Shown piece after piece: positions 1-64,000 of a stretch of 64,000 nucleotides of DNA. Each line of letters starts with the position of its first letter. Positions within the stretch are counted from its first letter, which is position 1. The notes under the pieces are model-generated. The model was not told where the DNA came from. It made no database searches and worked only from the letters and a program-made list of their open reading frames with translations. Location of the stretch: IMG/VR virus record IMGVR_UViG_3300042451_000960; one strand, given 5' to 3'. The stretch is from a virus (lineage: Duplodnaviria > Caudoviricetes). Position numbers and translations under genes: made by a program.

Positions 1-802
1 CTATATACTTTAGGTAGTGAGTCTTTCCCGTACCCGGCGTACCGTGTAAGAGTACCAATCCTTTACCATTCTTTTGGTTAAGTGTGTTGATAATCTTTTC
101 GTGAATTGGTTTGAATCCTTTTCCATATCCCAATTCAATATCTAACTTTTGGTCAGGTAATTCAAACGAAGTTGTATCATATCCTCTTGGGGTTTGAATA
201 ACTAAAGCAATGTTATTACTTTCATGCTTTCGTTTCTTACCCAATCCGATAATTCTTTCAACTAATTTGGTATATATTTCCGATTCATCATTCGAATATA
301 CCTGAACATCTACTCCAATACTATCTTTGAATGATTTCTTAACCTTACCATTCCATTTACGAATTACATTTGAGATATTGATTAGAGTAGTTACCCCACC
401 ATTTCTCTTTTCCCATACTTCACTAGCACCATAGTTATTATGTCCATAGAATTCTCTAACATAAATTCTAGTGAACCCCATTTCTTTAACTGCCGTAAAG
501 AATGGTGCTTGCTTAATCTGATAATCATCGCTGATTCGGAAGTGCTTTGTGATAATCTTTCCCGTTTGGTTTTGAATATATGTACCAAATGGAAAATCAT
601 CTACATCACTCAAACGATATGGTTGTCCAGTTGTTACATCACCAAGACTGGTGCCTCTCTCACTTACAATTTCATCATTATCATAAGCTTCTCTAATTGC
701 TTCTAATAGTTCTTCTGGTGTATCATCATCAACCATAATATCACTTTCCAACAGTTTAATAAGTTGTCTTTCCTTTTCTAATATTTGTTCTCTTTTACTC
801 AT
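1..802 (-). CDS. AAA+ ATPase, partial (runs off the left edge; absent from the ORF track)
   Basis: Manual translation from ATG at 802: MSKREQILEKERQ...KGLVLLHGTPGTGKTHYLKYI, open to position 1; Walker A GTPGTGKT. Confidence 0.85.
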   Translation of the reverse strand, partial: MSKREQILEKERQLIKLLESDIMVDDDTPEELLEAIREAYDNDEIVSERGTSLGDVTTGQPYRLSDVDDFPFGTYIQNQTGKIITKHFRISDDYQIKQAPFFTAVKEMGFTRIYVREFYGHNNYGASEVWEKRNGGVTTLINISNVIRKWNGKVKKSFKDSIGVDVQVYSNDESEIYTKLVERIIGLGKKRKHESNNIALVIQTPRGYDTTSFELPDQKLDIELGYGKGFKPIHEKIINTLNQKNGKGLVLLHGTPGTGKTHYLKYI

Positions 803-804
803 TT

Positions 805-1329
805 TTATCGGTTTAGTTTTGTTATACATTCTTCTACCTTATCTCGCAATCTACCACCTTGCCCCCAATCACCATCAACTGCCACATGCCTCCACATTGG
901 AACTTTGGGTGATAACCATTTGAATTGCTCACCTAAACGAAGGTCATCAATAGCAATCCAATTTGTTATCTTATTATCTTTAGCCCACTTAGCAACTTCT
1001 AATGCTCTTTCGTGGTCTATGGATGGTCTACTCATTTTGTGCCATAAGTCCTGATGTGTGGTTATATCAACCAAATGTGCGGTAATTCCATAGTGCCAGA
1101 AAATGTGTTTCATCTGATTGAATGTGAAATGTTTTTTCCAATCTGAACTAAGTACTAACTCAGCGTTTGTTTCATCGCATATTTTTTGTAGTGCTTCACA
1201 ATCTTCTTTAACCCAAGGGTATGGTATTGTAAAGTCTTCCGGTCCACCTTTGATAGTAACCTTGCCATCATTCCAAGTTGCCCAAGCCAATGGGCCATCT
1301 ACATCTATGAATATAATTTTACGTCTCAT
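805..1329 (-). CDS. HAD-family protein, Swiss Army Knife RNA repair-like HAD (HAD_SAK_2 type)
   Basis: IIFIDVDGPL motif I, LVLSSDWK motif II, WIAIDD motif IV. Confidence 0.75.
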   Translation of the reverse strand: MRRKIIFIDVDGPLAWATWNDGKVTIKGGPEDFTIPYPWVKEDCEALQKICDETNAELVLSSDWKKHFTFNQMKHIFWHYGITAHLVDITTHQDLWHKMSRPSIDHERALEVAKWAKDNKITNWIAIDDLRLGEQFKWLSPKVPMWRHVAVDGDWGQGGRLRDKVEECITKLNR

Positions 1330-1345
1330 AACTTTTTATAATATA

Positions 1346-1377
1346 CAAATATACGAATTTTTTTGGAATAAATCAAA
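1346..1377 (-). promoter_or_regulatory. Bacteroidota primary-sigma promoter
   Basis: Minus strand TTTGA-N19-TATATTTG, upstream of the 805..1329 gene. Confidence 0.75.
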
Positions 1378-1381
1378 TAAA

Positions 1382-1431
1382 TAACCCATTGATTTTCAAC
1401 GAGTTATAATCAGTTGATTTTCAATGGGTTA
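1382..1431. repeat. Two tandem 25-bp palindromic sites (TAAC-N3-TTGA-N3-TCAA-N3-GTTA)
   Basis: TAACCCATTGATTTTCAACGAGTTA (1382-1406) and TAATCAGTTGATTTTCAATGGGTTA (1407-1431). Confidence 0.85.
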
Positions 1432-1514
1432 AAGTGGGTCTTAAAACGCTTTTAGAGCAATTTTAAGGGTGTCTCCCGCATGGCATGCAAGTCTTTGAGT
1501 ATTCTTATATTAGA

Positions 1515-1619
1515 TTAGCATTTTTTTCCAAATAACCCCTTTTTAAACAACATTTTACGGGTCTTTTTTGCTAACTGATTACGCCTTCTTACTTTCTTTT
1601 GTTTCTTAGTTAATGACAT
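1515..1619 (-). CDS. Small, very basic hypothetical peptide (34 aa)
   Basis: Manual translation MSLTKKQKKVRRRNQLAKKTRKMLFKKGLFGKKC*; below the ORF-track size cutoff. Confidence 0.5.
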   Translation of the reverse strand: MSLTKKQKKVRRRNQLAKKTRKMLFKKGLFGKKC

Positions 1620-1639
1620 ATTAAAATTTTTACTAATAA

Positions 1640-1789
1640 TTATCTTTTTCTTTTATAATAACGATATATTTGGGTAATATATGAATCCAATAGCATTACT
1701 ATATTAATAAATATAGCCAATGGTATTACAAAAATTATAACTCCCAATAACAAAAGTATAGTTGCTAATTTGAGAAAGAACTTCATCAT
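1640..1789 (-). CDS. Small membrane protein (49 aa)
   Basis: [34 protein letters not shown]...; start overlaps the iscA stop (ATGA). Confidence 0.55.
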
Positions 1790-2115
1790 AGTGAAAACGA
1801 TTCACCACATCCACAAGTTCGAGATGCGTTTGGATTCTCCCATTGAAATCCTTTACCATTTAATCCATCTGAATATGTCAATTGAGTACCATAAAGATAT
1901 AGTAAACTCTTTCTATCAATTACTACTTTCAATCCATCAGCCTCTACCACTTCATCAGTAGGTTCTATCTTATCATCGAAATCCATTGTATAAGATAACC
2001 CACTACATCCACCACCTTTGATACCAACTCGTAAGTTATGAGTATCAGACGTTAAACCACCTTCCTTCATTAATTGGATTATGTGTTCTAATGCTTTAGG
2101 TTGTAGTGTTACCAT
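1786..2115 (-). CDS. iscA: A-type Fe-S cluster carrier (HesB/IscA family)
   Basis: GGGCSGLSY and TCGCGESF motifs. Confidence 0.93.
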
Positions 2116-2117
2116 AA

Positions 2118-2387
2118 TTATTCAGTTTCTTCAGATATTATATCACCATACTCTTTGGCCGCTTTTGGATTTCTTTCCAATAGGATTTGATACGCAATTT
2201 GGTATCTACCTAACTCAATTTGGCAAGGGAAGTTTTCATTATGAAGTGAGTCAGCAGCTGCTGTTTGTACTTTAACTTCAGCTCTTAACTTACTTAATTC
2301 CTTTTGTTGTAAGAAACATATAAGGAGTACCGATACGGCTCCCGTTCCTACAATTGCTTTCTGATACTTTGCAATAAACTCTTTCAT
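2118..2387 (-). CDS. Hypothetical protein, N-terminal membrane anchor plus coiled coil
   Basis: Hydrophobic [16 protein letters not shown]; tightly packed with neighbours. Confidence 0.6.
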
Positions 2388-2391
2388 AATT

Positions 2392-2571
2392 TTATTTTTT
2401 AGGTATAATAATCCACGCCAAACAGTACATAAAAATCATAGGGAATGGAGCACATATTAATGCCAAAAAAAGTAATCTCCAAATTGTTGGGTCACTATTT
2501 GTATATTCGGCGATACCACCACACACTCCACCTATTCTACTATCTGTTGTACTTCTAAATAATTTTTTCAT
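2392..2571 (-). CDS. PspC-domain membrane protein
   Basis: MKKLFRSTTDSRIGGVCGGIAEY...DPTIWRLLF matches the PspC pattern; start moved to the ATG at 2571. Confidence 0.85.
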   Translation of the reverse strand: MKKLFRSTTDSRIGGVCGGIAEYTNSDPTIWRLLFLALICAPFPMIFMYCLAWIIIPKK

Positions 2572-2572
2572 A

Positions 2573-2770
2573 TTATTTTGTTTTACTTCCAACCATTTGA
2601 TACGCATCCCAGACTTGTCCTAATGCGTATTCTATTTTGAATTTTATTTCTTCATCAGATTGAGCCAATGGGTGTTCCAAACAATGGTCATTTAAGTTAC
2701 ACATTATAACGTGTAATCTATCTAATAACTCCAAATAGTGTCCATCGTTTATTTCTATCTTATCTTCCAT
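2573..2770 (-). CDS. Hypothetical protein
   Basis: MEDKIEINDGHYLELLDRLH...; TAATG coupling to the upstream gene. Confidence 0.6.
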   Translation of the reverse strand: MEDKIEINDGHYLELLDRLHVIMCNLNDHCLEHPLAQSDEEIKFKIEYALGQVWDAYQMVGSKTK

Positions 2771-3078
2771 TATGGTAAAATTTGAGTTCCATCTAACCAA
2801 ACCGATTGAACCTTAGCCCCACTTACAGCCTTTTCACCAATATCTTTTAATTGCTGTCCACTTAGGCAGGTTGAATAAAAATTAAAAGATGTAGATGATG
2901 ATGTTGTGGTTATACTACTCGGTTTACAATTAGGTGGGAAATAATTTATCATCGTATTAATAACCGCCCTAATCTGCGTTCCATCCAAAGGTTTCTCCCA
3001 CTTAATAGAATAAATGTGTAACTCAGCACCTACTTTTTGGCCGAATATACTCCTTAACCAGTTCAATAACTTTTTCAT
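2770..3078 (-). CDS. Hypothetical protein
   Basis: ORF from ATG 3078 (MKKLLNWLRSIFG...), packed between neighbours. Confidence 0.6.
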   Translation of the reverse strand: MKKLLNWLRSIFGQKVGAELHIYSIKWEKPLDGTQIRAVINTMINYFPPNCKPSSITTTSSSTSFNFYSTCLSGQQLKDIGEKAVSGAKVQSVWLDGTQILP

Positions 3079-3079
3079 A

Positions 3080-3478
3080 TTAATCAAATTTAATTGGTTC
3101 TAATCCGTTTTTTGTTCGGTAATCATTGATAGCGGCTTGAACTGCATCCTGCGCCAATACCGAACAATGTATCTTTACAGGTGGTAGAGATAATTCCTCA
3201 ACTAAATCCATATTATCCAACTTAGCCGCCTCATCTACACTCTTTCCCTTTAACCATTCAGTTGCTAAGGAACTGGCTGCGATTGCCGAGCCACATCCGA
3301 AAGTTTTGAATTTGGCATCCGTTATGATACCATCTTCGATTTGGATTTGGAGCCTCATTACATCACCACATTCGGGCGCCCCAACTAACCCAGTCCCCAC
3401 CGTTGGTTTACTCTTATCCAACGTACCAACATTACGGGGGTTTTGATAATGGTCAATGACCTTTTCTCCGTATGCCAT
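3080..3478 (-). CDS. iscU: Fe-S cluster scaffold protein (IscU/NifU-N)
   Basis: DHYQNPRNVG, GAPECGDVM, FKTFGCGSAIA and PPVKIHCSVLA motifs. Confidence 0.95.
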   Translation of the reverse strand: MAYGEKVIDHYQNPRNVGTLDKSKPTVGTGLVGAPECGDVMRLQIQIEDGIITDAKFKTFGCGSAIAASSLATEWLKGKSVDEAAKLDNMDLVEELSLPPVKIHCSVLAQDAVQAAINDYRTKNGLEPIKFD

Positions 3479-3490
3479 AATTTTTAGTTT

Positions 3491-3580
3491 TTAATACGGC
3501 CTTTGATTTTTCCAATACTCATACATAGCAAGGCCGAATGCTATGAATGTTGCTTCTAATTTTAAGAGTATAAGTTTCAT
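3491..3580 (-). CDS. Possible 29-aa peptide
   Basis: MKLILLKLEATFIAFGLAMYEYWKNQRPY* fills the intergenic gap. Confidence 0.35.
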   Translation of the reverse strand: MKLILLKLEATFIAFGLAMYEYWKNQRPY

Positions 3581-3600
3581 ACCCTTAAATATTGGAAAGT

Positions 3601-4257
3601 TTAAATTAATGGATACGCTTTCCAATTTAATGGTATCCTAGTAAAATACAAAGATGGGTGGTTTTTATTCTCTGATAAATGATAATTTCGTTTTATCCAA
3701 AATATATCATTTTCATTTGTTAAATTCTGCCCAAACGTTTGTGTTTTAAAATTTAATTCATTCCTATAAATTTGACGGGTTATAGAATGTTCCGGAAAAA
3801 TTAATTTCTCTTTATGTCCGTCTTCCGGCGAAAATATTTTTATAATATCTTCACATTCACCCTCAAATACAAAATCAGCCACATATCCCATTTCAGAATT
3901 AACCCAAAAATATATGTTTAACCCATCACCAAACAATTCATATAATTTAAATGGATTGGTTGGTATCATATCACTTCTCCACTTTATAGCCCTTTTATAT
4001 CCCAACTCCATTGCTTTCATCATACCATTGATTGTAGAAATCTTTTGGTAATTGTAGTTGGCGTGTCCGGAGTGAGATGGTGGATTATTTTGAATTACAA
4101 TCTCACTTGGATAAAACCAATCTTTAGGTATATAATTCCAAGTTGACCAAATGATTTGGTAATCACCGGATAGTAAAAAAGAATTCCTTATTTTCTTTAC
4201 GGATTCTTTATTTTCATACGTTCCTTGGATAACAACACATTTATTTGGTCTTGGCAT
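3601..4257 (-). CDS. WavE-like glycan synthesis protein
   Basis: CVVIQG, IIWSTW, QKISTINGM and AIKWRSD pattern, shared with 13615..14382. Confidence 0.5.
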   Translation of the reverse strand: MPRPNKCVVIQGTYENKESVKKIRNSFLLSGDYQIIWSTWNYIPKDWFYPSEIVIQNNPPSHSGHANYNYQKISTINGMMKAMELGYKRAIKWRSDMIPTNPFKLYELFGDGLNIYFWVNSEMGYVADFVFEGECEDIIKIFSPEDGHKEKLIFPEHSITRQIYRNELNFKTQTFGQNLTNENDIFWIKRNYHLSENKNHPSLYFTRIPLNWKAYPLI

Positions 4258-4301
4258 AAACTATCAAGAAATTTTCCATAACGACTCATCCTTCGGATTC
4301 G

Positions 4302-4490
4302 TTATTCGAACAAATTCACCGATGCCAATCTTACACCACCATTACCATTATCTACATATAATTGTAATTCACCTGTTTGGGCATTAAATACTTTTCTTCC
4401 TAATTGCTCCGGCGTTGGTTGTAATGATTGAGATGCTATAAGTTCATTTAACTTATCTATCTGAATTTGTTGTAATGGTTCTAATTCCAT
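4302..4490 (-). CDS. Hypothetical protein
   Basis: ORF track; part of a packed minus-strand run. Confidence 0.55.
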   Translation of the reverse strand: MELEPLQQIQIDKLNELIASQSLQPTPEQLGRKVFNAQTGELQLYVDNGNGGVRLASVNLFE

Positions 4491-4492
4491 AA

Positions 4493-4768
4493 TTAATAAA
4501 TTGGGTCTATATATAGTATAACCTCATAAAGGTCTTTGTACCCACTATCCTTTGGTTCAATGCCTCTAATCTTCCACAACATTTTTTCGAAGTTTAACTT
4601 ACCACCTAAAGTGTAAGCCGGTCCACCTTCAAAATCAAATAGGGTCATATCCCCATTCTTATTTTGAGATTTACGAACAAACTGCGATTCTCCTAACACT
4701 CTAACTTTGTTTAGATTGATTCTTTCAATACTTCTCTCATGTCCGAATCTGCTCTTTACGATTTCCAT
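4493..4768 (-). CDS. Hypothetical protein
   Basis: ORF track; 2-nt gap to neighbour. Confidence 0.6.
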   Translation of the reverse strand: MEIVKSRFGHERSIERINLNKVRVLGESQFVRKSQNKNGDMTLFDFEGGPAYTLGGKLNFEKMLWKIRGIEPKDSGYKDLYEVILYIDPIY

Positions 4769-4777
4769 AACTGTTTT

Positions 4778-4972
4778 TTAGTTGTTTTTGTTTTTAATAA
4801 TAATTGAAATTTGCTCTTTATCTTCCGAAGATAAGTTTTGAAACCACTCCGGATTTATATCACTATATAATTTTTTATCTTCTACATTTGGCGTTCCATC
4901 ATCATTTGATTGATAAACTCCAGTTTCGTCAGCCCATACATTTAAGGACTGTAATTTGATTAAGTTGTTCAT
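4778..4972 (-). CDS. Hypothetical protein
   Basis: ORF track; packed. Confidence 0.55.
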   Translation of the reverse strand: MNNLIKLQSLNVWADETGVYQSNDDGTPNVEDKKLYSDINPEWFQNLSSEDKEQISIIIKNKNN

Positions 4973-4988
4973 AGTACGGTATCTTTTG

Positions 4989-5480
4989 TTAGAATAAATA
5001 TTCCAACCCTTTGGTATTCGGTTTCCTCAACTGAATATCCTGTATAGATTGCGGATTTTTCACTTTGCTGTTTTTCCTATACCATTCATACAAATCCTCT
5101 AATGTACCTTTTCCTCTTTGTCTTTCCATAGCTTTATCCCACAAATCCTTTCCAAATTCCTTCTTTAATTCCGTCCTCAACTTCCATAATATGATTTCCT
5201 CATCTCTAGCTGCTTCCAACTCCAACTTAATAGCTTTCACTCTTTTCATTCTACTGGCTTCCAATGCAGCCTGTTCCCTATTCTTTTGGTCAGTTCCACC
5301 ATAGTTCTTATATGTTTGTTCATAAGCTTTGGTAGCAGTTTCTCTCATCCCTTTAGCTTCATTGAACATATACGAATAATCAAAGTCACCATTCCTTATC
5401 TTTAACAACAATGGAGTATCTGCTTTAAGTGGTTTGTTTGGTCTACCTTTAGTCCACCATCTAAATGGATTATATCCCAT
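4989..5480 (-). CDS. Hypothetical basic helical protein
   Basis: 163-aa ORF; packed. Confidence 0.65.
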   Translation of the reverse strand: MGYNPFRWWTKGRPNKPLKADTPLLLKIRNGDFDYSYMFNEAKGMRETATKAYEQTYKNYGGTDQKNREQAALEASRMKRVKAIKLELEAARDEEIILWKLRTELKKEFGKDLWDKAMERQRGKGTLEDLYEWYRKNSKVKNPQSIQDIQLRKPNTKGLEYLF

Positions 5481-5484
5481 ATAA

Positions 5485-5910
5485 TTAATTTGTTATTAAC
5501 AATCGAATAGTCCCATCTTCATTGAACCATCCCTTTAACTTATACTCTTTATCATTATCAGATGCCGAAGTTAAGTATCCTTTTAAATGAGGTCTATTAC
5601 CTTTCATATTCTCACCCATACTACTCTTAAAACTGATTGTGTATTTATCAACATGTCCACCACTACCCGGCACATTCGCCATAGGTTCAAAAACTTCTTT
5701 AGTAACATTGAAGTTAGTAAACCCTTCAATCTTTAAGTGACCAGCTGCCTGCAACTTACCTAATATGTGTTGGAATTGAGAATCACTTATACCATCTCTG
5801 CCGGATTTACGTGTAGCCATTTCAAATCGCATATCCTTTACTTTTCGTCTACAATATTTTCTTCTACCGGGTACAAATGCTGCTGCTTCGGGATACTTTG
5901 TTGGTTGCAT
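5485..5910 (-). CDS. Hypothetical protein
   Basis: 141-aa ORF; TAATG-coupled to the upstream gene. Confidence 0.65.
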   Translation of the reverse strand: MQPTKYPEAAAFVPGRRKYCRRKVKDMRFEMATRKSGRDGISDSQFQHILGKLQAAGHLKIEGFTNFNVTKEVFEPMANVPGSGGHVDKYTISFKSSMGENMKGNRPHLKGYLTSASDNDKEYKLKGWFNEDGTIRLLITN

Positions 5911-6182
5911 TATTTCAACAATTGAATTTGTTCCATAATTTTAGATACTTCTTCTGCTTTCAGATAACCCAACACATCATTTGTAATTGGAGTATCGTAT
6001 GTAATATGTCCATTCTTACCGAACACTGCTAACTCATACAAACCATCCTTACCACCATAACTAAATTCGGTTTGAACAATTGATGCACCATATCCATTAT
6101 CAAATGTGATACGAGCCTGAACCCCACCAAGATGCCCTGTATTTGGGTGTGGTTTAAAATCTAAATCTTTAAAGGTTTTCAT
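5910..6182 (-). CDS. Hypothetical phage protein
   Basis: MKTFKDLDF...FDNGYGASIV...GLYELAV; ATG at 6182 lies just downstream of a promoter. Confidence 0.65.
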   Translation of the reverse strand: MKTFKDLDFKPHPNTGHLGGVQARITFDNGYGASIVQTEFSYGGKDGLYELAVFGKNGHITYDTPITNDVLGYLKAEEVSKIMEQIQLLK

Positions 6183-6219
6183 TTTATGCCTTTTAAGGTT
6201 GAACAATTAATTAACTATA

Positions 6220-6251
6220 CAAATATACGAAAAAGTCTTGGAATTACCAAG
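6220..6251 (-). promoter_or_regulatory. Bacteroidota primary-sigma promoter
   Basis: CTTGG-N19-TATATTTG on the minus strand. Confidence 0.7.
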
Positions 6252-6256
6252 ACTTT
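6232..6256 (-). terminator. Intrinsic terminator after the SPFH gene, overlapping the next promoter
   Basis: Perfect 10-bp stem AAAGTCTTGG/CCAAGACTTT with a 5-nt loop; T-rich end on the minus strand. Confidence 0.6.
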
Positions 6257-6266
6257 CTCTAAAAAT

Positions 6267-7190
6267 TTATTTTTGGATGTTTCTGAACAATTGTGGAACT
6301 TCGCCATATACCGGCAATTTACCATCCCATTTTTGTACATATTCCAATTGAATAAGTAACGGTGTCAATGTTTGCTGTTTCATCCTATTTGCTTCAGCTT
6401 CAGCTTTAGCGGAAGTAATTAGTGCCTGTGCATTACCTTCTGCAGTTGCTACTTTAATCTTAGCTTCAGCTTCTGCTTGCTTAACTTTATTCTCAGCCAT
6501 CAATGCCGATTGTACTGCGTTATTCTTAGCTTCAATAGCTGTTTTGAATGTTTCGGGATATACTAAGTTAGATGTGAATTGATTAACTACAAATCCTTCT
6601 GCTAATAACTGTCCTTCTAATATTCTACGAACTTCTATTTCAAACTTCTGTCTATTACTAATTAATTCATCAGCAGTATAAACGTTAGTTGCCAAACGGA
6701 AGGCATCAAATACAGCTGTCTTTAAAAAACCTTCTTCTATTTGGTCCAAACTTCTACGATATTTAGCGAAGATTGCCGGAACTTTCTCTCTCTTTACTGA
6801 ATAGTTAATGATTGGTGATACATGGAACTCACTACCATCTTTACTATTTACTACGAATGAATTATCACCTGTATATTCTTTGTGTTGAATAAACGTTGGG
6901 AACTCATAGATGCTATGCGTAATTGGATTATAGAATACCATACCAGTTACTTCAGTCACATCACTTACACCTTTGTTATCACCATAAAGGTTTACTTTAA
7001 CACCCACATGTCCTGCATCAATTCTTTCACAAGATTTGAAAAGGAATACCATTAGGAATAATCCTATAACACTACCACCAATAATTTTTGTCATCTTTTT
7101 AATTTTTAATTGTTGTTCTAATTTATATTGTTTAAGTTCTTCGTCACGTTCTCTTTCCAAACGTGCAAATCTTTCACTCATTGATTCCAT
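6267..7190 (-). CDS. SPFH/Band-7 (prohibitin-like) membrane protein
   Basis: TM helix then ERIDAGHVGVKVNLYG...NSKDG...IEAKNNAVQ...KWDGKLP. Confidence 0.9.
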   Translation of the reverse strand: MESMSERFARLERERDEELKQYKLEQQLKIKKMTKIIGGSVIGLFLMVFLFKSCERIDAGHVGVKVNLYGDNKGVSDVTEVTGMVFYNPITHSIYEFPTFIQHKEYTGDNSFVVNSKDGSEFHVSPIINYSVKREKVPAIFAKYRRSLDQIEEGFLKTAVFDAFRLATNVYTADELISNRQKFEIEVRRILEGQLLAEGFVVNQFTSNLVYPETFKTAIEAKNNAVQSALMAENKVKQAEAEAKIKVATAEGNAQALITSAKAEAEANRMKQQTLTPLLIQLEYVQKWDGKLPVYGEVPQLFRNIQK

Positions 7191-7191
7191 A

Positions 7192-7536
7192 TTACTTTGT
7201 TTTTTTAGTTACTGATTTTTTTCTAGTCTTTACAAAAGGTTCATCACTCTTAACACCATCAAATTGTTTAGGATTTCTTTTCTTTGGGTTTTCTTTAACC
7301 ATTTGTTCAGCTTCCTTCAATTCCTCTTTATCAACTATCCCACCTTTATCAGATGTTACATAAGAATAAAGTGCCAAACCACCCCAAATAATTAATAGCA
7401 ATAATCCAATACCTGCCATTATATTTGAAAATGTATTAGCAGTTGTAAGACCGGGATAAATTGCGAATTCTAAAATCAAAAATATGGTAATCACATTAAA
7501 GATTTGTTCTTTGTACTTTTTTAAAAAATTTATCAT
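7192..7536 (-). CDS. Membrane protein with two TM helices
   Basis: Two hydrophobic segments and a Lys-rich tail. Confidence 0.65.
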   Translation of the reverse strand: MINFLKKYKEQIFNVITIFLILEFAIYPGLTTANTFSNIMAGIGLLLLIIWGGLALYSYVTSDKGGIVDKEELKEAEQMVKENPKKRNPKQFDGVKSDEPFVKTRKKSVTKKTK

Positions 7537-7537
7537 T

Positions 7538-7708
7538 TTATTTATTTTTTTTGTTTACTAAATCTTTTTTATCCCTCTCCATAATGATACGAAGTTGGGA
7601 CTCTTTTAATAACCTTGCAGGTTCTTTATTTTCCTTTGGTGCTTCCTCTGGTATGCGATAGTTCTTCACTAACTTATCCATCCAGTCTTTTGTTGTATCC
7701 TTACTCAT
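7538..7708 (-). CDS. Small hypothetical protein (56 aa)
   Basis: Manual translation MSKDTTKDWMDKLVKNYRIPEEAPKENKEPARLLKESQLRIIMERDKKDLVNKKNK*; fills the gap exactly. Confidence 0.6.
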   Translation of the reverse strand: MSKDTTKDWMDKLVKNYRIPEEAPKENKEPARLLKESQLRIIMERDKKDLVNKKNK

Positions 7709-7709
7709 A

Positions 7710-8336
7710 TTAATTAAGTTTATTCATTTTTATAGCGTTCATAAATTCTTCTCTCACCAAATTATCCTTTTCCAAAAACCTACCACTAAATTTATTGGTA
7801 GTCATTAAGGAATCAGGATGTTGTACACCTCTCATACCACAACAAAGGTGATGTCCGCTGATTGATACCGCCACATGCTCACATTCCAATTTATCACTAA
7901 GGTATTTGTGTATTTGTTGTGTAAGCGATTCCTGCATTTGTGGCCTTCTACTAAACCAATCTACAACTCTATTCAACTTACTCAATCCTATTACATTCTT
8001 TTCGGGCAGATAAGCTACAGCTGCATATCCATAGAAAGGTAAGTTATGGTGAGCGCACATTGAGTTCACCTTAATACCAGTCTGAATTACTATACCATCA
8101 TAACCTTCCTCATTTGGAAATACAGTTATATTTGGTGCATGTGTCATACTCCCTTTAACCAAATCCTCTACCCAAGCTTTAGCTACCCTCAAAGGAGTTT
8201 CTACCGTTTGTGGGTCAGCCTCATAATCAAATCCTAATGATTCTAAAAACAGGCCATAGTATTTAGCCGCATCTCTAATCCTTTTCTTCTTCTCAAAGGA
8301 ATCAATTACTTCGTTTTCGTTTGCTTTCTTTAACAT
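7710..8336 (-). CDS. folE: GTP cyclohydrolase I
   Basis: ETPLRVAKAW, SMCAHHNLPF, LSKLNR, RRPQMQE and HLCCGMRGV motifs. Confidence 0.95.
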   Translation of the reverse strand: MLKKANENEVIDSFEKKKRIRDAAKYYGLFLESLGFDYEADPQTVETPLRVAKAWVEDLVKGSMTHAPNITVFPNEEGYDGIVIQTGIKVNSMCAHHNLPFYGYAAVAYLPEKNVIGLSKLNRVVDWFSRRPQMQESLTQQIHKYLSDKLECEHVAVSISGHHLCCGMRGVQHPDSLMTTNKFSGRFLEKDNLVREEFMNAIKMNKLN

Positions 8337-8372
8337 ATACTATGAATGACCATTAAAAAAATGTTTGTTTAC

Positions 8373-8403
8373 AAAAAATGGTGGATGACCGAAGTCACCC
8401 ACC
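8373..8403 (-). terminator. Intrinsic terminator with a cUUCGg tetraloop
   Basis: Minus strand GGTGGGTGAC-TTCG-GTCATCCACC-ATTTTTT, just after the AAA gene. Confidence 0.8.
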
Positions 8404-8428
8404 TTATGTTTGGATTTAACCCCTTAAA

Positions 8429-9634
8429 TTACCAAACAATTTTTTCACTATCATCTTCGGTTGGTTCGGTGAATAAAGCCTCATCAGCTTTCTCATCCTT
8501 TACATACTTTTGTACCAACTGCTTAACATAGGTACGTTCACTATCCACACCACCATCATTACTGAAGAAGGGGAACATACTAATCTCAGCTGCTTCGAAC
8601 AAACTGAATCCATCATAGATAAGTCCAGCAGTTTCTACACTAGCACGAGTTGATACACCAGTTGATAATTTACCATCACCACCTTTAGCTATTTCTCTAG
8701 TATGGTGAGCGATTTCAGCTACTGCTTTCAAATCATCATCATTAACAGCTGGATACATATACTTTAACAAGTCAAACTCCTGCGTATCGTTCAATACATC
8801 CATTTCAATTGTAGTGAAACGGTCTAAGATAGCACGGTCAAGAACACGCGTTGATGTATATTCACCACCAATGTTAGCCGTAGCGATAAAGGTAACACCT
8901 TCAGCCACATTTACAATTGGTGAATCAACAGCTTCATCCAAACGAAGGTAACGTTGTCCCAAATCCAACACTGTCATAAGAATATTCCAAGCATCAGGAT
9001 GTGCTCTACTCAACTCATCCAATAGGATAACAGCGTTTGGAGTGGTGATTGCTTTTACGAAAGCGGATTCAGCGAAGAAAGTACCTTTCTTAGAATCAAA
9101 GTGCGTGTTACCAATCAACGTTGCTCTAGCATCTTGCGTAGCACCTAAGTTGAAATAGAAATCAGGTCTCTTTAAACCTTTAGTTAATGCTTTAGCTGCT
9201 AATGTCTTACCACAACCAGCAGGTCCAGTCATCATAATATTTTTAGCTCTCACAGCTGAACGAATAAGGTATTTCCATTTAAGGTCTGAAATAACCAATC
9301 CTTCAGGTTTAAGTTTAACCGATTCGTTATGGATAAAATCGGTAATCTCTTTATGATTATCCAATTTCTCAACATTAACTTCGGCGTTGCTTTTCAATGG
9401 AGCAACTAAGTTATCAAATTCAGCCATATCGGTTAAGCGGTATTGAATCTTACCACCACTACCAACTACTTTACGAAGTGCTTTACCAGCTTCGAAAGCT
9501 TTCTTACGAGTACCAGTACTAATTCCGTTAGTACCTACAATTTTACCAGCAGTATTTGCTAGTTTGAAATGTGAGCCTACCTTCACTACTTTGAAGATTA
9601 CTTTACTCACTTTGTCTACATTAGACTTTGCCAT
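8429..9634 (-). CDS. MoxR-type AAA+ ATPase (CbbQ/NirQ/NorQ/CobS-like)
   Basis: Walker A GPAGCGKT, Walker B ILLDE, ATANIG...LDRAILDRF, C-terminal STRASV. Confidence 0.88.
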   Translation of the reverse strand: MAKSNVDKVSKVIFKVVKVGSHFKLANTAGKIVGTNGISTGTRKKAFEAGKALRKVVGSGGKIQYRLTDMAEFDNLVAPLKSNAEVNVEKLDNHKEITDFIHNESVKLKPEGLVISDLKWKYLIRSAVRAKNIMMTGPAGCGKTLAAKALTKGLKRPDFYFNLGATQDARATLIGNTHFDSKKGTFFAESAFVKAITTPNAVILLDELSRAHPDAWNILMTVLDLGQRYLRLDEAVDSPIVNVAEGVTFIATANIGGEYTSTRVLDRAILDRFTTIEMDVLNDTQEFDLLKYMYPAVNDDDLKAVAEIAHHTREIAKGGDGKLSTGVSTRASVETAGLIYDGFSLFEAAEISMFPFFSNDGGVDSERTYVKQLVQKYVKDEKADEALFTEPTEDDSEKIVW

Positions 9635-9690
9635 AATTAAGGGGTTTTAAATATAAATAATAATTGTTATTTCTTATCAATCTTACTTCG

Positions 9691-9722
9691 TAAAGATACG
9701 AAAAATACCTGAAACTACCAAA
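9691..9722 (-). promoter_or_regulatory. Bacteroidota primary-sigma promoter
   Basis: TTTGG-N19-TATCTTTA (variant -7 element). Confidence 0.7.
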
Positions 9723-9749
9723 TGTTTTTTTAATTATTTTTTGAGATTA

Positions 9750-9812
9750 CAAATGGTTGAAAATCAATGAGTTAGCTGTATTTTTGCTAACTCATTGATA
9801 ATCAATTAGTTA
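9750..9812. repeat. Pair of 25-bp palindromic sites forming an inverted repeat
   Basis: Partial site 9750-9774 (...TTGAAAATCAATGAGTTA) and full site TAACTCATTGATAATCAATTAGTTA at 9788-9812; ATCAATGAGTTAGC/GCTAACTCATTGAT is a perfect 14-bp inverted repeat. Confidence 0.85.
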
Positions 9813-12026
9813 TGAATTTTGTGGTTTACTCATAAACAATTTGTTCATTGTACGGGCCACTTCGTTTACATTAGTTACATTAATATAACTAGCTGAAGGT
9901 CCATAACACTCTTTGAATATACGAGCTGAACTATTTGTGGTTTCATCCATATCGTAACCATTATCTGCCACAAAGTAACTCAATACTTTGATACCCATAC
10001 TCTCAATAGATTTCATCATCTTACGAGTGTGTTTAGCTGCATTACTACCACTATAACTCATACCCTTGCCATGGAAGTAAGGTTCACCATCTGATATGTT
10101 TAAGAAGTATGAATCAACTTCGCCATTACTACCTACCATTTGTTTTGAAATTGCTTCGAAACACAAACCTTCAGGCGTAGTTCCGTTTGGATGTAAATAA
10201 CCAAACAACTGCTTAACCTTCATAAACTTATCCACTCTACTATCATAAGCCAATACAATATAAGGTAACTCACCAGTTGTTGTACGGAAACTAATTTGAA
10301 TGTTAAGGTTAGGAATCATATCAACTGCCTTAGCCAATGCCACAATATTAGTCATAGTTTTATTCCACTTAGAACCACTCATTGAACCAGAGGCATCTAC
10401 TGAAATATGTAGGTTAGCTTTTTTGAACATATCAATCTCTCTAGTAAAGAACACATGCTCATTACCATACCCCAAAGAAGATACCATTCGTTTATCCATC
10501 TTACCTACAAGCTGGCGATTGAAAATCGTTTCTCTACTCTCACCTCTAACTTGCATTTTCTTACCCAATAAAGTACCAATACGAATACCTTCTAACACTT
10601 CTTTAGCGTGCTGCTCATACATAGTATCTTCGGTACTACTCCATCTTTTGGTTGTAAGTGGGAAGTTATCTTGCTCCATTAAGCTACGAGTCATCTTCTT
10701 AACCACAACACATTCAATACCTTTGAACGAAGAAGAAGTACCATAATAATCCTGTGCTACTACTTTCATCTCTGCGCCAGCTTCCTCAATTGATTGAAGT
10801 TGTTTGGATTCAGATTGAGACATTTTAGATTTCTTAATGTTACCACGTAAGAACTCTTTTTGTTTCTCAATCTTCTTACGAATGATGTCCATCTGTCTTT
10901 GTGATAATCTACCATCAGCAGGTTTATCGGAAGGTTTACCACCTTTACCAACTTTAACACTAATCTTACCGGTCATACCTTTACCATCTTCAGCAGGTTC
11001 ATTAGAATCACCACTCATATCCGAATCACCATTGGTATCACCACTTTTATCATCACCATCATCATCACTCATTTGAACATCAATATCATCTTCACCCGCT
11101 TCTTGCTCACCCTCACCTGCTTGCCCATTACCACTACCTTGTCCAATTCCGTTTTGTTGTTGTTGCTGATTAAGTGGTTCAATAGCTTCCACAATTATTG
11201 AGTAAACTTCAATAGCAACTTTAAGTGCATCTTCAGTTGTTCTCAACCTACTGATTTGATTAAGTTGAATTACCGAAGCGATAGAACGTAATTGTTTAAG
11301 GGCATCTAACCTACTGAATTTAGAATGTAGGTTAATCAATCGGAACATATAAGCCTCAAACGTTTCTTCGGTGAACTCATCAGATTTCATACCCTTATCA
11401 ATAGCAGGGTCATTGAAAAACTTATCATACATTGAACGATAATAATCTCTATAACCGGGTGCTGATTTGTAGATGAAGTTATCAATCCTTCTATCTTCTA
11501 CATAGTTAAGTAAGTCTTTCACAATACCTGTAAAGTATTGAATACCTTTAGCTTTAGAAACTTCATCCAATCGTTTGTATTCTTCACTACCAACAATACG
11601 ATGTATTGCCGAATCCAAATCTCTCAATAATTGGAAATTGGAAAGTTTGATGTGTGAACCTTCATGCAATGCCAAACCTACGGCCGGGTCAAACTCCTTC
11701 GGTTCAGCTATGTTAGCCGAAATAGTTACTACCTTACCATCAGTATAGGAATCGCCTTTAGTTGAAAACTTAACAGGAATAGATTGACCTGTTACAATAG
11801 ATACGAAGTTAGCGATTGCTCTACGATGAGCTGCCAACTTATATAGGTTCTTAGTAGCAATCTCTTTTGTAGTGTATGTACTATAAACTGGAGAGTGGTA
11901 ATCCACATCCCAATCGTCCATCCACCAAGAGGATTTACCATAAGAACTATATGATTTACTTTTTTTGGATTTGCCACTAACTAAGTGGTCTTTTGTACCT
12001 GTCTTAAAATCGGAATACCAACTCAT
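9810..12026 (-). CDS. VWA-domain protein with an N-terminal HExxH peptidase-like domain (CobT-like partner of the MoxR ATPase)
   Basis: ALHEGSH, EDRRID, acidic/Gly linker, MIDAS DASGSMSG, TPEG, ISDGEP. Start moved to MSW (12026) because a promoter lies at 12057-12088. Confidence 0.85.
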   Translation of the reverse strand: MSWYSDFKTGTKDHLVSGKSKKSKSYSSYGKSSWWMDDWDVDYHSPVYSTYTTKEIATKNLYKLAAHRRAIANFVSIVTGQSIPVKFSTKGDSYTDGKVVTISANIAEPKEFDPAVGLALHEGSHIKLSNFQLLRDLDSAIHRIVGSEEYKRLDEVSKAKGIQYFTGIVKDLLNYVEDRRIDNFIYKSAPGYRDYYRSMYDKFFNDPAIDKGMKSDEFTEETFEAYMFRLINLHSKFSRLDALKQLRSIASVIQLNQISRLRTTEDALKVAIEVYSIIVEAIEPLNQQQQQNGIGQGSGNGQAGEGEQEAGEDDIDVQMSDDDGDDKSGDTNGDSDMSGDSNEPAEDGKGMTGKISVKVGKGGKPSDKPADGRLSQRQMDIIRKKIEKQKEFLRGNIKKSKMSQSESKQLQSIEEAGAEMKVVAQDYYGTSSSFKGIECVVVKKMTRSLMEQDNFPLTTKRWSSTEDTMYEQHAKEVLEGIRIGTLLGKKMQVRGESRETIFNRQLVGKMDKRMVSSLGYGNEHVFFTREIDMFKKANLHISVDASGSMSGSKWNKTMTNIVALAKAVDMIPNLNIQISFRTTTGELPYIVLAYDSRVDKFMKVKQLFGYLHPNGTTPEGLCFEAISKQMVGSNGEVDSYFLNISDGEPYFHGKGMSYSGSNAAKHTRKMMKSIESMGIKVLSYFVADNGYDMDETTNSSARIFKECYGPSASYINVTNVNEVARTMNKLFMSKPQNS

Positions 12027-12056
12027 ATAAAAGGGGTTTTGTTGATTAATTATACC

Positions 12057-12088
12057 CAAATATACGAAGATTTCCTGATATAGCAAAA
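12057..12088 (-). promoter_or_regulatory. Bacteroidota primary-sigma promoter
   Basis: TTTG ~19 nt upstream of TATATTTG on the minus strand. Confidence 0.7.
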
Positions 12089-12107
12089 TCTTTTTTAATC
12101 TTTTTTA

Positions 12108-12132
12108 TAAGTGATTGAAAATCAACCAGTTA
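12108..12132. repeat. 25-bp palindromic site
   Basis: TAAGTGATTGAAAATCAACCAGTTA. Confidence 0.8.
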
Positions 12133-12135
12133 TGC

Positions 12136-12321
12136 TTAATCCAATTCCTCATCATCATACCCATCCATAGGAAAAGATGACTCAATTTCTTCAAAAAGGA
12201 ATGTCAGTTCTTTGTGGGCATCTTCTACCCTACGCCAATCTTCAAAGGACATAGCATCTTCTAGCATATCAATCACCTGTTTTACTTTATTTTCAATATT
12301 CATAGTGCTAATATTTTTCAT
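12136..12321 (-). CDS. Small acidic hypothetical protein
   Basis: ORF track, 61 aa. Confidence 0.55.
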   Translation of the reverse strand: MKNISTMNIENKVKQVIDMLEDAMSFEDWRRVEDAHKELTFLFEEIESSFPMDGYDDEELD

Positions 12322-12353
12322 TTAAATATAATGATATTAAACTAAACGAAAAA

Positions 12354-13169
12354 CTAATCTACTTTGAACTCTTTTTTTACATCTTTTACAAATGTGCCGG
12401 CTGGATTAACATTTAGTTCCTTTTCATCACTACATTCAATAGTTTCTTCCGCTGGGGAAACGTAGTTGTTATAATATTCATGTGGTGAATCTTTCCAAAC
12501 TCTTGTAATCAATAGATAATTTGGAAAGCTTCTTATTTGAATATGAATCTTTTTAAAGTGAACGTGTAGTAAATGTTCTGCAGGAATCATATAATGTCCA
12601 GCCTGCTGATATTCCATTGCTTTTAAAAATACAAATGCGTAGTAATCCATAATTTTTGGTGTACCATACGCAAATATATCAGTAATACTTGCCGAATCGG
12701 GCCACATTTGTGCTTTAATTCTACCCATAGGGATATTCAGCATTTGATTATATCTAATTTCAAAATTATCATCCAATACAATGTCTGTTCTTGCTCTTAT
12801 TACCAAATCATATTCAATTCCTATATGTTTGGATAGCATATTAGCTCTCCATATTTTATAGTACATTGATATTTGTCTAAATTCTTTTGCTGCTTTTTTT
12901 AAACCATCATTGAAAAAGGATGGTGGGTCGACATACATAGAAGCAATATCTAATGTTGTTTCTTTAAAAACATCATATCTTTCAACTTCCCATTTTTTTG
13001 GTGTATATATTTTTAGAAAATTATTTATAGTATCACCTTTATCTTCATTTTCTTCATCCCAAAATGAAGCATATACATCCATCTTATATTTTTCAATAAG
13101 TTCAGTCCAAAAAGTTTTTGTTTCATTTAGGTCTCTCATATGACCCGAAAAACATAATGCTATTTTCAT
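12354..13169 (-). CDS. Putative glycosyltransferase-like protein
   Basis: MKIALCFSGHMR...SMYYKIW...YDLVIRARTD...DIFAYG, a pattern typical of viral GT-A-like proteins. Confidence 0.55.
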   Translation of the reverse strand: MKIALCFSGHMRDLNETKTFWTELIEKYKMDVYASFWDEENEDKGDTINNFLKIYTPKKWEVERYDVFKETTLDIASMYVDPPSFFNDGLKKAAKEFRQISMYYKIWRANMLSKHIGIEYDLVIRARTDIVLDDNFEIRYNQMLNIPMGRIKAQMWPDSASITDIFAYGTPKIMDYYAFVFLKAMEYQQAGHYMIPAEHLLHVHFKKIHIQIRSFPNYLLITRVWKDSPHEYYNNYVSPAEETIECSDEKELNVNPAGTFVKDVKKEFKVD

Positions 13170-13618
13170 TGCTCTTTATATTTTTGAATGTAATCTGAAC
13201 ATATTCCACTACACTTTGAAACATCATCATTATTTATTTCGGGCATTACTGCTATACTTTTTTTAATTGGCTGTTTACCAGGATATACCCAAACATAATT
13301 AAATGATGTCAATGTCATTGTATCTTCTTCATGCCAAAACCAATTGATATTAGCGGCTTCATAATCATTTTCTGCAAAATATTCAACTGCGTGTTTATTC
13401 TTACAATGAATCCACAACCTATCACTTCTATCATCCATCCAATCAAAATCTATTTCGTATTGTGGCTCATCGTGTCCTAACGACCATTTACCATCAACAT
13501 ACCAAACATCAATTTCAACATCATATCCTAATGTAATTGCTTCATCTATATATTCAGGTTTATTTTCGGCATCTGTTACCCTTCCGTTTACATTTCCTCT
13601 ATGTGATATGTATATCAT
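13166..13618 (-). CDS. Small GDPD/PLC-like phosphodiesterase-fold protein
   Basis: ISHRGN...ENKPEYI...GYDVEIDVW...WIHCKN. Confidence 0.65.
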   Translation of the reverse strand: MIYISHRGNVNGRVTDAENKPEYIDEAITLGYDVEIDVWYVDGKWSLGHDEPQYEIDFDWMDDRSDRLWIHCKNKHAVEYFAENDYEAANINWFWHEEDTMTLTSFNYVWVYPGKQPIKKSIAVMPEINNDDVSKCSGICSDYIQKYKEQ

Positions 13619-14382
13619 TTATTTGGAATTTTATAAGGCTCATCACTAAATAGTTGGTCAATTGTGGAAATACTATAATTTCTTTCTGGTATAAAATTAT
13701 CTCTCCATTCTACTTTGAAACAATTTGCTTTTATCTTATATGGTTTTAATACATCAATATTTAGAATATCAAAATTTTCTTTCATTAAAATTCTACCATC
13801 AATTTTTTCAAATTTATTAGGGTGTTTTGCATTTAAATAAGATTTTGTTAATCGCTCTTCAGGAGAATGCGTATTACCCCACTTCCAAAATTTACCATCT
13901 ATTATCCATTTGGAAACATTTAACTTACCATTATCAAAATTATGTTTAGTTTCTTTAAACATTAATGACATATTTTCTTTTGTTCCCGCCATCAAATGGT
14001 CCGATACGTGATATTCTGCAAATGACCAATGTCTAAAAAATACGGATGATGTATATATCTTATCTTCATTTTTCTTTATGGTATTTACAATATTTTCTAA
14101 ATTTGACCAATATTCATCACCCCTTATTTTTATTACATATTTTGTTGTAACACACTCTAAGGCATTAATTGTGGATATTAATTGATAATTCAAATTTTGG
14201 TCACCAGATAGTAATGGTATTTGTGATAAAATTATTCTAAAGTTATCGTGAATGTTCAAAAAATTAATTTGATTATCAACCCATGTAGAAATAATAACTT
14301 TATATTGCTTATAATTTTCTAACCAAAAATCATAGGCTTCTTGTGAAATTCTACCTTGAACAATAATAGTAACATCTTCCAT
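13615..14382 (-). CDS. WavE-like glycan synthesis protein
   Basis: VTIIVQG, VIISTW, QLISTINAL...KYVIKIRGD, HVSDHLMAG. Confidence 0.6.
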   Translation of the reverse strand: MEDVTIIVQGRISQEAYDFWLENYKQYKVIISTWVDNQINFLNIHDNFRIILSQIPLLSGDQNLNYQLISTINALECVTTKYVIKIRGDEYWSNLENIVNTIKKNEDKIYTSSVFFRHWSFAEYHVSDHLMAGTKENMSLMFKETKHNFDNGKLNVSKWIIDGKFWKWGNTHSPEERLTKSYLNAKHPNKFEKIDGRILMKENFDILNIDVLKPYKIKANCFKVEWRDNFIPERNYSISTIDQLFSDEPYKIPNK

Positions 14383-14402
14383 TCGTATAACTATACATTA
14401 TG

Positions 14403-14813
14403 TTATTTTGTCCAGCCAATTTTTTTACCGGCTTTTACTCTACGCTCATATTCTTCTTCTGAACCGGGAAATCTCCAAGCCCATACTAACCAAAATAACA
14501 TAAATAATGCTATCCCAATCAGTGCTCCCACTTTATGTAATGTAAATAATAGAAATGTATAGCTCACCAAACAACAAAGAAGCATAATATACTTAACCTT
14601 TGTTGGATATATTCTTTTAGTTTCCCATCTGATAAGATGTGGTGAGAATGTTGGGTGCGTATGCAACCAATGATTTAATGCTGGCGAACTTTTAGCGAAT
14701 GCCCATGCAGCTAGTACCACAAAAGTTGTCATAGGTACGCCTGGTACAATAGCTCCTATGTATGCACAACCTACAAAAAGTAAGCCGAGCGCTCTCCATA
14801 ACCATTTATTCAT
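14403..14813 (-). CDS. YbaN/DUF454 family inner-membrane protein
   Basis: LGLLFVGCAYIGAIVPGVPMTTFVVLAAWAFAKSSP...WLHTHPTF. Confidence 0.85.
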   Translation of the reverse strand: MNKWLWRALGLLFVGCAYIGAIVPGVPMTTFVVLAAWAFAKSSPALNHWLHTHPTFSPHLIRWETKRIYPTKVKYIMLLCCLVSYTFLLFTLHKVGALIGIALFMLFWLVWAWRFPGSEEEYERRVKAGKKIGWTK

Positions 14814-14824
14814 AACTCTATATA

Positions 14825-14986
14825 TTAATCCCAATCATCAGAATAACTCTTTTTACCTTTAATTGGTTTTGAGTCCTTCTTCTTTGGTTTTTGTTTCTTA
14901 ACTTTGCTTTTATCTTTTATGTATAATTCTTCTTCATCAATTTCGTTATACACAAACTTTTTCAAGTAAGCTTTTCCGTTTTTCAT
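14825..14986 (-). CDS. Small Lys-rich hypothetical protein (53 aa)
   Basis: Manual translation MKNGKAYLKKFVYNEIDEEELYIKDKSKVKKQKPKKKDSKPIKGKKSYSDDWD*. Confidence 0.55.
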   Translation of the reverse strand: MKNGKAYLKKFVYNEIDEEELYIKDKSKVKKQKPKKKDSKPIKGKKSYSDDWD

Positions 14987-14995
14987 AAACCCATT

Positions 14996-15121
14996 TTATC
15001 TACCCTGTCCTCTATACTTTTTAGGTGCTTGTGCTTTAGGACCATACGATTTTTTTCCTTTTGGATTACTCTTTCTTTTACCAAAAGATACTTTGTTTGC
15101 CGAACCTACTGATTTAGCCAT
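14996..15121 (-). CDS. Small basic peptide ending in YRGQGR (41 aa)
   Basis: Manual translation MAKSVGSANKVSFGKRKSNPKGKKSYGPKAQAPKKYRGQGR*. Confidence 0.65.
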   Translation of the reverse strand: MAKSVGSANKVSFGKRKSNPKGKKSYGPKAQAPKKYRGQGR

Positions 15122-15161
15122 TTGTTGTTACAATTTTAACGTAAATTTGTAACGTAACCTA

Positions 15162-15956
15162 TTATTTGCTTCTAACTTTCTTTAGAGCTCTTGCACCCAA
15201 TATCCATTTTTTTCCTATTGGGTTTTCAATTGGTTTTCTAAGGAAAGAATCAACTTGCTTTTGTACTGATTTAGAAACTGGATGGTATTCCGTATTATCT
15301 ACTATGATAAAATTGTTGTGGAATATTCCCTGAAACTTACCCATATTCTCTTGGCACTTTCTCCAAACGTCTTTTACCAACGATTCAGGTAGGCTTCTGC
15401 TTCTTTCAGCATTTCTTTTTAATGCAACTTCCAACGAAGTGTTTACGAATACCATATAACAATCATATCCAAGCTTTTCGGCTTTGTCTTTTTTGTTACG
15501 GATTTTAAGAACTTCATCTCCCGTTCCGTCAATTATCATTCCTAAACGTCCTGCTTCGTAAAATTCTTGTTGTTTCTTAGTAACCTCTTTAGCCTTATTA
15601 CGAATAGAATCACCAGTCTCCCCAGCTATAAAAGCCCAGAAGTTAGGGTCATTCTTTTCGATGTCTGCTAAATCTTTTGGATTGATTCCTCTTTTTTTGA
15701 GAGCTTGTTCAAATGCGGTGTCTGAATTGATTATCTTCAATCCACCTGCCGATACCGAATCCATTTCTCCCCTACCAACACCAAAGATTTCCTTTGCCGT
15801 GTAGGATTTACCGCTACCCGGTCCACCAGCCAAAAAGATACATTTAAGGATACCAGGATCATCAACTCCTTCGGTGATAATATCTACGAATAAGTTTGTT
15901 CTGATTTCCTTTAGCTCTTTTTGGATAGTAGATAGTTCGGATATAAGCTTTTTCAT
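15162..15956 (-). CDS. Zeta-toxin-like P-loop kinase
   Basis: FLAGGPGSGKS, INSD, IIDGTG, MVFVNTSLEVALKRNAER. Confidence 0.75.
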   Translation of the reverse strand: MKKLISELSTIQKELKEIRTNLFVDIITEGVDDPGILKCIFLAGGPGSGKSYTAKEIFGVGRGEMDSVSAGGLKIINSDTAFEQALKKRGINPKDLADIEKNDPNFWAFIAGETGDSIRNKAKEVTKKQQEFYEAGRLGMIIDGTGDEVLKIRNKKDKAEKLGYDCYMVFVNTSLEVALKRNAERSRSLPESLVKDVWRKCQENMGKFQGIFHNNFIIVDNTEYHPVSKSVQKQVDSFLRKPIENPIGKKWILGARALKKVRSK

Positions 15957-15959
15957 TGA

Positions 15960-16208
15960 TTACTTACTAGTCTTCTTCTTTGCTGCTGGCTTTTTCTTTT
16001 CAACAACAATAGTCTTAGCAACTTTTTTAGCCTTATCAGCTACTTTCTTTACTTTAACTGCAACTTCCTTAACTTCTTCGATTTTTTCTTCGATAGTATC
16101 TGGAATGTTATTGTTGTTCTTATCTTCAATCTTTCCAGACTTCATACCGAAGTATGCGAATGTACCACCGATTGCAAGAACTGCCAAAATAATTAAAAAT
16201 GTTCCCAT
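15960..16208 (-). CDS. Small membrane-anchored Lys-rich protein
   Basis: N-terminal TM helix, DKNNNNIPD, K/A-rich tail. Confidence 0.65.
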   Translation of the reverse strand: MGTFLIILAVLAIGGTFAYFGMKSGKIEDKNNNNIPDTIEEKIEEVKEVAVKVKKVADKAKKVAKTIVVEKKKPAAKKKTSK

Positions 16209-16260
16209 AATTTTTGTTTTAAGGTTTATCTATAAATATATAGTTTTTTTGTAAACAAAC

Positions 16261-16518
16261 TTAATCCTCATCGTATAAAGAGTATCTTTTAACAGGTTTC
16301 TCAACCTTTATTTCCTCTTTATAGATTACTTCTACCGTCCCTTTACGAGCTGATAGGAAGAAATCCGTTTGTCCGGTTTGTTGAAAATGATACTCCAACC
16401 CATCGGTTAGAGATTCTAAAATGGTAGAAGGAGAGTCTACCGGCTGCCATCTATCACCCGGTGGTACTCTCCTTAATACTACTTCTTTAACTTCTTCTAT
16501 TTTAGTTTCAAAAGCCAT
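16261..16518 (-). CDS. Hypothetical protein
   Basis: ORF track; TAATG-coupled. Confidence 0.6.
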   Translation of the reverse strand: MAFETKIEEVKEVVLRRVPPGDRWQPVDSPSTILESLTDGLEYHFQQTGQTDFFLSARKGTVEVIYKEEIKVEKPVKRYSLYDED

Positions 16519-16739
16519 TATTTAATAACTTGTAAGATTTTAGATTCTTTAGCCGCAGATACTTCATAGTCTAATTGAATACCTGCTTTTTCGAATTCTT
16601 TAACTACCCTAGCTTCAGCTTCCGTAACGGTCATAGCATCAACCAAATAGTTTTCTTTCACTTTTTTGATTTTTGTACCACCTTTACCGCCATCTACCTC
16701 ATGTTGTACTGTTACTGTAACTTCAAAATACTTTGCCAT
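16518..16739 (-). CDS. DUF4494-like protein (Bacteroidota-associated family)
   Basis: KKVKENYLVDAMTVTEAEARV...EVSAAKESKI. Confidence 0.75.
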   Translation of the reverse strand: MAKYFEVTVTVQHEVDGGKGGTKIKKVKENYLVDAMTVTEAEARVVKEFEKAGIQLDYEVSAAKESKILQVIK

Positions 16740-16765
16740 AATTTTATGTTTTTAATGTTTAATTA

Positions 16766-16797
16766 CAAATATACTACTTTTTTCTGAATTTTCCAAA
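16766..16797 (-). promoter_or_regulatory. Bacteroidota primary-sigma promoter
   Basis: TTTGG-N19-TATATTTG. Confidence 0.75.
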
Positions 16798-17361
16798 TTA
16801 ATATTCATATTCTTTTTTAGGTCCAGAAAGGTTTCCATTTATTAAGAACGAACAATTGAAACACAACATTCTTAAATTATCGTATTGATGATTCTTTTTG
16901 TTACCATCTAAAAAGTCTAAAACTAATGGAACTCTATGGTCTGTTATTCTCCTTTCTTCAAATCCACAATTTGAACATTTTTCTTCAACATAGCCACTAA
17001 GTAGTAATCTTTTTTTAAGTTTCCATACAGGATACTTTGGATACTTACCAGCTATAATATCGTCCAATGCATGAAATCCACCCTGGGTTTGAGTTCCTTT
17101 TCTTATACCCAATCCGTGTGGATTTTTAAGGTCCTCAAATACACCATATTCTCTTGCGTATTTTTTATAGGTATTATATGATACCCCTAATAATTTTGCT
17201 GCTTCAGCCGCCGAACGGGCTTTTTTTTGTATATCCTTTATTTCACTTTCTAATAAAGGTCTAGCACCCAATCCCCTCTTTGTTCTTCGTTGGGGTGCCA
17301 ATGATAAATTCTTTGTAGGGTCAAAGTTAGGAAATTCCCTAAATTCTTTTTGCTCTTCCAT
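16798..17361 (-). CDS. HTH plus degenerate HNH/zinc-finger protein
   Basis: AAEAAKLLGVSYNTYKKY (HTH); CSNC...LDFLDGNKKN...NLRMLCFNC (HNH-like). Confidence 0.7.
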   Translation of the reverse strand: MEEQKEFREFPNFDPTKNLSLAPQRRTKRGLGARPLLESEIKDIQKKARSAAEAAKLLGVSYNTYKKYAREYGVFEDLKNPHGLGIRKGTQTQGGFHALDDIIAGKYPKYPVWKLKKRLLLSGYVEEKCSNCGFEERRITDHRVPLVLDFLDGNKKNHQYDNLRMLCFNCSFLINGNLSGPKKEYEY

Positions 17362-17409
17362 AACAATTTTGATAGACTTATTTGCTTTCTTTATATAAGT
17401 ATATCAATT

Positions 17410-17670
17410 TTATTTTTTCGGATTATTTTTTTTATTTTCAAATTCAATTTCTACCGAAATCCATTTTCCTCTTGGACAACCACCCATAACAGGCGTATAT
17501 ATTTTTTTACTTAGCATACACCCACACTCTCCACAATGAATATATGGATTATCTTTTTTAGAATCGCATTTATCACAAATTTCCATTCTAGCAATAGCCA
17601 ATCCGCTTTCCCATTCATTTGGATTATATGATATTTTCCAAGCCCTAAATATTTCTTCTATTTTGTTCAT
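17410..17670 (-). CDS. Small Cys-rich (zinc-binding) hypothetical protein
   Basis: CDKC...CGECGC...CPRGKW. Confidence 0.65.
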   Translation of the reverse strand: MNKIEEIFRAWKISYNPNEWESGLAIARMEICDKCDSKKDNPYIHCGECGCMLSKKIYTPVMGGCPRGKWISVEIEFENKKNNPKK

Positions 17671-18083
17671 ATCTTTTGGTTTTCTCTCAAATAATGAACT
17701 AATTTAGTAAATGATTGTACTGCATTATCTGATGTTGTATCCATATCAAAAAAGTTTTCTTGCGGTTGTTCGTATTCGCACATTCTATCTTTCAATTTTT
17801 TCTTATTAGCATGTACATATATCTCTACTATACCATCACCGCATTTATTTTTGAATTCCTCTCTTTGTTTTAAATCAGGCGATGTGATAGAAACTACAAC
17901 ATCACAATTATTATTATTTAAAAAGGCTGAAATTATTTGTGCTTCATTTATATCAAACGTATCGTTATCAATATGAAAGACATCCTTTCTCCAATTACGT
18001 TTTTCCGTTTGGAGAAGTTCTTTAAGTTTGTTTGCTTGTATTGTTTTGCCCGTACCCGGCTGCCCCGTAAACCAATATATCAT
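17667..18083 (-). CDS. Adenylylsulfate-kinase-like P-loop protein (shortened)
   Basis: IYWFTGQPGTGKT, VVVSITSP...REEFK...VEIYV, YEQP; lid region apparently missing. Confidence 0.6.
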   Translation of the reverse strand: MIYWFTGQPGTGKTIQANKLKELLQTEKRNWRKDVFHIDNDTFDINEAQIISAFLNNNNCDVVVSITSPDLKQREEFKNKCGDGIVEIYVHANKKKLKDRMCEYEQPQENFFDMDTTSDNAVQSFTKLVHYLRENQKI

Positions 18084-18130
18084 AACTTTGTTTTACATAA
18101 GTATTTTATTTTAAAATAATTTAAAATAAA

Positions 18131-20521
18131 TTATGCTACTTGTGTTACAGTTGCTATGATGGCTGGCGCTATAGGTCTAACAGGAACCAATGAACTACTA
18201 ACACTTGCTAATTCTAAATTAGTATCCGAAGTTGCATATCGTAACTCCATATAACTACCAGATTCCATAGTATATATTAAATTCATTGAACCAATACTAT
18301 ATCCGTTATTAGCTACACCAAATACGGAGTTAGAATACTCAACATCAGTTCCATTTTTTGCAAACCAAGTATGAAGGGTTGCAATCTGATTATCGTTAGT
18401 ATCCATTTGAATACTATATTGGAAGTTGTAAATACCAGTATGTTCAAAAACTATTTTCGTATAAGTATTCGCGCCAGCGCTTCCACTTAAATACATACCA
18501 CTTTTTACATATAATGGTGATACTCCATTAACAAAAGATGCGGAATACAATTGGTTTTGTGTTAGTAATAACGAACCCGTATTTACCAATGATAGGAAAT
18601 TAAACTGCTTCTGTCTATTTTTGTAAAAATCACCATCAACATACATTGAACCAGTAAAGTATGATGAACCCGTTACGGTCATTATTGAATTTTGGAAGTG
18701 CGTGCTACCACTTACAAAAACAGAACCACTTAATACAGTATTACCAATTAGCGTGTTGTCTCCAGTTTGAACGGTTGACCCACTCATTTGAATACTACCA
18801 CTTAATATAGTGTTACCAATTAGTGTGCTTAATCCACTTTGTATCATTGAACCGGTTAAGTTAAATGAACCACTAATTGTTTGAGTACCATAAAAAGTGT
18901 TTGCCGATGCGGTTTCTGCAAATTTATAATAGTTTGATATTTGGGTTGATGAAGATACAATATCTACTGCTTTTAATGAAGCAGTATATAATTCTATTGC
19001 CGAAATTTCTCCTTTTATAGAACCAGTTGATTCATATAAATTTGAGTTTAAAGCAAATACATCATAGTTTTGTATTTGAGTTGATGATGAAACAATAGCT
19101 ACTGCTTTTAATGAAGCAGTGTAAGATTCTATATTATTTAATTCAATTCTAGCTGAACCTGTAAATGTATTAATAGCTGTTACTATTTCATCATAAGCTA
19201 TCGGTCTCCATTTAGAATCCGTATAACCCATAATTTTTGCTTCACTTGAATTATAAATCAACTGTCCCTCACCTAATACTAAACTATTGGTTTGAGCGTT
19301 TGTAAAAGATGCCAACCTAAGTGATGATGATGAAATTAATACTACAGTTGCTGCTGTCAAACTTAACGATGATGGAGAAACAATTTCAGGATTTGCTGAT
19401 TGTGATAAATAAACCCCAGATGCACTTACAAATTCACTAATATGTGCTTTACCATAAACGGATAAAGTATTTGTTACTGCATCAAATGTAAGATTAGTTT
19501 CAACACTTCCACTTCCAGCCGGTAAATAAGTTATTAGACCATTATTTGTACTGCCTGATAATGGAAGTAAACTTGTACCCGATGAACCACTACTACCGCT
19601 TGAGCCACTTGTACCATTTTCACCAGATGAGCCGCTTGTGCCAGATGTACCGCTTGTGCCAGAAGTTCCTGGCGAACCATTACCGGAAGTTCCGCTTGTA
19701 CCGCTTGAGCCGCTCGAGCCAGATGTACCAGCACCATCAGTACCGCTACTACCCGATGACCCACTACTTCCGCTTGAGCCGCTTGTACCGCTTGAGCCAC
19801 TACTTCCGCTTGAACCATCAGTACCAGGCAATCCCGGACCACCGCTAGAACCTGATGACCCACTTGAGCCATCACTTCCTTGTGAACCATTTGTACCCGA
19901 TGAGCCGCTAGAACCTGATGAACCAGGTAATCCACTACTACCAGAAGAACCAGATGTACCATTTACACCACTTGTACCAGAATCTCCCGAAATTCCGCTT
20001 GAACCGCTTGAACCGCTTGAACCGCTTGAACTACTTTCTCCACTTGAGCCGCTTGAACCAGAAGAACCAGGTGAACCTTGTACACCATTCACTCCAGATG
20101 AACCAGAACTTCCCGAAGTTCCAAAGAATGTACCATTTTCTCCATTTACACCAGATGTCCCACTTTGACCGGATGAACCACTTGAGCCGCTTGAACCACT
20201 ACTACCACTTTCTCCTGAACTACCCGATGAGCCGCTTGAACCGCTTGAACCATCAGTACCATTTTGTGATAAACCACTACTACCAGATGAACCAGATGAA
20301 CCTGCACTTGCATTAGTACCGCTAGAGCCACTTGAGCCACTACTTCCGTTTGACCCACTTGTACCACTACTTCCGCTTGAACCAGATGAGCCACCTGAGC
20401 CAGCAGAACCGCCAGTACCGGATGTTCCAATATTTATCAAATTTTCAAGATAAGAAAAGTTGGCATCCATTTCGGAAGCTGTAAGTGGAGAGCCTTTAGG
20501 AATTCTTAATATTAATGACAT
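18131..20521 (-). CDS. Tail-fibre-like virion protein with a long Gly-Ser-Ser repeat domain
   Basis: N-terminal LRIPKGSPLTASEMDANF (fibre-like anchor), ~285 aa of G-S/T-S triplets, SGS/TGS beta-repeat region, C-terminal globular domain. Confidence 0.7.
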   Translation of the reverse strand: MSLILRIPKGSPLTASEMDANFSYLENLINIGTSGTGGSAGSGGSSGSSGSSGTSGSNGSSGSSGSSGTNASAGSSGSSGSSGLSQNGTDGSSGSSGSSGSSGESGSSGSSGSSGSSGQSGTSGVNGENGTFFGTSGSSGSSGVNGVQGSPGSSGSSGSSGESSSSGSSGSSGSSGISGDSGTSGVNGTSGSSGSSGLPGSSGSSGSSGTNGSQGSDGSSGSSGSSGGPGLPGTDGSSGSSGSSGTSGSSGSSGSSGSSGTDGAGTSGSSGSSGTSGTSGNGSPGTSGTSGTSGTSGSSGENGTSGSSGSSGSSGTSLLPLSGSTNNGLITYLPAGSGSVETNLTFDAVTNTLSVYGKAHISEFVSASGVYLSQSANPEIVSPSSLSLTAATVVLISSSSLRLASFTNAQTNSLVLGEGQLIYNSSEAKIMGYTDSKWRPIAYDEIVTAINTFTGSARIELNNIESYTASLKAVAIVSSSTQIQNYDVFALNSNLYESTGSIKGEISAIELYTASLKAVDIVSSSTQISNYYKFAETASANTFYGTQTISGSFNLTGSMIQSGLSTLIGNTILSGSIQMSGSTVQTGDNTLIGNTVLSGSVFVSGSTHFQNSIMTVTGSSYFTGSMYVDGDFYKNRQKQFNFLSLVNTGSLLLTQNQLYSASFVNGVSPLYVKSGMYLSGSAGANTYTKIVFEHTGIYNFQYSIQMDTNDNQIATLHTWFAKNGTDVEYSNSVFGVANNGYSIGSMNLIYTMESGSYMELRYATSDTNLELASVSSSLVPVRPIAPAIIATVTQVA
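19570..20430. repeat. Coding tandem repeats (9-nt units such as GAACCGCTT/GAGCCGCTT encoding SSG)
   Basis: For example CCGCTTGAA x4 at ~19995-20030; degenerate copies throughout. Confidence 0.85.
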
Positions 20522-20587
20522 GGTTCTTTTATGTTATTTTTGTAATGTTATAACAGTAAATATATTCAAATACTAAAAGAAATGATT

Positions 20588-20860
20588 TTAATCTTGAGAA
20601 AATCCCCTTTTCTTCTTCTTAGTTCCCAATGCTGATTCAGAAAGTGTTCCGATAGCAATTTTGTCCAAAATTACTTCTCTTTGATTTCTACGAATAGCCT
20701 TTTGTTTTTCTTCTCTCTTTTGAGTTGTGGGCTTAGTGTATTCCTTTCGGTTTTTTAATTCTATTATATGCCCAGACTTAATAACCTTTCTTTTGAATTC
20801 TTTAAGAGCCTTATTTATGTCCTGCTTTGTACAGTCCACTATAACTATTGATACTCCCAT
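20588..20860 (-). CDS. rpsU: Ribosomal protein bS21 (phage-encoded)
   Basis: DINKALKEFKRKVIKSGHIIELKNRKEYTKPTTQKRE matches the bS21 pattern. Confidence 0.85.
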   Translation of the reverse strand: MGVSIVIVDCTKQDINKALKEFKRKVIKSGHIIELKNRKEYTKPTTQKREEKQKAIRRNQREVILDKIAIGTLSESALGTKKKKRGFSQD

Positions 20861-20863
20861 ATA

Positions 20864-21595
20864 TTATTTAATTTGTTGTATAGCTGCTTTATAAACTTTG
20901 GAGTCTTTATCATAACGTAAAGCAGATGCAATTTTTATATCTTTGTTTGTTTCAGGATTTTTAATTCTTTTATTTAAAATCGTATCTTTTTCTTTTTGTG
21001 ATTTCTGCATAAAAGAATGCCAATTTTGTGATATTGGATTAAATACTTTAGGTTGAGATTCTTCTTTTGATTTTACATGCTGAATCTTTTGTTTTATGTT
21101 TGGGTACTTTTTTAATCTTTTTCGTACTGCCTCAACATTTTTAATTGAATCATCTACAAAGAAAACATCATCATACTTCTCATCCCTTACTTTTGCTTCA
21201 ATCCAGTCTGCTTTCTTTTCAGGATCAGCATCACCTAAAGCAACAACATTTAAATTACGAATTCCTAAATCTCTAATAAAGTCATAAACAGGTTTATATG
21301 CACTCCTAGCAGTAAGAATGTAAATAGTTCTACCGCTATCAGATGCAGACATTCTTTTTAATAATTCAAAATACCCTTTAATTAACTTTGGATTTGATAC
21401 CTTTTGAAAATCGGCATAATCAAATACATCACCAGGTCTTTCTTTGTAAACAGCATATTGACCAGGACTTAATTTTGATTTCTTACCATCTTTATGAGTT
21501 ACATATATAAAAGAAGATGTTTTGACAAGTGTATCATCAAAATCAAATACCCTTAACTTCTTATCTTCAGTAAATAAAGTTCTTGAGATTGGCAT
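20864..21595 (-). CDS. HAD-family phosphatase (RNA-repair HAD-like) with C-terminal extension
   Basis: RVFDFDDTL, YILTAR and FFVDDS motifs. Confidence 0.7.
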   Translation of the reverse strand: MPISRTLFTEDKKLRVFDFDDTLVKTSSFIYVTHKDGKKSKLSPGQYAVYKERPGDVFDYADFQKVSNPKLIKGYFELLKRMSASDSGRTIYILTARSAYKPVYDFIRDLGIRNLNVVALGDADPEKKADWIEAKVRDEKYDDVFFVDDSIKNVEAVRKRLKKYPNIKQKIQHVKSKEESQPKVFNPISQNWHSFMQKSQKEKDTILNKRIKNPETNKDIKIASALRYDKDSKVYKAAIQQIK

Positions 21596-21604
21596 TAAAA
21601 CCTA

Positions 21605-21895
21605 TTATTTTAATTTAATTACAATAAATCCTTCAGTAGCTCCACCAGTACCTAATCGTATAGGTCCTCTATCACCAACGGGAGCTGCTAACATTGCTGC
21701 TGGTATAGCTTCAATTAAATCATCTACCATTTGATTTAATCTGGTCTTAGAATAAAAATCACCCGGAGCTACAATCCACATTTTATCCTTAAAGTGCTCA
21801 AGACGAACTTTACTACCTAAAGTTTGTTTTACTATCTTTTCCAATTTAGGATTAGATACTTCTACTAATAATGATTTAAGTGATACATTTGCCAT
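21605..21895 (-). CDS. Hypothetical protein
   Basis: ORF track; begins SLKSLLVE. Confidence 0.6.
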   Translation of the reverse strand: MANVSLKSLLVEVSNPKLEKIVKQTLGSKVRLEHFKDKMWIVAPGDFYSKTRLNQMVDDLIEAIPAAMLAAPVGDRGPIRLGTGGATEGFIVIKLK

Positions 21896-21898
21896 TTC

Positions 21899-22210
21899 TT
21901 ATCCGTTTAATAATTTTTTGTTTCTTGGAGTCTTTACTAATTTATCATTCTCTTTGGTAAGGAATTCCACTTTAACACTCAATTCAGCTACTTTAGCTGT
22001 CATATCCAAAACCATCTTTCGTAATTCATCCTTCTCTCTGGAAGATGCGGCGAGAAGTGCTTCTAATTTAGTAATACGGTCTTTGCAATCATGTCTGATA
22101 AACTCATCATCTTTCTCCTTACGCATTGCTCTCTTTTCATAGTAACGAAATGCGGTTGTTCCACTTAATACTGTGATTGCCGTTATTAATACCGAATATA
22201 TGTTTTCCAT
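21899..22210 (-). CDS. TM helix plus coiled-coil protein (holin-like architecture, unconfirmed)
   Basis: IYSVLITAITVLSG followed by a long heptad region. Confidence 0.55.
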   Translation of the reverse strand: MENIYSVLITAITVLSGTTAFRYYEKRAMRKEKDDEFIRHDCKDRITKLEALLAASSREKDELRKMVLDMTAKVAELSVKVEFLTKENDKLVKTPRNKKLLNG

Positions 22211-22537
22211 TTAGATGTCTTTTTGTGGTTCTTCTTCAGTTTGAGGTAACGCTGCTGCAACTCTTTCTTGTCCTTTCTTATCGAAGTATTCTTTTACATA
22301 CTTCAATCTCTTTTCGGTATCCAAAATTTCATGGTAGTCCATATCCATAAGGTCATTTAGAATCTGACCTCTATTTGATGTTTTCTTTCCAGTTACTACA
22401 ATAGCTACTTGCTTCTTTGTAGATGGAGTACCTCTATCATAGTATTTCATAATAGCTTTAAGGTGAGTATCGTTAATACCCATCTCTTTTATGAAGTTTT
22501 CTCTTATTATAGCTCTAATTTGCTCTTTTATATTCAT
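22211..22537 (-). CDS. Hypothetical protein
   Basis: ORF track; MNIKEQIRAIIRE. Confidence 0.6.
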   Translation of the reverse strand: MNIKEQIRAIIRENFIKEMGINDTHLKAIMKYYDRGTPSTKKQVAIVVTGKKTSNRGQILNDLMDMDYHEILDTEKRLKYVKEYFDKKGQERVAAALPQTEEEPQKDI

Positions 22538-22563
22538 TTCATCTAATTTTACGATAATAAATA

Positions 22564-23466
22564 TTAGATTTGAAGATTAGGTTGATTTTTTTGAATTAAT
22601 TTTGTAGCGAATGTTGAAATTTCTTGTCTTGCTATATCATAGGCCCTATCATAAAACTCCTTTTTCTTATCTATTGGTTTTATTTTATCAGCAAATTCAG
22701 GTACCCTATTAATATAATCCTCTGTTATATAAACCCCATCTAATACAAATTGTTGTACATTGTATCCTAATTTTATTGCTATCTTTCCGGCTTCCATCCC
22801 ATATGTATCTTCAGGCCCATATCCCCCAAATGATTCCGGAATATCTACTAATTCCCAAAATGATTTAGAATATAAAGTATGCATTCCACATCCAAATTTA
22901 AGTGTTGGAATTTGCTTTGCACTTATAAAATTAATTTTTTGATTGTATGTATTTTCAATAACTTCTTTTGAATCTATTGCATATCCAAATGGTTTATCTA
23001 AATATTCAGAATGTGTTAAGTAGTCCCAACTAGTATCCCACCATTTTGGTAAAGATGGAGATAATAAATAAATACCATCTAATTTGTAAGATACATCCAA
23101 TTGGTATCGTAACATATGTTCGTGAAACAGAATATCAGTATCACAAAATATAAATTGGTCATAATCCAATTTATAACTTTCTCTCTTTTGTTGTGTAGTT
23201 CCCCAACAAGATGTATCTAATATAATTTCATTTATATTTTTTAATCCATTAAAAAGAACACCAAATCTGGCTACAAAATATGATTGTTTGTATTCGCTAT
23301 TATCCCAATCTGTTAATTTTGGATTTAGGTTTAGTGTGGCTTTAATTGTAACATCATCATCGTTATTAAGATATTTAAAGGCTTTATGCATTTGAATCAT
23401 AAGTCTTTCAAACATTTCCATTTCGGATGGCATTACATGGATACAAATTAGGGTTCTTTTTTTCAT
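22564..23466 (-). CDS. GT-A-fold glycosyltransferase (putative)
   Basis: FIFCDTD DxD motif; FGGYGPED galactosyltransferase-C-like motif. Confidence 0.65.
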   Translation of the reverse strand: MKKRTLICIHVMPSEMEMFERLMIQMHKAFKYLNNDDDVTIKATLNLNPKLTDWDNSEYKQSYFVARFGVLFNGLKNINEIILDTSCWGTTQQKRESYKLDYDQFIFCDTDILFHEHMLRYQLDVSYKLDGIYLLSPSLPKWWDTSWDYLTHSEYLDKPFGYAIDSKEVIENTYNQKINFISAKQIPTLKFGCGMHTLYSKSFWELVDIPESFGGYGPEDTYGMEAGKIAIKLGYNVQQFVLDGVYITEDYINRVPEFADKIKPIDKKKEFYDRAYDIARQEISTFATKLIQKNQPNLQI

Positions 23467-24311
23467 AATGAATTTATATAATCTTTTAATTTATCGGTTG
23501 GTTTCCAATTTAATCTCTCCAAAGCATCGTTATTTTCTCTACAAGTTTCTCTATAATTACCTTTTTGGTTAGGCATATAAACTTTATCAACGCCAAACTT
23601 TTTAACAAACATATCAGCAACCTCATTAAGTGAATAGTTAAAACCAGTTCCCAACTCCCATGCATCTTCATGTGTTTCAGTTCCAAATCCTATTTTAATT
23701 AATCCATCAACAATATCATCAATATGAGTGAAATCTCTACGTTGTTTACCGTCACCAACAATAGTTATTGCTTTTTGTGTTATACATTGACCTCTCCACT
23801 TACCAATTACAGCTGCCCACTTACCATCAGTAATTTCGTATGGACCATACACATTATAAAATCTTGCAATCTCAATGTTAGTTCCAAATACTTTACGATA
23901 CATCTTACATACATCCTCACCTAACTTTTTATACATTGCGTAAGGTGATTGAAATGGGTCATGCCATTGTGAAGATGAACCACTATATACTACTTTTACA
24001 TTCCACTTTCTAGCCCAATCACATACAGCTTCAGTACCACTTACGTTTACTCTAAAGAAATCCGATGGAGTTTCAAATGATGGTTGTATTCTACTTAATG
24101 CTGCTAAGTGAAAGCATAAATCAACTTCATCGCCTTTGATAAAATCAATTTGCTCTACATTCATAGGAAGGTATCTTACTCCTTCAATTTGATTATCAAC
24201 CACTCCAACAGAATAATCATCTATTACAATTACTTTGTGCCCTTCTTCTTTTAACCTTTTTACTAAATTAGTTCCAACAAAACCAACTCCTCCTGTTACA
24301 ATTATATTCAT
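23463..24311 (-). CDS. NAD-dependent epimerase/dehydratase (extended SDR)
   Basis: TGGVGFVG, YAMYK (YxxxK), RFYNVYGP, RDFTHIDD. Confidence 0.92.
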   Translation of the reverse strand: MNIIVTGGVGFVGTNLVKRLKEEGHKVIVIDDYSVGVVDNQIEGVRYLPMNVEQIDFIKGDEVDLCFHLAALSRIQPSFETPSDFFRVNVSGTEAVCDWARKWNVKVVYSGSSSQWHDPFQSPYAMYKKLGEDVCKMYRKVFGTNIEIARFYNVYGPYEITDGKWAAVIGKWRGQCITQKAITIVGDGKQRRDFTHIDDIVDGLIKIGFGTETHEDAWELGTGFNYSLNEVADMFVKKFGVDKVYMPNQKGNYRETCRENNDALERLNWKPTDKLKDYINSL

Positions 24312-24312
24312 A

Positions 24313-25539
24313 TTAAAATACGTTTTTGAAAAATGGTGGGACCATATCTTTTGTCCTTAAATTAAGTATATGTATTTGGAATATATCCCATTCAAAACTA
24401 CCAATTGAATCCGTTTGTTGAATTATAAATGGTATGTTTTTTATAAACTGCCCATAGTGTTCATTTTTTAATTTAGAGCCATCAAACAATATTTGTACAT
24501 CACCTCTCATCAAATCTCCTATGTTATGAACCTTTTCTGATATTTTGAACATTGATTGATTTTCTTCGTTTGCTATATAAGCAGAAAAATCACAATCAAC
24601 GTAAATATGGTCACACCAAGGTTCTAAAACACCTAACAAATAAGGTGTACAATTATGAACTACAAATGAGGTATCGTATCTGTTTGGTACAATTGGCATC
24701 ATAAGTTCATCATGTAAAACATCAGTATGCCATTTTCTCCACCATTCTCTAAATTTGTTTTGACGAAGTTTTGTATATTCTTCAGAATCTTTTGGTTTAT
24801 ACCATTTTGTTCCATCTGGTAAATCAATTACCTTTTCTATTTCAATGCCATCTTTGAAACGTGAACCTCTACAAGTCATATGATATACAAAAGCATCTCT
24901 ACTTTGTATTAACTCATATTGCTGTAAATGAAATCTATTGAATATATCAGAATCTTCCAACTCCATTGGTGCGAATAAAAGGTCATGTCCACCAATACAA
25001 ACAAAATCTTCTTTATATAACATCCAAGGTGCAAAGATACCTTTTGTTGTTTTATCTTCCATCACATATTCGGTTTCATAAACGAACTTTTGGAATGCAC
25101 CATTATCAAATGATTCCGGCTCCATACCAAAATCCATTACATACTTTTCAGGACCAGGTGGATGTAATGGTGGTTCAATACGAGTTGCTGAAACTACGCT
25201 CATTGGTTTTAAATGTTTTAGCATATTCCCAACATAGTTTTGAGTTACAATCATATCCGAATGTAATATAGTTACTACCGGAGTTTCGGCTAATCTAATA
25301 CCAATATCATAAAGTACAGTATGTCCTACTCTATTATCAGAACCATTCCTATATGTTTTAATGTATGGTTTATTTAGGTTGTTTACCCATTCCCAAGTTC
25401 CATCATTAGAAGCATCATCTAATATTACTATGTTATGAGTATCCCCATAACAATCTTCAATACTATTAACTGCTTGCTTTAAATATTTTAAATTATTTCG
25501 GCAAGGTATAATAAATGTTATACGTTGATATTGTGCCAT
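24313..25539 (-). CDS. Glycosyltransferase family 2
   Basis: FIIPCRN, ILDDASNDGT, LHSDM, EDSD. Confidence 0.88.
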   Translation of the reverse strand: MAQYQRITFIIPCRNNLKYLKQAVNSIEDCYGDTHNIVILDDASNDGTWEWVNNLNKPYIKTYRNGSDNRVGHTVLYDIGIRLAETPVVTILHSDMIVTQNYVGNMLKHLKPMSVVSATRIEPPLHPPGPEKYVMDFGMEPESFDNGAFQKFVYETEYVMEDKTTKGIFAPWMLYKEDFVCIGGHDLLFAPMELEDSDIFNRFHLQQYELIQSRDAFVYHMTCRGSRFKDGIEIEKVIDLPDGTKWYKPKDSEEYTKLRQNKFREWWRKWHTDVLHDELMMPIVPNRYDTSFVVHNCTPYLLGVLEPWCDHIYVDCDFSAYIANEENQSMFKISEKVHNIGDLMRGDVQILFDGSKLKNEHYGQFIKNIPFIIQQTDSIGSFEWDIFQIHILNLRTKDMVPPFFKNVF

Positions 25540-26915
25540 TATTTGTTATAATTTTCTAAGTAATATTTTAAATCCTCAGGTGTTCCCAATCCCCACATTT
25601 TTTCAATGTTAAATGTTTTTACTTTCTTACCATCTTCAATTGCTTCATTAAATGTTGGACAAGTATAAAATTCGTTGTTAGTTCTGATGTTCTTATCAAT
25701 CATTTGTTCCGCATATTTAACATAGTCAGAACCTTTAGCCCAATAATAAACACCAACAGTTGCTATATCTGAAATTGGATTCTTCTCCGCAACTTCTGTT
25801 ACATATCCATAGTCATCTACTTTAGCGAATGACCATTTTGGATGTGTTGCTTTAAAAGTAACAATACCACCATCAACTTTTTGTTCAATCATCTTATACA
25901 TAAACTCATTTGAATCCCACTCTACAAATTGGTCAGAGTTTGCCATAACCAATGGAGCATCGTTATCAATATATTCTTTTGCTAATAGGGTTGTACAAGC
26001 AGCTCCCTCAGTCAAACCATCAACTTCTACAATCTTACAATTAGGAGTGATTAAGTTTAGGAGAGTATCTAAATTATACTTTTCTCTATGTTCTTTTTGT
26101 ACTACATAAATGTATGTAGCTTCTATATTTAAGTTATCCACTACAACCTGAATCATTGGTTTACCTTCCACATCAATTAGTGGTTTTGGAAATGTATAAC
26201 CTGCCTGTTGAAATCTACTTCCTGCTCCTGCCATTGGAATTAATACATTCATCTTACCACCTTGCCATTTTGGTGTACTCATACTTTTCTTTTCGTTTAA
26301 TTTGTTTGTTATTTTTTCCAATGTCAAATCATGCGGGTTATCTACTCTTAATACACTTGCTCTACTTCTACTTGCTGCCAATAACCCATGTGGAGAATCT
26401 TCTACAATTAGGGTTTCTTCCGGCAATACACCCATCATACTCATAGCCTTCCAATACATTTCAGGATGCGGTTTAGAGTTCTTTACATCCTCATTGGAGA
26501 GGATTAAGTCCATATACTCAATAAGACCTATCTTTGAAAGCATTACCAATACCGAGCGCCTAATTGAGTTTGAGCAACATGCGAGCTGATACCCCCTTTC
26601 CCTCAACTCATTAAATAGATAAACCAATATATGATTTGTTTGCAATTGTGATATTGCCTGAATTGTTAGGTGTTGTTTTCTAAACCAAATATTGTCATAA
26701 AACTCAGGATGTAGTCCTTTATTTTTTGTAAGTAGTTCTAATTTTTGGGTTGTCTTTAATCCATCATAAATTGAAAGATGCTCAGCTTCGGTAATAACAT
26801 ATTCATTACCTGTTACGATTTCAGTTTCTCTAAGAGCCTGATTAAGCGTATCGTAATGTATTTGTTTTGCTTCAACCAATACACCATCCAAATCAAATAT
26901 TATTAATTTTGTCAT
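25539..26915 (-). CDS. HAD phosphatase fused to a nucleotidyltransferase (BcbE-like/NTP-transferase)
   Basis: N-terminal FDLDGVL...KPHP...VEDS; C-terminal IPMAGAGSRF...PKPLI...GLGTPEDL. Confidence 0.88.
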   Translation of the reverse strand: MTKLIIFDLDGVLVEAKQIHYDTLNQALRETEIVTGNEYVITEAEHLSIYDGLKTTQKLELLTKNKGLHPEFYDNIWFRKQHLTIQAISQLQTNHILVYLFNELRERGYQLACCSNSIRRSVLVMLSKIGLIEYMDLILSNEDVKNSKPHPEMYWKAMSMMGVLPEETLIVEDSPHGLLAASRSRASVLRVDNPHDLTLEKITNKLNEKKSMSTPKWQGGKMNVLIPMAGAGSRFQQAGYTFPKPLIDVEGKPMIQVVVDNLNIEATYIYVVQKEHREKYNLDTLLNLITPNCKIVEVDGLTEGAACTTLLAKEYIDNDAPLVMANSDQFVEWDSNEFMYKMIEQKVDGGIVTFKATHPKWSFAKVDDYGYVTEVAEKNPISDIATVGVYYWAKGSDYVKYAEQMIDKNIRTNNEFYTCPTFNEAIEDGKKVKTFNIEKMWGLGTPEDLKYYLENYNK

Positions 26916-27670
26916 GGAAGTGCTTTTAAATGTTTACCAACTTTAGTAACTCCTTTATGTTGAACTGCTATTGTGGCACATTCATTACCATAAATTATTG
27001 CACTTTGAATATCATTTGTTCTACAATATTGAATTACCAATGCAGAAATAAATGAATCTCCGGCGCCACTATTATCTCTAACTTCAACTTCTGCCACATT
27101 GTATTCTTTATCCATATACTTACATCCCTTTCCACTCATAGTTACAATTAATTTATCGTAGAATTCTTTGAAGTATTGTCCAGCTGCGATATTGTTTTCA
27201 TACTCATGCTCATTTATTTTAATGAACCTAGCTCCTAACATTTTTTCATTAATAATCTTTTTAGTATCAATGAATACAATATCATGCTTTGAACAAATAT
27301 ACTCAATATCATCATACTCTAAAAATCCTTTATTGTAATCTGATATAATAACTGCGCAATAATTTTCAAAAGGAATATATTCTAGTCCTTCTACTCTTTT
27401 TGATTTGGCCGAATCAGAATCTACTCTAATGATTTGATGGTTTGTTTTTTCCTCAACATATCTTGTTTTAGTAATAACTTCCGAATTCGTAACTAAATCA
27501 ACTTCAACACCCAATGATTCTATATTTTCATATACGTTAGCTGCCATACCACCTGTTTCAGTCTTTCTTTGTGGAATGAATACAGGTACAGGAGCTTCAG
27601 GGCAAAGTCTATTTGCTTTACCATAAATGAATACATCTTTACAACTATCTCCTATAACTAATATTTTCAT
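26912..27670 (-). CDS. PfkB-family sugar kinase (HldE/RfaE kinase-domain-like)
   Basis: LVIGD...RLCPEAPVPV, GGMAANV, ISDYNKG, DNSGAGDSF. Confidence 0.88.
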   Translation of the reverse strand: MKILVIGDSCKDVFIYGKANRLCPEAPVPVFIPQRKTETGGMAANVYENIESLGVEVDLVTNSEVITKTRYVEEKTNHQIIRVDSDSAKSKRVEGLEYIPFENYCAVIISDYNKGFLEYDDIEYICSKHDIVFIDTKKIINEKMLGARFIKINEHEYENNIAAGQYFKEFYDKLIVTMSGKGCKYMDKEYNVAEVEVRDNSGAGDSFISALVIQYCRTNDIQSAIIYGNECATIAVQHKGVTKVGKHLKALP

Positions 27671-27671
27671 A

Positions 27672-28076
27672 CTACCAACTAATTTCCCAATCTTTAAATT
27701 CTGCTGCTAAGCAATCAATCTTATAATCTTTTCTACCACCCATTACTTCTTGAATTTTGTTTTTAGCAACATTACGGATTCCATTTAATCCATGTGTTAA
27801 TTCTAAATTATTACCATCTTTAATTCCCTTACGATAATTTGATTCGTTATGCCAAATATGTAAGTTCATTTGTGATAAAACTATAATCGCTCTGATTGTT
27901 TCAGCTGTAATTGGTTCTTTACTTTCATCCAAATACAATTGAATATCATGCACAATTGCTTTTATTTCTTCCGCGTATTCTTCTTTATGTTCGGTAATGA
28001 ATACTTCTTTTAATTGAACGATACTTAAACGGTCAACTAATTCACTTAATGTAGGTAAATACTTTCTTTCTGTCAT
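27672..28076 (-). CDS. Helical hypothetical protein within the glycan cluster
   Basis: LSELVDRLSIVQLK...NLHIWHNES; loosely DUF4254/DUF6165-like. Confidence 0.6.
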   Translation of the reverse strand: MTERKYLPTLSELVDRLSIVQLKEVFITEHKEEYAEEIKAIVHDIQLYLDESKEPITAETIRAIIVLSQMNLHIWHNESNYRKGIKDGNNLELTHGLNGIRNVAKNKIQEVMGGRKDYKIDCLAAEFKDWEISW

Positions 28077-28077
28077 A

Positions 28078-29013
28078 TTATAAATTTGTAAAATTTTGAT
28101 TATTTTTCTTAACTACCAATTTGTAAGCCTGTATCAATTGTTTGATTCCATAATCCAAATCATAAATTGGTTTCCATCCTAACGCTTCTAATTTCTCATT
28201 TGATACGATATAGTTTCTTTTATCAAAATCTTCTTTGAAATCATCTTGCTTAATTACTAATGATGGGATATGTGATTTAATTTTTTCTGCTAATTCTAAT
28301 TTAGATAAGTTAGCGGTTGATAATCCAACATTAAATGCTTGCCCCTTACACTTCTCATAATTTTCAATAACAAATTGGAATGTACGAGCTATGTCCTGAA
28401 CGTGTATGTAGTTTCTTTTAAAGTGTCCTTCAAATAACACTAAGTAACCATCTACCACACTCTTATATGTAAAGTCATTTACTAAAAGGTCAGTTCTCAT
28501 ACGAGGTGATACACCAAACACAGTTGCCAATCTCAACGATACACCATTTCCTTTTGCTAACATTGCGTTTTCAGCATCACACTTAGTTGTTGCATATAAT
28601 GATAATGGTTTGAATGGCGATTCTTCAGTAATGATTGAATCCGATGAACCATATTGTGAATTGGTATTTGGTAAGATTAACTTTTGGTCATCTCTTAATA
28701 CTTCTAATACATCTGCTATCTGTTGATAGTTCACAGCTACCGTTAATTCTGGATTAGCTTTACATGCCGGCATACCTACAATTGCTGCTAATGGAATAAT
28801 AACATCGTTCAATGATACTAATTCTTGCAAAAGTTTTTTATCTCTAACATCCCCCAATTCAAAATGGAATTTAGGATTTCCAAATAAATGTAATAGTGAT
28901 AATTGACCATACATCAAATTATCCAACACAGTAACAGTGTAACCTGCTTCTAATAAATGTTTAGTAAGGGTTGAACCTAAATAACCCCCACCACCTGTAA
29001 TTAATACTTTCAT
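28078..29013 (-). CDS. NAD-dependent epimerase/dehydratase
   Basis: TGGGGYLG, LAAIVG, YATTK, LRLATVFG. Confidence 0.92.
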   Translation of the reverse strand: MKVLITGGGGYLGSTLTKHLLEAGYTVTVLDNLMYGQLSLLHLFGNPKFHFELGDVRDKKLLQELVSLNDVIIPLAAIVGMPACKANPELTVAVNYQQIADVLEVLRDDQKLILPNTNSQYGSSDSIITEESPFKPLSLYATTKCDAENAMLAKGNGVSLRLATVFGVSPRMRTDLLVNDFTYKSVVDGYLVLFEGHFKRNYIHVQDIARTFQFVIENYEKCKGQAFNVGLSTANLSKLELAEKIKSHIPSLVIKQDDFKEDFDKRNYIVSNEKLEALGWKPIYDLDYGIKQLIQAYKLVVKKNNQNFTNL

Positions 29014-29981
29014 AATCTTTGTTTTATATCGTTATATACTTTTATCATCCCATCTCTCAGAGATGTTTGTGCTTCCCAATCTAATTCTTCTTTTGCTTTA
29101 GATACATCACACCACTGTCCCCATATTACTGTTTTCTTATCAGTATCCCATTCTATTTCAATATCCTTTCCACTTATTTCAACAGCCGTATTTGCTATAT
29201 CTTCTACCGTACATCTTTCACCTTTACCAACATTGTATGGACCTACTAATTGCTTAGTATCCATTGCTTCAATCATCTTTTCAATACAATCCAAAGCATC
29301 ATCAATGTAACAATAAGAACGAGTTTCTTTACCAGTACCCCATACTCTAAATGGTACTTCAGGATATTTGATTGCTCTATGTGAGAATACAGGAATTACT
29401 GAACCAGTTTCCAATCCAAAGTCTTGATTTGGTCCGTAGATACCAATGAATCTTGCTATTGCTGCTTTTAACCAATCGTTTTCAACTATTGCCGATTCAA
29501 TTGATTTTTCACCAATTAGTTTTGCCCAACCATATGTTAGTTCGGGATTAGCTGGATATGCATCTGATTCTTTAATCATTGGAGAGTCTGCAATCATTTG
29601 TAACTCCTTTGGATAAATGTGTGCCGATGATGCGTAAAAATATGTATCTATTTTGTAATGCAATATTGCTTTCAAAACATTTGCATCCATCTCCATATTT
29701 GTTTTCATAACACCATATGGATTATCCAAATAAACACCAATACCACCAACTTTAGATGCCAAATGTATAACCACATCTTTATCTTCAAAGAATTGCTGCA
29801 TTGTTTCGTAATCTGTCAAATCACATACAACCAATTTTAATCGTTTAATGTTTTCAACGAAATCAACTTTACCTCTTTCCAAATTATCAATAGCAGTAAC
29901 TTCATGTCCTCTTTCAACTAATCTCTTAACTAAATGAGAACCTATAAATCCCGCTCCGCCCGTAACTAATATTTTTTTCAT
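29010..29981 (-). CDS. NAD-dependent epimerase (GDP-mannose 3,5-epimerase-like)
   Basis: TGGAGFIG, ASSAHIY, YGWAK, RSYCYIDD. Confidence 0.88.
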   Translation of the reverse strand: MKKILVTGGAGFIGSHLVKRLVERGHEVTAIDNLERGKVDFVENIKRLKLVVCDLTDYETMQQFFEDKDVVIHLASKVGGIGVYLDNPYGVMKTNMEMDANVLKAILHYKIDTYFYASSAHIYPKELQMIADSPMIKESDAYPANPELTYGWAKLIGEKSIESAIVENDWLKAAIARFIGIYGPNQDFGLETGSVIPVFSHRAIKYPEVPFRVWGTGKETRSYCYIDDALDCIEKMIEAMDTKQLVGPYNVGKGERCTVEDIANTAVEISGKDIEIEWDTDKKTVIWGQWCDVSKAKEELDWEAQTSLRDGMIKVYNDIKQRL

Positions 29982-30694
29982 AATACGAATGAATCAATTT
30001 TATTTCTTAATGTTTCATATTTTTTATTAAAATATGTTGAATCAACAACCTCACCATTAACATAAGAATTATTTACTATTTTTTCAAAATTATTTGCTAA
30101 TAAAAATTCGTCAAATTCAATTGGTTTGGGGTTATTTTCATAATAATTAAAAGTATTTACTTCACAATTTAAATAAACTATTTTATCTAAATATTTTCCA
30201 GCACTTTTGATTATATCTAAATCTTTTCCTTGAGTATCTATTTTAACAATGTCAATATGGTCAAATCTTTCCCAATCTATTCTATCAAGTAATTCAAAAA
30301 ATGGATAAACATCAACATCACTTAATTCTCTAACCGAATCATCTAATTGATTTGTTGGTTTCAAAAGAGATGAAACACCAACATCATTAGACATATGATA
30401 AAATGGTTTTGTTGTTTTTTCGGCAACGTTATCAAGTGCAAGATTTAATAATAAAAAGTTATCATTTGGAAACGAAACACCAATACCATATTGATTAGTA
30501 TATAAACCATTCCTTATAATAGAATCTACAGCGTATTTATTAGCTTCAATTCCAATAACAAAAGTATTTTTATTTTTATTTAACCAATATGATGAATTTG
30601 GTGCACAATAGCTCAATCCTATATCAAATCTGATGCTTTCTACATCCGATGGAATATCGAATTTTCCGTTTTCATTTAAAAATCTTTCTAACAT
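29978..30694 (-). CDS. FkbM-family methyltransferase
   Basis: DIGLS...IEAN, KIDTQGKD; start MLERF is TAATG-coupled to fcl. Confidence 0.75.
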   Translation of the reverse strand: MLERFLNENGKFDIPSDVESIRFDIGLSYCAPNSSYWLNKNKNTFVIGIEANKYAVDSIIRNGLYTNQYGIGVSFPNDNFLLLNLALDNVAEKTTKPFYHMSNDVGVSSLLKPTNQLDDSVRELSDVDVYPFFELLDRIDWERFDHIDIVKIDTQGKDLDIIKSAGKYLDKIVYLNCEVNTFNYYENNPKPIEFDEFLLANNFEKIVNNSYVNGEVVDSTYFNKKYETLRNKIDSFVL

Positions 30695-31647
30695 TATAAT
30701 CTTGCGTTTTCTTTGTTGTTTGAATACCACTCAATAGTTTGTTTTAAACCATCCTCCAAAGTTGTATTTGGTACATATCCAAATGTTTCTTTGAACTTAC
30801 TCATATCATAGAATCTCTTTGGTTGCCCATCTGGTCTAGTTGTATCCCAAACAATCTCACCTTCGTATCCTACTAACTTAGCGATAGTTTCGTTTAATTC
30901 TTTAATAGATGTTTCAACACCAGTTCCTAAATTGAAAGGACCTGTTTCATTACAAGCCATAGCGTCAATGATTGCTTTAACAGTATCACCAACATATAAG
31001 AATTCTCTTGTTGCTACACCAGTTCCCCATACTTCAACGGTAGGTGAATTTGATTCTTTAGCTGCGATGAACTTTCTAATCAATGCAGGAATTACATGCG
31101 AATTTTCTAAATGGAAGTTATCATAAGGTCCGTAAAGATTAGCTGGTAGTAATACCGTTGTATTGAAACCATATTGTTCTCTATATGCCCACCCACCAAT
31201 TACTAAGTTTTTCTTAGCCAATGAATAACCATACGAATTCATATCAGGTAATCCATTCCAAAAATCATCTTCTGAAAATGGTACAGGTATTTCTTTTGGA
31301 TACCCACAACCGGCTGCTAATGATACCAACTTCTCAACACCATTAACATAAGAATAATGATTAATCAACACACTCATCATTGCGTTCTTATAAAAGAACT
31401 CAGCTGGTCTTGCTTTGTTTGCAGCAATACCACCAACTAAACCTGCTATATGTAACACTATTTGTGGTTGATGTAATTGAAAATATCCTCTTACATCGTT
31501 TTCTCTCGTAAAATCCACTTCGGATGAAGATGGTGTTAAAAGATTTGTAAAACCCTGTCTTTGTAGTTCCTCTACTAAATTTTTACCTACGAAGCCGCTA
31601 GCTCCAGTAACTAAAATTGTTTTGTTTTTAAATTGTTCTATATTCAT
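30694..31647 (-). CDS. fcl: GDP-L-fucose synthase-like epimerase/reductase
   Basis: AGLVGGIAAN, YSLAKK, PANLYGPYDNF, SHVIPALIRK, VWGTG...REFLY, DGQP. Confidence 0.9.
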   Translation of the reverse strand: MNIEQFKNKTILVTGASGFVGKNLVEELQRQGFTNLLTPSSSEVDFTRENDVRGYFQLHQPQIVLHIAGLVGGIAANKARPAEFFYKNAMMSVLINHYSYVNGVEKLVSLAAGCGYPKEIPVPFSEDDFWNGLPDMNSYGYSLAKKNLVIGGWAYREQYGFNTTVLLPANLYGPYDNFHLENSHVIPALIRKFIAAKESNSPTVEVWGTGVATREFLYVGDTVKAIIDAMACNETGPFNLGTGVETSIKELNETIAKLVGYEGEIVWDTTRPDGQPKRFYDMSKFKETFGYVPNTTLEDGLKQTIEWYSNNKENARL

Positions 31648-31658
31648 AATTTTTGTTT

Positions 31659-32387
31659 TTAAAGAACACTTGCGTATAAATCGGAAGATGCCATAAGTTT
31701 GAATGTTGAGTATCCATATGATTTTAATAATTCAACTATATCATCTTTTTTATATCCAAATTGTGTTGTATTTTTGTCATCATATTCCAAAAGAATTGAT
31801 GGTTGATATTCTCTTAAAGTTTTTTCTGCACCTTTTAAGATGTTAAGTTCAGCACCTTCCGTATCAATTTTTAAAAGGTCTAAACTTTCTAATTGTAAAG
31901 ATTCCATTAAATCATCTATTGTTTCACAATTTACTTTAAAGTTTTTGTATTCACCAGATTTATTATCATACTGAAATCTTGATGGGTTATCTCCTAACGT
32001 TGCCAAACCACTATCTGTCATATCTAAAGGAACTTTTAATTCCAATTCTTTTTTTTCTGACCACATTCCTAAGTTGAATGGTTTTACATTATCTTCTAAA
32101 CCATTAAGTTTAATATTTTCTTCTAATGCTTCAAATGCCAATGGATTTGGTTCGAATGCATAGCATTTAATTGATTTATTAAGTATTGGTAAAAATATAA
32201 AACTACCAGTATTAGCACCTATATCAAAAAAATTAATGGTATCTCTGTTAAAGATTATATTATTATAAAAAGTTGCTATTAATTGCTCATCATAAATTTC
32301 ACCACCACGAGAAGCACCCCATATAGAGTTACATTTATCTGATAGTAAAATTTCATTTCCTAAAAACTTTGATTTAAAGTGATTCAT
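31659..32387 (-). CDS. FkbM-family methyltransferase
   Basis: FDIGANTG, AFEPNP, KIDTEGAE. Confidence 0.92.
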   Translation of the reverse strand: MNHFKSKFLGNEILLSDKCNSIWGASRGGEIYDEQLIATFYNNIIFNRDTINFFDIGANTGSFIFLPILNKSIKCYAFEPNPLAFEALEENIKLNGLEDNVKPFNLGMWSEKKELELKVPLDMTDSGLATLGDNPSRFQYDNKSGEYKNFKVNCETIDDLMESLQLESLDLLKIDTEGAELNILKGAEKTLREYQPSILLEYDDKNTTQFGYKKDDIVELLKSYGYSTFKLMASSDLYASVL

Positions 32388-33300
32388 AATTTTTCATTTT
32401 TTGATATATTTTTTCAATCTCGTATTCCTTTACTTTTTCATATGCAGCATCTACAATTGGTTGATATGATTTATAGTTATGAATAATGTGATATAATTTA
32501 TAAAAAAGGTCTTCTAAGTTATACCAATATATAAAATGTTCGTTTGGCGTGAACCAATTTTCTATAACATTCCATTGGTCATATTTTACCAAAACCAAAG
32601 TTTTACAAACCATAGATTCTATCACTCTTGGTTTAAATTGTGGTATATATCCACTTTCCAAATCTTTAAATGCTTGGTTGTTTTGCCAACCATCATATTT
32701 GGTTATAAAACCAGAATGTCCATTATTAATTGGTGCTAAGTTCATTGCTATTGAAACTTTACTTTTGGAAAGTATATCCCATTTCAATTTACTTTGAATA
32801 TTAATATGGGTTGGTGTATATGGTGCCTGATAGCCGCTTATGGATGCATGAACATAATTGTAATTTTTCATTATATCAATTATTTTAAAATGCTCCTGTC
32901 CTAATAAATGACCCATATAAATTACATCATATGTTTTTTCGGCAGTGTAATCAATTGATTCAAAAGATTCTTTAGCATATGGGAATGGTATTGGTATAAA
33001 TTTTGTAGAACTTTTTTTATTCATCCAATCACATGTATATGGACATAACGTATATACATGTGTAAAATACTCTTGCTCATCATTACAATTAGTTGTACTA
33101 CAATATGCACAAGGTGCTTCTAAATTAAGATATGTACGTTTATTAAAGTTTTTATATTTTTCTTTTAGTTCTGAATTAATTGATGTTGCATATCCTTGAA
33201 ATAATACTTCTGTTTCAGAGTTATCATCAAATCTTTCTAAATTATAAAAACTATTTATGACATCGCCATATTCTCCACTATGTTCTGCTACTATTTTCAT
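32374..33300 (-). CDS. Putative GT-B glycosyltransferase (CgeB/Glyco_trans_1_2-like C-terminus)
   Basis: YDVIYMG...FKPRVIESMVCKTLVL...FTPNEHFIYW. Confidence 0.7.
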   Translation of the reverse strand: MKIVAEHSGEYGDVINSFYNLERFDDNSETEVLFQGYATSINSELKEKYKNFNKRTYLNLEAPCAYCSTTNCNDEQEYFTHVYTLCPYTCDWMNKKSSTKFIPIPFPYAKESFESIDYTAEKTYDVIYMGHLLGQEHFKIIDIMKNYNYVHASISGYQAPYTPTHINIQSKLKWDILSKSKVSIAMNLAPINNGHSGFITKYDGWQNNQAFKDLESGYIPQFKPRVIESMVCKTLVLVKYDQWNVIENWFTPNEHFIYWYNLEDLFYKLYHIIHNYKSYQPIVDAAYEKVKEYEIEKIYQKMKNYESL

Positions 33301-33307
33301 TCATTTA

Positions 33308-34009
33308 TTATTTTACGAAAAACATACCATAATTTATACGTCTTTCTGAATTAATTATTTTTTCCAATTCCAATTCACTTCTTTTGTAAAAGTTTTTTGG
33401 GTATTCCAAATATGGGTCTCCCTTATCTGAAAATGTTGCTTTAGGAAATACGTCACCTTCATCAAACCAGCCAATGACACCAAATTGGTCATAACCCAAA
33501 CTTTCCAAATGGTCTAATATTTTATATAATTGTTCTGCTTCTTCTTCATGCCACTCAAAACAAATATCATTTGCTTTTTGTGTTAGTCCCTGCAACACAT
33601 TTAATTCATATCCCTCAACATCAATTTTTATTAAATCGGGTATACCAAATCTTTCAAGCATACTATCCAAACTTATAGATTCTATTTTAATAGGAGCTTC
33701 CCATTTAATTGAATTTGCTTCAACATTTTTACTTCCTTTTGTAAATCTAGAATTCTCCATAAAGGTTGTTGAAGCCGTTGATACACCTGTTGCATATTTT
33801 GATATGTAAAAATCAACCATGTCTCCTTCCTTATTGGAAACTAAATTGTTTAAAAGTGTAAAATTGTAGTTTGTATAAAAATGATTTGAAACTCTAGCCG
33901 CTAAATCCGGATTAGCTTCAACTGCCACTACTGAGCAATTTGGGAATTTGTTAAAGCATGTTTGTGTAAATTCACCAACGTTAAATCCTATATCAAATAT
34001 TAATTCCAT
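33308..34009 (-). CDS. FkbM-family methyltransferase
   Basis: FDIGFNVG, VEANP, KIDVEGYE. Confidence 0.9.
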   Translation of the reverse strand: MELIFDIGFNVGEFTQTCFNKFPNCSVVAVEANPDLAARVSNHFYTNYNFTLLNNLVSNKEGDMVDFYISKYATGVSTASTTFMENSRFTKGSKNVEANSIKWEAPIKIESISLDSMLERFGIPDLIKIDVEGYELNVLQGLTQKANDICFEWHEEEAEQLYKILDHLESLGYDQFGVIGWFDEGDVFPKATFSDKGDPYLEYPKNFYKRSELELEKIINSERRINYGMFFVK

Positions 34010-34014
34010 TGTTT

Positions 34015-34872
34015 TTATTTTAAAATGTATTCTTTTGGGTAAAATTTTTCCCTTTTTAAAGTTGGTTCATCGGGGTGATACCATTCTGGCGCTACAACTA
34101 TTTTGTTTGGGTTTGGATTAACATATGCTGCCCACCATCCGAAACTACTTGCATGTGATAGTATATTATGGTCACAACTCATTATTCTACAATAATCATC
34201 AATTTGTTCCTGTCCTTCAGAAAAAAGAAATCCATCTTCGCCAAAGAATTGTTTACACCAATCAACATCAATACTATTGTCTTCATTGAATCTCTGCCCA
34301 CCGGTGAATACTAAGAACTTTACATTCTTTCCATCGAATACTTTCTTTGCTTCTTTGAAATAAGTTTCATACATTCCATCAGGTTCATACGCTTGAATCA
34401 ATCCAGTTTGCCCATTAGTCATATTATCACCTCTCCTAACATGCACACTAACAATTTCACATTGATGTTGCTCTTTTAAGAAATCAATATAGTTCATTCC
34501 TTTATCCAAATATTCATTCTTTGGAGTAAGTTCTTTTTTAATTTCCTCAGCTATATGTTCAAAGTAAAATATACTTTGATAATACCCATCTATTGTTGTA
34601 TTGTCTGGTACACTAAAGAAGTTTGAGTCATATTTTTGCCAAGTTGGTTCTTCATATAAGTTTTGTAATTTATTTGCATCTTCTTGAGTCAAATATTCAC
34701 AATTAATATTAAACTTATCCAACAAAGAAATCTGACCATGCCAGCTCATAGTTTGTGGGTTTGGTATTTTCATTTGGTAACCATTCTTAGTAGCCAACCC
34801 CTTTAAAGCAGCATATTGAAATAATTGATTTCCTAATCTTCCATTTTCTCCTAATCTATGGAATGTTATCAT
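34015..34872 (-). CDS. Alpha-1,2-fucosyltransferase-like (GT11)
   Basis: GRLGNQLFQYA, VSVHVRRGD, SSFGWWAAY. Confidence 0.92.
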   Translation of the reverse strand: MITFHRLGENGRLGNQLFQYAALKGLATKNGYQMKIPNPQTMSWHGQISLLDKFNINCEYLTQEDANKLQNLYEEPTWQKYDSNFFSVPDNTTIDGYYQSIFYFEHIAEEIKKELTPKNEYLDKGMNYIDFLKEQHQCEIVSVHVRRGDNMTNGQTGLIQAYEPDGMYETYFKEAKKVFDGKNVKFLVFTGGQRFNEDNSIDVDWCKQFFGEDGFLFSEGQEQIDDYCRIMSCDHNILSHASSFGWWAAYVNPNPNKIVVAPEWYHPDEPTLKREKFYPKEYILK

Positions 34873-35504
34873 TATTGTATAACTTTATTATTTTTGAAAA
34901 CAGTGAATTCGGTTAAATCTCTATAGCCATTCAATTCACCTTGGTCCGAATTGTGTAAAGGTAAGTTTTGCATCATTGCCAATCCATGTGCTGCTTGTTG
35001 TGGAGTCATATACATATTCCAACCTAAGAACTCAATATCATCATCCTTATAATACTTCTCACTTCTACCCTCATATCTTGCTCTCTTAAACCATTCAGCT
35101 GCTTTAGGGTCATCAGTAAGAATCATACCACCTTTCCAAATTGGAAGTAACTTTTTAATATGAAATGATAATCCCATATAAGTTCCGGGTTGATACATAC
35201 CTTGAGTAAATCTTTTAGCTGCATCCCAAATTGGATATGGTTTCAATTGATAAGCCCCAACCCAATGATTTGTTTCAGGTCTCCTATCAAATATAACTTC
35301 ACCACCGGCGTGGATGATTGATTGTGGTACTGATAGATAAGTTTTAGATGGTATGGTTACCTCTTTAACTTCTAAGTACTTACAAATAAGGAATAGTGCA
35401 TTTGTGCAACTATCAATTGAAATAGCGAAAGGAGCTCCAGTGTACTCTGCCACTTCTTCCTCAAACATCTTTACGATTTTGTATGGGTTGTGTAATTTAA
35501 TCAT
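34872..35504 (-). CDS. Short DegT/DnrJ/EryC1/StrS-family PLP aminotransferase
   Basis: FEEEVAEY...SCTNAL, DAA, SFHIKKLL...GGMILTDD, GWNMYM. Confidence 0.85.
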   Translation of the reverse strand: MIKLHNPYKIVKMFEEEVAEYTGAPFAISIDSCTNALFLICKYLEVKEVTIPSKTYLSVPQSIIHAGGEVIFDRRPETNHWVGAYQLKPYPIWDAAKRFTQGMYQPGTYMGLSFHIKKLLPIWKGGMILTDDPKAAEWFKRARYEGRSEKYYKDDDIEFLGWNMYMTPQQAAHGLAMMQNLPLHNSDQGELNGYRDLTEFTVFKNNKVIQ

Positions 35505-35505
35505 G

Positions 35506-36123
35506 TTAATCTTCTTTTATTATTTCTATACAAAGGATATTCTTATCATTTATCATAACAAGTCTACCATCTTTTGTTTCAAACTTTGTGAACTGTCCCT
35601 GCTTAATTGAATCAGTATCAACTCCATTAAATGTTCTTTTTTCTCCACCAACAAAGTGTAGAATCTTAGAAACATATTTTCCTTTTTGTGTAATTGAACT
35701 TTTTAAGCTAACCATTTTATTTTTTAGTTTATAGTATGTGAAGTTTTCATCCCTACCACTTACTTCAAACCCACAACTAATGAATAACTTATCACTAGCA
35801 ATATTACCATGCTTTACTTTAGCGTATGCAGTTGGCCATATAGCCATAGCTGATTTTATCATAAACTTACCAACTCCCATTCCAAAAAAATCAGGATGGG
35901 TACATACTCTAATATCATCTTCAATCACACCAACATATCCTGCGGGCTTACCATCTAATAAAGCAATACGATAATGTTGTGAATTATCTGTCATATACTT
36001 TATCTGTTGTTCTTCGGTAATTGGAGTTGTTTGTAAAAAGCCATCAATTACTCTACCATCCATTCGAAGCTTTCTAACAAACTCCCAATAGTCTTTCGTA
36101 CATTCTACTAATTCCATATACAT
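35506..36123 (-). CDS. GNAT N-acetyltransferase (PseH-like) with an extra ~69-aa C-terminal domain
   Basis: AGYVG...VCTHPDFFGMGVG...NIASDKLFISCGF; internal ATG at 35715. Confidence 0.7.
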   Translation of the reverse strand: MYMELVECTKDYWEFVRKLRMDGRVIDGFLQTTPITEEQQIKYMTDNSQHYRIALLDGKPAGYVGVIEDDIRVCTHPDFFGMGVGKFMIKSAMAIWPTAYAKVKHGNIASDKLFISCGFEVSGRDENFTYYKLKNKMVSLKSSITQKGKYVSKILHFVGGEKRTFNGVDTDSIKQGQFTKFETKDGRLVMINDKNILCIEIIKED

Positions 36124-36890
36124 ATTTTTTGAAGGTCACCACCACCTCTATAATACCAAAACCTTTGAAGATAATCTCTTTCTGTTGGCATTTTCATTAA
36201 TGGTGTTAAGCAAGTACCAATATCAATAAAGGTGTTATTTGGGTGTTTTTTATATAGTTTATAAGTAGCTATATTTGTAAATGATGATGCTGAGAAAAGA
36301 AATACGTGATTTTCTATTTTATTTTCCGTAATCCAATTATCAATTTCATCAATTACATGCAAATCATTTACCATAGCATTGTAACCAACTCTAAAATCTT
36401 TTACAACAAATGGTAGTTTGGATGTATCGGCATCTTTATGACAAACCATAACACAATTTTTATTATAAAGTTCTGGTAGTACCCAACTTATAAATGTTGG
36501 ATAATTTCCATTAACCCATAGATTTGCCCAAGTTAAATCATCAGAATCACCATTAAACATTTTAATTTGTTTGTCAACATATTCTCTACCATTACAACAA
36601 ACACATCCGATTCCTTTATAGTATTCTGATTGTTTATGTTTCGCAGATTCTAATAATAATTCTCTAATATGTGCATGTTCTATTGGGTCAAAGTGTTTAA
36701 AATCTTGCGATTTATATAAACCACCTTGCTTATGCTCACCAATTTGAATAAGATTATCATCTAATTTTAATTCTTGGTTATCAAGAATATATTGCTCACC
36801 ATCAGAAAATCTTACGAAGGCAAAGTTTTGGTTATTTCTTAATTTATTTAAGAAAAAAGTTAGTTCTTTTTGAAATTGTTTATTTCTCAT
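36108..36890 (-). CDS. GT-D-like/DUF1792-like glycan protein
   Basis: FAFVRFSDGE...FLFSAS...FIDIGT. Confidence 0.55.
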   Translation of the reverse strand: MRNKQFQKELTFFLNKLRNNQNFAFVRFSDGEQYILDNQELKLDDNLIQIGEHKQGGLYKSQDFKHFDPIEHAHIRELLLESAKHKQSEYYKGIGCVCCNGREYVDKQIKMFNGDSDDLTWANLWVNGNYPTFISWVLPELYNKNCVMVCHKDADTSKLPFVVKDFRVGYNAMVNDLHVIDEIDNWITENKIENHVFLFSASSFTNIATYKLYKKHPNNTFIDIGTCLTPLMKMPTERDYLQRFWYYRGGGDLQKICIWN

Positions 36891-36891
36891 A

Positions 36892-38079
36892 TTATCTATG
36901 GTATAAATGTTCTCTTGCCATTAAAAAAATGTGCCATAATTGTTGATGTTTTTTAATAAAAGCACCGGTTATGTTTAGTGTATCACCACCCCAAGGAGTT
37001 TTTAAATAAGCCATCAATTCTTCTCCGGGCAAAATACCAGCTATCCATTGGGTTGGTGTTTCTTCTTTAGTTATAAACACAAATTGTTTATTCTTTGTAT
37101 CAATAAGTAAATTTTTACTATAATCAAAAAATTCAAGTATTACCATACCAGGACCTTCTATTCTATAACCCGAATCATATAATTTATTAAGTTCATTTAT
37201 AATAGAATCTTCGCTTGGGAAATCACTAACAGTAGTTATTTCTTTTCTACAATTTGCTATAACATCATTCCATTTAACAATATTGGTATCATTATTTTCA
37301 TTTGATGTTAATGATATTTCTTCATTGTAAAATGGTATTTGAGTTTTATATTTTGTAAGTGGAAGTAAGTCATTCAAACTAACAGCGTAATCATTTATGT
37401 AGTCATTGTATTGCTTACAAAAATAAACATAACTAGCAAATGGTACACTCATTTTTGGTTGAAGATAATTTTGGTATCTAATAAATTTATCTATATGAAA
37501 TTTTGTACCTTTTTCAATAATTGCATTTGGTTCGGTACTATTACCATAATAACCAGCTAAACTAAATTGGAATAACCATAAATCAATTTTAGGAAACATT
37601 TGTTTCATTCGAGGAAGAACTTCATCATCTAAATAAGCATCATTCTGATTACAAATCACATCATCACCAATTCTATAAACCAATGCGCTATCATGTCCTT
37701 CAGGAAATGCTGTTATTGTAAACCCTTCTTCTATTTCAGTTTCAATATAATGGTCAATGTATGCAAAACTGTATCCAAGCTTTTTACATTCATCCATTAC
37801 ATTTGGATTAGTTCTACGAGGAAATATAATTGTAATTTCGTTATCAGTTTTTGTTTTAATGTATTTTAATGTAGGCCAATGTAAATGGTCTGGGTGTTCA
37901 TGTGATACCGAAATATATTTTACTTTTGAATAATCAATTTTACTATCATCAGTATCTTTAAGTAAAGACCAACTATTATTGAATATTCTACCAAAATACC
38001 AAGGGTCAACTAATGTAATTGAATTGTCTGTTTCAATTGAAAACGATGCATGATTTAAAAACGTAACTTTATAATTCAT
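36892..38079 (-). CDS. MBL-fold metallo-hydrolase (UlaG/CMP-Neu5Ac-hydroxylase-like)
   Basis: NHAS, DPWYFG, SHEHPDH, HDSALV, NQND, PFAS. Confidence 0.8.
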   Translation of the reverse strand: MNYKVTFLNHASFSIETDNSITLVDPWYFGRIFNNSWSLLKDTDDSKIDYSKVKYISVSHEHPDHLHWPTLKYIKTKTDNEITIIFPRRTNPNVMDECKKLGYSFAYIDHYIETEIEEGFTITAFPEGHDSALVYRIGDDVICNQNDAYLDDEVLPRMKQMFPKIDLWLFQFSLAGYYGNSTEPNAIIEKGTKFHIDKFIRYQNYLQPKMSVPFASYVYFCKQYNDYINDYAVSLNDLLPLTKYKTQIPFYNEEISLTSNENNDTNIVKWNDVIANCRKEITTVSDFPSEDSIINELNKLYDSGYRIEGPGMVILEFFDYSKNLLIDTKNKQFVFITKEETPTQWIAGILPGEELMAYLKTPWGGDTLNITGAFIKKHQQLWHIFLMAREHLYHR

Positions 38080-39076
38080 CTTTTAATATTTTATAAATTT
38101 TTTCCGATGCTTTCCCATCTCCATATGGACAAGGTTTACAAATATACGGATTTTTTTCTAATTCACAAAATAAATCGGATAGTTTTTCTGGGGTTTCGCA
38201 AACAAATAAATGCCCAGAACCTTTCCCCTCTGGTCTTTCTGTTACTTTTCTACAAACTATTACTTTTTTGTTAAAGAAAGCCCCTTCCTCTTGCAATCCA
38301 CCACTATCAGTTATTACTAACTTAGAATCCTTTAGAATGTTAATAGTTTCATCGTGCGTAAGGGGTTCAACAACATTTATGTTTGTCAATAACCCCTTAT
38401 GCTTTTGAACGTTTGGATTTGGATGCATTGGTAGTATAAATTTATACTGTGGATAATCAATTGCTAACTGATTAATCTGCTTAAACCATTCATCCATCCA
38501 ATAAAAGTTTTCTCTACGATGCATTGTTACTAAGATAGTATCACCATAACTACCTTTGTCATACTTTAGGAGATTATCCAATACAGTATTTCCAACTATA
38601 TGAATATCTCCTTTTACTCTTTCCGCATCTAAGTTTTCAGCGGAAAGTTGTGTTGGCGCAAAGTTTACATCTGCCAAGCGTGCTATCATTTGTCTGTAAC
38701 CTTCCTCTGGATAAGGATTTTCTAAATCGTAACTACGGAGTCCCGCTTCTAAATAGTAAACCTTTATTCCTCTATGAAACGCTGCTAACGCACAGGCAAA
38801 AGCGGAGGCTGTATCACCTTGCACCAACACACCGCTGAACTTGTAATTTGGAAAATATTCCATACAAGCAATCATAATAGAATCTAATCTAGTATGACGA
38901 AAACTTTCTTCTATATTTACTCTAAAATCAACTCTTATATCTGCTAGTAGGTCTTCATGCTGACCTGTGAATAGTAGTTTGTATTCACTTCTATCCATTA
39001 TATCAATCAAAGGCTTTACCTTTAACCACTCAGGTCTAGTTCCAAAACATACTAATATTGGGTGTTTCTTATTCAT
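38069..39076 (-). CDS. wecB: UDP-N-acetylglucosamine 2-epimerase (non-hydrolysing)
   Basis: FGTRPE, TGQH, VQGDT, EAGLRS, PEE, TDSGGLQEE, ERPE. Confidence 0.93.
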   Translation of the reverse strand: MNKKHPILVCFGTRPEWLKVKPLIDIMDRSEYKLLFTGQHEDLLADIRVDFRVNIEESFRHTRLDSIMIACMEYFPNYKFSGVLVQGDTASAFACALAAFHRGIKVYYLEAGLRSYDLENPYPEEGYRQMIARLADVNFAPTQLSAENLDAERVKGDIHIVGNTVLDNLLKYDKGSYGDTILVTMHRRENFYWMDEWFKQINQLAIDYPQYKFILPMHPNPNVQKHKGLLTNINVVEPLTHDETINILKDSKLVITDSGGLQEEGAFFNKKVIVCRKVTERPEGKGSGHLFVCETPEKLSDLFCELEKNPYICKPCPYGDGKASEKIYKILKDEL

Positions 39077-39836
39077 TTACTAATTTCCAACCTTTTTGTC
39101 TTTGTTTATGAAAATAATCATTCATTAATTGTTTGAATGGTACACCTTCTACACTTTTTTGGTTTGATTCCCAAAGTGAGTTAGCATCACCACCATAAGT
39201 TGCTCCTTTTGTACTTCCCCACATTTCTTTATCAGAACGAGGATGTGGTGGTACAAATGTTTTTATTCCAGCATATTTTTGTAACATATAAGAGAAGTGC
39301 ATATCCTCACCGCATGTATTATATTTTGGGTCAGGTTGCTCCATCCACATATAAGATAACCATTCTTTTTTAAAGAACCAACTATGCCCAACTAAATCAA
39401 CTTGAATAGTCTTATCATTATTACCAGCTTCCGGCCATCCAAATCGTAAATAGTGTTCGTAATAAGATGAATGTTCTGCTGATAGTGGATTCAAATAAAG
39501 TAGTCCCACCGTCCCCAACAAACCTTCATTTTCTTTCATTGTGTTCATACAATTCTCTAGCCACTTTGAACCAGGTATTGTATCATCATCAAATATACAT
39601 ACATAAGGATTACGAGCCATAAATGCGAAAGCAAATCGTGCCCACACACCAAAGTTGTAATTACAATATGCAACGGGAACTTCTGTACCAATATCGTAAT
39701 TGATTAATTCATTATCATCAGGGTTATTATACCACACCAATATCTCATCCGGCTGAACAGTTTGTTTTTTAAGTGCTTCCATTTGTTCATTAAGATTAGC
39801 ACCTCTTTTGTAACCATTTAATATAACTGTTATCAT
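39069..39836 (-). CDS. GT-A/GT2-like glycosyltransferase
   Basis: IFDDD DxD motif, GEDMHFS. Confidence 0.75.
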   Translation of the reverse strand: MITVILNGYKRGANLNEQMEALKKQTVQPDEILVWYNNPDDNELINYDIGTEVPVAYCNYNFGVWARFAFAFMARNPYVCIFDDDTIPGSKWLENCMNTMKENEGLLGTVGLLYLNPLSAEHSSYYEHYLRFGWPEAGNNDKTIQVDLVGHSWFFKKEWLSYMWMEQPDPKYNTCGEDMHFSYMLQKYAGIKTFVPPHPRSDKEMWGSTKGATYGGDANSLWESNQKSVEGVPFKQLMNDYFHKQRQKGWKLVNE

Positions 39837-40834
39837 AATTCTCTTTTTATTCGTTGTAACCAAACTTCCTTTGAAAAACAAGCTTCATAATTTGATTTTG
39901 CTATTTCTGAACATTGATTATAAAACTCTTTATCATTTCTTAATTGTATTGCCAATTCTCTTGCAGTTTCCAAATCATTCACTGCTACCGATAAAGATGG
40001 ATGACAAAGTAATTGAGTATCTACATCTTGATTTCCAATACAAGGTATTCCAAAATATGCACAATTAAGAGCAAATGTTCCAGCTGCTACCGTTGGCATC
40101 ATATGAACTCCGTATTTGAATGTTGATAATACAGCCATCCATTCGTTCCACATCATTCGAGGTAAGTGAGTTAGATTATCCACACTATCCTCACCAATTC
40201 TCATAGCATGTGATGTTTGTGCCCAAATAGGAACTTCGAAATTACCAGCTATCATATAACTCTCAAACCCACCATACCATCTTGCGAAGTTACCACCTAT
40301 AATTGCTTTATCTTCTTTTGTTGGTACAATATCTTTAATTAAAGTATCAATCATTAATGTACCAATAGGTCTTACCTTTTTATTAGGAAACAATCCTTTA
40401 TAGTAATATACATCAGAATCATTATGTGTGAAAATTGAATCACAACTTGCTAAAAAGTTATAGAAATAAACTTGGTCTGATATTTCGTAATCGTTATACC
40501 ACCAATGAGGTCCTTCTTGAATATAGTGAACCGAACCATTACCTTTTGCTTTAATTCTTTCAACTATATCTTGCCTCAATAATTCAGAAACTGGATTAGT
40601 ACCTCTTACCAATGTACTGCCCTCCGAACTTAAAAATGTTTTACCTTTTGGAAATATAATAAAGACATGGTCATATCCTGTCAAATTTTTATCAGAACCA
40701 AATAGATGAAGATTATAATGGTCAGCATCTAAAGCATGCATCCAAGCAAACTCCGTTCTCATATTTGGATGATTAGCTGGAACTTTTCCAACAAATCCCA
40801 TTTCAGTTAGGAAAGCTATCTTAGATTGTATCAT
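39833..40834 (-). CDS. Putative GT-B glycosyltransferase
   Basis: AGTFALNCAYFGIPCIG C-terminal GT-B-like motif. Confidence 0.6.
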   Translation of the reverse strand: MIQSKIAFLTEMGFVGKVPANHPNMRTEFAWMHALDADHYNLHLFGSDKNLTGYDHVFIIFPKGKTFLSSEGSTLVRGTNPVSELLRQDIVERIKAKGNGSVHYIQEGPHWWYNDYEISDQVYFYNFLASCDSIFTHNDSDVYYYKGLFPNKKVRPIGTLMIDTLIKDIVPTKEDKAIIGGNFARWYGGFESYMIAGNFEVPIWAQTSHAMRIGEDSVDNLTHLPRMMWNEWMAVLSTFKYGVHMMPTVAAGTFALNCAYFGIPCIGNQDVDTQLLCHPSLSVAVNDLETARELAIQLRNDKEFYNQCSEIAKSNYEACFSKEVWLQRIKREL

Positions 40835-41450
40835 ACAAAGCGTTTTGTTTTTCTTGTCTTTCAATTTGCTTATGATGATATAAACAATAAATTTCTTCTT
40901 GTGGTAAAACCGATAAAGTATTGTATCCTATAATTCGCTCATGCACTTTACCGCTCCATTCGATTTCAGAAGTTCTTCTATAAAGGCGAGTTTGGTAATC
41001 AGGAAAATTTATCCATCCGTTTTCATTAACTTGCCATTTCCATTTTTGGATATGTTGTTTTGTTAATCCTTCAACAGTATTAATACGAGGAACAAAGAAA
41101 AGGTCAACATCTTTATTATATTCTAAAAAGCTGTGTATATTTTCGACTAAGTATTCGGATGGTATTTCATCCGCATCAATTTGAAATATAAAAATACCAT
41201 TTGCATGATTCTTTAAATTATTCTTAAAAGAAGCAAAATCTTTATTTAAAGCAAACTCTATTACTCTAATATTTTTATGCAATTGAGCTATTATTTTTAA
41301 ATAATCTTTTATTTGATTTGTAGATGAATCAGAATCATACTGAACTAATATTTCATCTTCTTCTTTTAATCTAGGATGTAGGAAATTAATAAGATTTGTA
41401 ATTTCATTTATTTCATTACAAACCGTAATTGCATATGTAACATTTATCAT
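40821..41450 (-). CDS. Glycosyltransferase family 2
   Basis: YAITVCNE, QIDADE, PDYQTRLY, VHE. Confidence 0.85.
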   Translation of the reverse strand: MINVTYAITVCNEINEITNLINFLHPRLKEEDEILVQYDSDSSTNQIKDYLKIIAQLHKNIRVIEFALNKDFASFKNNLKNHANGIFIFQIDADEIPSEYLVENIHSFLEYNKDVDLFFVPRINTVEGLTKQHIQKWKWQVNENGWINFPDYQTRLYRRTSEIEWSGKVHERIIGYNTLSVLPQEEIYCLYHHKQIERQEKQNALYDTI

Positions 41451-41456
41451 AACTTA

Positions 41457-41939
41457 TTATAACTTCTTTAAAATTTTAATATATTGCTTTATATAATCTT
41501 TTTTTATTATCACTTCTGATATTTGTTTAACACCAGTAATAGTGTATGTCCTATAAAGTTCTTTATTTGTTGTTCCTATTCTTTTATTTTTTACATGAGA
41601 TTCGTAAATATTAGAACCGGCCCTATCACCTATTTGTAACAACTCTTCAAGCATTTTAGATTGAGAAATAGATTCTTCGGTAAGATTTGTTAAAAATAAT
41701 TTTTTAAGCCATTTAAAAAAATCTTCAGGCTTTATTTCAGTTATTTTTAAACCTACGAGTTTTTTATCGTAAATTCCAAAAACAAAAACGATAGCAGTTT
41801 CGGGTCCAGATAAAGATTTTCTAGTCCCATCAACATACTCATACGAAGTAATCTTATAAATGTTTCTTGGTCTTACTAAACTTTTAGAAACTTTTTTTTC
41901 GGATTCTATTATTTTATCATATTGTTGTACAAATGGCAT
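41457..41939 (-). CDS. Hypothetical protein
   Basis: 160-aa ORF, packed. Confidence 0.65.
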   Translation of the reverse strand: MPFVQQYDKIIESEKKVSKSLVRPRNIYKITSYEYVDGTRKSLSGPETAIVFVFGIYDKKLVGLKITEIKPEDFFKWLKKLFLTNLTEESISQSKMLEELLQIGDRAGSNIYESHVKNKRIGTTNKELYRTYTITGVKQISEVIIKKDYIKQYIKILKKL

Positions 41940-41941
41940 TG

Positions 41942-43249
41942 TTAAACTTTATTAAGTTTTGGAATTTGCATTTTAGATGTATTTAATTTTGGAATATTAA
42001 ATGGTACTAATTTTGGCTGTGGTTTTATGTACGAATCAACAATATTAGTAAATCTTTCATGCATTTTTTCTAATGTGAAATTTTTTAAAGTATTTTCTCG
42101 TAGCCCTTCTGATTTTTCTAAATAAGAATTATAATTTTTATAAACATCATATATCTTATTAGCTGCATTTGAATAATTTGCACTAAACCATTGTGCTTCC
42201 TTTAGAATAAATTGGTCAGCAGCGGATTCATCAATTTGAGTTAGTGTACCTTCCAAAAACACAGTGTGTTCAGCTGGTAGGAAATCCATATGCCCACTCC
42301 AACCACTAGCTATAATTGGTTTACCTGTCAAAGTAAACTCAGCCATTGGTCTACCATACCCTTCACCTTTTGTGAATGAAATCATTGCTTTTATTTTTGG
42401 ATGATGATAAAGATTACTCATATCTGTTTCTTCCATGTCACCATGTAACAAATAAATTGGTGGACATTTTTGACCAAATGATTTTACAACATCTTCTATT
42501 TTTTGTCTAATGTTTTCTCTATCAATAACACTAAATCCAGCGTGTGATGTTTTTATTAAAAGAGCAGGTTTTTTATCCTTCGGAGTGTGTTGAAATACAG
42601 TTGCGAATGTTTTTAAAGTCATTCCAATATCTTTTCTATCTTGTCCCAAATTACCCTTTAACCAATGACCAACAACTAAGAAACAAAAATCTTCTTTTAT
42701 ATTTTCTAATATGTCAGCTTTATCACCAGGTCTTTCAAATCCTTTATTGAATATTTCAGTATCAACACCTTCGAACAAAACTTCAATTGGTTTTTGTAAT
42801 TTTATTTCACCAACAATTTCTCCAGTTTGTTGATTTTTTTGTTGATATACTGTACCTGCTAAGTTTTGCATTGTAAATTTAGATGGTACTATAATCAAAT
42901 CCATTTTATTAGACCCATCAATAAAATCTTTTGGACAAATTGTAGTTTCTACACCAGCAGTTACACCAATGTTATAATGTCCTTTTGGTTCAAATTCATT
43001 TGCTACTGAAACTTGCATAAACACATCCGGTTTATCACCAATCTCACCAATTACTCTCTCTAACATCCAGCGGCCAAAATCATCATCATCACTTACTTGG
43101 TTTTGTGGTGTATTACCCCAACGAAGTGGAATAATCTTTATATCGTACTTATCCATCTTACGAAGTGATTTCATCAAATCTCTACAATGGTCACCATACC
43201 CACTTCTAGTAAAAATAGGTCCCTGAAATACTAATGTTGGTTTATTCAT
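41942..43249 (-). CDS. GT-B (GT4-like) glycosyltransferase
   Basis: TRSGYGDHCR, KGEGYGRPMAE, SGWSGHMDF. Confidence 0.88.
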   Translation of the reverse strand: MNKPTLVFQGPIFTRSGYGDHCRDLMKSLRKMDKYDIKIIPLRWGNTPQNQVSDDDDFGRWMLERVIGEIGDKPDVFMQVSVANEFEPKGHYNIGVTAGVETTICPKDFIDGSNKMDLIIVPSKFTMQNLAGTVYQQKNQQTGEIVGEIKLQKPIEVLFEGVDTEIFNKGFERPGDKADILENIKEDFCFLVVGHWLKGNLGQDRKDIGMTLKTFATVFQHTPKDKKPALLIKTSHAGFSVIDRENIRQKIEDVVKSFGQKCPPIYLLHGDMEETDMSNLYHHPKIKAMISFTKGEGYGRPMAEFTLTGKPIIASGWSGHMDFLPAEHTVFLEGTLTQIDESAADQFILKEAQWFSANYSNAANKIYDVYKNYNSYLEKSEGLRENTLKNFTLEKMHERFTNIVDSYIKPQPKLVPFNIPKLNTSKMQIPKLNKV

Positions 43250-43259
43250 ATACTATAAC

Positions 43260-44642
43260 TTATTTAACTTTAAATACCTCAAATCTTTGGCGAGGTTTCC
43301 AATTTTCAAATGTTGATTCAATTCCATCAATTAATGTTTGGCACATATTTGTATGAGATAATCCTGCTTCGTTTATAAAATGTTCTCTACCTTTAAGAGC
43401 GTTTGCTTTTCTTTCTTCTTTTGGTGTGTTATACATTTTCTCAATTGCTTCAGCAACTTCGGTTACATCAACTCTATCATCCCAAATATAAGGCGTTGGT
43501 ACTGAACCTGCTAATGCCATTGCTCTACTCCATACCGGAATAGCCCAAGGACCAGGTTCTGCTTTGGCTTCCCATTTTCTCCACTCATGTAATGAACCAA
43601 TTTTAATATAATCGTCAGCAACTAATACATTGCCTTCTACTTTAAATCCACATTGGTCTTGCAATCCACCAGTTACATTTACGATGATTGGTGTACCAGC
43701 CATTACCGATTCTGCAGTTGCTAATCCAAATCCTTCGTTGTTAGCGATGTTGATTGTACAATCTACTATATTATAGATAAGATTCAATTCTTGTTGTGAC
43801 CTTCTTTTTTCTGAAAACTTAATATTAACATCAGATGCTACAGCTTCGATAACAGCATAAAGGTCAGTTCCATTTTCATCCACCGGTTGTGTATGCATTA
43901 ATAGTAAGCACTTATCTGCTTTTTCTTTTCCAATCTTGTCACAAAATAATTTATAAGCATATATAACATCAGCTGGTTGCTTTCTTCTAATATTACGATT
44001 TGACCAATAAAGAACAAAATCGTATTCTTTATCACCTAATACATCTTTTTTGAATTCTGCCGAAACTTCTTCCGGTTTGTATATATCAGTATTAATACCA
44101 TGTGGTACGTATCCTACTTGCCAATCAGCTTTTGGTTTCCAAGTTGGTTTATCAATTCTTGCACTAATTCTTTTAATGATACCATATGTTTGGCGAGATA
44201 TACAACCAATCCAATCACAACTTTCATAGAAGTTACGATTATACATTGGGTCTGGTAAATCATCCCAAATTGCGTAAAATAATAGTGGTACGTTTTGTCT
44301 AATTTCGTGCTCAATATCATATAACCAAGTCCAATAACGAGGGTCAGTAAAGTGTAGGATAGCATCTGGTCTTTCTGCGTTAATTAGTTGCCTAATCAAA
44401 TCCGCATTACCATAACCATTCCAAGGTAAAATTTTTACATTAGCATCTGCAATTCCATAATTTTTTTGGATGTCTTCACTTACATCTAAAACTTTACCTG
44501 CTTCTGGGTGATTAATTGCCGCACCTACTTGAAACCAATCGTATTTGTGAGCAGTTCCTAAAACCAATTCCTTAGACATTGTAGCGATACCACTCGCCAT
44601 TCTTAAATCATCTGAAAGTAACAATATTTTTTTCTTTGCCAT
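43260..44642 (-). CDS. GT-B (GT4-like) glycosyltransferase
   Basis: PHGINTD, NRNIRRKQ, NEGFGLATAESVMAGTPII. Confidence 0.9.
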   Translation of the reverse strand: MAKKKILLLSDDLRMASGIATMSKELVLGTAHKYDWFQVGAAINHPEAGKVLDVSEDIQKNYGIADANVKILPWNGYGNADLIRQLINAERPDAILHFTDPRYWTWLYDIEHEIRQNVPLLFYAIWDDLPDPMYNRNFYESCDWIGCISRQTYGIIKRISARIDKPTWKPKADWQVGYVPHGINTDIYKPEEVSAEFKKDVLGDKEYDFVLYWSNRNIRRKQPADVIYAYKLFCDKIGKEKADKCLLLMHTQPVDENGTDLYAVIEAVASDVNIKFSEKRRSQQELNLIYNIVDCTINIANNEGFGLATAESVMAGTPIIVNVTGGLQDQCGFKVEGNVLVADDYIKIGSLHEWRKWEAKAEPGPWAIPVWSRAMALAGSVPTPYIWDDRVDVTEVAEAIEKMYNTPKEERKANALKGREHFINEAGLSHTNMCQTLIDGIESTFENWKPRQRFEVFKVK

Positions 44643-44650
44643 AACTAATT

Positions 44651-44851
44651 TTAAAATTGTGAACCTGAAACTTGAAGTTTTAAATACTCATTCATTTCTT
44701 TTCTGAAATCTTCATCATTAACATATCTTTCCACAGTTCGATTTACTAACTTCTGAAGTGTTACATCTGATGTGAATGATACTTTTTTAAAGGATGAGTA
44801 AACATCTTTCAAGATTTTCACAGTTGTTAATTTTGTGTTTTCTTGAGTCAT
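44651..44851 (-). CDS. Small hypothetical protein (possible ribbon-helix-helix)
   Basis: LTTVKILKDVYSSFK...TLQKLVNRTVERY. Confidence 0.6.
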   Translation of the reverse strand: MTQENTKLTTVKILKDVYSSFKKVSFTSDVTLQKLVNRTVERYVNDEDFRKEMNEYLKLQVSGSQF

Positions 44852-44927
44852 TATAATATTAATTTATATATTTGTATATATAAGTATATTATAAAAATAA
44901 AAAACAACTATTTTTAAAGAACTTTTT

Positions 44928-45797
44928 TTATTTATCAGCCTTACCATCACAATGCTTTCCTAAGAACTCACACCATTTACAATTCTTTTTGTTGGTACCC
45001 GGTACTTTGGGGAACTGAATATCTTTATAAGTTCCATCATCATTAAACACCGTATTGATAAATTCCATAAATTCATCATGTGCTTTTGTAACTGATGGTG
45101 CTCCATGCGAAGGAGCATGTTTTGATATGTAAGGAATTGGAAATGCCGAATCTTCGGGCAACTTCCTTCTCATAATTTGATATTCAACTCTAATTTTGGA
45201 AAGTGGAATATTAAATAATTCTGAGTAATATTTTTTATATAATAGTATTTGTGCGTTCTTAAACTTATCAGCTTTTTGGTATTGATTCCAACCTTGAGTT
45301 GATGTTTTAAGGTCAATAATGATAATTGAGTTCTCTGCTAAATCTCTAAGTACAATATCTATGAATCCAATAAAATGAACCCCTTCTTTGATTTTAGCAT
45401 TAAGTGGAATCTCAATACCAACTAATTCAAATCCTGATTTAGAATAGAATTTATTAAGATTCTTTTTTAACCATTCTAATATTCTTCTACCATCACCATA
45501 AAATTCTTCTAATTCAATTTGAGTACACGGAGTTCCTTCACTAAGGGCTTCTTTTTCTTTAGTAAAGTTTTCTTTCAATCTATCTAATAATAATTTATCC
45601 AAATTAATCTCATCGGCTTGTTTTTTGGATACACCATACATTACTGAAAGATAGTGTTGAATAGTTTCGTGCATTGAACTACCAAAGATAGTATGAATGT
45701 TTCCAGAACTTTCACCTAACTTATCTATGTAATTTAACTTATATTGTTGTGGGCAGCTACTCCACATTGAGTACTGCGAAAATGATACTTTTGCCAT
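44928..45797 (-). CDS. PD-(D/E)XK superfamily nuclease (RecB/Cas4-like)
   Basis: SQYSMWSSCP, FIGFID, IIDLKT, QILLY, C-terminal CKWCEF. Confidence 0.88.
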   Translation of the reverse strand: MAKVSFSQYSMWSSCPQQYKLNYIDKLGESSGNIHTIFGSSMHETIQHYLSVMYGVSKKQADEINLDKLLLDRLKENFTKEKEALSEGTPCTQIELEEFYGDGRRILEWLKKNLNKFYSKSGFELVGIEIPLNAKIKEGVHFIGFIDIVLRDLAENSIIIIDLKTSTQGWNQYQKADKFKNAQILLYKKYYSELFNIPLSKIRVEYQIMRRKLPEDSAFPIPYISKHAPSHGAPSVTKAHDEFMEFINTVFNDDGTYKDIQFPKVPGTNKKNCKWCEFLGKHCDGKADK

Positions 45798-45801
45798 AAT
45801 G

Positions 45802-45833
45802 TAAAGATACGAAAAAATGGTGAATATACCAAA
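45802..45833 (-). promoter_or_regulatory. Bacteroidota primary-sigma promoter
   Basis: TTTGG-N19-TATCTTTA. Confidence 0.7.
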
Positions 45834-46283
45834 TTAAACTTTGAGTTTTAATTTAGTAATTTGCTTAGTGTCAGTACCATAAGCCTCCGCAATTTCTTTG
45901 ATGTGTTGCTTACCTGCGGTTGTTTGATAAAGTATATGAACATAATCCTCAGCTTCTAACTTAGATACTTCATAATACTTTGCAACTAACTCAATAACCC
46001 AACCTTCATACTTATCGGCTGAAGCTGGTTTCATATATTTTAAGAATGCTCTAGTCTTTGGTATCAATCCGATAAGAGCAAGATACATTGCTTTTGGTGG
46101 AGCTTCCTGAATGTAAGGTGATATATCTGCTATCAACTCTATCCATTCGGATTTCATAGAAAGAAAACGGAGTATCATATAGTTACTCCATGTCTTTTTA
46201 TCGCTCTCATCAAGCTTATCCCAATACTTTGGGTCTTTATCTTGCGTTATTGCATTTATATGGTCGAATAATGTTTTAGCCAT
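45834..46283 (-). CDS. Clamp loader small subunit (T4 gp62-like)
   Basis: LFDHINAIT...NYMILRFLSM; next to the clamp loader ATPase. Confidence 0.7.
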   Translation of the reverse strand: MAKTLFDHINAITQDKDPKYWDKLDESDKKTWSNYMILRFLSMKSEWIELIADISPYIQEAPPKAMYLALIGLIPKTRAFLKYMKPASADKYEGWVIELVAKYYEVSKLEAEDYVHILYQTTAGKQHIKEIAEAYGTDTKQITKLKLKV

Positions 46284-46573
46284 TAATCTTCTTTTTTATT
46301 CATCTTATCTTTAGCTTCTAAAGCTTTAAGTTCTATTTGTTTTGAAAACTCTTGTTCAGCACCACATTCACCACAAACTGCGATTTGAAATGGAATATGA
46401 ACGTCTTGGTCACCACCATACGCCAACTTAGATAATCTTCTAAGTTTCATAGCTGGGATGAACACATTATATCCACATTTTTCACACACCATTGGTGTTG
46501 ATGATGATATATCTAGTTTTGGTTGCATTCCGCCCATTTGTGGAATCTCCCCCTGTCCGATAATGTTAGCCAT
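46283..46573 (-). CDS. Small zinc-ribbon protein
   Basis: CEKC...CGEC. Confidence 0.65.
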   Translation of the reverse strand: MANIIGQGEIPQMGGMQPKLDISSSTPMVCEKCGYNVFIPAMKLRRLSKLAYGGDQDVHIPFQIAVCGECGAEQEFSKQIELKALEAKDKMNKKED

Positions 46574-46574
46574 A

Positions 46575-47513
46575 TTATATTATATTTAAAATTTGTATTA
46601 AGGTTGATGCTGCTATAATTTCTTTATCAATTGCTACCGCAGATTTAGCAATACTATCACCTAAAATAAGGATTACGCCCGATGTGTTATCAGCTGCATA
46701 TTCATCTACCTTATCATAAAGTAGTGTGTACAATTCTGAAAACTCCGATGCTCTACTATCAATTATAGCCTGTCTTAACTTCATGTATTTATTTCTTTTA
46801 TCATCATTTGATTTAAGAATATCCAATACTTTTAATTTGTAATCATTCTCTAATAGATTTTGCACATCCACTTTCAACTTACCTTTATGCGAGTTAAGTT
46901 GGCAAGTATTGATTACCTTACGAATATCAGGATAACTAGCATCAATTATTGGAACTAAATCTTTTGGGTCAAACTCCACTTCTTCAGCTTTCAAAATTTT
47001 ACTCATCTGAATTGCTACATCCTTTTTAGTTGGTGGAATGATTTGGAAAGATTGACATCTACTCTGAATTGGTTCGATTACTTTCTCAACATAGTTGCAC
47101 GTTAAGATGAATCGACAATGTTTAGAGAATGTTTCCATTAAGTTACGAAGGATTGCCTGAGCGTTTTGTGACATATAATCAAACTCATCCATTATGATAA
47201 TCTTAAATGGTTTGAATCCCATAGAAGATGCAAAGTTTTTTACTTTTGTTCTTACAGTCTCAACGTTATTTTCATCCGATGCGTTGATAATCATATAATC
47301 ACAATCTAACGATTTAACAATTAATTTTGCTAACGTAGTTTTTCCCGTACCTGCTCTACCGTATAATAGTAAATGTGGTACATCTCCACTTTCTAAATAA
47401 GTTTCTACTTTTGATTTTAGGTGCTCATTACCTACATAATCTACCAACTTATTTGGGCGATATTTTTCTACCCATAATGAGTGGTTATTTTCTTCTTGTT
47501 GATATTCAAACAT
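46575..47513 (-). CDS. Clamp loader ATPase subunit (T4 gp44/RFC-like)
   Basis: WVEKYRP, GRAGTGKT, MDEFD, IQSRC. Confidence 0.95.
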   Translation of the reverse strand: MFEYQQEENNHSLWVEKYRPNKLVDYVGNEHLKSKVETYLESGDVPHLLLYGRAGTGKTTLAKLIVKSLDCDYMIINASDENNVETVRTKVKNFASSMGFKPFKIIIMDEFDYMSQNAQAILRNLMETFSKHCRFILTCNYVEKVIEPIQSRCQSFQIIPPTKKDVAIQMSKILKAEEVEFDPKDLVPIIDASYPDIRKVINTCQLNSHKGKLKVDVQNLLENDYKLKVLDILKSNDDKRNKYMKLRQAIIDSRASEFSELYTLLYDKVDEYAADNTSGVILILGDSIAKSAVAIDKEIIAASTLIQILNII

Positions 47514-47519
47514 ATTTTT

Positions 47520-47954
47520 TTATTTTCCAGTTGAACCGAATCCGCCTTCGCCTCTTTCGGTATTTGATAATTCTTCTGCTTCTACAAATTCAATAGGTGG
47601 ATGTGGTATAATCATAATTTGTGCAATTCTATCACCTATTTGGTATTTTTCAGATTCATTACCTTTCAACCAATTAGTTTTTTTGAATGTAGCTTGTAAC
47701 TCACCTCTGTACCCACTATCAATTACACCTACACAATTTGTTAATGCCAAATCATATTTTCTAACAGATGAACGAGGAAATATTAATCCTACAAATCCAT
47801 AAGGAATTTCCAATGCTATACCCATACCATAGGTAACATCAGTTATAGTTTCTGATATTATTGAAGTTGCTACTAAATCCATTCCAGCATCACCAGCTTT
47901 AGCGTATGTTGGAATTACTGCGTTTGGATTAAGCTTCTTTATTCTCACTTGCAT
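47520..47954 (-). CDS. dut: dUTPase (trimeric)
   Basis: AGMDL, PRSS, GVIDSGYRGE, RIAQ, RGEGGFGSTG. Confidence 0.96.
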   Translation of the reverse strand: MQVRIKKLNPNAVIPTYAKAGDAGMDLVATSIISETITDVTYGMGIALEIPYGFVGLIFPRSSVRKYDLALTNCVGVIDSGYRGELQATFKKTNWLKGNESEKYQIGDRIAQIMIIPHPPIEFVEAEELSNTERGEGGFGSTGK

Positions 47955-48333
47955 ATTCTTCCATTTTTTGGTCAAAATTTTCCATATCAGCTTCTTTTAA
48001 ACTAAAAGCTTCTCTTTGTTTTTCTCTCATTACTCTACCTTCATCGGATAATTCTCTAGCAAATATTTTAAAACATTTACCAGATTCTCCATTTGTAAAT
48101 GTAATATAAGAATTTTCTACATTTGTAATTGTAAAAATTACTTTAGGGTCTTCTTGCTTATTTAATTGGTCATCTGTCCAAGCAAATACTTGTGGTTTAT
48201 CTTCATCAAATTGAAAACACCATTCACAATCTTCATATTTTTTTTGTTGGATTGAAATTACACCCAGATCATTTTGAGTTGGGGTTTCAAATTCAACTTC
48301 TTTTACTTCTTCTTTTTGTTTTTTCTTTGCCAT
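47929..48333 (-). CDS. Hypothetical protein
   Basis: 134-aa ORF. Confidence 0.6.
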   Translation of the reverse strand: MAKKKQKEEVKEVEFETPTQNDLGVISIQQKKYEDCEWCFQFDEDKPQVFAWTDDQLNKQEDPKVIFTITNVENSYITFTNGESGKCFKIFARELSDEGRVMREKQREAFSLKEADMENFDQKMEEYASENKEA

Positions 48334-48347
48334 AATTTTATTTTTTT

Positions 48348-49559
48348 TTATCTTCCTACTTCTCCCAAATATTTTTCTTTCATTTCTTCCCAGCTGATTC
48401 CAATCGCATCTATGTAGAATAAATGTTCAGGTTTGATTCTGCCTTCATCATGTAGTTTTGTGTATCTACTAATAGCGTGTTTTTTCCACCATTTATTGAT
48501 GTATTCTGTACCTTGCTTAAACTTATCTTTGATGATTAGTTTATCTTCGGTAATTTCGTTACGAAGGAATTCACAACCATTCTCATACATCATAGCCATA
48601 TACACACCTCTTTTAAATCCGTGATGATATTCAGTTGCCTTAATACCACATTCTTTAAAGATTTGTCCTAATATCTTTTGTTTGATACCACTAACAGGTC
48701 CGTTAGCTTCATATCCCATGTTAGCACCATTACGAGCTCTCTCATCTGATATATTTTCTTTATACCATTCGGCACGATTTTCTTTTAACCATTGATGCCA
48801 AGGGTCATAATACTTATCATCCGGCTTAATGCTAATCTTACCAGCCGATTCACCTAAAGTTTTGAAAAGTGGAATACCATTGTATTGAGAATGGATACCA
48901 TACAAAGATGTTGTACCTACTGCTATAAGTACATTCTCATATTTCTTCTTCCAATACTCTCTTACTTCCGGCACCGTAGTCATCATAGCGATTAACTTAC
49001 CACCTAAGAAGTTATAACCCAATGGTTGAGTACATACAATTGTAGAAGCAATAGTTGTATTATTTAACTTACCTTTTACAAATTTATCATCTTTAGTCCA
49101 ACCAATGAAGTTATCTCTCACACCTAATGCGGTTACATCGGATGCTAAAGAGATTTGACCTAATAACTTTCCGCTTGTTCTATCTTTTACATTAATCTTT
49201 ACATTTCTGCCAGGGTTTGCTGTAAAATCCATTGTGTGAATCATTCGTCTTACCGCTGCCCACTTAGTAGATTCTTTGGCATCATCCACAATCTCAACGT
49301 AAGGGTCTAACGATTCAATTTCTTTTATCGTTAGCTCCTTATTGTTGATGTCAGTTGGTCTCCATTGAAGGTCATAATAAGATGCAATTTGGGATTTAGC
49401 CTGAATCATTGTAGGGTCTTGCAACTCTACCCACTTTTTGTATAAAGTTTGCTCCTGCACAGACATCGTCATTAGATAGTCCATGTTTTCTTTTAACTTT
49501 TGTTTTTCAACATCAAAGTCAAAGACAGGTTTTTGTGGTTCGGTATCCCAAAAGCTCAT
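48348..49559 (-). CDS. DUF4338 (DruA-like) domain protein
   Basis: PGRNVK...LGQISLAS...RDNFIGW...QPLGYNFLGGKLIA...TTSLYG. Confidence 0.75.
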   Translation of the reverse strand: MSFWDTEPQKPVFDFDVEKQKLKENMDYLMTMSVQEQTLYKKWVELQDPTMIQAKSQIASYYDLQWRPTDINNKELTIKEIESLDPYVEIVDDAKESTKWAAVRRMIHTMDFTANPGRNVKINVKDRTSGKLLGQISLASDVTALGVRDNFIGWTKDDKFVKGKLNNTTIASTIVCTQPLGYNFLGGKLIAMMTTVPEVREYWKKKYENVLIAVGTTSLYGIHSQYNGIPLFKTLGESAGKISIKPDDKYYDPWHQWLKENRAEWYKENISDERARNGANMGYEANGPVSGIKQKILGQIFKECGIKATEYHHGFKRGVYMAMMYENGCEFLRNEITEDKLIIKDKFKQGTEYINKWWKKHAISRYTKLHDEGRIKPEHLFYIDAIGISWEEMKEKYLGEVGR

Positions 49560-49561
49560 AA

Positions 49562-50257
49562 TTACTTAATTTCTACGAGGTAATAGTTTGAAGTGTAATC
49601 ACCATCGGTAAACGATACGTGTGATAATCCTTTAGATGAAATCTTTAATGAAGATGTCTTAGAACCTTTGTTAGCCATTAAGATAGCTTTCAAATACTTT
49701 GCTGAAAATGCTATTGGTTCAATATCTTCTTTACATTTACAATCTACAGCGATTGAAATTCGGTTAGAGTTAATTGAAGAATAACCCAATATAACTTCAC
49801 CACTTCCACCTTTACAAGTGAATGTAAATGTATCAGCATCAGCCAATGCACCTTTAGATTTGATGAACTTGTTAATAAAGTCATCATTAAGTGTAATCTC
49901 TGCATCAAATTCAGGCAAAGCCTTCAAATCGGGTACCGCAGGAATTACTGAAGGTGCTGCTAACATATATTGTACCTTAGTACCTTTATCAGCGAACTTA
50001 ACTGCTCCAGTTGTTTCTTCTACAGTGATTGCCTCATCCAATACACTCAACAATCCTTTTAATTGTGATGTAGTGTAGATGCCAAATTCACCTTTTGGAA
50101 AATCCTTTTCAGCTACAGTAACATCACCCAATAGAGTTTTGTCATCTGAAATCATTCTTACTGAAAGATTCTTACCATCGGCTTTTACCATAACGGATTC
50201 AATCTCACCACCAAGGTTGTAACGATTGATAAAACCATCAAATTTACTTTTGTTCAT
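49562..50257 (-). CDS. DNA polymerase sliding clamp (T4 gp45-like)
   Basis: 231 aa, directly downstream of the polymerase; FGIYTTSQL, two-domain clamp-like size. Confidence 0.75.
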   Translation of the reverse strand: MNKSKFDGFINRYNLGGEIESVMVKADGKNLSVRMISDDKTLLGDVTVAEKDFPKGEFGIYTTSQLKGLLSVLDEAITVEETTGAVKFADKGTKVQYMLAAPSVIPAVPDLKALPEFDAEITLNDDFINKFIKSKGALADADTFTFTCKGGSGEVILGYSSINSNRISIAVDCKCKEDIEPIAFSAKYLKAILMANKGSKTSSLKISSKGLSHVSFTDGDYTSNYYLVEIK

Positions 50258-50290
50258 AATATACTTTTTATAGTTTAAGTTTTAGAAATA

Positions 50291-50322
50291 CAAATATACG
50301 AAAAATTATTCAATCTACCAAA
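50291..50322 (-). promoter_or_regulatory. Bacteroidota primary-sigma promoter
   Basis: TTTGG-N19-TATATTTG. Confidence 0.75.
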
Positions 50323-52839
50323 TTAAAATGAAAAGAATTTTTCAGCGGTTTTAGCTGCGGAAAGTACCTCTCCCCATCCTAATGCTCCATAAAAATCCTC
50401 TAATTTCTTTAATAACTCCCTTTCAAAGATTTTGTCATAATCAATATATTGAGTTACCAACTCCATAATCTCAGGTGAATCATTATATCCTTTAAATGCC
50501 AATCCCTCTAATCCGTATGGGTTTTGTTTTAGATATACCCATTTAACTTTATCACCATCTCTCATTGGTTCGTATTTAGATGGAGATTTAAAGTGAACTA
50601 ATAATTGATTATGTGCAATTGCTGCTTTAACGTGCGCCGGAGTTGCTGATGCAAATTGGAACATTGCCGTTGGTTTCTTAGGCATGTACTTAGATAATTC
50701 CTTTACAGCCGAATTCTTAGCTATTGAAGTTACATCCATATTAACCAAATCTTTTTTGAATGCCTGAATCTTATCAGTCAAAATATCTTCAGTATCACCT
50801 TTTAGAATTTGAATAAGAACTTCACCCATAAATTTACGGAACTCGGCCGGATACGATGAACGTACTACGTCCAATCCTTTCACATCCAATCTATCCATCG
50901 GAATACCATTCTCAGCCACAATCCATTGTGCGTATCTTTTCTTAGCAATCCAAATACCACTTCTACTAACAAACTCTTTTTTAATTTGGAAACGATGTTT
51001 TTCTTTTGCTACGTTGAATATTTTTTCAGCCAATACATCATAAAAGTTATTTAAGAAATCCTGCGTTTCACCAGCTATACCATCCACTAATTGTGCAATC
51101 TCACTATCTTCTCTTTGTTTCCAATCAGGAAATCTAAAATCTAAGATAGGAACTGCTGAAAAGAATACGGAATCAGTATCAATATAAATGTTATAATCAC
51201 CGCCTTTAGTTCCCAACTCTTTGTTGTATTTAATGTTAGCCATATCCGCAGTTGATTTAATTACGGTCTGACCTGTTAGTGTTACCGCCTCAGCGTTATC
51301 CACATCATAGAAACGGAAAGCAGGTAATCCTAATACTCCATAAAGAGAGTTCAATAGAATCTTTTGTACCAGCTGTCTTTTCTTATAAAATGCGTATTTT
51401 TCTTTATCACCAGCTTCACCAAACTTCTTCTCCAACTTACGGAATTCAACCCTTTGGTCAAACCATAAATTAAGAATATCAGGGATACAACCCGGCTTAT
51501 CAGTTTTATATAGGACACCATTTGATGCTACCGAACACTTAGCTTCTTCAAATAGTTTCTTTAAGTTTTCTTTTGTAATCTGCCTATCACCAATTGTGTA
51601 CATATCAACTTCACCTTTCATAAACTTTTGTGCATCCCAATCATTAATCTTACCAATCTTAGTTTCAGGACTGATGTTTACAGTCATAATGATTGATGGG
51701 TAAAGTGAAGTTAAATCCAAGTCATATATCCATTCGTATTTACCAACGATAGGTGCTTTAACATATGCTCCAATAAACTTCTCTTCGTGATTCTCACGGA
51801 TTGCTTCCATACGTTCTTGTCTATCCGCAGGTTTGTTTGGTGCTACAATATTCTTTCTTTTAAGGTAAGTAAGCATCGCACCCTCTAAGTATTTAGATGA
51901 GTAAACGAAATCTTCATACGGAACATGTCCAGCGTGGCATATACCTCTACACAAATCAATGAATTGTAATTTTCTATCCAATGATACTACGAGGTCAACG
52001 TCAATTAAGTTATACTCAATAAACTTTTCAATATCATTCTTAAACAATTCATCTAAGTTACCTTTATATTCAACCTTACCACGTTTAAGTTCTTTCATAG
52101 CGATAGAATCTAAACGATAGTTATCCAATTCTGAATAAGTGTATGTACGATATAATTGTAAGTAGTCCAAATACGATACACCTGCCATAAAGAATCTCTT
52201 ACGATATGGTGACCAGAAACATTCTCCGATTGGTGATAGCCTATTAGCGTGTTTAGCACCCAATAATCGTTTAATACGATTGTATAAGTAAGGAGTATCA
52301 AAATAATCAATGTTCCACCCAGTAACAATACTTGGATTTATCATTTCATACAAATCCAAATACTTTAAAATCATATCCCTTTCATCTCTAAATGGAATTA
52401 CAGTTCTATTACCGGTATTACTTTCTTTCATCTTACCAGCCTTATCCATAATAAGAACCCAATAATGGTCAGTAGCAGAATCGTGCAAACCTATCGCTGT
52501 AAGTTCGTTCTCTGCTTTTTCCATATCAGGCAAACCCGTTTCCATTTCAACCTCAATATCGTATGTAAGCGTAACATGCCCTTCCGATGGAATATCGGAA
52601 TCGGTATAGGTATCAACTAAAACACGTGTGGTTTCAGGAACATCAGATTCAAATAATTCAGGATCATCTTTTTTGAATTTCCATATTTTAGTTAGCCTAT
52701 CACCATAAAGAGAAACATATTCACCTCTATCAGCTTTCTCATAAGCATATCTACTATATGGGAAAGTGCGGTATCCCAATTTATCATCCCAAATGTGCAC
52801 TAAATTCTTTTCTCTTTGATAATAACAATTTTGATACAT
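50323..52839 (-). CDS. DNA polymerase family B (T4 gp43-like)
   Basis: Exonuclease YDIE, GWNIDYFD; polymerase DLTSLYPS, KILLNSLYG, YIDTDS; C-terminal EKFFSF. Confidence 0.97.
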   Translation of the reverse strand: MYQNCYYQREKNLVHIWDDKLGYRTFPYSRYAYEKADRGEYVSLYGDRLTKIWKFKKDDPELFESDVPETTRVLVDTYTDSDIPSEGHVTLTYDIEVEMETGLPDMEKAENELTAIGLHDSATDHYWVLIMDKAGKMKESNTGNRTVIPFRDERDMILKYLDLYEMINPSIVTGWNIDYFDTPYLYNRIKRLLGAKHANRLSPIGECFWSPYRKRFFMAGVSYLDYLQLYRTYTYSELDNYRLDSIAMKELKRGKVEYKGNLDELFKNDIEKFIEYNLIDVDLVVSLDRKLQFIDLCRGICHAGHVPYEDFVYSSKYLEGAMLTYLKRKNIVAPNKPADRQERMEAIRENHEEKFIGAYVKAPIVGKYEWIYDLDLTSLYPSIIMTVNISPETKIGKINDWDAQKFMKGEVDMYTIGDRQITKENLKKLFEEAKCSVASNGVLYKTDKPGCIPDILNLWFDQRVEFRKLEKKFGEAGDKEKYAFYKKRQLVQKILLNSLYGVLGLPAFRFYDVDNAEAVTLTGQTVIKSTADMANIKYNKELGTKGGDYNIYIDTDSVFFSAVPILDFRFPDWKQREDSEIAQLVDGIAGETQDFLNNFYDVLAEKIFNVAKEKHRFQIKKEFVSRSGIWIAKKRYAQWIVAENGIPMDRLDVKGLDVVRSSYPAEFRKFMGEVLIQILKGDTEDILTDKIQAFKKDLVNMDVTSIAKNSAVKELSKYMPKKPTAMFQFASATPAHVKAAIAHNQLLVHFKSPSKYEPMRDGDKVKWVYLKQNPYGLEGLAFKGYNDSPEIMELVTQYIDYDKIFERELLKKLEDFYGALGWGEVLSAAKTAEKFFSF

Positions 52840-53955
52840 CTATTCTTTTAATTTTTTATGTAATTCAATAAGCATCTTTCCTTCATTTTCTGAAAGTTCT
52901 AATGCTCTTTCAATACTTTTTTGTTCTCTTTCTTTTCTATAAGTATCGTCATCCAATATCTTGTCTAATAGTTCAAATAGGTCTTTTTTAAATTTAAAGA
53001 ACAATCCGTTTGGTTCTATTTCCTGATAACATAGTGATTCTTGATATATCATTGGTGTACCATTCATCAAGCAATCCGTTGCCGATACACTCCAACCATA
53101 ATTTGTTTGCCTCATTTGAATACCAACTTTACATTGTTGTAATCTACCATAATATTCATGCTTTGGAAGTTTAGTAGCATCAATCCAATTATGTTCCGGT
53201 GTTCCTTTTAATTGAGGCACCCATACACTAAAATCTTGTCTACGTTCCCTATATTCTTCCATCAATTTAATGAAAGCGGGATAACCTTTATAAGCTGCTG
53301 CTCTATGATTGAATACTATAATATTTCGTTTTTCTTCCGATGCTGATTCTATTACATTTTGTTTTGGTAAACCTAAGTTCCATACCACTAAAATATCATC
53401 TAGCTTTTTAACAAACTCATCATTGAACCAAATCTTAGCTTCTTCTAATACTCTATTCTTTTGGTCTTGTGTATTAAGGTAGCAAGTTTCCATTTGAGAT
53501 ATACCTAATAATTCAATTGGCATCCATCTCCATTTATTTTTTCTATCTTCCGCATTGCAGGATTTCATTTCCCACCAATGGCAATATCCAATTATTTTAG
53601 TATCAAATGAATTCTTATATCTTCCAACTTGAGGCCAATCAGGCAAATGTGAATAGATAACATCATACTCTAATGTTTCTAACAGCTTATTGAAATCCGG
53701 CGGATAGGTACGCATTTTAATCATATCACCAGAGAAGGGTAAGATATGCTGCTTTACATTTAGTAAATTCAATTTCTTAACCGGCTCGGGTAGTATAATA
53801 TTCCAAAAGTATTCTCCGTGTTGCTCTAAACCTTTTATATGGTTATAGATAACATCAACGAATGAATCCTTTTCTATATTAGCGGAATTGGTGATATTAG
53901 GTATCACCAAAACACGCCTTGCTTCTTTACTTAATTGCCCTTCCCAAAAATTCAT
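52840..53955 (-). CDS. GT-B glycosyltransferase abutting the DNA polymerase gene
   Basis: YSHLPD, IVFNHR...KGY, WSVSATDCLMNGTPMI. Confidence 0.75.
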   Translation of the reverse strand: MNFWEGQLSKEARRVLVIPNITNSANIEKDSFVDVIYNHIKGLEQHGEYFWNIILPEPVKKLNLLNVKQHILPFSGDMIKMRTYPPDFNKLLETLEYDVIYSHLPDWPQVGRYKNSFDTKIIGYCHWWEMKSCNAEDRKNKWRWMPIELLGISQMETCYLNTQDQKNRVLEEAKIWFNDEFVKKLDDILVVWNLGLPKQNVIESASEEKRNIIVFNHRAAAYKGYPAFIKLMEEYRERRQDFSVWVPQLKGTPEHNWIDATKLPKHEYYGRLQQCKVGIQMRQTNYGWSVSATDCLMNGTPMIYQESLCYQEIEPNGLFFKFKKDLFELLDKILDDDTYRKEREQKSIERALELSENEGKMLIELHKKLKE

Positions 53956-55232
53956 TAATCTAATTGATTTGTAATTGTTGTTTGCATTTCAATAATTTGA
54001 AATGTATATTTAAGTGGATGTAAGAAATATTTTAATTTTGCAATTGCATCCGGTTGATAATCTTGCTTCCACTTATCTTCAGCAGCTGGTCCGTTGTGAT
54101 GAACCAATATAACCAACTTTGATTTTGTCTTTTCTCTACTTTTTGTTTTCTTATCAATTTCAGTTTCACTAAATATATGATTAAAAATATTATCCCACTT
54201 AAACATTGCTGATGATAAAGCTATACACATTGTATCTTTATCTTTAGTACTATCTTTTTTTGCTTCCAAAGCTTTCTTACCAGACCCAGTTGTATAATCA
54301 ATCCACAATTGATTGGCCTTCTTTAAATCATCTTTATCTATTTCTTTCTGAGCTTCTAAAAGAATTGATTTTATTTGTTTATTTGTAAACTTCATTTCTT
54401 TAAGAAACTCTTTGTTAGATGAATCATTTACTGGTACTCCTTTTAAGTGTTGAGTTTGGATATATTTTATCATATCCAACTTACTAGCACGTTGCTTTAC
54501 TACATCAGAAGGTCTATTTAAAAGATTACCAACTGCTATTAATTCCTCATTTGTATATTCATTATGTACATCTTCAGGAATTACAGCAACAATAACATCT
54601 CTACCATGCTTTGATTTAAGAATACCAGCAACTGTATGGTTTCCATCAATAATAACATTATTACCAGCTTGTCTAGCTTTAGCTACAACCACTGGGTTAC
54701 ATTTATCAGTATTTCCACCCGCATCATCAATCTTTTCTGAAATTTCTCTTACATGCTCAGGATTTTCTAAAAACCTTACCTGTAACTTAAAGTACTTACT
54801 TACTTCTTCTATTGATTCTTTTGTATCCAATGTAAATTCGCCATTTTCAATTCTTGCAACTAACTCCTTAACTTTATCCACATCAATTGGTTTATACTTT
54901 GGAGCTCCATTTGTTAAATTGAAATACATAGGATTGTTTTTAGCATCAGCTTCAGAAAGTATTTTGTGTTCCGACACAGTCATTTGATTATAATCACCAT
55001 ATTCTAAAATTTCAAATTTAAGATTAGAATCGGTATTAGATAATAGTTTATTAAACTCTTTATTTTGTGATGAATGCCAATAACCATCACCAACATATCC
55101 TTTATGGACACCAACATATACTCTATTGGTATCCATATCGGTAAAACGATATAAATATCCCTCATATGTAGTGGGCATATTTCCTAACTGAACATCTTTA
55201 ACTGATTCCGGTTTATTTGCAAATAAATTCAT
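53955..55232 (-). CDS. GIY-YIG-like domain fused to a ParB/Srx-like domain
   Basis: GYLYRFT...VYVGVH (Seg-like GIY-YIG); PVVV...IIDGNHT (ParB-like). Confidence 0.6.
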   Translation of the reverse strand: MNLFANKPESVKDVQLGNMPTTYEGYLYRFTDMDTNRVYVGVHKGYVGDGYWHSSQNKEFNKLLSNTDSNLKFEILEYGDYNQMTVSEHKILSEADAKNNPMYFNLTNGAPKYKPIDVDKVKELVARIENGEFTLDTKESIEEVSKYFKLQVRFLENPEHVREISEKIDDAGGNTDKCNPVVVAKARQAGNNVIIDGNHTVAGILKSKHGRDVIVAVIPEDVHNEYTNEELIAVGNLLNRPSDVVKQRASKLDMIKYIQTQHLKGVPVNDSSNKEFLKEMKFTNKQIKSILLEAQKEIDKDDLKKANQLWIDYTTGSGKKALEAKKDSTKDKDTMCIALSSAMFKWDNIFNHIFSETEIDKKTKSREKTKSKLVILVHHNGPAAEDKWKQDYQPDAIAKLKYFLHPLKYTFQIIEMQTTITNQLD

Positions 55233-55268
55233 TCTTTTATGTTTTATGATTTTAAAAATTTTACTATG

Positions 55269-55300
55269 TAAAGATACGAAAAATCCCCCAATTTGCCAAA
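55269..55300 (-). promoter_or_regulatory. Bacteroidota primary-sigma promoter
   Basis: TTTGG-N19-TATCTTTA. Confidence 0.7.
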
Positions 55301-55312
55301 TAAATTAGGGGA
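55279..55312 (-). terminator. Intrinsic terminator after the Mom-like gene, overlapping the promoter
   Basis: Minus strand TCCCCTAATTT-ATTTGGC-AAATTGGGGGA-TTTTT. Confidence 0.65.
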
Positions 55313-55319
55313 TAATTTA

Positions 55320-55344
55320 TAATCAATTGATTATCAATGAGTTA
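55320..55344. repeat. 25-bp palindromic site
   Basis: TAATCAATTGATTATCAATGAGTTA. Confidence 0.8.
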
Positions 55345-55348
55345 CATA

Positions 55349-56149
55349 TTACCAATAGTTTTCAGCCCCTTCAGGTGCTACATAATTCGTTTCATGTCTT
55401 ACCACTTCGGTGTTAAAATCGGTAGCACTTTTTGGATATGATTTGATGGGATGTTTGAGTGCCTTCATCATAGCCTTTCTTTCTTTCTTATCTTGTGGAA
55501 GTAATTGTACATATCGGTGCTTTGGTGGCTCCATTCTTCTCCAAAAGTATTGATAACCTTCTTTACCAATTTCATTTTTTAAATGCTCTAAGTTACCACT
55601 ACCCCATTTACTGAATACAGTTCTACTATGAATCCATTTGTAAGGATTTTCTTGCAAAGATATACCCCAATTTGGCATTAATGCAATATCAGATGAAATA
55701 CCCTGATATATCCAATTGGTAGCTTGATAAATTGCTCCTAAGTGTTGTTGTCCTGCATCAGCATAAGATAGTAACAACTTAATATTTTTATCATTTTCTT
55801 TAATCCACTTAAACGATTGTGATATTGCATATGATTCAATATTAGAACCATAACCATCATCACAATACAAACGGGTCAATTCTAAAATGTTATCTTTAGT
55901 CAATCCTTCACAAACAGATGTTGCTGCTTTTGCTCCAACAGGGAATCCGTAAATAATACAACCTATAAGTTTATCACCATCAAAGGTCATAGCATCTTCT
56001 GATTTATAATAGATACCTAATGCATAACGGCAAGATGTCCAAGCGTGAGTATAGTGTCTCTGAACAATAATATCTTTTGCGATATTTTTAGCTATTGGTG
56101 CGATGTACACTTTACTTACATCACAATATTGTTTACCTTCTACTTTCAT
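55349..56149 (-). CDS. Mom-like adenine modification enzyme (GNAT fold), paralog 2
   Basis: KDIIVQRHY, ILELTRLY, ESYAISQS, LLSYADAGQQHLGAIYQATNWIYQG. Confidence 0.8.
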   Translation of the reverse strand: MKVEGKQYCDVSKVYIAPIAKNIAKDIIVQRHYTHAWTSCRYALGIYYKSEDAMTFDGDKLIGCIIYGFPVGAKAATSVCEGLTKDNILELTRLYCDDGYGSNIESYAISQSFKWIKENDKNIKLLLSYADAGQQHLGAIYQATNWIYQGISSDIALMPNWGISLQENPYKWIHSRTVFSKWGSGNLEHLKNEIGKEGYQYFWRRMEPPKHRYVQLLPQDKKERKAMMKALKHPIKSYPKSATDFNTEVVRHETNYVAPEGAENYW

Positions 56150-56313
56150 TACCAGAATTTCTTTTTATCTTTTTTAGGTGGATTGGTTTCCAATTCCTTT
56201 TTTAATTTCTTTTTTTCAGCCGGCGTTAGGTTTGTCATCTTCTGCCATTCTTCCAACTTTTCCCAACTATCAATTATATAATAACCTTCCTTATCCTTTG
56301 TTAGCTTTGCCAT
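56149..56313 (-). CDS. Small hypothetical protein (54 aa), missing from the ORF track
   Basis: MAKLTKDKEGYYIIDSWEKLEEWQKMTNLTPAEKKKLKKELETNPPKKDKKKFW*; TAATG-coupled to the Mom-like gene. Confidence 0.6.
   Translation of the reverse strand: MAKLTKDKEGYYIIDSWEKLEEWQKMTNLTPAEKKKLKKELETNPPKKDKKKFW

Positions 56314-64000: not shown

Follow-up and report, generated by a model that had tools for sequence, protein, structure and literature searches.

A hypervariable island of glycan enzymes in a tailed lake-water phage is genetically tied to a collagen-like fibre gene

The seroconverting phages known so far rely on Gtr-, Wzy- or Oac-type membrane proteins. Large aquatic cyanophages encode as many as 13 glycosyltransferases (GTs) in one cluster, together with NDP-sugar epimerases, and such clusters have been interpreted as putative modifiers of the host surface (PMC12801897). 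The skeleton of the island considered here is common to the cultured Flavobacterium phage immuto (vB_FspM_immuto) and the Microcystis phage Mel-JY01. The DNA of immuto, whose GT core is syntenic with that of the island, contains by LC-UV-MS/MS only dA, dC, dT and fdPreQ1, that is, a single 7-deazaguanine derivative and no glycosylated nucleoside (bioRxiv 10.1101/2023.04.13.536721). Chlorovirus B736L, the closest solved relative of one of the island's GTs, has no known acceptor (PMC9614988).

The window analysed, 64,000 nucleotides, belongs to a record of 160,007 bp (IMGVR_UViG_3300042451_000960, hereafter G000) whose completeness is estimated by CheckV at 79%. The source is an abundant freshwater (lake-water) tailed phage, and its host is probably a member of the Bacteroidota. 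Positions 22564 to 44642 hold 25 ORFs that abut or overlap by a few bases, all of them, like every other gene given below by coordinates, on the minus strand; an extra ORF of 66 aa (44651..44851) accompanies the run. The initial annotation described a contiguous stretch of about 22 kb of glycan enzymes between virion-type genes and the replisome, and both flanks match that description. A PD-(D/E)XK nuclease (44928..45797; PDDEXK_1, 1.6e-21), a clamp loader and PolB make up one flank, and the other contains a collagen-like fibre gene in addition to small ORFs and a PNK/HAD-like gene. The nuclease, which marks the upstream border and is itself outside the glycan system, borders the island in Mel-JY01 and immuto as well. 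GC content and GC skew are unbroken over both borders, and independent metagenome contigs cross them (more than 20 at 22.5 kb, more than 50 at 44.6 kb). The possibility of a host-phage chimera joined at these two points is therefore ruled out.

The island encodes ten GT candidates, eight of them firm, where about eight and a GT-D-like gene had been counted at the outset; all the kinds named then were found. Four SDR sugar enzymes, three FkbM methyltransferases, WecB, a short DegT-family protein, a GNAT acyltransferase, a heptose-kinase-like PfkB, a HAD-nucleotidyltransferase fusion and an MBL hydrolase, whose families the initial annotation had listed, are confirmed by family matches. All sugar-pathway assignments except WecB fall below curated cut-offs.

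Comparison of the cluster among relatives, which the initial annotation had proposed, reveals a hypervariable island with swappable cassettes on a conserved backbone. Its position is fixed, after the replisome nuclease. The first half of the backbone consists of a GT-B pair, a 160-aa protein, a GT2, a GT-B-like gene, another GT2 and WecB, and the second half of the GT-D candidate, GNAT, short DegT, GT2 and GT-A genes. The cassettes that interrupt it come and go between strains, so that the island is a mosaic across relatives.

At the head of the island, after the 66-aa ORF (present in all five complete islands and without a Pfam match), stand the two GT-B genes, both with an EX7E motif. The product of the first (43260..44642, 460 aa; GT-B/GT4) matches Glycos_transf_1 (1.3e-7) and phrog_2170 (4.2e-17), is 84-92% identical to its counterparts in relatives, and finds its best PDB match in B736L (3oy2, E 7.6e-10). 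The second (41942..43249, 435 aa), 42% identical to its counterpart in immuto and 40% to that in Mel-JY01, has no usable Pfam match and is a full-length paralogue of the first, both belonging to phrog_2170 (2.3e-19 over the full length). Modelled as a complex, the two score 0.86, as against 0.00 for the best control, and in three runs at least 97% of contacts agree, with a partner pLDDT of at least 87. Of 80 solved complexes, 58 pass the mark applied to this score, as do 2 of 110 mismatched pairs; these counts serve only as a rough guide, since custom alignments were used here. The two conserved paralogues are thus predicted to form a heterodimer, though the score may reflect likeness to solved GT-B pairs.

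Next comes the 160-aa protein (41457..41939), with no match in Pfam, PHROG or PDB and with atlas look-alikes from phages only. It evolves fast, at 36-55% identity in relatives, compared to 80-90% for neighbouring genes. It is followed by a GT2 of 209 aa (40821..41450; Glycos_transf_2, 1.1e-9), kept in immuto (45%) and Mel-JY01 (40%), a probable GT-B-like protein of 343 aa (39833..40864), a weak call by family match (WsaF_C, E 0.1) that belongs to the backbone of each of the five complete islands, and a GT2 of 270 aa (39069..39881; Glycos_transf_2, 9.8e-8). WecB, the non-hydrolysing UDP-GlcNAc 2-epimerase (38069..39076), is well matched (PF02350, 1.6e-67; TIGR00236, 227 bits against a cut-off of 210). 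The MBL-fold hydrolase (36892..38079, 395 aa; Lactamase_B_3, 1.5e-9) is found only in G000 among the five complete islands. A promoter-like motif lies just upstream of its gene, at 38146.

The GT-D (DUF1792-like) candidate (36108..36890, 260 aa) reaches at best E 0.3 against the Pfam GT-D-like family. Its model is of low confidence (pLDDT 64), and its only significant PDB fold matches are three DUF1792/GT-D structures (4phr, 4pfx and 5v4a; E 1e-5 to 1e-4, TM about 0.5); R27, D30, G31 and E32, which include the D-G-E motif, are invariant. The GNAT acyltransferase (35506..36123; Acetyltransf_1, 5.2e-6) is followed by the short DegT-family aminotransferase-like protein (34872..35504, 210 aa), matched in two stretches (DegT_DnrJ_EryC1, 8.7e-23) and far under the cut-offs of the PseC- and LegC-like families. 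Its length is conserved (208-213 aa in relatives), and it is 42% identical to an immuto gene product of 215 aa.

Beyond it lie a GT11 of the fucosyltransferase family (34015..34872; Glyco_transf_11, 9.3e-23) and three FkbM methyltransferases (33308..34009, 31659..32387 and 29978..30730; Methyltransf_21, 2e-18, 3e-25 and 2.4e-8, respectively). Between these lie a CgeB-like GT-B protein (32374..33300), whose match to Glyco_trans_1_2 (1.7e-5, 25.2 bits) barely exceeds the cut-off of 25, and a GDP-L-fucose-synthase-like SDR of the Fcl family (30694..31647), whose match to NF047922 (5.7e-84) scores 282 bits where the equivalog cut-off is 500. A heptose-type cassette includes an SDR nucleotide-sugar epimerase/reductase (29010..29981; Epimerase, 6.6e-49), which is inherited with the next four genes as one block. 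These encode a 4,6-dehydratase-like SDR (28078..29013; Epimerase, 7.5e-33; best NCBIfam match dTDP-glucose 4,6-dehydratase, under cut-off), a DUF4254/DUF6165-like protein of 134 aa (27672..28076), the PfkB kinase (26912..27670) and the HAD-nucleotidyltransferase fusion (25539..26915). The 134-aa protein, assigned by atlas feature matches to phage clusters and DUF6165/DUF4254, is the most conserved of the cassette (91-96% identity in relatives). The kinase, heptose-7-phosphate-kinase-like, is closest to the HldE kinase domain (TIGR02198, 2.6e-37, under cut-off), and the fusion joins a beta-phosphoglucomutase-like HAD domain (HAD_2, 2.7e-29) to a sugar-1-phosphate nucleotidyltransferase (NTP_transferase, 5.7e-12), with NCBIfam subfamily matches and more than 8000 near-identical proteins in metagenomes. 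The run closes with a backbone GT2 of 408 aa (24313..25539; Glycos_transf_2, 5.3e-16; 42% identity to immuto), an SDR epimerase of 282 aa (23463..24311; Epimerase, 2.5e-41; 40% identity to immuto and 60% to a MAG-binned phage contig) and the terminal backbone gene (22564..23466, 300 aa). This last protein has no sequence match in Pfam, PHROG or PDB and is assigned to the GT-A GTs by its predicted fold (pLDDT 79, pTM 0.83): there are 245 PDB matches at E<=0.001, every top match is a GT-A enzyme, and D109 and D111 of the DxD motif are invariant.

Directly after the 160-aa gene, relatives carry a gene for a collagen-like fibre. The slot holds a collagen-repeat protein in three of the four complete genomes (Pfam Collagen E 2.5e-41 in G001, 1.9e-25 in G003 and 2.7e-22 in G004), and the same is true of at least 19 among 23 close relatives in IMG/VR. 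Ser and Thr make up 54-79% of the X and Y positions of their Gly-X-Y repeats, and Pro 1-3% of the whole proteins. In G000 the corresponding gene (18131..20521, 796 aa) lies 2 kb downstream of the island, outside it. It encodes a tail-fibre-type protein (best match to PHROG tail-fibre families 1.9e-33), a candidate acceptor, in which Gly-X-Y repeats span about 290 residues and Ser, Thr and Pro fill 64%, 13% and 3% of their X and Y positions, respectively, and which has no signal-peptide-like N-terminus. Each locus has one fibre copy, with the same N-terminus as in G000, and this N-terminal motif matches the N-termini of annotated tail fibres, spikes and collars from cultured phages, including gp103 and gp104 of immuto. 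The fibre gene is thus genetically tied to the glycan island. The arrangement with the fibre in the island is, however, specific to the lineage of G000: in immuto, Mel-JY01 and two contigs more distantly related, the GT core is retained with no collagen-like gene within it. BclA and the serine-rich-repeat adhesins are known O-glycosylated collagen-like or serine-rich proteins of similar repeat composition.

Protein glycosylation appears to exist in this lineage, judging from a gene in G001 and G002 for a TibC/Aah-type protein heptosyltransferase (271-275 bits, above the curated cut-off). Its neighbours are a paralogue of the island PfkB (38-39% identity) and a gene of cytidylyltransferase type; no TibC-type gene was found in the 160 kb of G000. 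The GT-D candidate, the CgeB-like gene and the B736L-related GT-B resemble enzyme types known from protein glycosylation.

Export machinery was sought in G000 and four relatives (97-100% complete). Wzx (PF01943), priming phosphoglycosyl transferases (PF02397), WecA-type enzymes (PF00953), Wzy/ligase (PF04932), ABC-2 (PF01061) and PMT_2 (GT-C; PF13231) are each found in none of the five records, while positive controls for the search match in 9-14 of 14 genomes. ABC_tran gives sub-threshold matches only, that in G000 sitting within the clamp-loader gene. A hydropathy scan found no multi-pass membrane protein in the G000 island nor among the 136 ORFs of the five complete islands, and every island product is predicted to be soluble. 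The original statement that no exporter, polymerase or priming enzyme is visible thus extends to the whole 160-kb record and to the relatives.

The absence of export machinery, together with the genetic tie to the Ser/Thr-rich fibre gene, makes coating of the phage's own fibre the most likely role. I consider it on balance probable that a wholly cytoplasmic island O-glycosylates this collagen-like tail fibre of low proline content, either ahead of virion assembly or while it proceeds. Phage enzymes would turn host precursors into activated sugars: WecB would yield UDP-ManNAc, and the Fcl-like SDR a fucose-type GDP-6-deoxyhexose, from a 4-keto intermediate that the host would supply, since the phage lacks Gmd. 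An NDP-heptose would arise through the PfkB kinase together with the HAD-nucleotidyltransferase fusion, the host contributing GmhA, and the two neighbouring SDRs would modify this NDP-heptose; the short DegT and GNAT proteins would make an N-acylated amino sugar. The putative GT-B heterodimer would start the glycan on serines and threonines of the fibre, the GT2, GT-A, GT-D, GT11 and CgeB-like enzymes would extend it, and the three FkbM enzymes would O-methylate it. Swapping of cassettes would give different strains different glycans.

The enzymes might instead use host nucleotide sugars on undecaprenyl-phosphate-linked intermediates of O-antigen, capsule or O-glycosylation, which the host's flippase, polymerase and ligase would export, the altered surface serving, for example, superinfection exclusion or grazer avoidance. 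I judge this rather unlikely, despite several points in its favour. Loci for O-antigen and capsule typically contain GT2, GT4, GT11, WecB, Fcl and heptose enzymes, and conserved flanks around a variable middle are likewise characteristic of them; the cyanophage clusters noted at the outset are comparable; and the GT core is deeply conserved in phages with no fibre gene in the island. Ordinary O-antigen and capsule pathways also use peripheral soluble GTs on lipid-linked glycans, so a phage devoid of exporters could still use those of its host. However, Wzy polymerases are specific for their own repeat unit, and a glycan built by ten phage GTs would therefore be poorly suited to host export. 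The lack of membrane components in the five records also speaks against it, and remodelling of the host surface explains neither the fibre gene within most relatives' islands nor the proximity, in relatives, of a protein-specific heptosyltransferase to a paralogue of the island kinase.

The initial annotation had proposed a cytoplasmic glycan on virion proteins or DNA. Soluble enzymes and the fibre linkage lend partial support to the protein half; the DNA half is disfavoured. Glucosylation of hydroxymethylcytosine is the classic task of phage GTs, diverse DNA glycans have been described, to go by the citation of Pyle et al. 2024 in PMC12619734, and the island comes after replication genes; on this reading an oligosaccharide on a modified base would protect the DNA from restriction. 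Yet the genome's homologue of thymidylate synthase appears to be a normal ThyA of the E. coli type (244 bits), leaving no evident route to a hydroxymethyl-pyrimidine, and a set of ten GTs and three O-methyltransferases with a fibre gene embedded in it far exceeds described DNA glycosylation systems. With the nucleoside composition of immuto, these make DNA a very improbable acceptor. It is improbable, to a lesser degree, that the glycan goes to some other cytoplasmic acceptor, be it a phage or host protein (capsid decoration proteins, host takeover factors), a small molecule or a lipid, the fibre linkage merely reflecting a shared hypervariable region. Unrelated accessory genes often gather in such regions of phages, fibre genes downstream of the island differ widely among relatives, and no acceptor is known for B736L, the closest solved GT. 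Still, the fibre orthologue occupies one exact slot in those 19 or more relatives rather than being scattered, and its repeats resemble those of known O-glycosylated proteins. Glycosylation of the phage's own fibre thus remains the preferred reading, and the linkage of fibre gene to island is new evidence that points specifically to a virion protein as the acceptor.

The window is part of a 160,007-bp record, estimated by CheckV to be 79% complete, and almost all of the window's genes are encoded on the minus strand. Read in the order in which they are transcribed, genes for a UvsX-like recombinase, an exonuclease, a DnaB-like helicase and ribonucleotide reductase are followed by those for a family B DNA polymerase (52% identical to its counterpart in Microcystis phage Mel-JY01), a clamp loader and a PD-(D/E)XK nuclease. 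Next comes a 66-aa ORF (44651-44851) and then the glycan island itself, 25 closely packed ORFs that run from 44642 down to 22564. Downstream come a few small ORFs, then a PNK/HAD-like gene and the gene for a collagen-like fibre protein of 796 aa (18131-20521); a 90-aa basic protein is encoded just upstream of the fibre gene (20588-20860). The 66-aa ORF heads the island in 5 of 5 complete genomes and has no family match, and a small ORF occupies the matching place in the cultured Flavobacterium phage vB_FspM_immuto (immuto below). The 66-aa product might regulate the island.

The initial annotation allowed that the contig might join host DNA to phage DNA. The island is not a chimera, since more than 50 independent metagenome contigs span the border between the nuclease and the glycosyltransferase (GT) genes, more than 20 span the distal border, and both GC content and GC skew run smoothly through the two.

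Searches of Pfam and NCBIfam bear out the enzymes first read from the sequence. They identify three GTs of family GT2, one GT4, one GT11 and one borderline CgeB-like GT-B, along with four SDR sugar enzymes (one of them clearly Fcl-like), three FkbM methyltransferases, a DegT-family protein of 210 aa, a GNAT protein, an MBL hydrolase and a WecB that scores above its curated cut-off. There is also a PfkB kinase, whose nearest family is the heptose-7-phosphate kinase domain of HldE, and a protein in which a beta-phosphoglucomutase-like HAD domain is fused to a sugar-1-phosphate nucleotidyltransferase. A homologue search with this fusion was filled by more than 8000 near-identical phage proteins, which left no cellular relatives visible.

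Four ORFs with no Pfam match or only a sub-threshold one were resolved by further analysis. The last gene of the island (22564-23466) is predicted to encode a GT-A glycosyltransferase fold, with an invariant DxD motif. The 435-aa gene (41942-43249) is a full-length paralogue of the GT4, the 460-aa gene (43260-44642), and a 343-aa gene shows a weak GT-B likeness. The model of the 260-aa protein (36108-36890), of modest confidence with a mean pLDDT of only 64, finds significant matches in the PDB only in 4phr, 4pfx and 5v4a, which are DUF1792/GT-D structures (E 1.2e-5 to 1e-4). In this GT-D candidate, residues D30, G31 and E32 are invariant in 6 of 6 sequences, and Pfam PF22882 reaches only E 0.3. 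Against PDB sequences, profiles of the 300-aa, 260-aa and 160-aa families yielded no usable match. In all there are ten GT candidates, of which eight are firm, where the first count had about eight GTs plus a GT-D-like gene.

The DegT-family gene (34872-35504) adjoins the GNAT gene and is short, as compared to the roughly 370 aa of typical members. The short length is kept in relatives and in immuto (208 to 215 aa), and the protein has an SFH-x-K-K stretch at the expected position of the PLP lysine. The gene is a conserved "mini" form, not a pseudogene.

A surface polysaccharide locus of the Wzx/Wzy or ABC-transporter type would be expected to bring with it a priming enzyme, a flippase, a polymerase or ligase, and a permease. 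None of these was found. A hydropathy scan identified no multi-pass membrane protein in the island and none among the 136 ORFs of five complete islands. Family searches were extended to the whole 160-kb record and to four relatives of 188 to 274 kb (97-100% complete), with positive controls that matched in 9 to 14 of 14 control genomes. Wzx (PF01943), the Wzy_C polymerase/ligase (PF04932) and the ABC-2 permease (PF01061) were each absent from all five records, as were PMT_2-type GT-C enzymes and the priming transferases of the WbaP/PglC type (PF02397) and the WecA/MraY type (PF00953), whose controls matched in 10/14 and 12/14 genomes, respectively. The ABC_tran signals were all sub-threshold, and the one in the present phage falls within the clamp-loader gene. 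For the families searched, the initial annotation's statement that exporter, polymerase and priming genes are lacking extends to the whole 160-kb record. Just two multi-pass membrane proteins were found in this record, neither of a glycan exporter type: one of the TerC family (E 5.1e-49; G000:C1:92997-93647 of the whole record, immediately ahead of the window) and one with a DUF454 domain (E 9.9e-27; window 14403-14834).

The site of the island is conserved. The PD-(D/E)XK nuclease has 247 relatives in IMG/VR, with 85-97% identity among the 80 that were kept, and many of the relatives' contigs terminate within the island. The four complete relatives carry an island at the same place, and the islands of the five genomes range from 18.5 to 26.5 kb. 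Variability among relatives, proposed earlier as a point worth examining, is evident from these five islands and the IMG/VR fragments: their content differs, with a common backbone and changing cassettes. Clustering of the genes gives a backbone that begins with the 66-aa ORF, the 460-aa GT-B, the 435-aa GT-B, a 160-aa protein and a variable slot, continues with a 209-aa GT2, the GT-B-like 343-aa gene, a 270-aa GT2, WecB, and then GT-D, GNAT and the short DegT, and ends with variable cassettes, a 408-aa GT2 (sometimes followed by an SDR) and the 300-aa GT-A.

Two cassettes are gained or lost as blocks, one of fucose type (GT11, FkbM, CgeB-like, FkbM and Fcl) and one of heptose type (two SDRs, a 134-aa protein and PfkB, to which the HAD-nucleotidyltransferase may be added). 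A relationship of the 134-aa protein to the cytidylyltransferase-like ORF that precedes a kinase paralogue in relatives was considered and rejected (BLASTP E 0.2). Other islands have instead a full-length DegT, more SDRs, a hexapeptide acyltransferase, other methyltransferases or a RuBisCO-like protein. The last, a 396-aa protein resembling the RuBisCO large chain (L089:1607-2797, in the island of the relative G001; PF00016, E 6.1e-33), adjoins a stand-alone sugar nucleotidyltransferase and may have been recruited to sugar chemistry.

The core order of GT-B, GT-B, small protein and GT2 is found behind the same nuclease in immuto and Mel-JY01, at 37-58% identity, and also on two phage-like contigs binned with metagenome-assembled genomes (MAGs); immuto has in addition the short DegT, an SDR and the 408-aa GT2. 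When the profile of the 460-aa GT-B was run against 185,579 species genomes, it matched only three MAG-binned, phage-like contigs, and the whole island, compared by megablast with 50,697 phage records, matched none of them.

The variable slot after the 160-aa gene connects the island to a structural protein. It encodes a collagen-repeat protein in three of the four complete relatives (G001, G003 and G004; Pfam Collagen, E 2.5e-41, 1.9e-25 and 2.7e-22, respectively), and it is collagen-like in at least 19 of the 23 close IMG/VR relatives with enough sequence. These proteins are 334 to 1095 aa in length and contain 1-3% proline overall, and serine plus threonine make up 54-79% of the X and Y positions of their Gly-X-Y runs. 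In the window the corresponding positions of the fibre protein (18131-20521) are 64% serine and 13% threonine. Because each locus has one collagen-like gene, and because all of them share an N-terminal motif with the fibre of the window, the latter is the relatives' in-island gene, displaced 2 kb downstream of the island.

The 30 residues at the N-terminus of the fibre give a weak but consistent match to the N-termini of proteins in 35 phage records, annotated as tail fibre, tail spike, minor tail or tail collar proteins and including gp103 and gp104 of the tail module of immuto. No signal-peptide-like start is present on the fibre protein. From its tail-protein-like N-terminus and the lack of such a start, it would be a cytoplasmic virion fibre protein, encoded amid soluble GTs, whose repeats offer hundreds of hydroxyl groups. 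The C-terminal 467 residues have no match among PDB sequences; in the Atlas they resemble only phage clusters, apart from a weak lead to C1q at 0.88.

The 160-aa protein (41457-41939), encoded between the GT-B pair and the fibre slot, diverges more than its neighbours, with 36-55% identity against their 80-90%, and its Atlas matches are confined to phage clusters. It may be an adaptor or chaperone specific to the fibre. A resemblance to T4 gp2 was set aside as too weak, coming from one cluster that is 33% T4 gp2-like, with a TM of about 0.5. In many relatives a subtilase of 521-532 aa (Peptidase_S8, E 1.6e-36) follows directly after the in-island fibre gene, as at L118:2516-4081 (in G001), L017:15533-17131, L036:8737-10326 and L084:9168-10733. 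It is absent from the window, and may process the fibre or help it mature. Most relatives (loci L088-L113) also have one to four large fibre-like ORFs some 0.5-6 kb downstream of the PNK/HAD-like gene. These are proline-poor, contain 11-17% serine and vary strongly between strains; only a middle segment is common to them and the fibre of the window. The island and the variable fibre region constitute a single hypervariable zone.

The two adjacent GT-B paralogues are both full-length members of phrog_2170, and they are predicted to bind each other. A model of the complex scored 0.86, as compared to 0.00 for the best control, and likeness to solved GT-B pairs may add to this score. Of 80 solved complexes 58 attain the mark used, and of 110 mismatched pairs 2 do so; these counts apply only approximately here, because the alignments used for the model were my own. 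The three runs share at least 97% of their contacts, with a partner pLDDT of at least 87, and in the predicted contact residues 262-272 of the 435-aa partner meet the C-terminal strand of the 460-aa protein. Profiles of the two found no GtfA or GtfB chain in the PDB at E<=1. The nearest solved relative of the 460-aa protein is B736L of chlorovirus NY-2A (E 7.6e-10), a viral GT-B that binds GDP-mannose and has no known acceptor (PMC9614988).

Two of the relatives encode, outside their islands, a protein heptosyltransferase of the TibC/Aah type (TIGR04414, 271 and 275 bits against a cut-off of 200), at G001:C1:247898-248983 (L116) and G002:C1:228606-229676 (L115); the 160 kb of the present phage contain no match to this family. 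Adjoining these genes are a methyltransferase-domain protein, a cytidylyltransferase-like protein and a PfkB kinase 38-39% identical to that of the island. The cytidylyltransferase-like gene and the kinase represent a split HldE beside a protein-specific heptosyltransferase, an arrangement that supports the island PfkB as a heptose kinase. The island protein itself matches TIGR02198 with E 2.6e-37 and 129 bits, below the cut-off of 345. GmhA (TIGR00441) was found in none of the five records, and Gmd (TIGR01472) was likewise not found in them, there being only SDR-level matches of 27 bits in two relatives. The Fcl-like gene of the island scores below its cut-off, and no complete pair of Gmd and Fcl was found.

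Two related classes of promoter-like motifs, TTCGTATATTTGTA and TTTTTCGTATCTTTAC, recur upstream of genes throughout the genome. The former fits the TAnnTTTG -7 element of Bacteroidota promoters. Of the copies of these motifs, one is at 38146, within the 3' end of WecB and shortly ahead of the MBL gene, which is unique to this genome among the five islands, and one immediately precedes the nuclease, at 45813. Among cultured phages the nearest one with the GT core, immuto, infects Flavobacterium, and the GT-B family occurs on contigs binned with Bacteroidetes and Flavobacteriaceae MAGs. Judged from these genomic signs, the host is likely to belong to the Bacteroidota.

The island of soluble enzymes probably serves to glycosylate the phage's own collagen-like tail fibre, rich in serine and threonine. 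The enzyme inventory, the predicted solubility of the products, the absence of export genes, the modular variation and the linkage to the fibre gene are observed; the pathway that follows is proposed. Precursors from the host would enter the phage's tailoring enzymes, with WecB producing UDP-ManNAc and the Fcl-like SDR producing a GDP-6-deoxyhexose from a 4-keto intermediate that the host must supply, since Gmd is missing from the phage. Heptose-7-phosphate from the host would be turned into NDP-heptose by the kinase together with the HAD-nucleotidyltransferase fusion, and GmhA would have to come from the host as well, because none of the five records encodes it. The two SDRs of the heptose-type cassette may dehydrate and reduce the heptose, for which the Campylobacter pathways to capsule heptoses offer a parallel, and the short DegT and GNAT would yield an N-acylated amino sugar. 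The GT-B heterodimer would then begin the chain on serine or threonine of the fibre, the GT2, GT-A, GT-D, GT11 and CgeB-like enzymes would extend it, and the three FkbM enzymes would methylate it. Exchange of cassettes would cause the glycan to differ between strains.

The same enzymes might conceivably remodel the surface of the host. O-antigen and capsule loci are filled with the same enzyme classes, soluble GTs are able to act on lipid-linked intermediates of the host, and the deeply conserved core is present also in phages whose islands have no fibre gene. However, remodelling would leave unexplained the embedded fibre gene and the protein heptosyltransferase of the relatives, and it fits no known mechanism of seroconversion, the known ones all relying on membrane proteins. 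Comparable clusters in cyanophages have been interpreted as acting on the host surface (PMC12801897), and I consider this explanation rather unlikely for the present island while giving it some weight.

The initial annotation also offered DNA as an acceptor, which is unlikely. The ThyA-family gene appears by sequence to be closest to true thymidylate synthases, and immuto, with its syntenic core, has DNA without a glycosylated base: published nucleoside analysis found dA, dC, dT and fdPreQ1 only (bioRxiv 10.1101/2023.04.13.536721). That the acceptor is some cytoplasmic molecule other than the fibre I judge to be improbable. A gene of tail-fibre type accompanies the GT genes: in at least 19 of 23 close relatives it is part of the island, and in the window it is 2 kb distant. 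Its product is the candidate acceptor.

Glycosylation of the fibre by the phage would have counterparts in several known systems. Freeman et al. (2023, Cell Host Microbe; cited in PMC12619734 and PMC12801897) reportedly described mycobacteriophages whose cytoplasmic GTs glycosylate the phages' own structural proteins; those systems are said to have two to four GT genes, to act on the C-termini of capsid and tail-tube subunits, and to be without sugar synthesis of their own. The present island differs in its size of about 25 genes, in tailoring sugars de novo and in its link to a collagen-like fibre. A bacterial counterpart is BclA, of the exosporium of Bacillus anthracis, whose collagen-like stalk of Gly-X-Thr repeats is densely O-glycosylated in the cytoplasm, with genes for rhamnose and anthrose. 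One sugar of its glycan is a 4-amino-4,6-dideoxy sugar, methylated and N-acylated, which the products of aminotransferase, acyltransferase and methyltransferase genes make. The island has these three enzyme classes, a likeness at the level of class. BclA, on the other hand, is a surface protein of bacterial spores with proline-rich GPT repeats, whereas the repeats here are proline-poor. For BclA see Daubenspeck et al. (2004), listed in PMC9614988.

Serine-rich-repeat adhesins are glycosylated by the initiator GtfA/GtfB, then Gtf3 and the GT-D enzyme dGT1. The island resembles that pathway in its adjacent paralogous GT-B pair, with predicted binding, and in its candidate GT-D fold, and the process would similarly be sequential and cytoplasmic, on a serine-rich substrate of the same locus. 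Unlike GtfA/GtfB, the pair has no profile match to those proteins, keeps the EX7E motif in both paralogues and is without an accessory Sec system, and the substrate is a collagen-like repeat of the triple-helix type. The likeness to BclA and to the serine-rich-repeat systems would be one of working mode, not of family membership.

Among viruses, autonomous glycosylation clusters are known from giant viruses, for the fibril glycans of Mimivirus and the Megavirinae and the capsid glycans of chloroviruses, and L230 of Mimivirus glycosylates the collagen-like protein L71 (PMC9614988). Like those viruses, this phage encodes its own nucleotide-sugar tailoring enzymes (WecB, the Fcl-like protein, three other SDRs, and the kinase and nucleotidyltransferase) together with many soluble GTs (10 candidates), the combination that marks such systems. 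It shares with them also sugar methyltransferases, clusters that vary between clades and collagen-like virion proteins, here the candidate acceptor, and the best solved relative of its GT-B is from a chlorovirus. It differs in being a tailed bacteriophage of about 200 kb, active in bacterial cytoplasm and without a lysyl hydroxylase. Moreover, its candidate acceptor, with Gly-Ser/Thr repeats, belongs to the tail fibres rather than to capsid fibrils or major capsid protein.

The T4-like cyanophages P-SSM2, S-SCSM1 and S-SCSM2R carry LPS or "cell wall synthesis and modification" clusters, seen as modifiers of the host surface (PMC12801897). They too are large aquatic myoviruses with many GTs (GT2, GT11, GT1 and GT25) and NDP-sugar epimerases and without exporters, but a fibre gene is reported inside none of their clusters, and megablast of the island against phage records shows no close sequence relationship. 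The islands of immuto (NC_055915) and Mel-JY01 (PP395634) have the same nuclease border and core order, but are 6.5-11 kb long as compared to 22 kb, and lack the collagen-like gene and the fucose and heptose cassettes; immuto, moreover, has a family A DNA polymerase, unlike the family B enzyme here. A literature search found no paper on Mel-JY01. Freshwater "moraphages" have four core GTs and predicted Bacteroidota hosts (PMC12619734).

Each ingredient thus has a precedent, in the virion glycosylation of mycobacteriophages, the glycan clusters of giant viruses, the GT clusters of cyanophages and the core GTs of moraphages. In the literature I found no tailed phage described whose glycan island spans 20 kb, varies between strains and surrounds the gene of a Ser/Thr collagen-like tail fibre that is poor in proline. 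That viruses glycosylate their virions with enzymes of their own is established among giant viruses and, on a smaller scale, among mycobacteriophages. If the present reading is true, an abundant group of freshwater tailed phages would have a 20-kb sugar-coating system with its own sugar-nucleotide chemistry, and the glycans would differ from strain to strain. The receptor-binding organelle of such a phage would then be a glycoprotein, which matters for host range, for the stability of the particle, for its adsorption to organic matter and for how grazers recognise it. Signs of abundance are the 247 relatives from the nuclease search alone and an island protein with thousands of near-identical metagenome copies. 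Unexplained "LPS/cell-wall" clusters of large aquatic phages would gain a testable function, and the breaks in assemblies of these phages at the island locus would be accounted for. The idea can be tested directly, because the cultured phages immuto and Mel-JY01 carry the conserved core.

A broader reading, which I offer tentatively, is that lake tailed phages make strain-variable glycans of giant-virus complexity on proline-poor collagen-like tail fibres. These would combine methylated heptose, fucose-type deoxyhexose, ManNAc and an N-acylated amino sugar, and would be begun by a heterodimeric GT-B without sequence relation to any known protein glycosyltransferase. The glycan coat might stand in for proline and hydroxyproline in stabilising the triple helix. 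On this broader reading, selection for host range, stability or escape from grazing would act on the coat, and not on protein alone, as the evolving surface.
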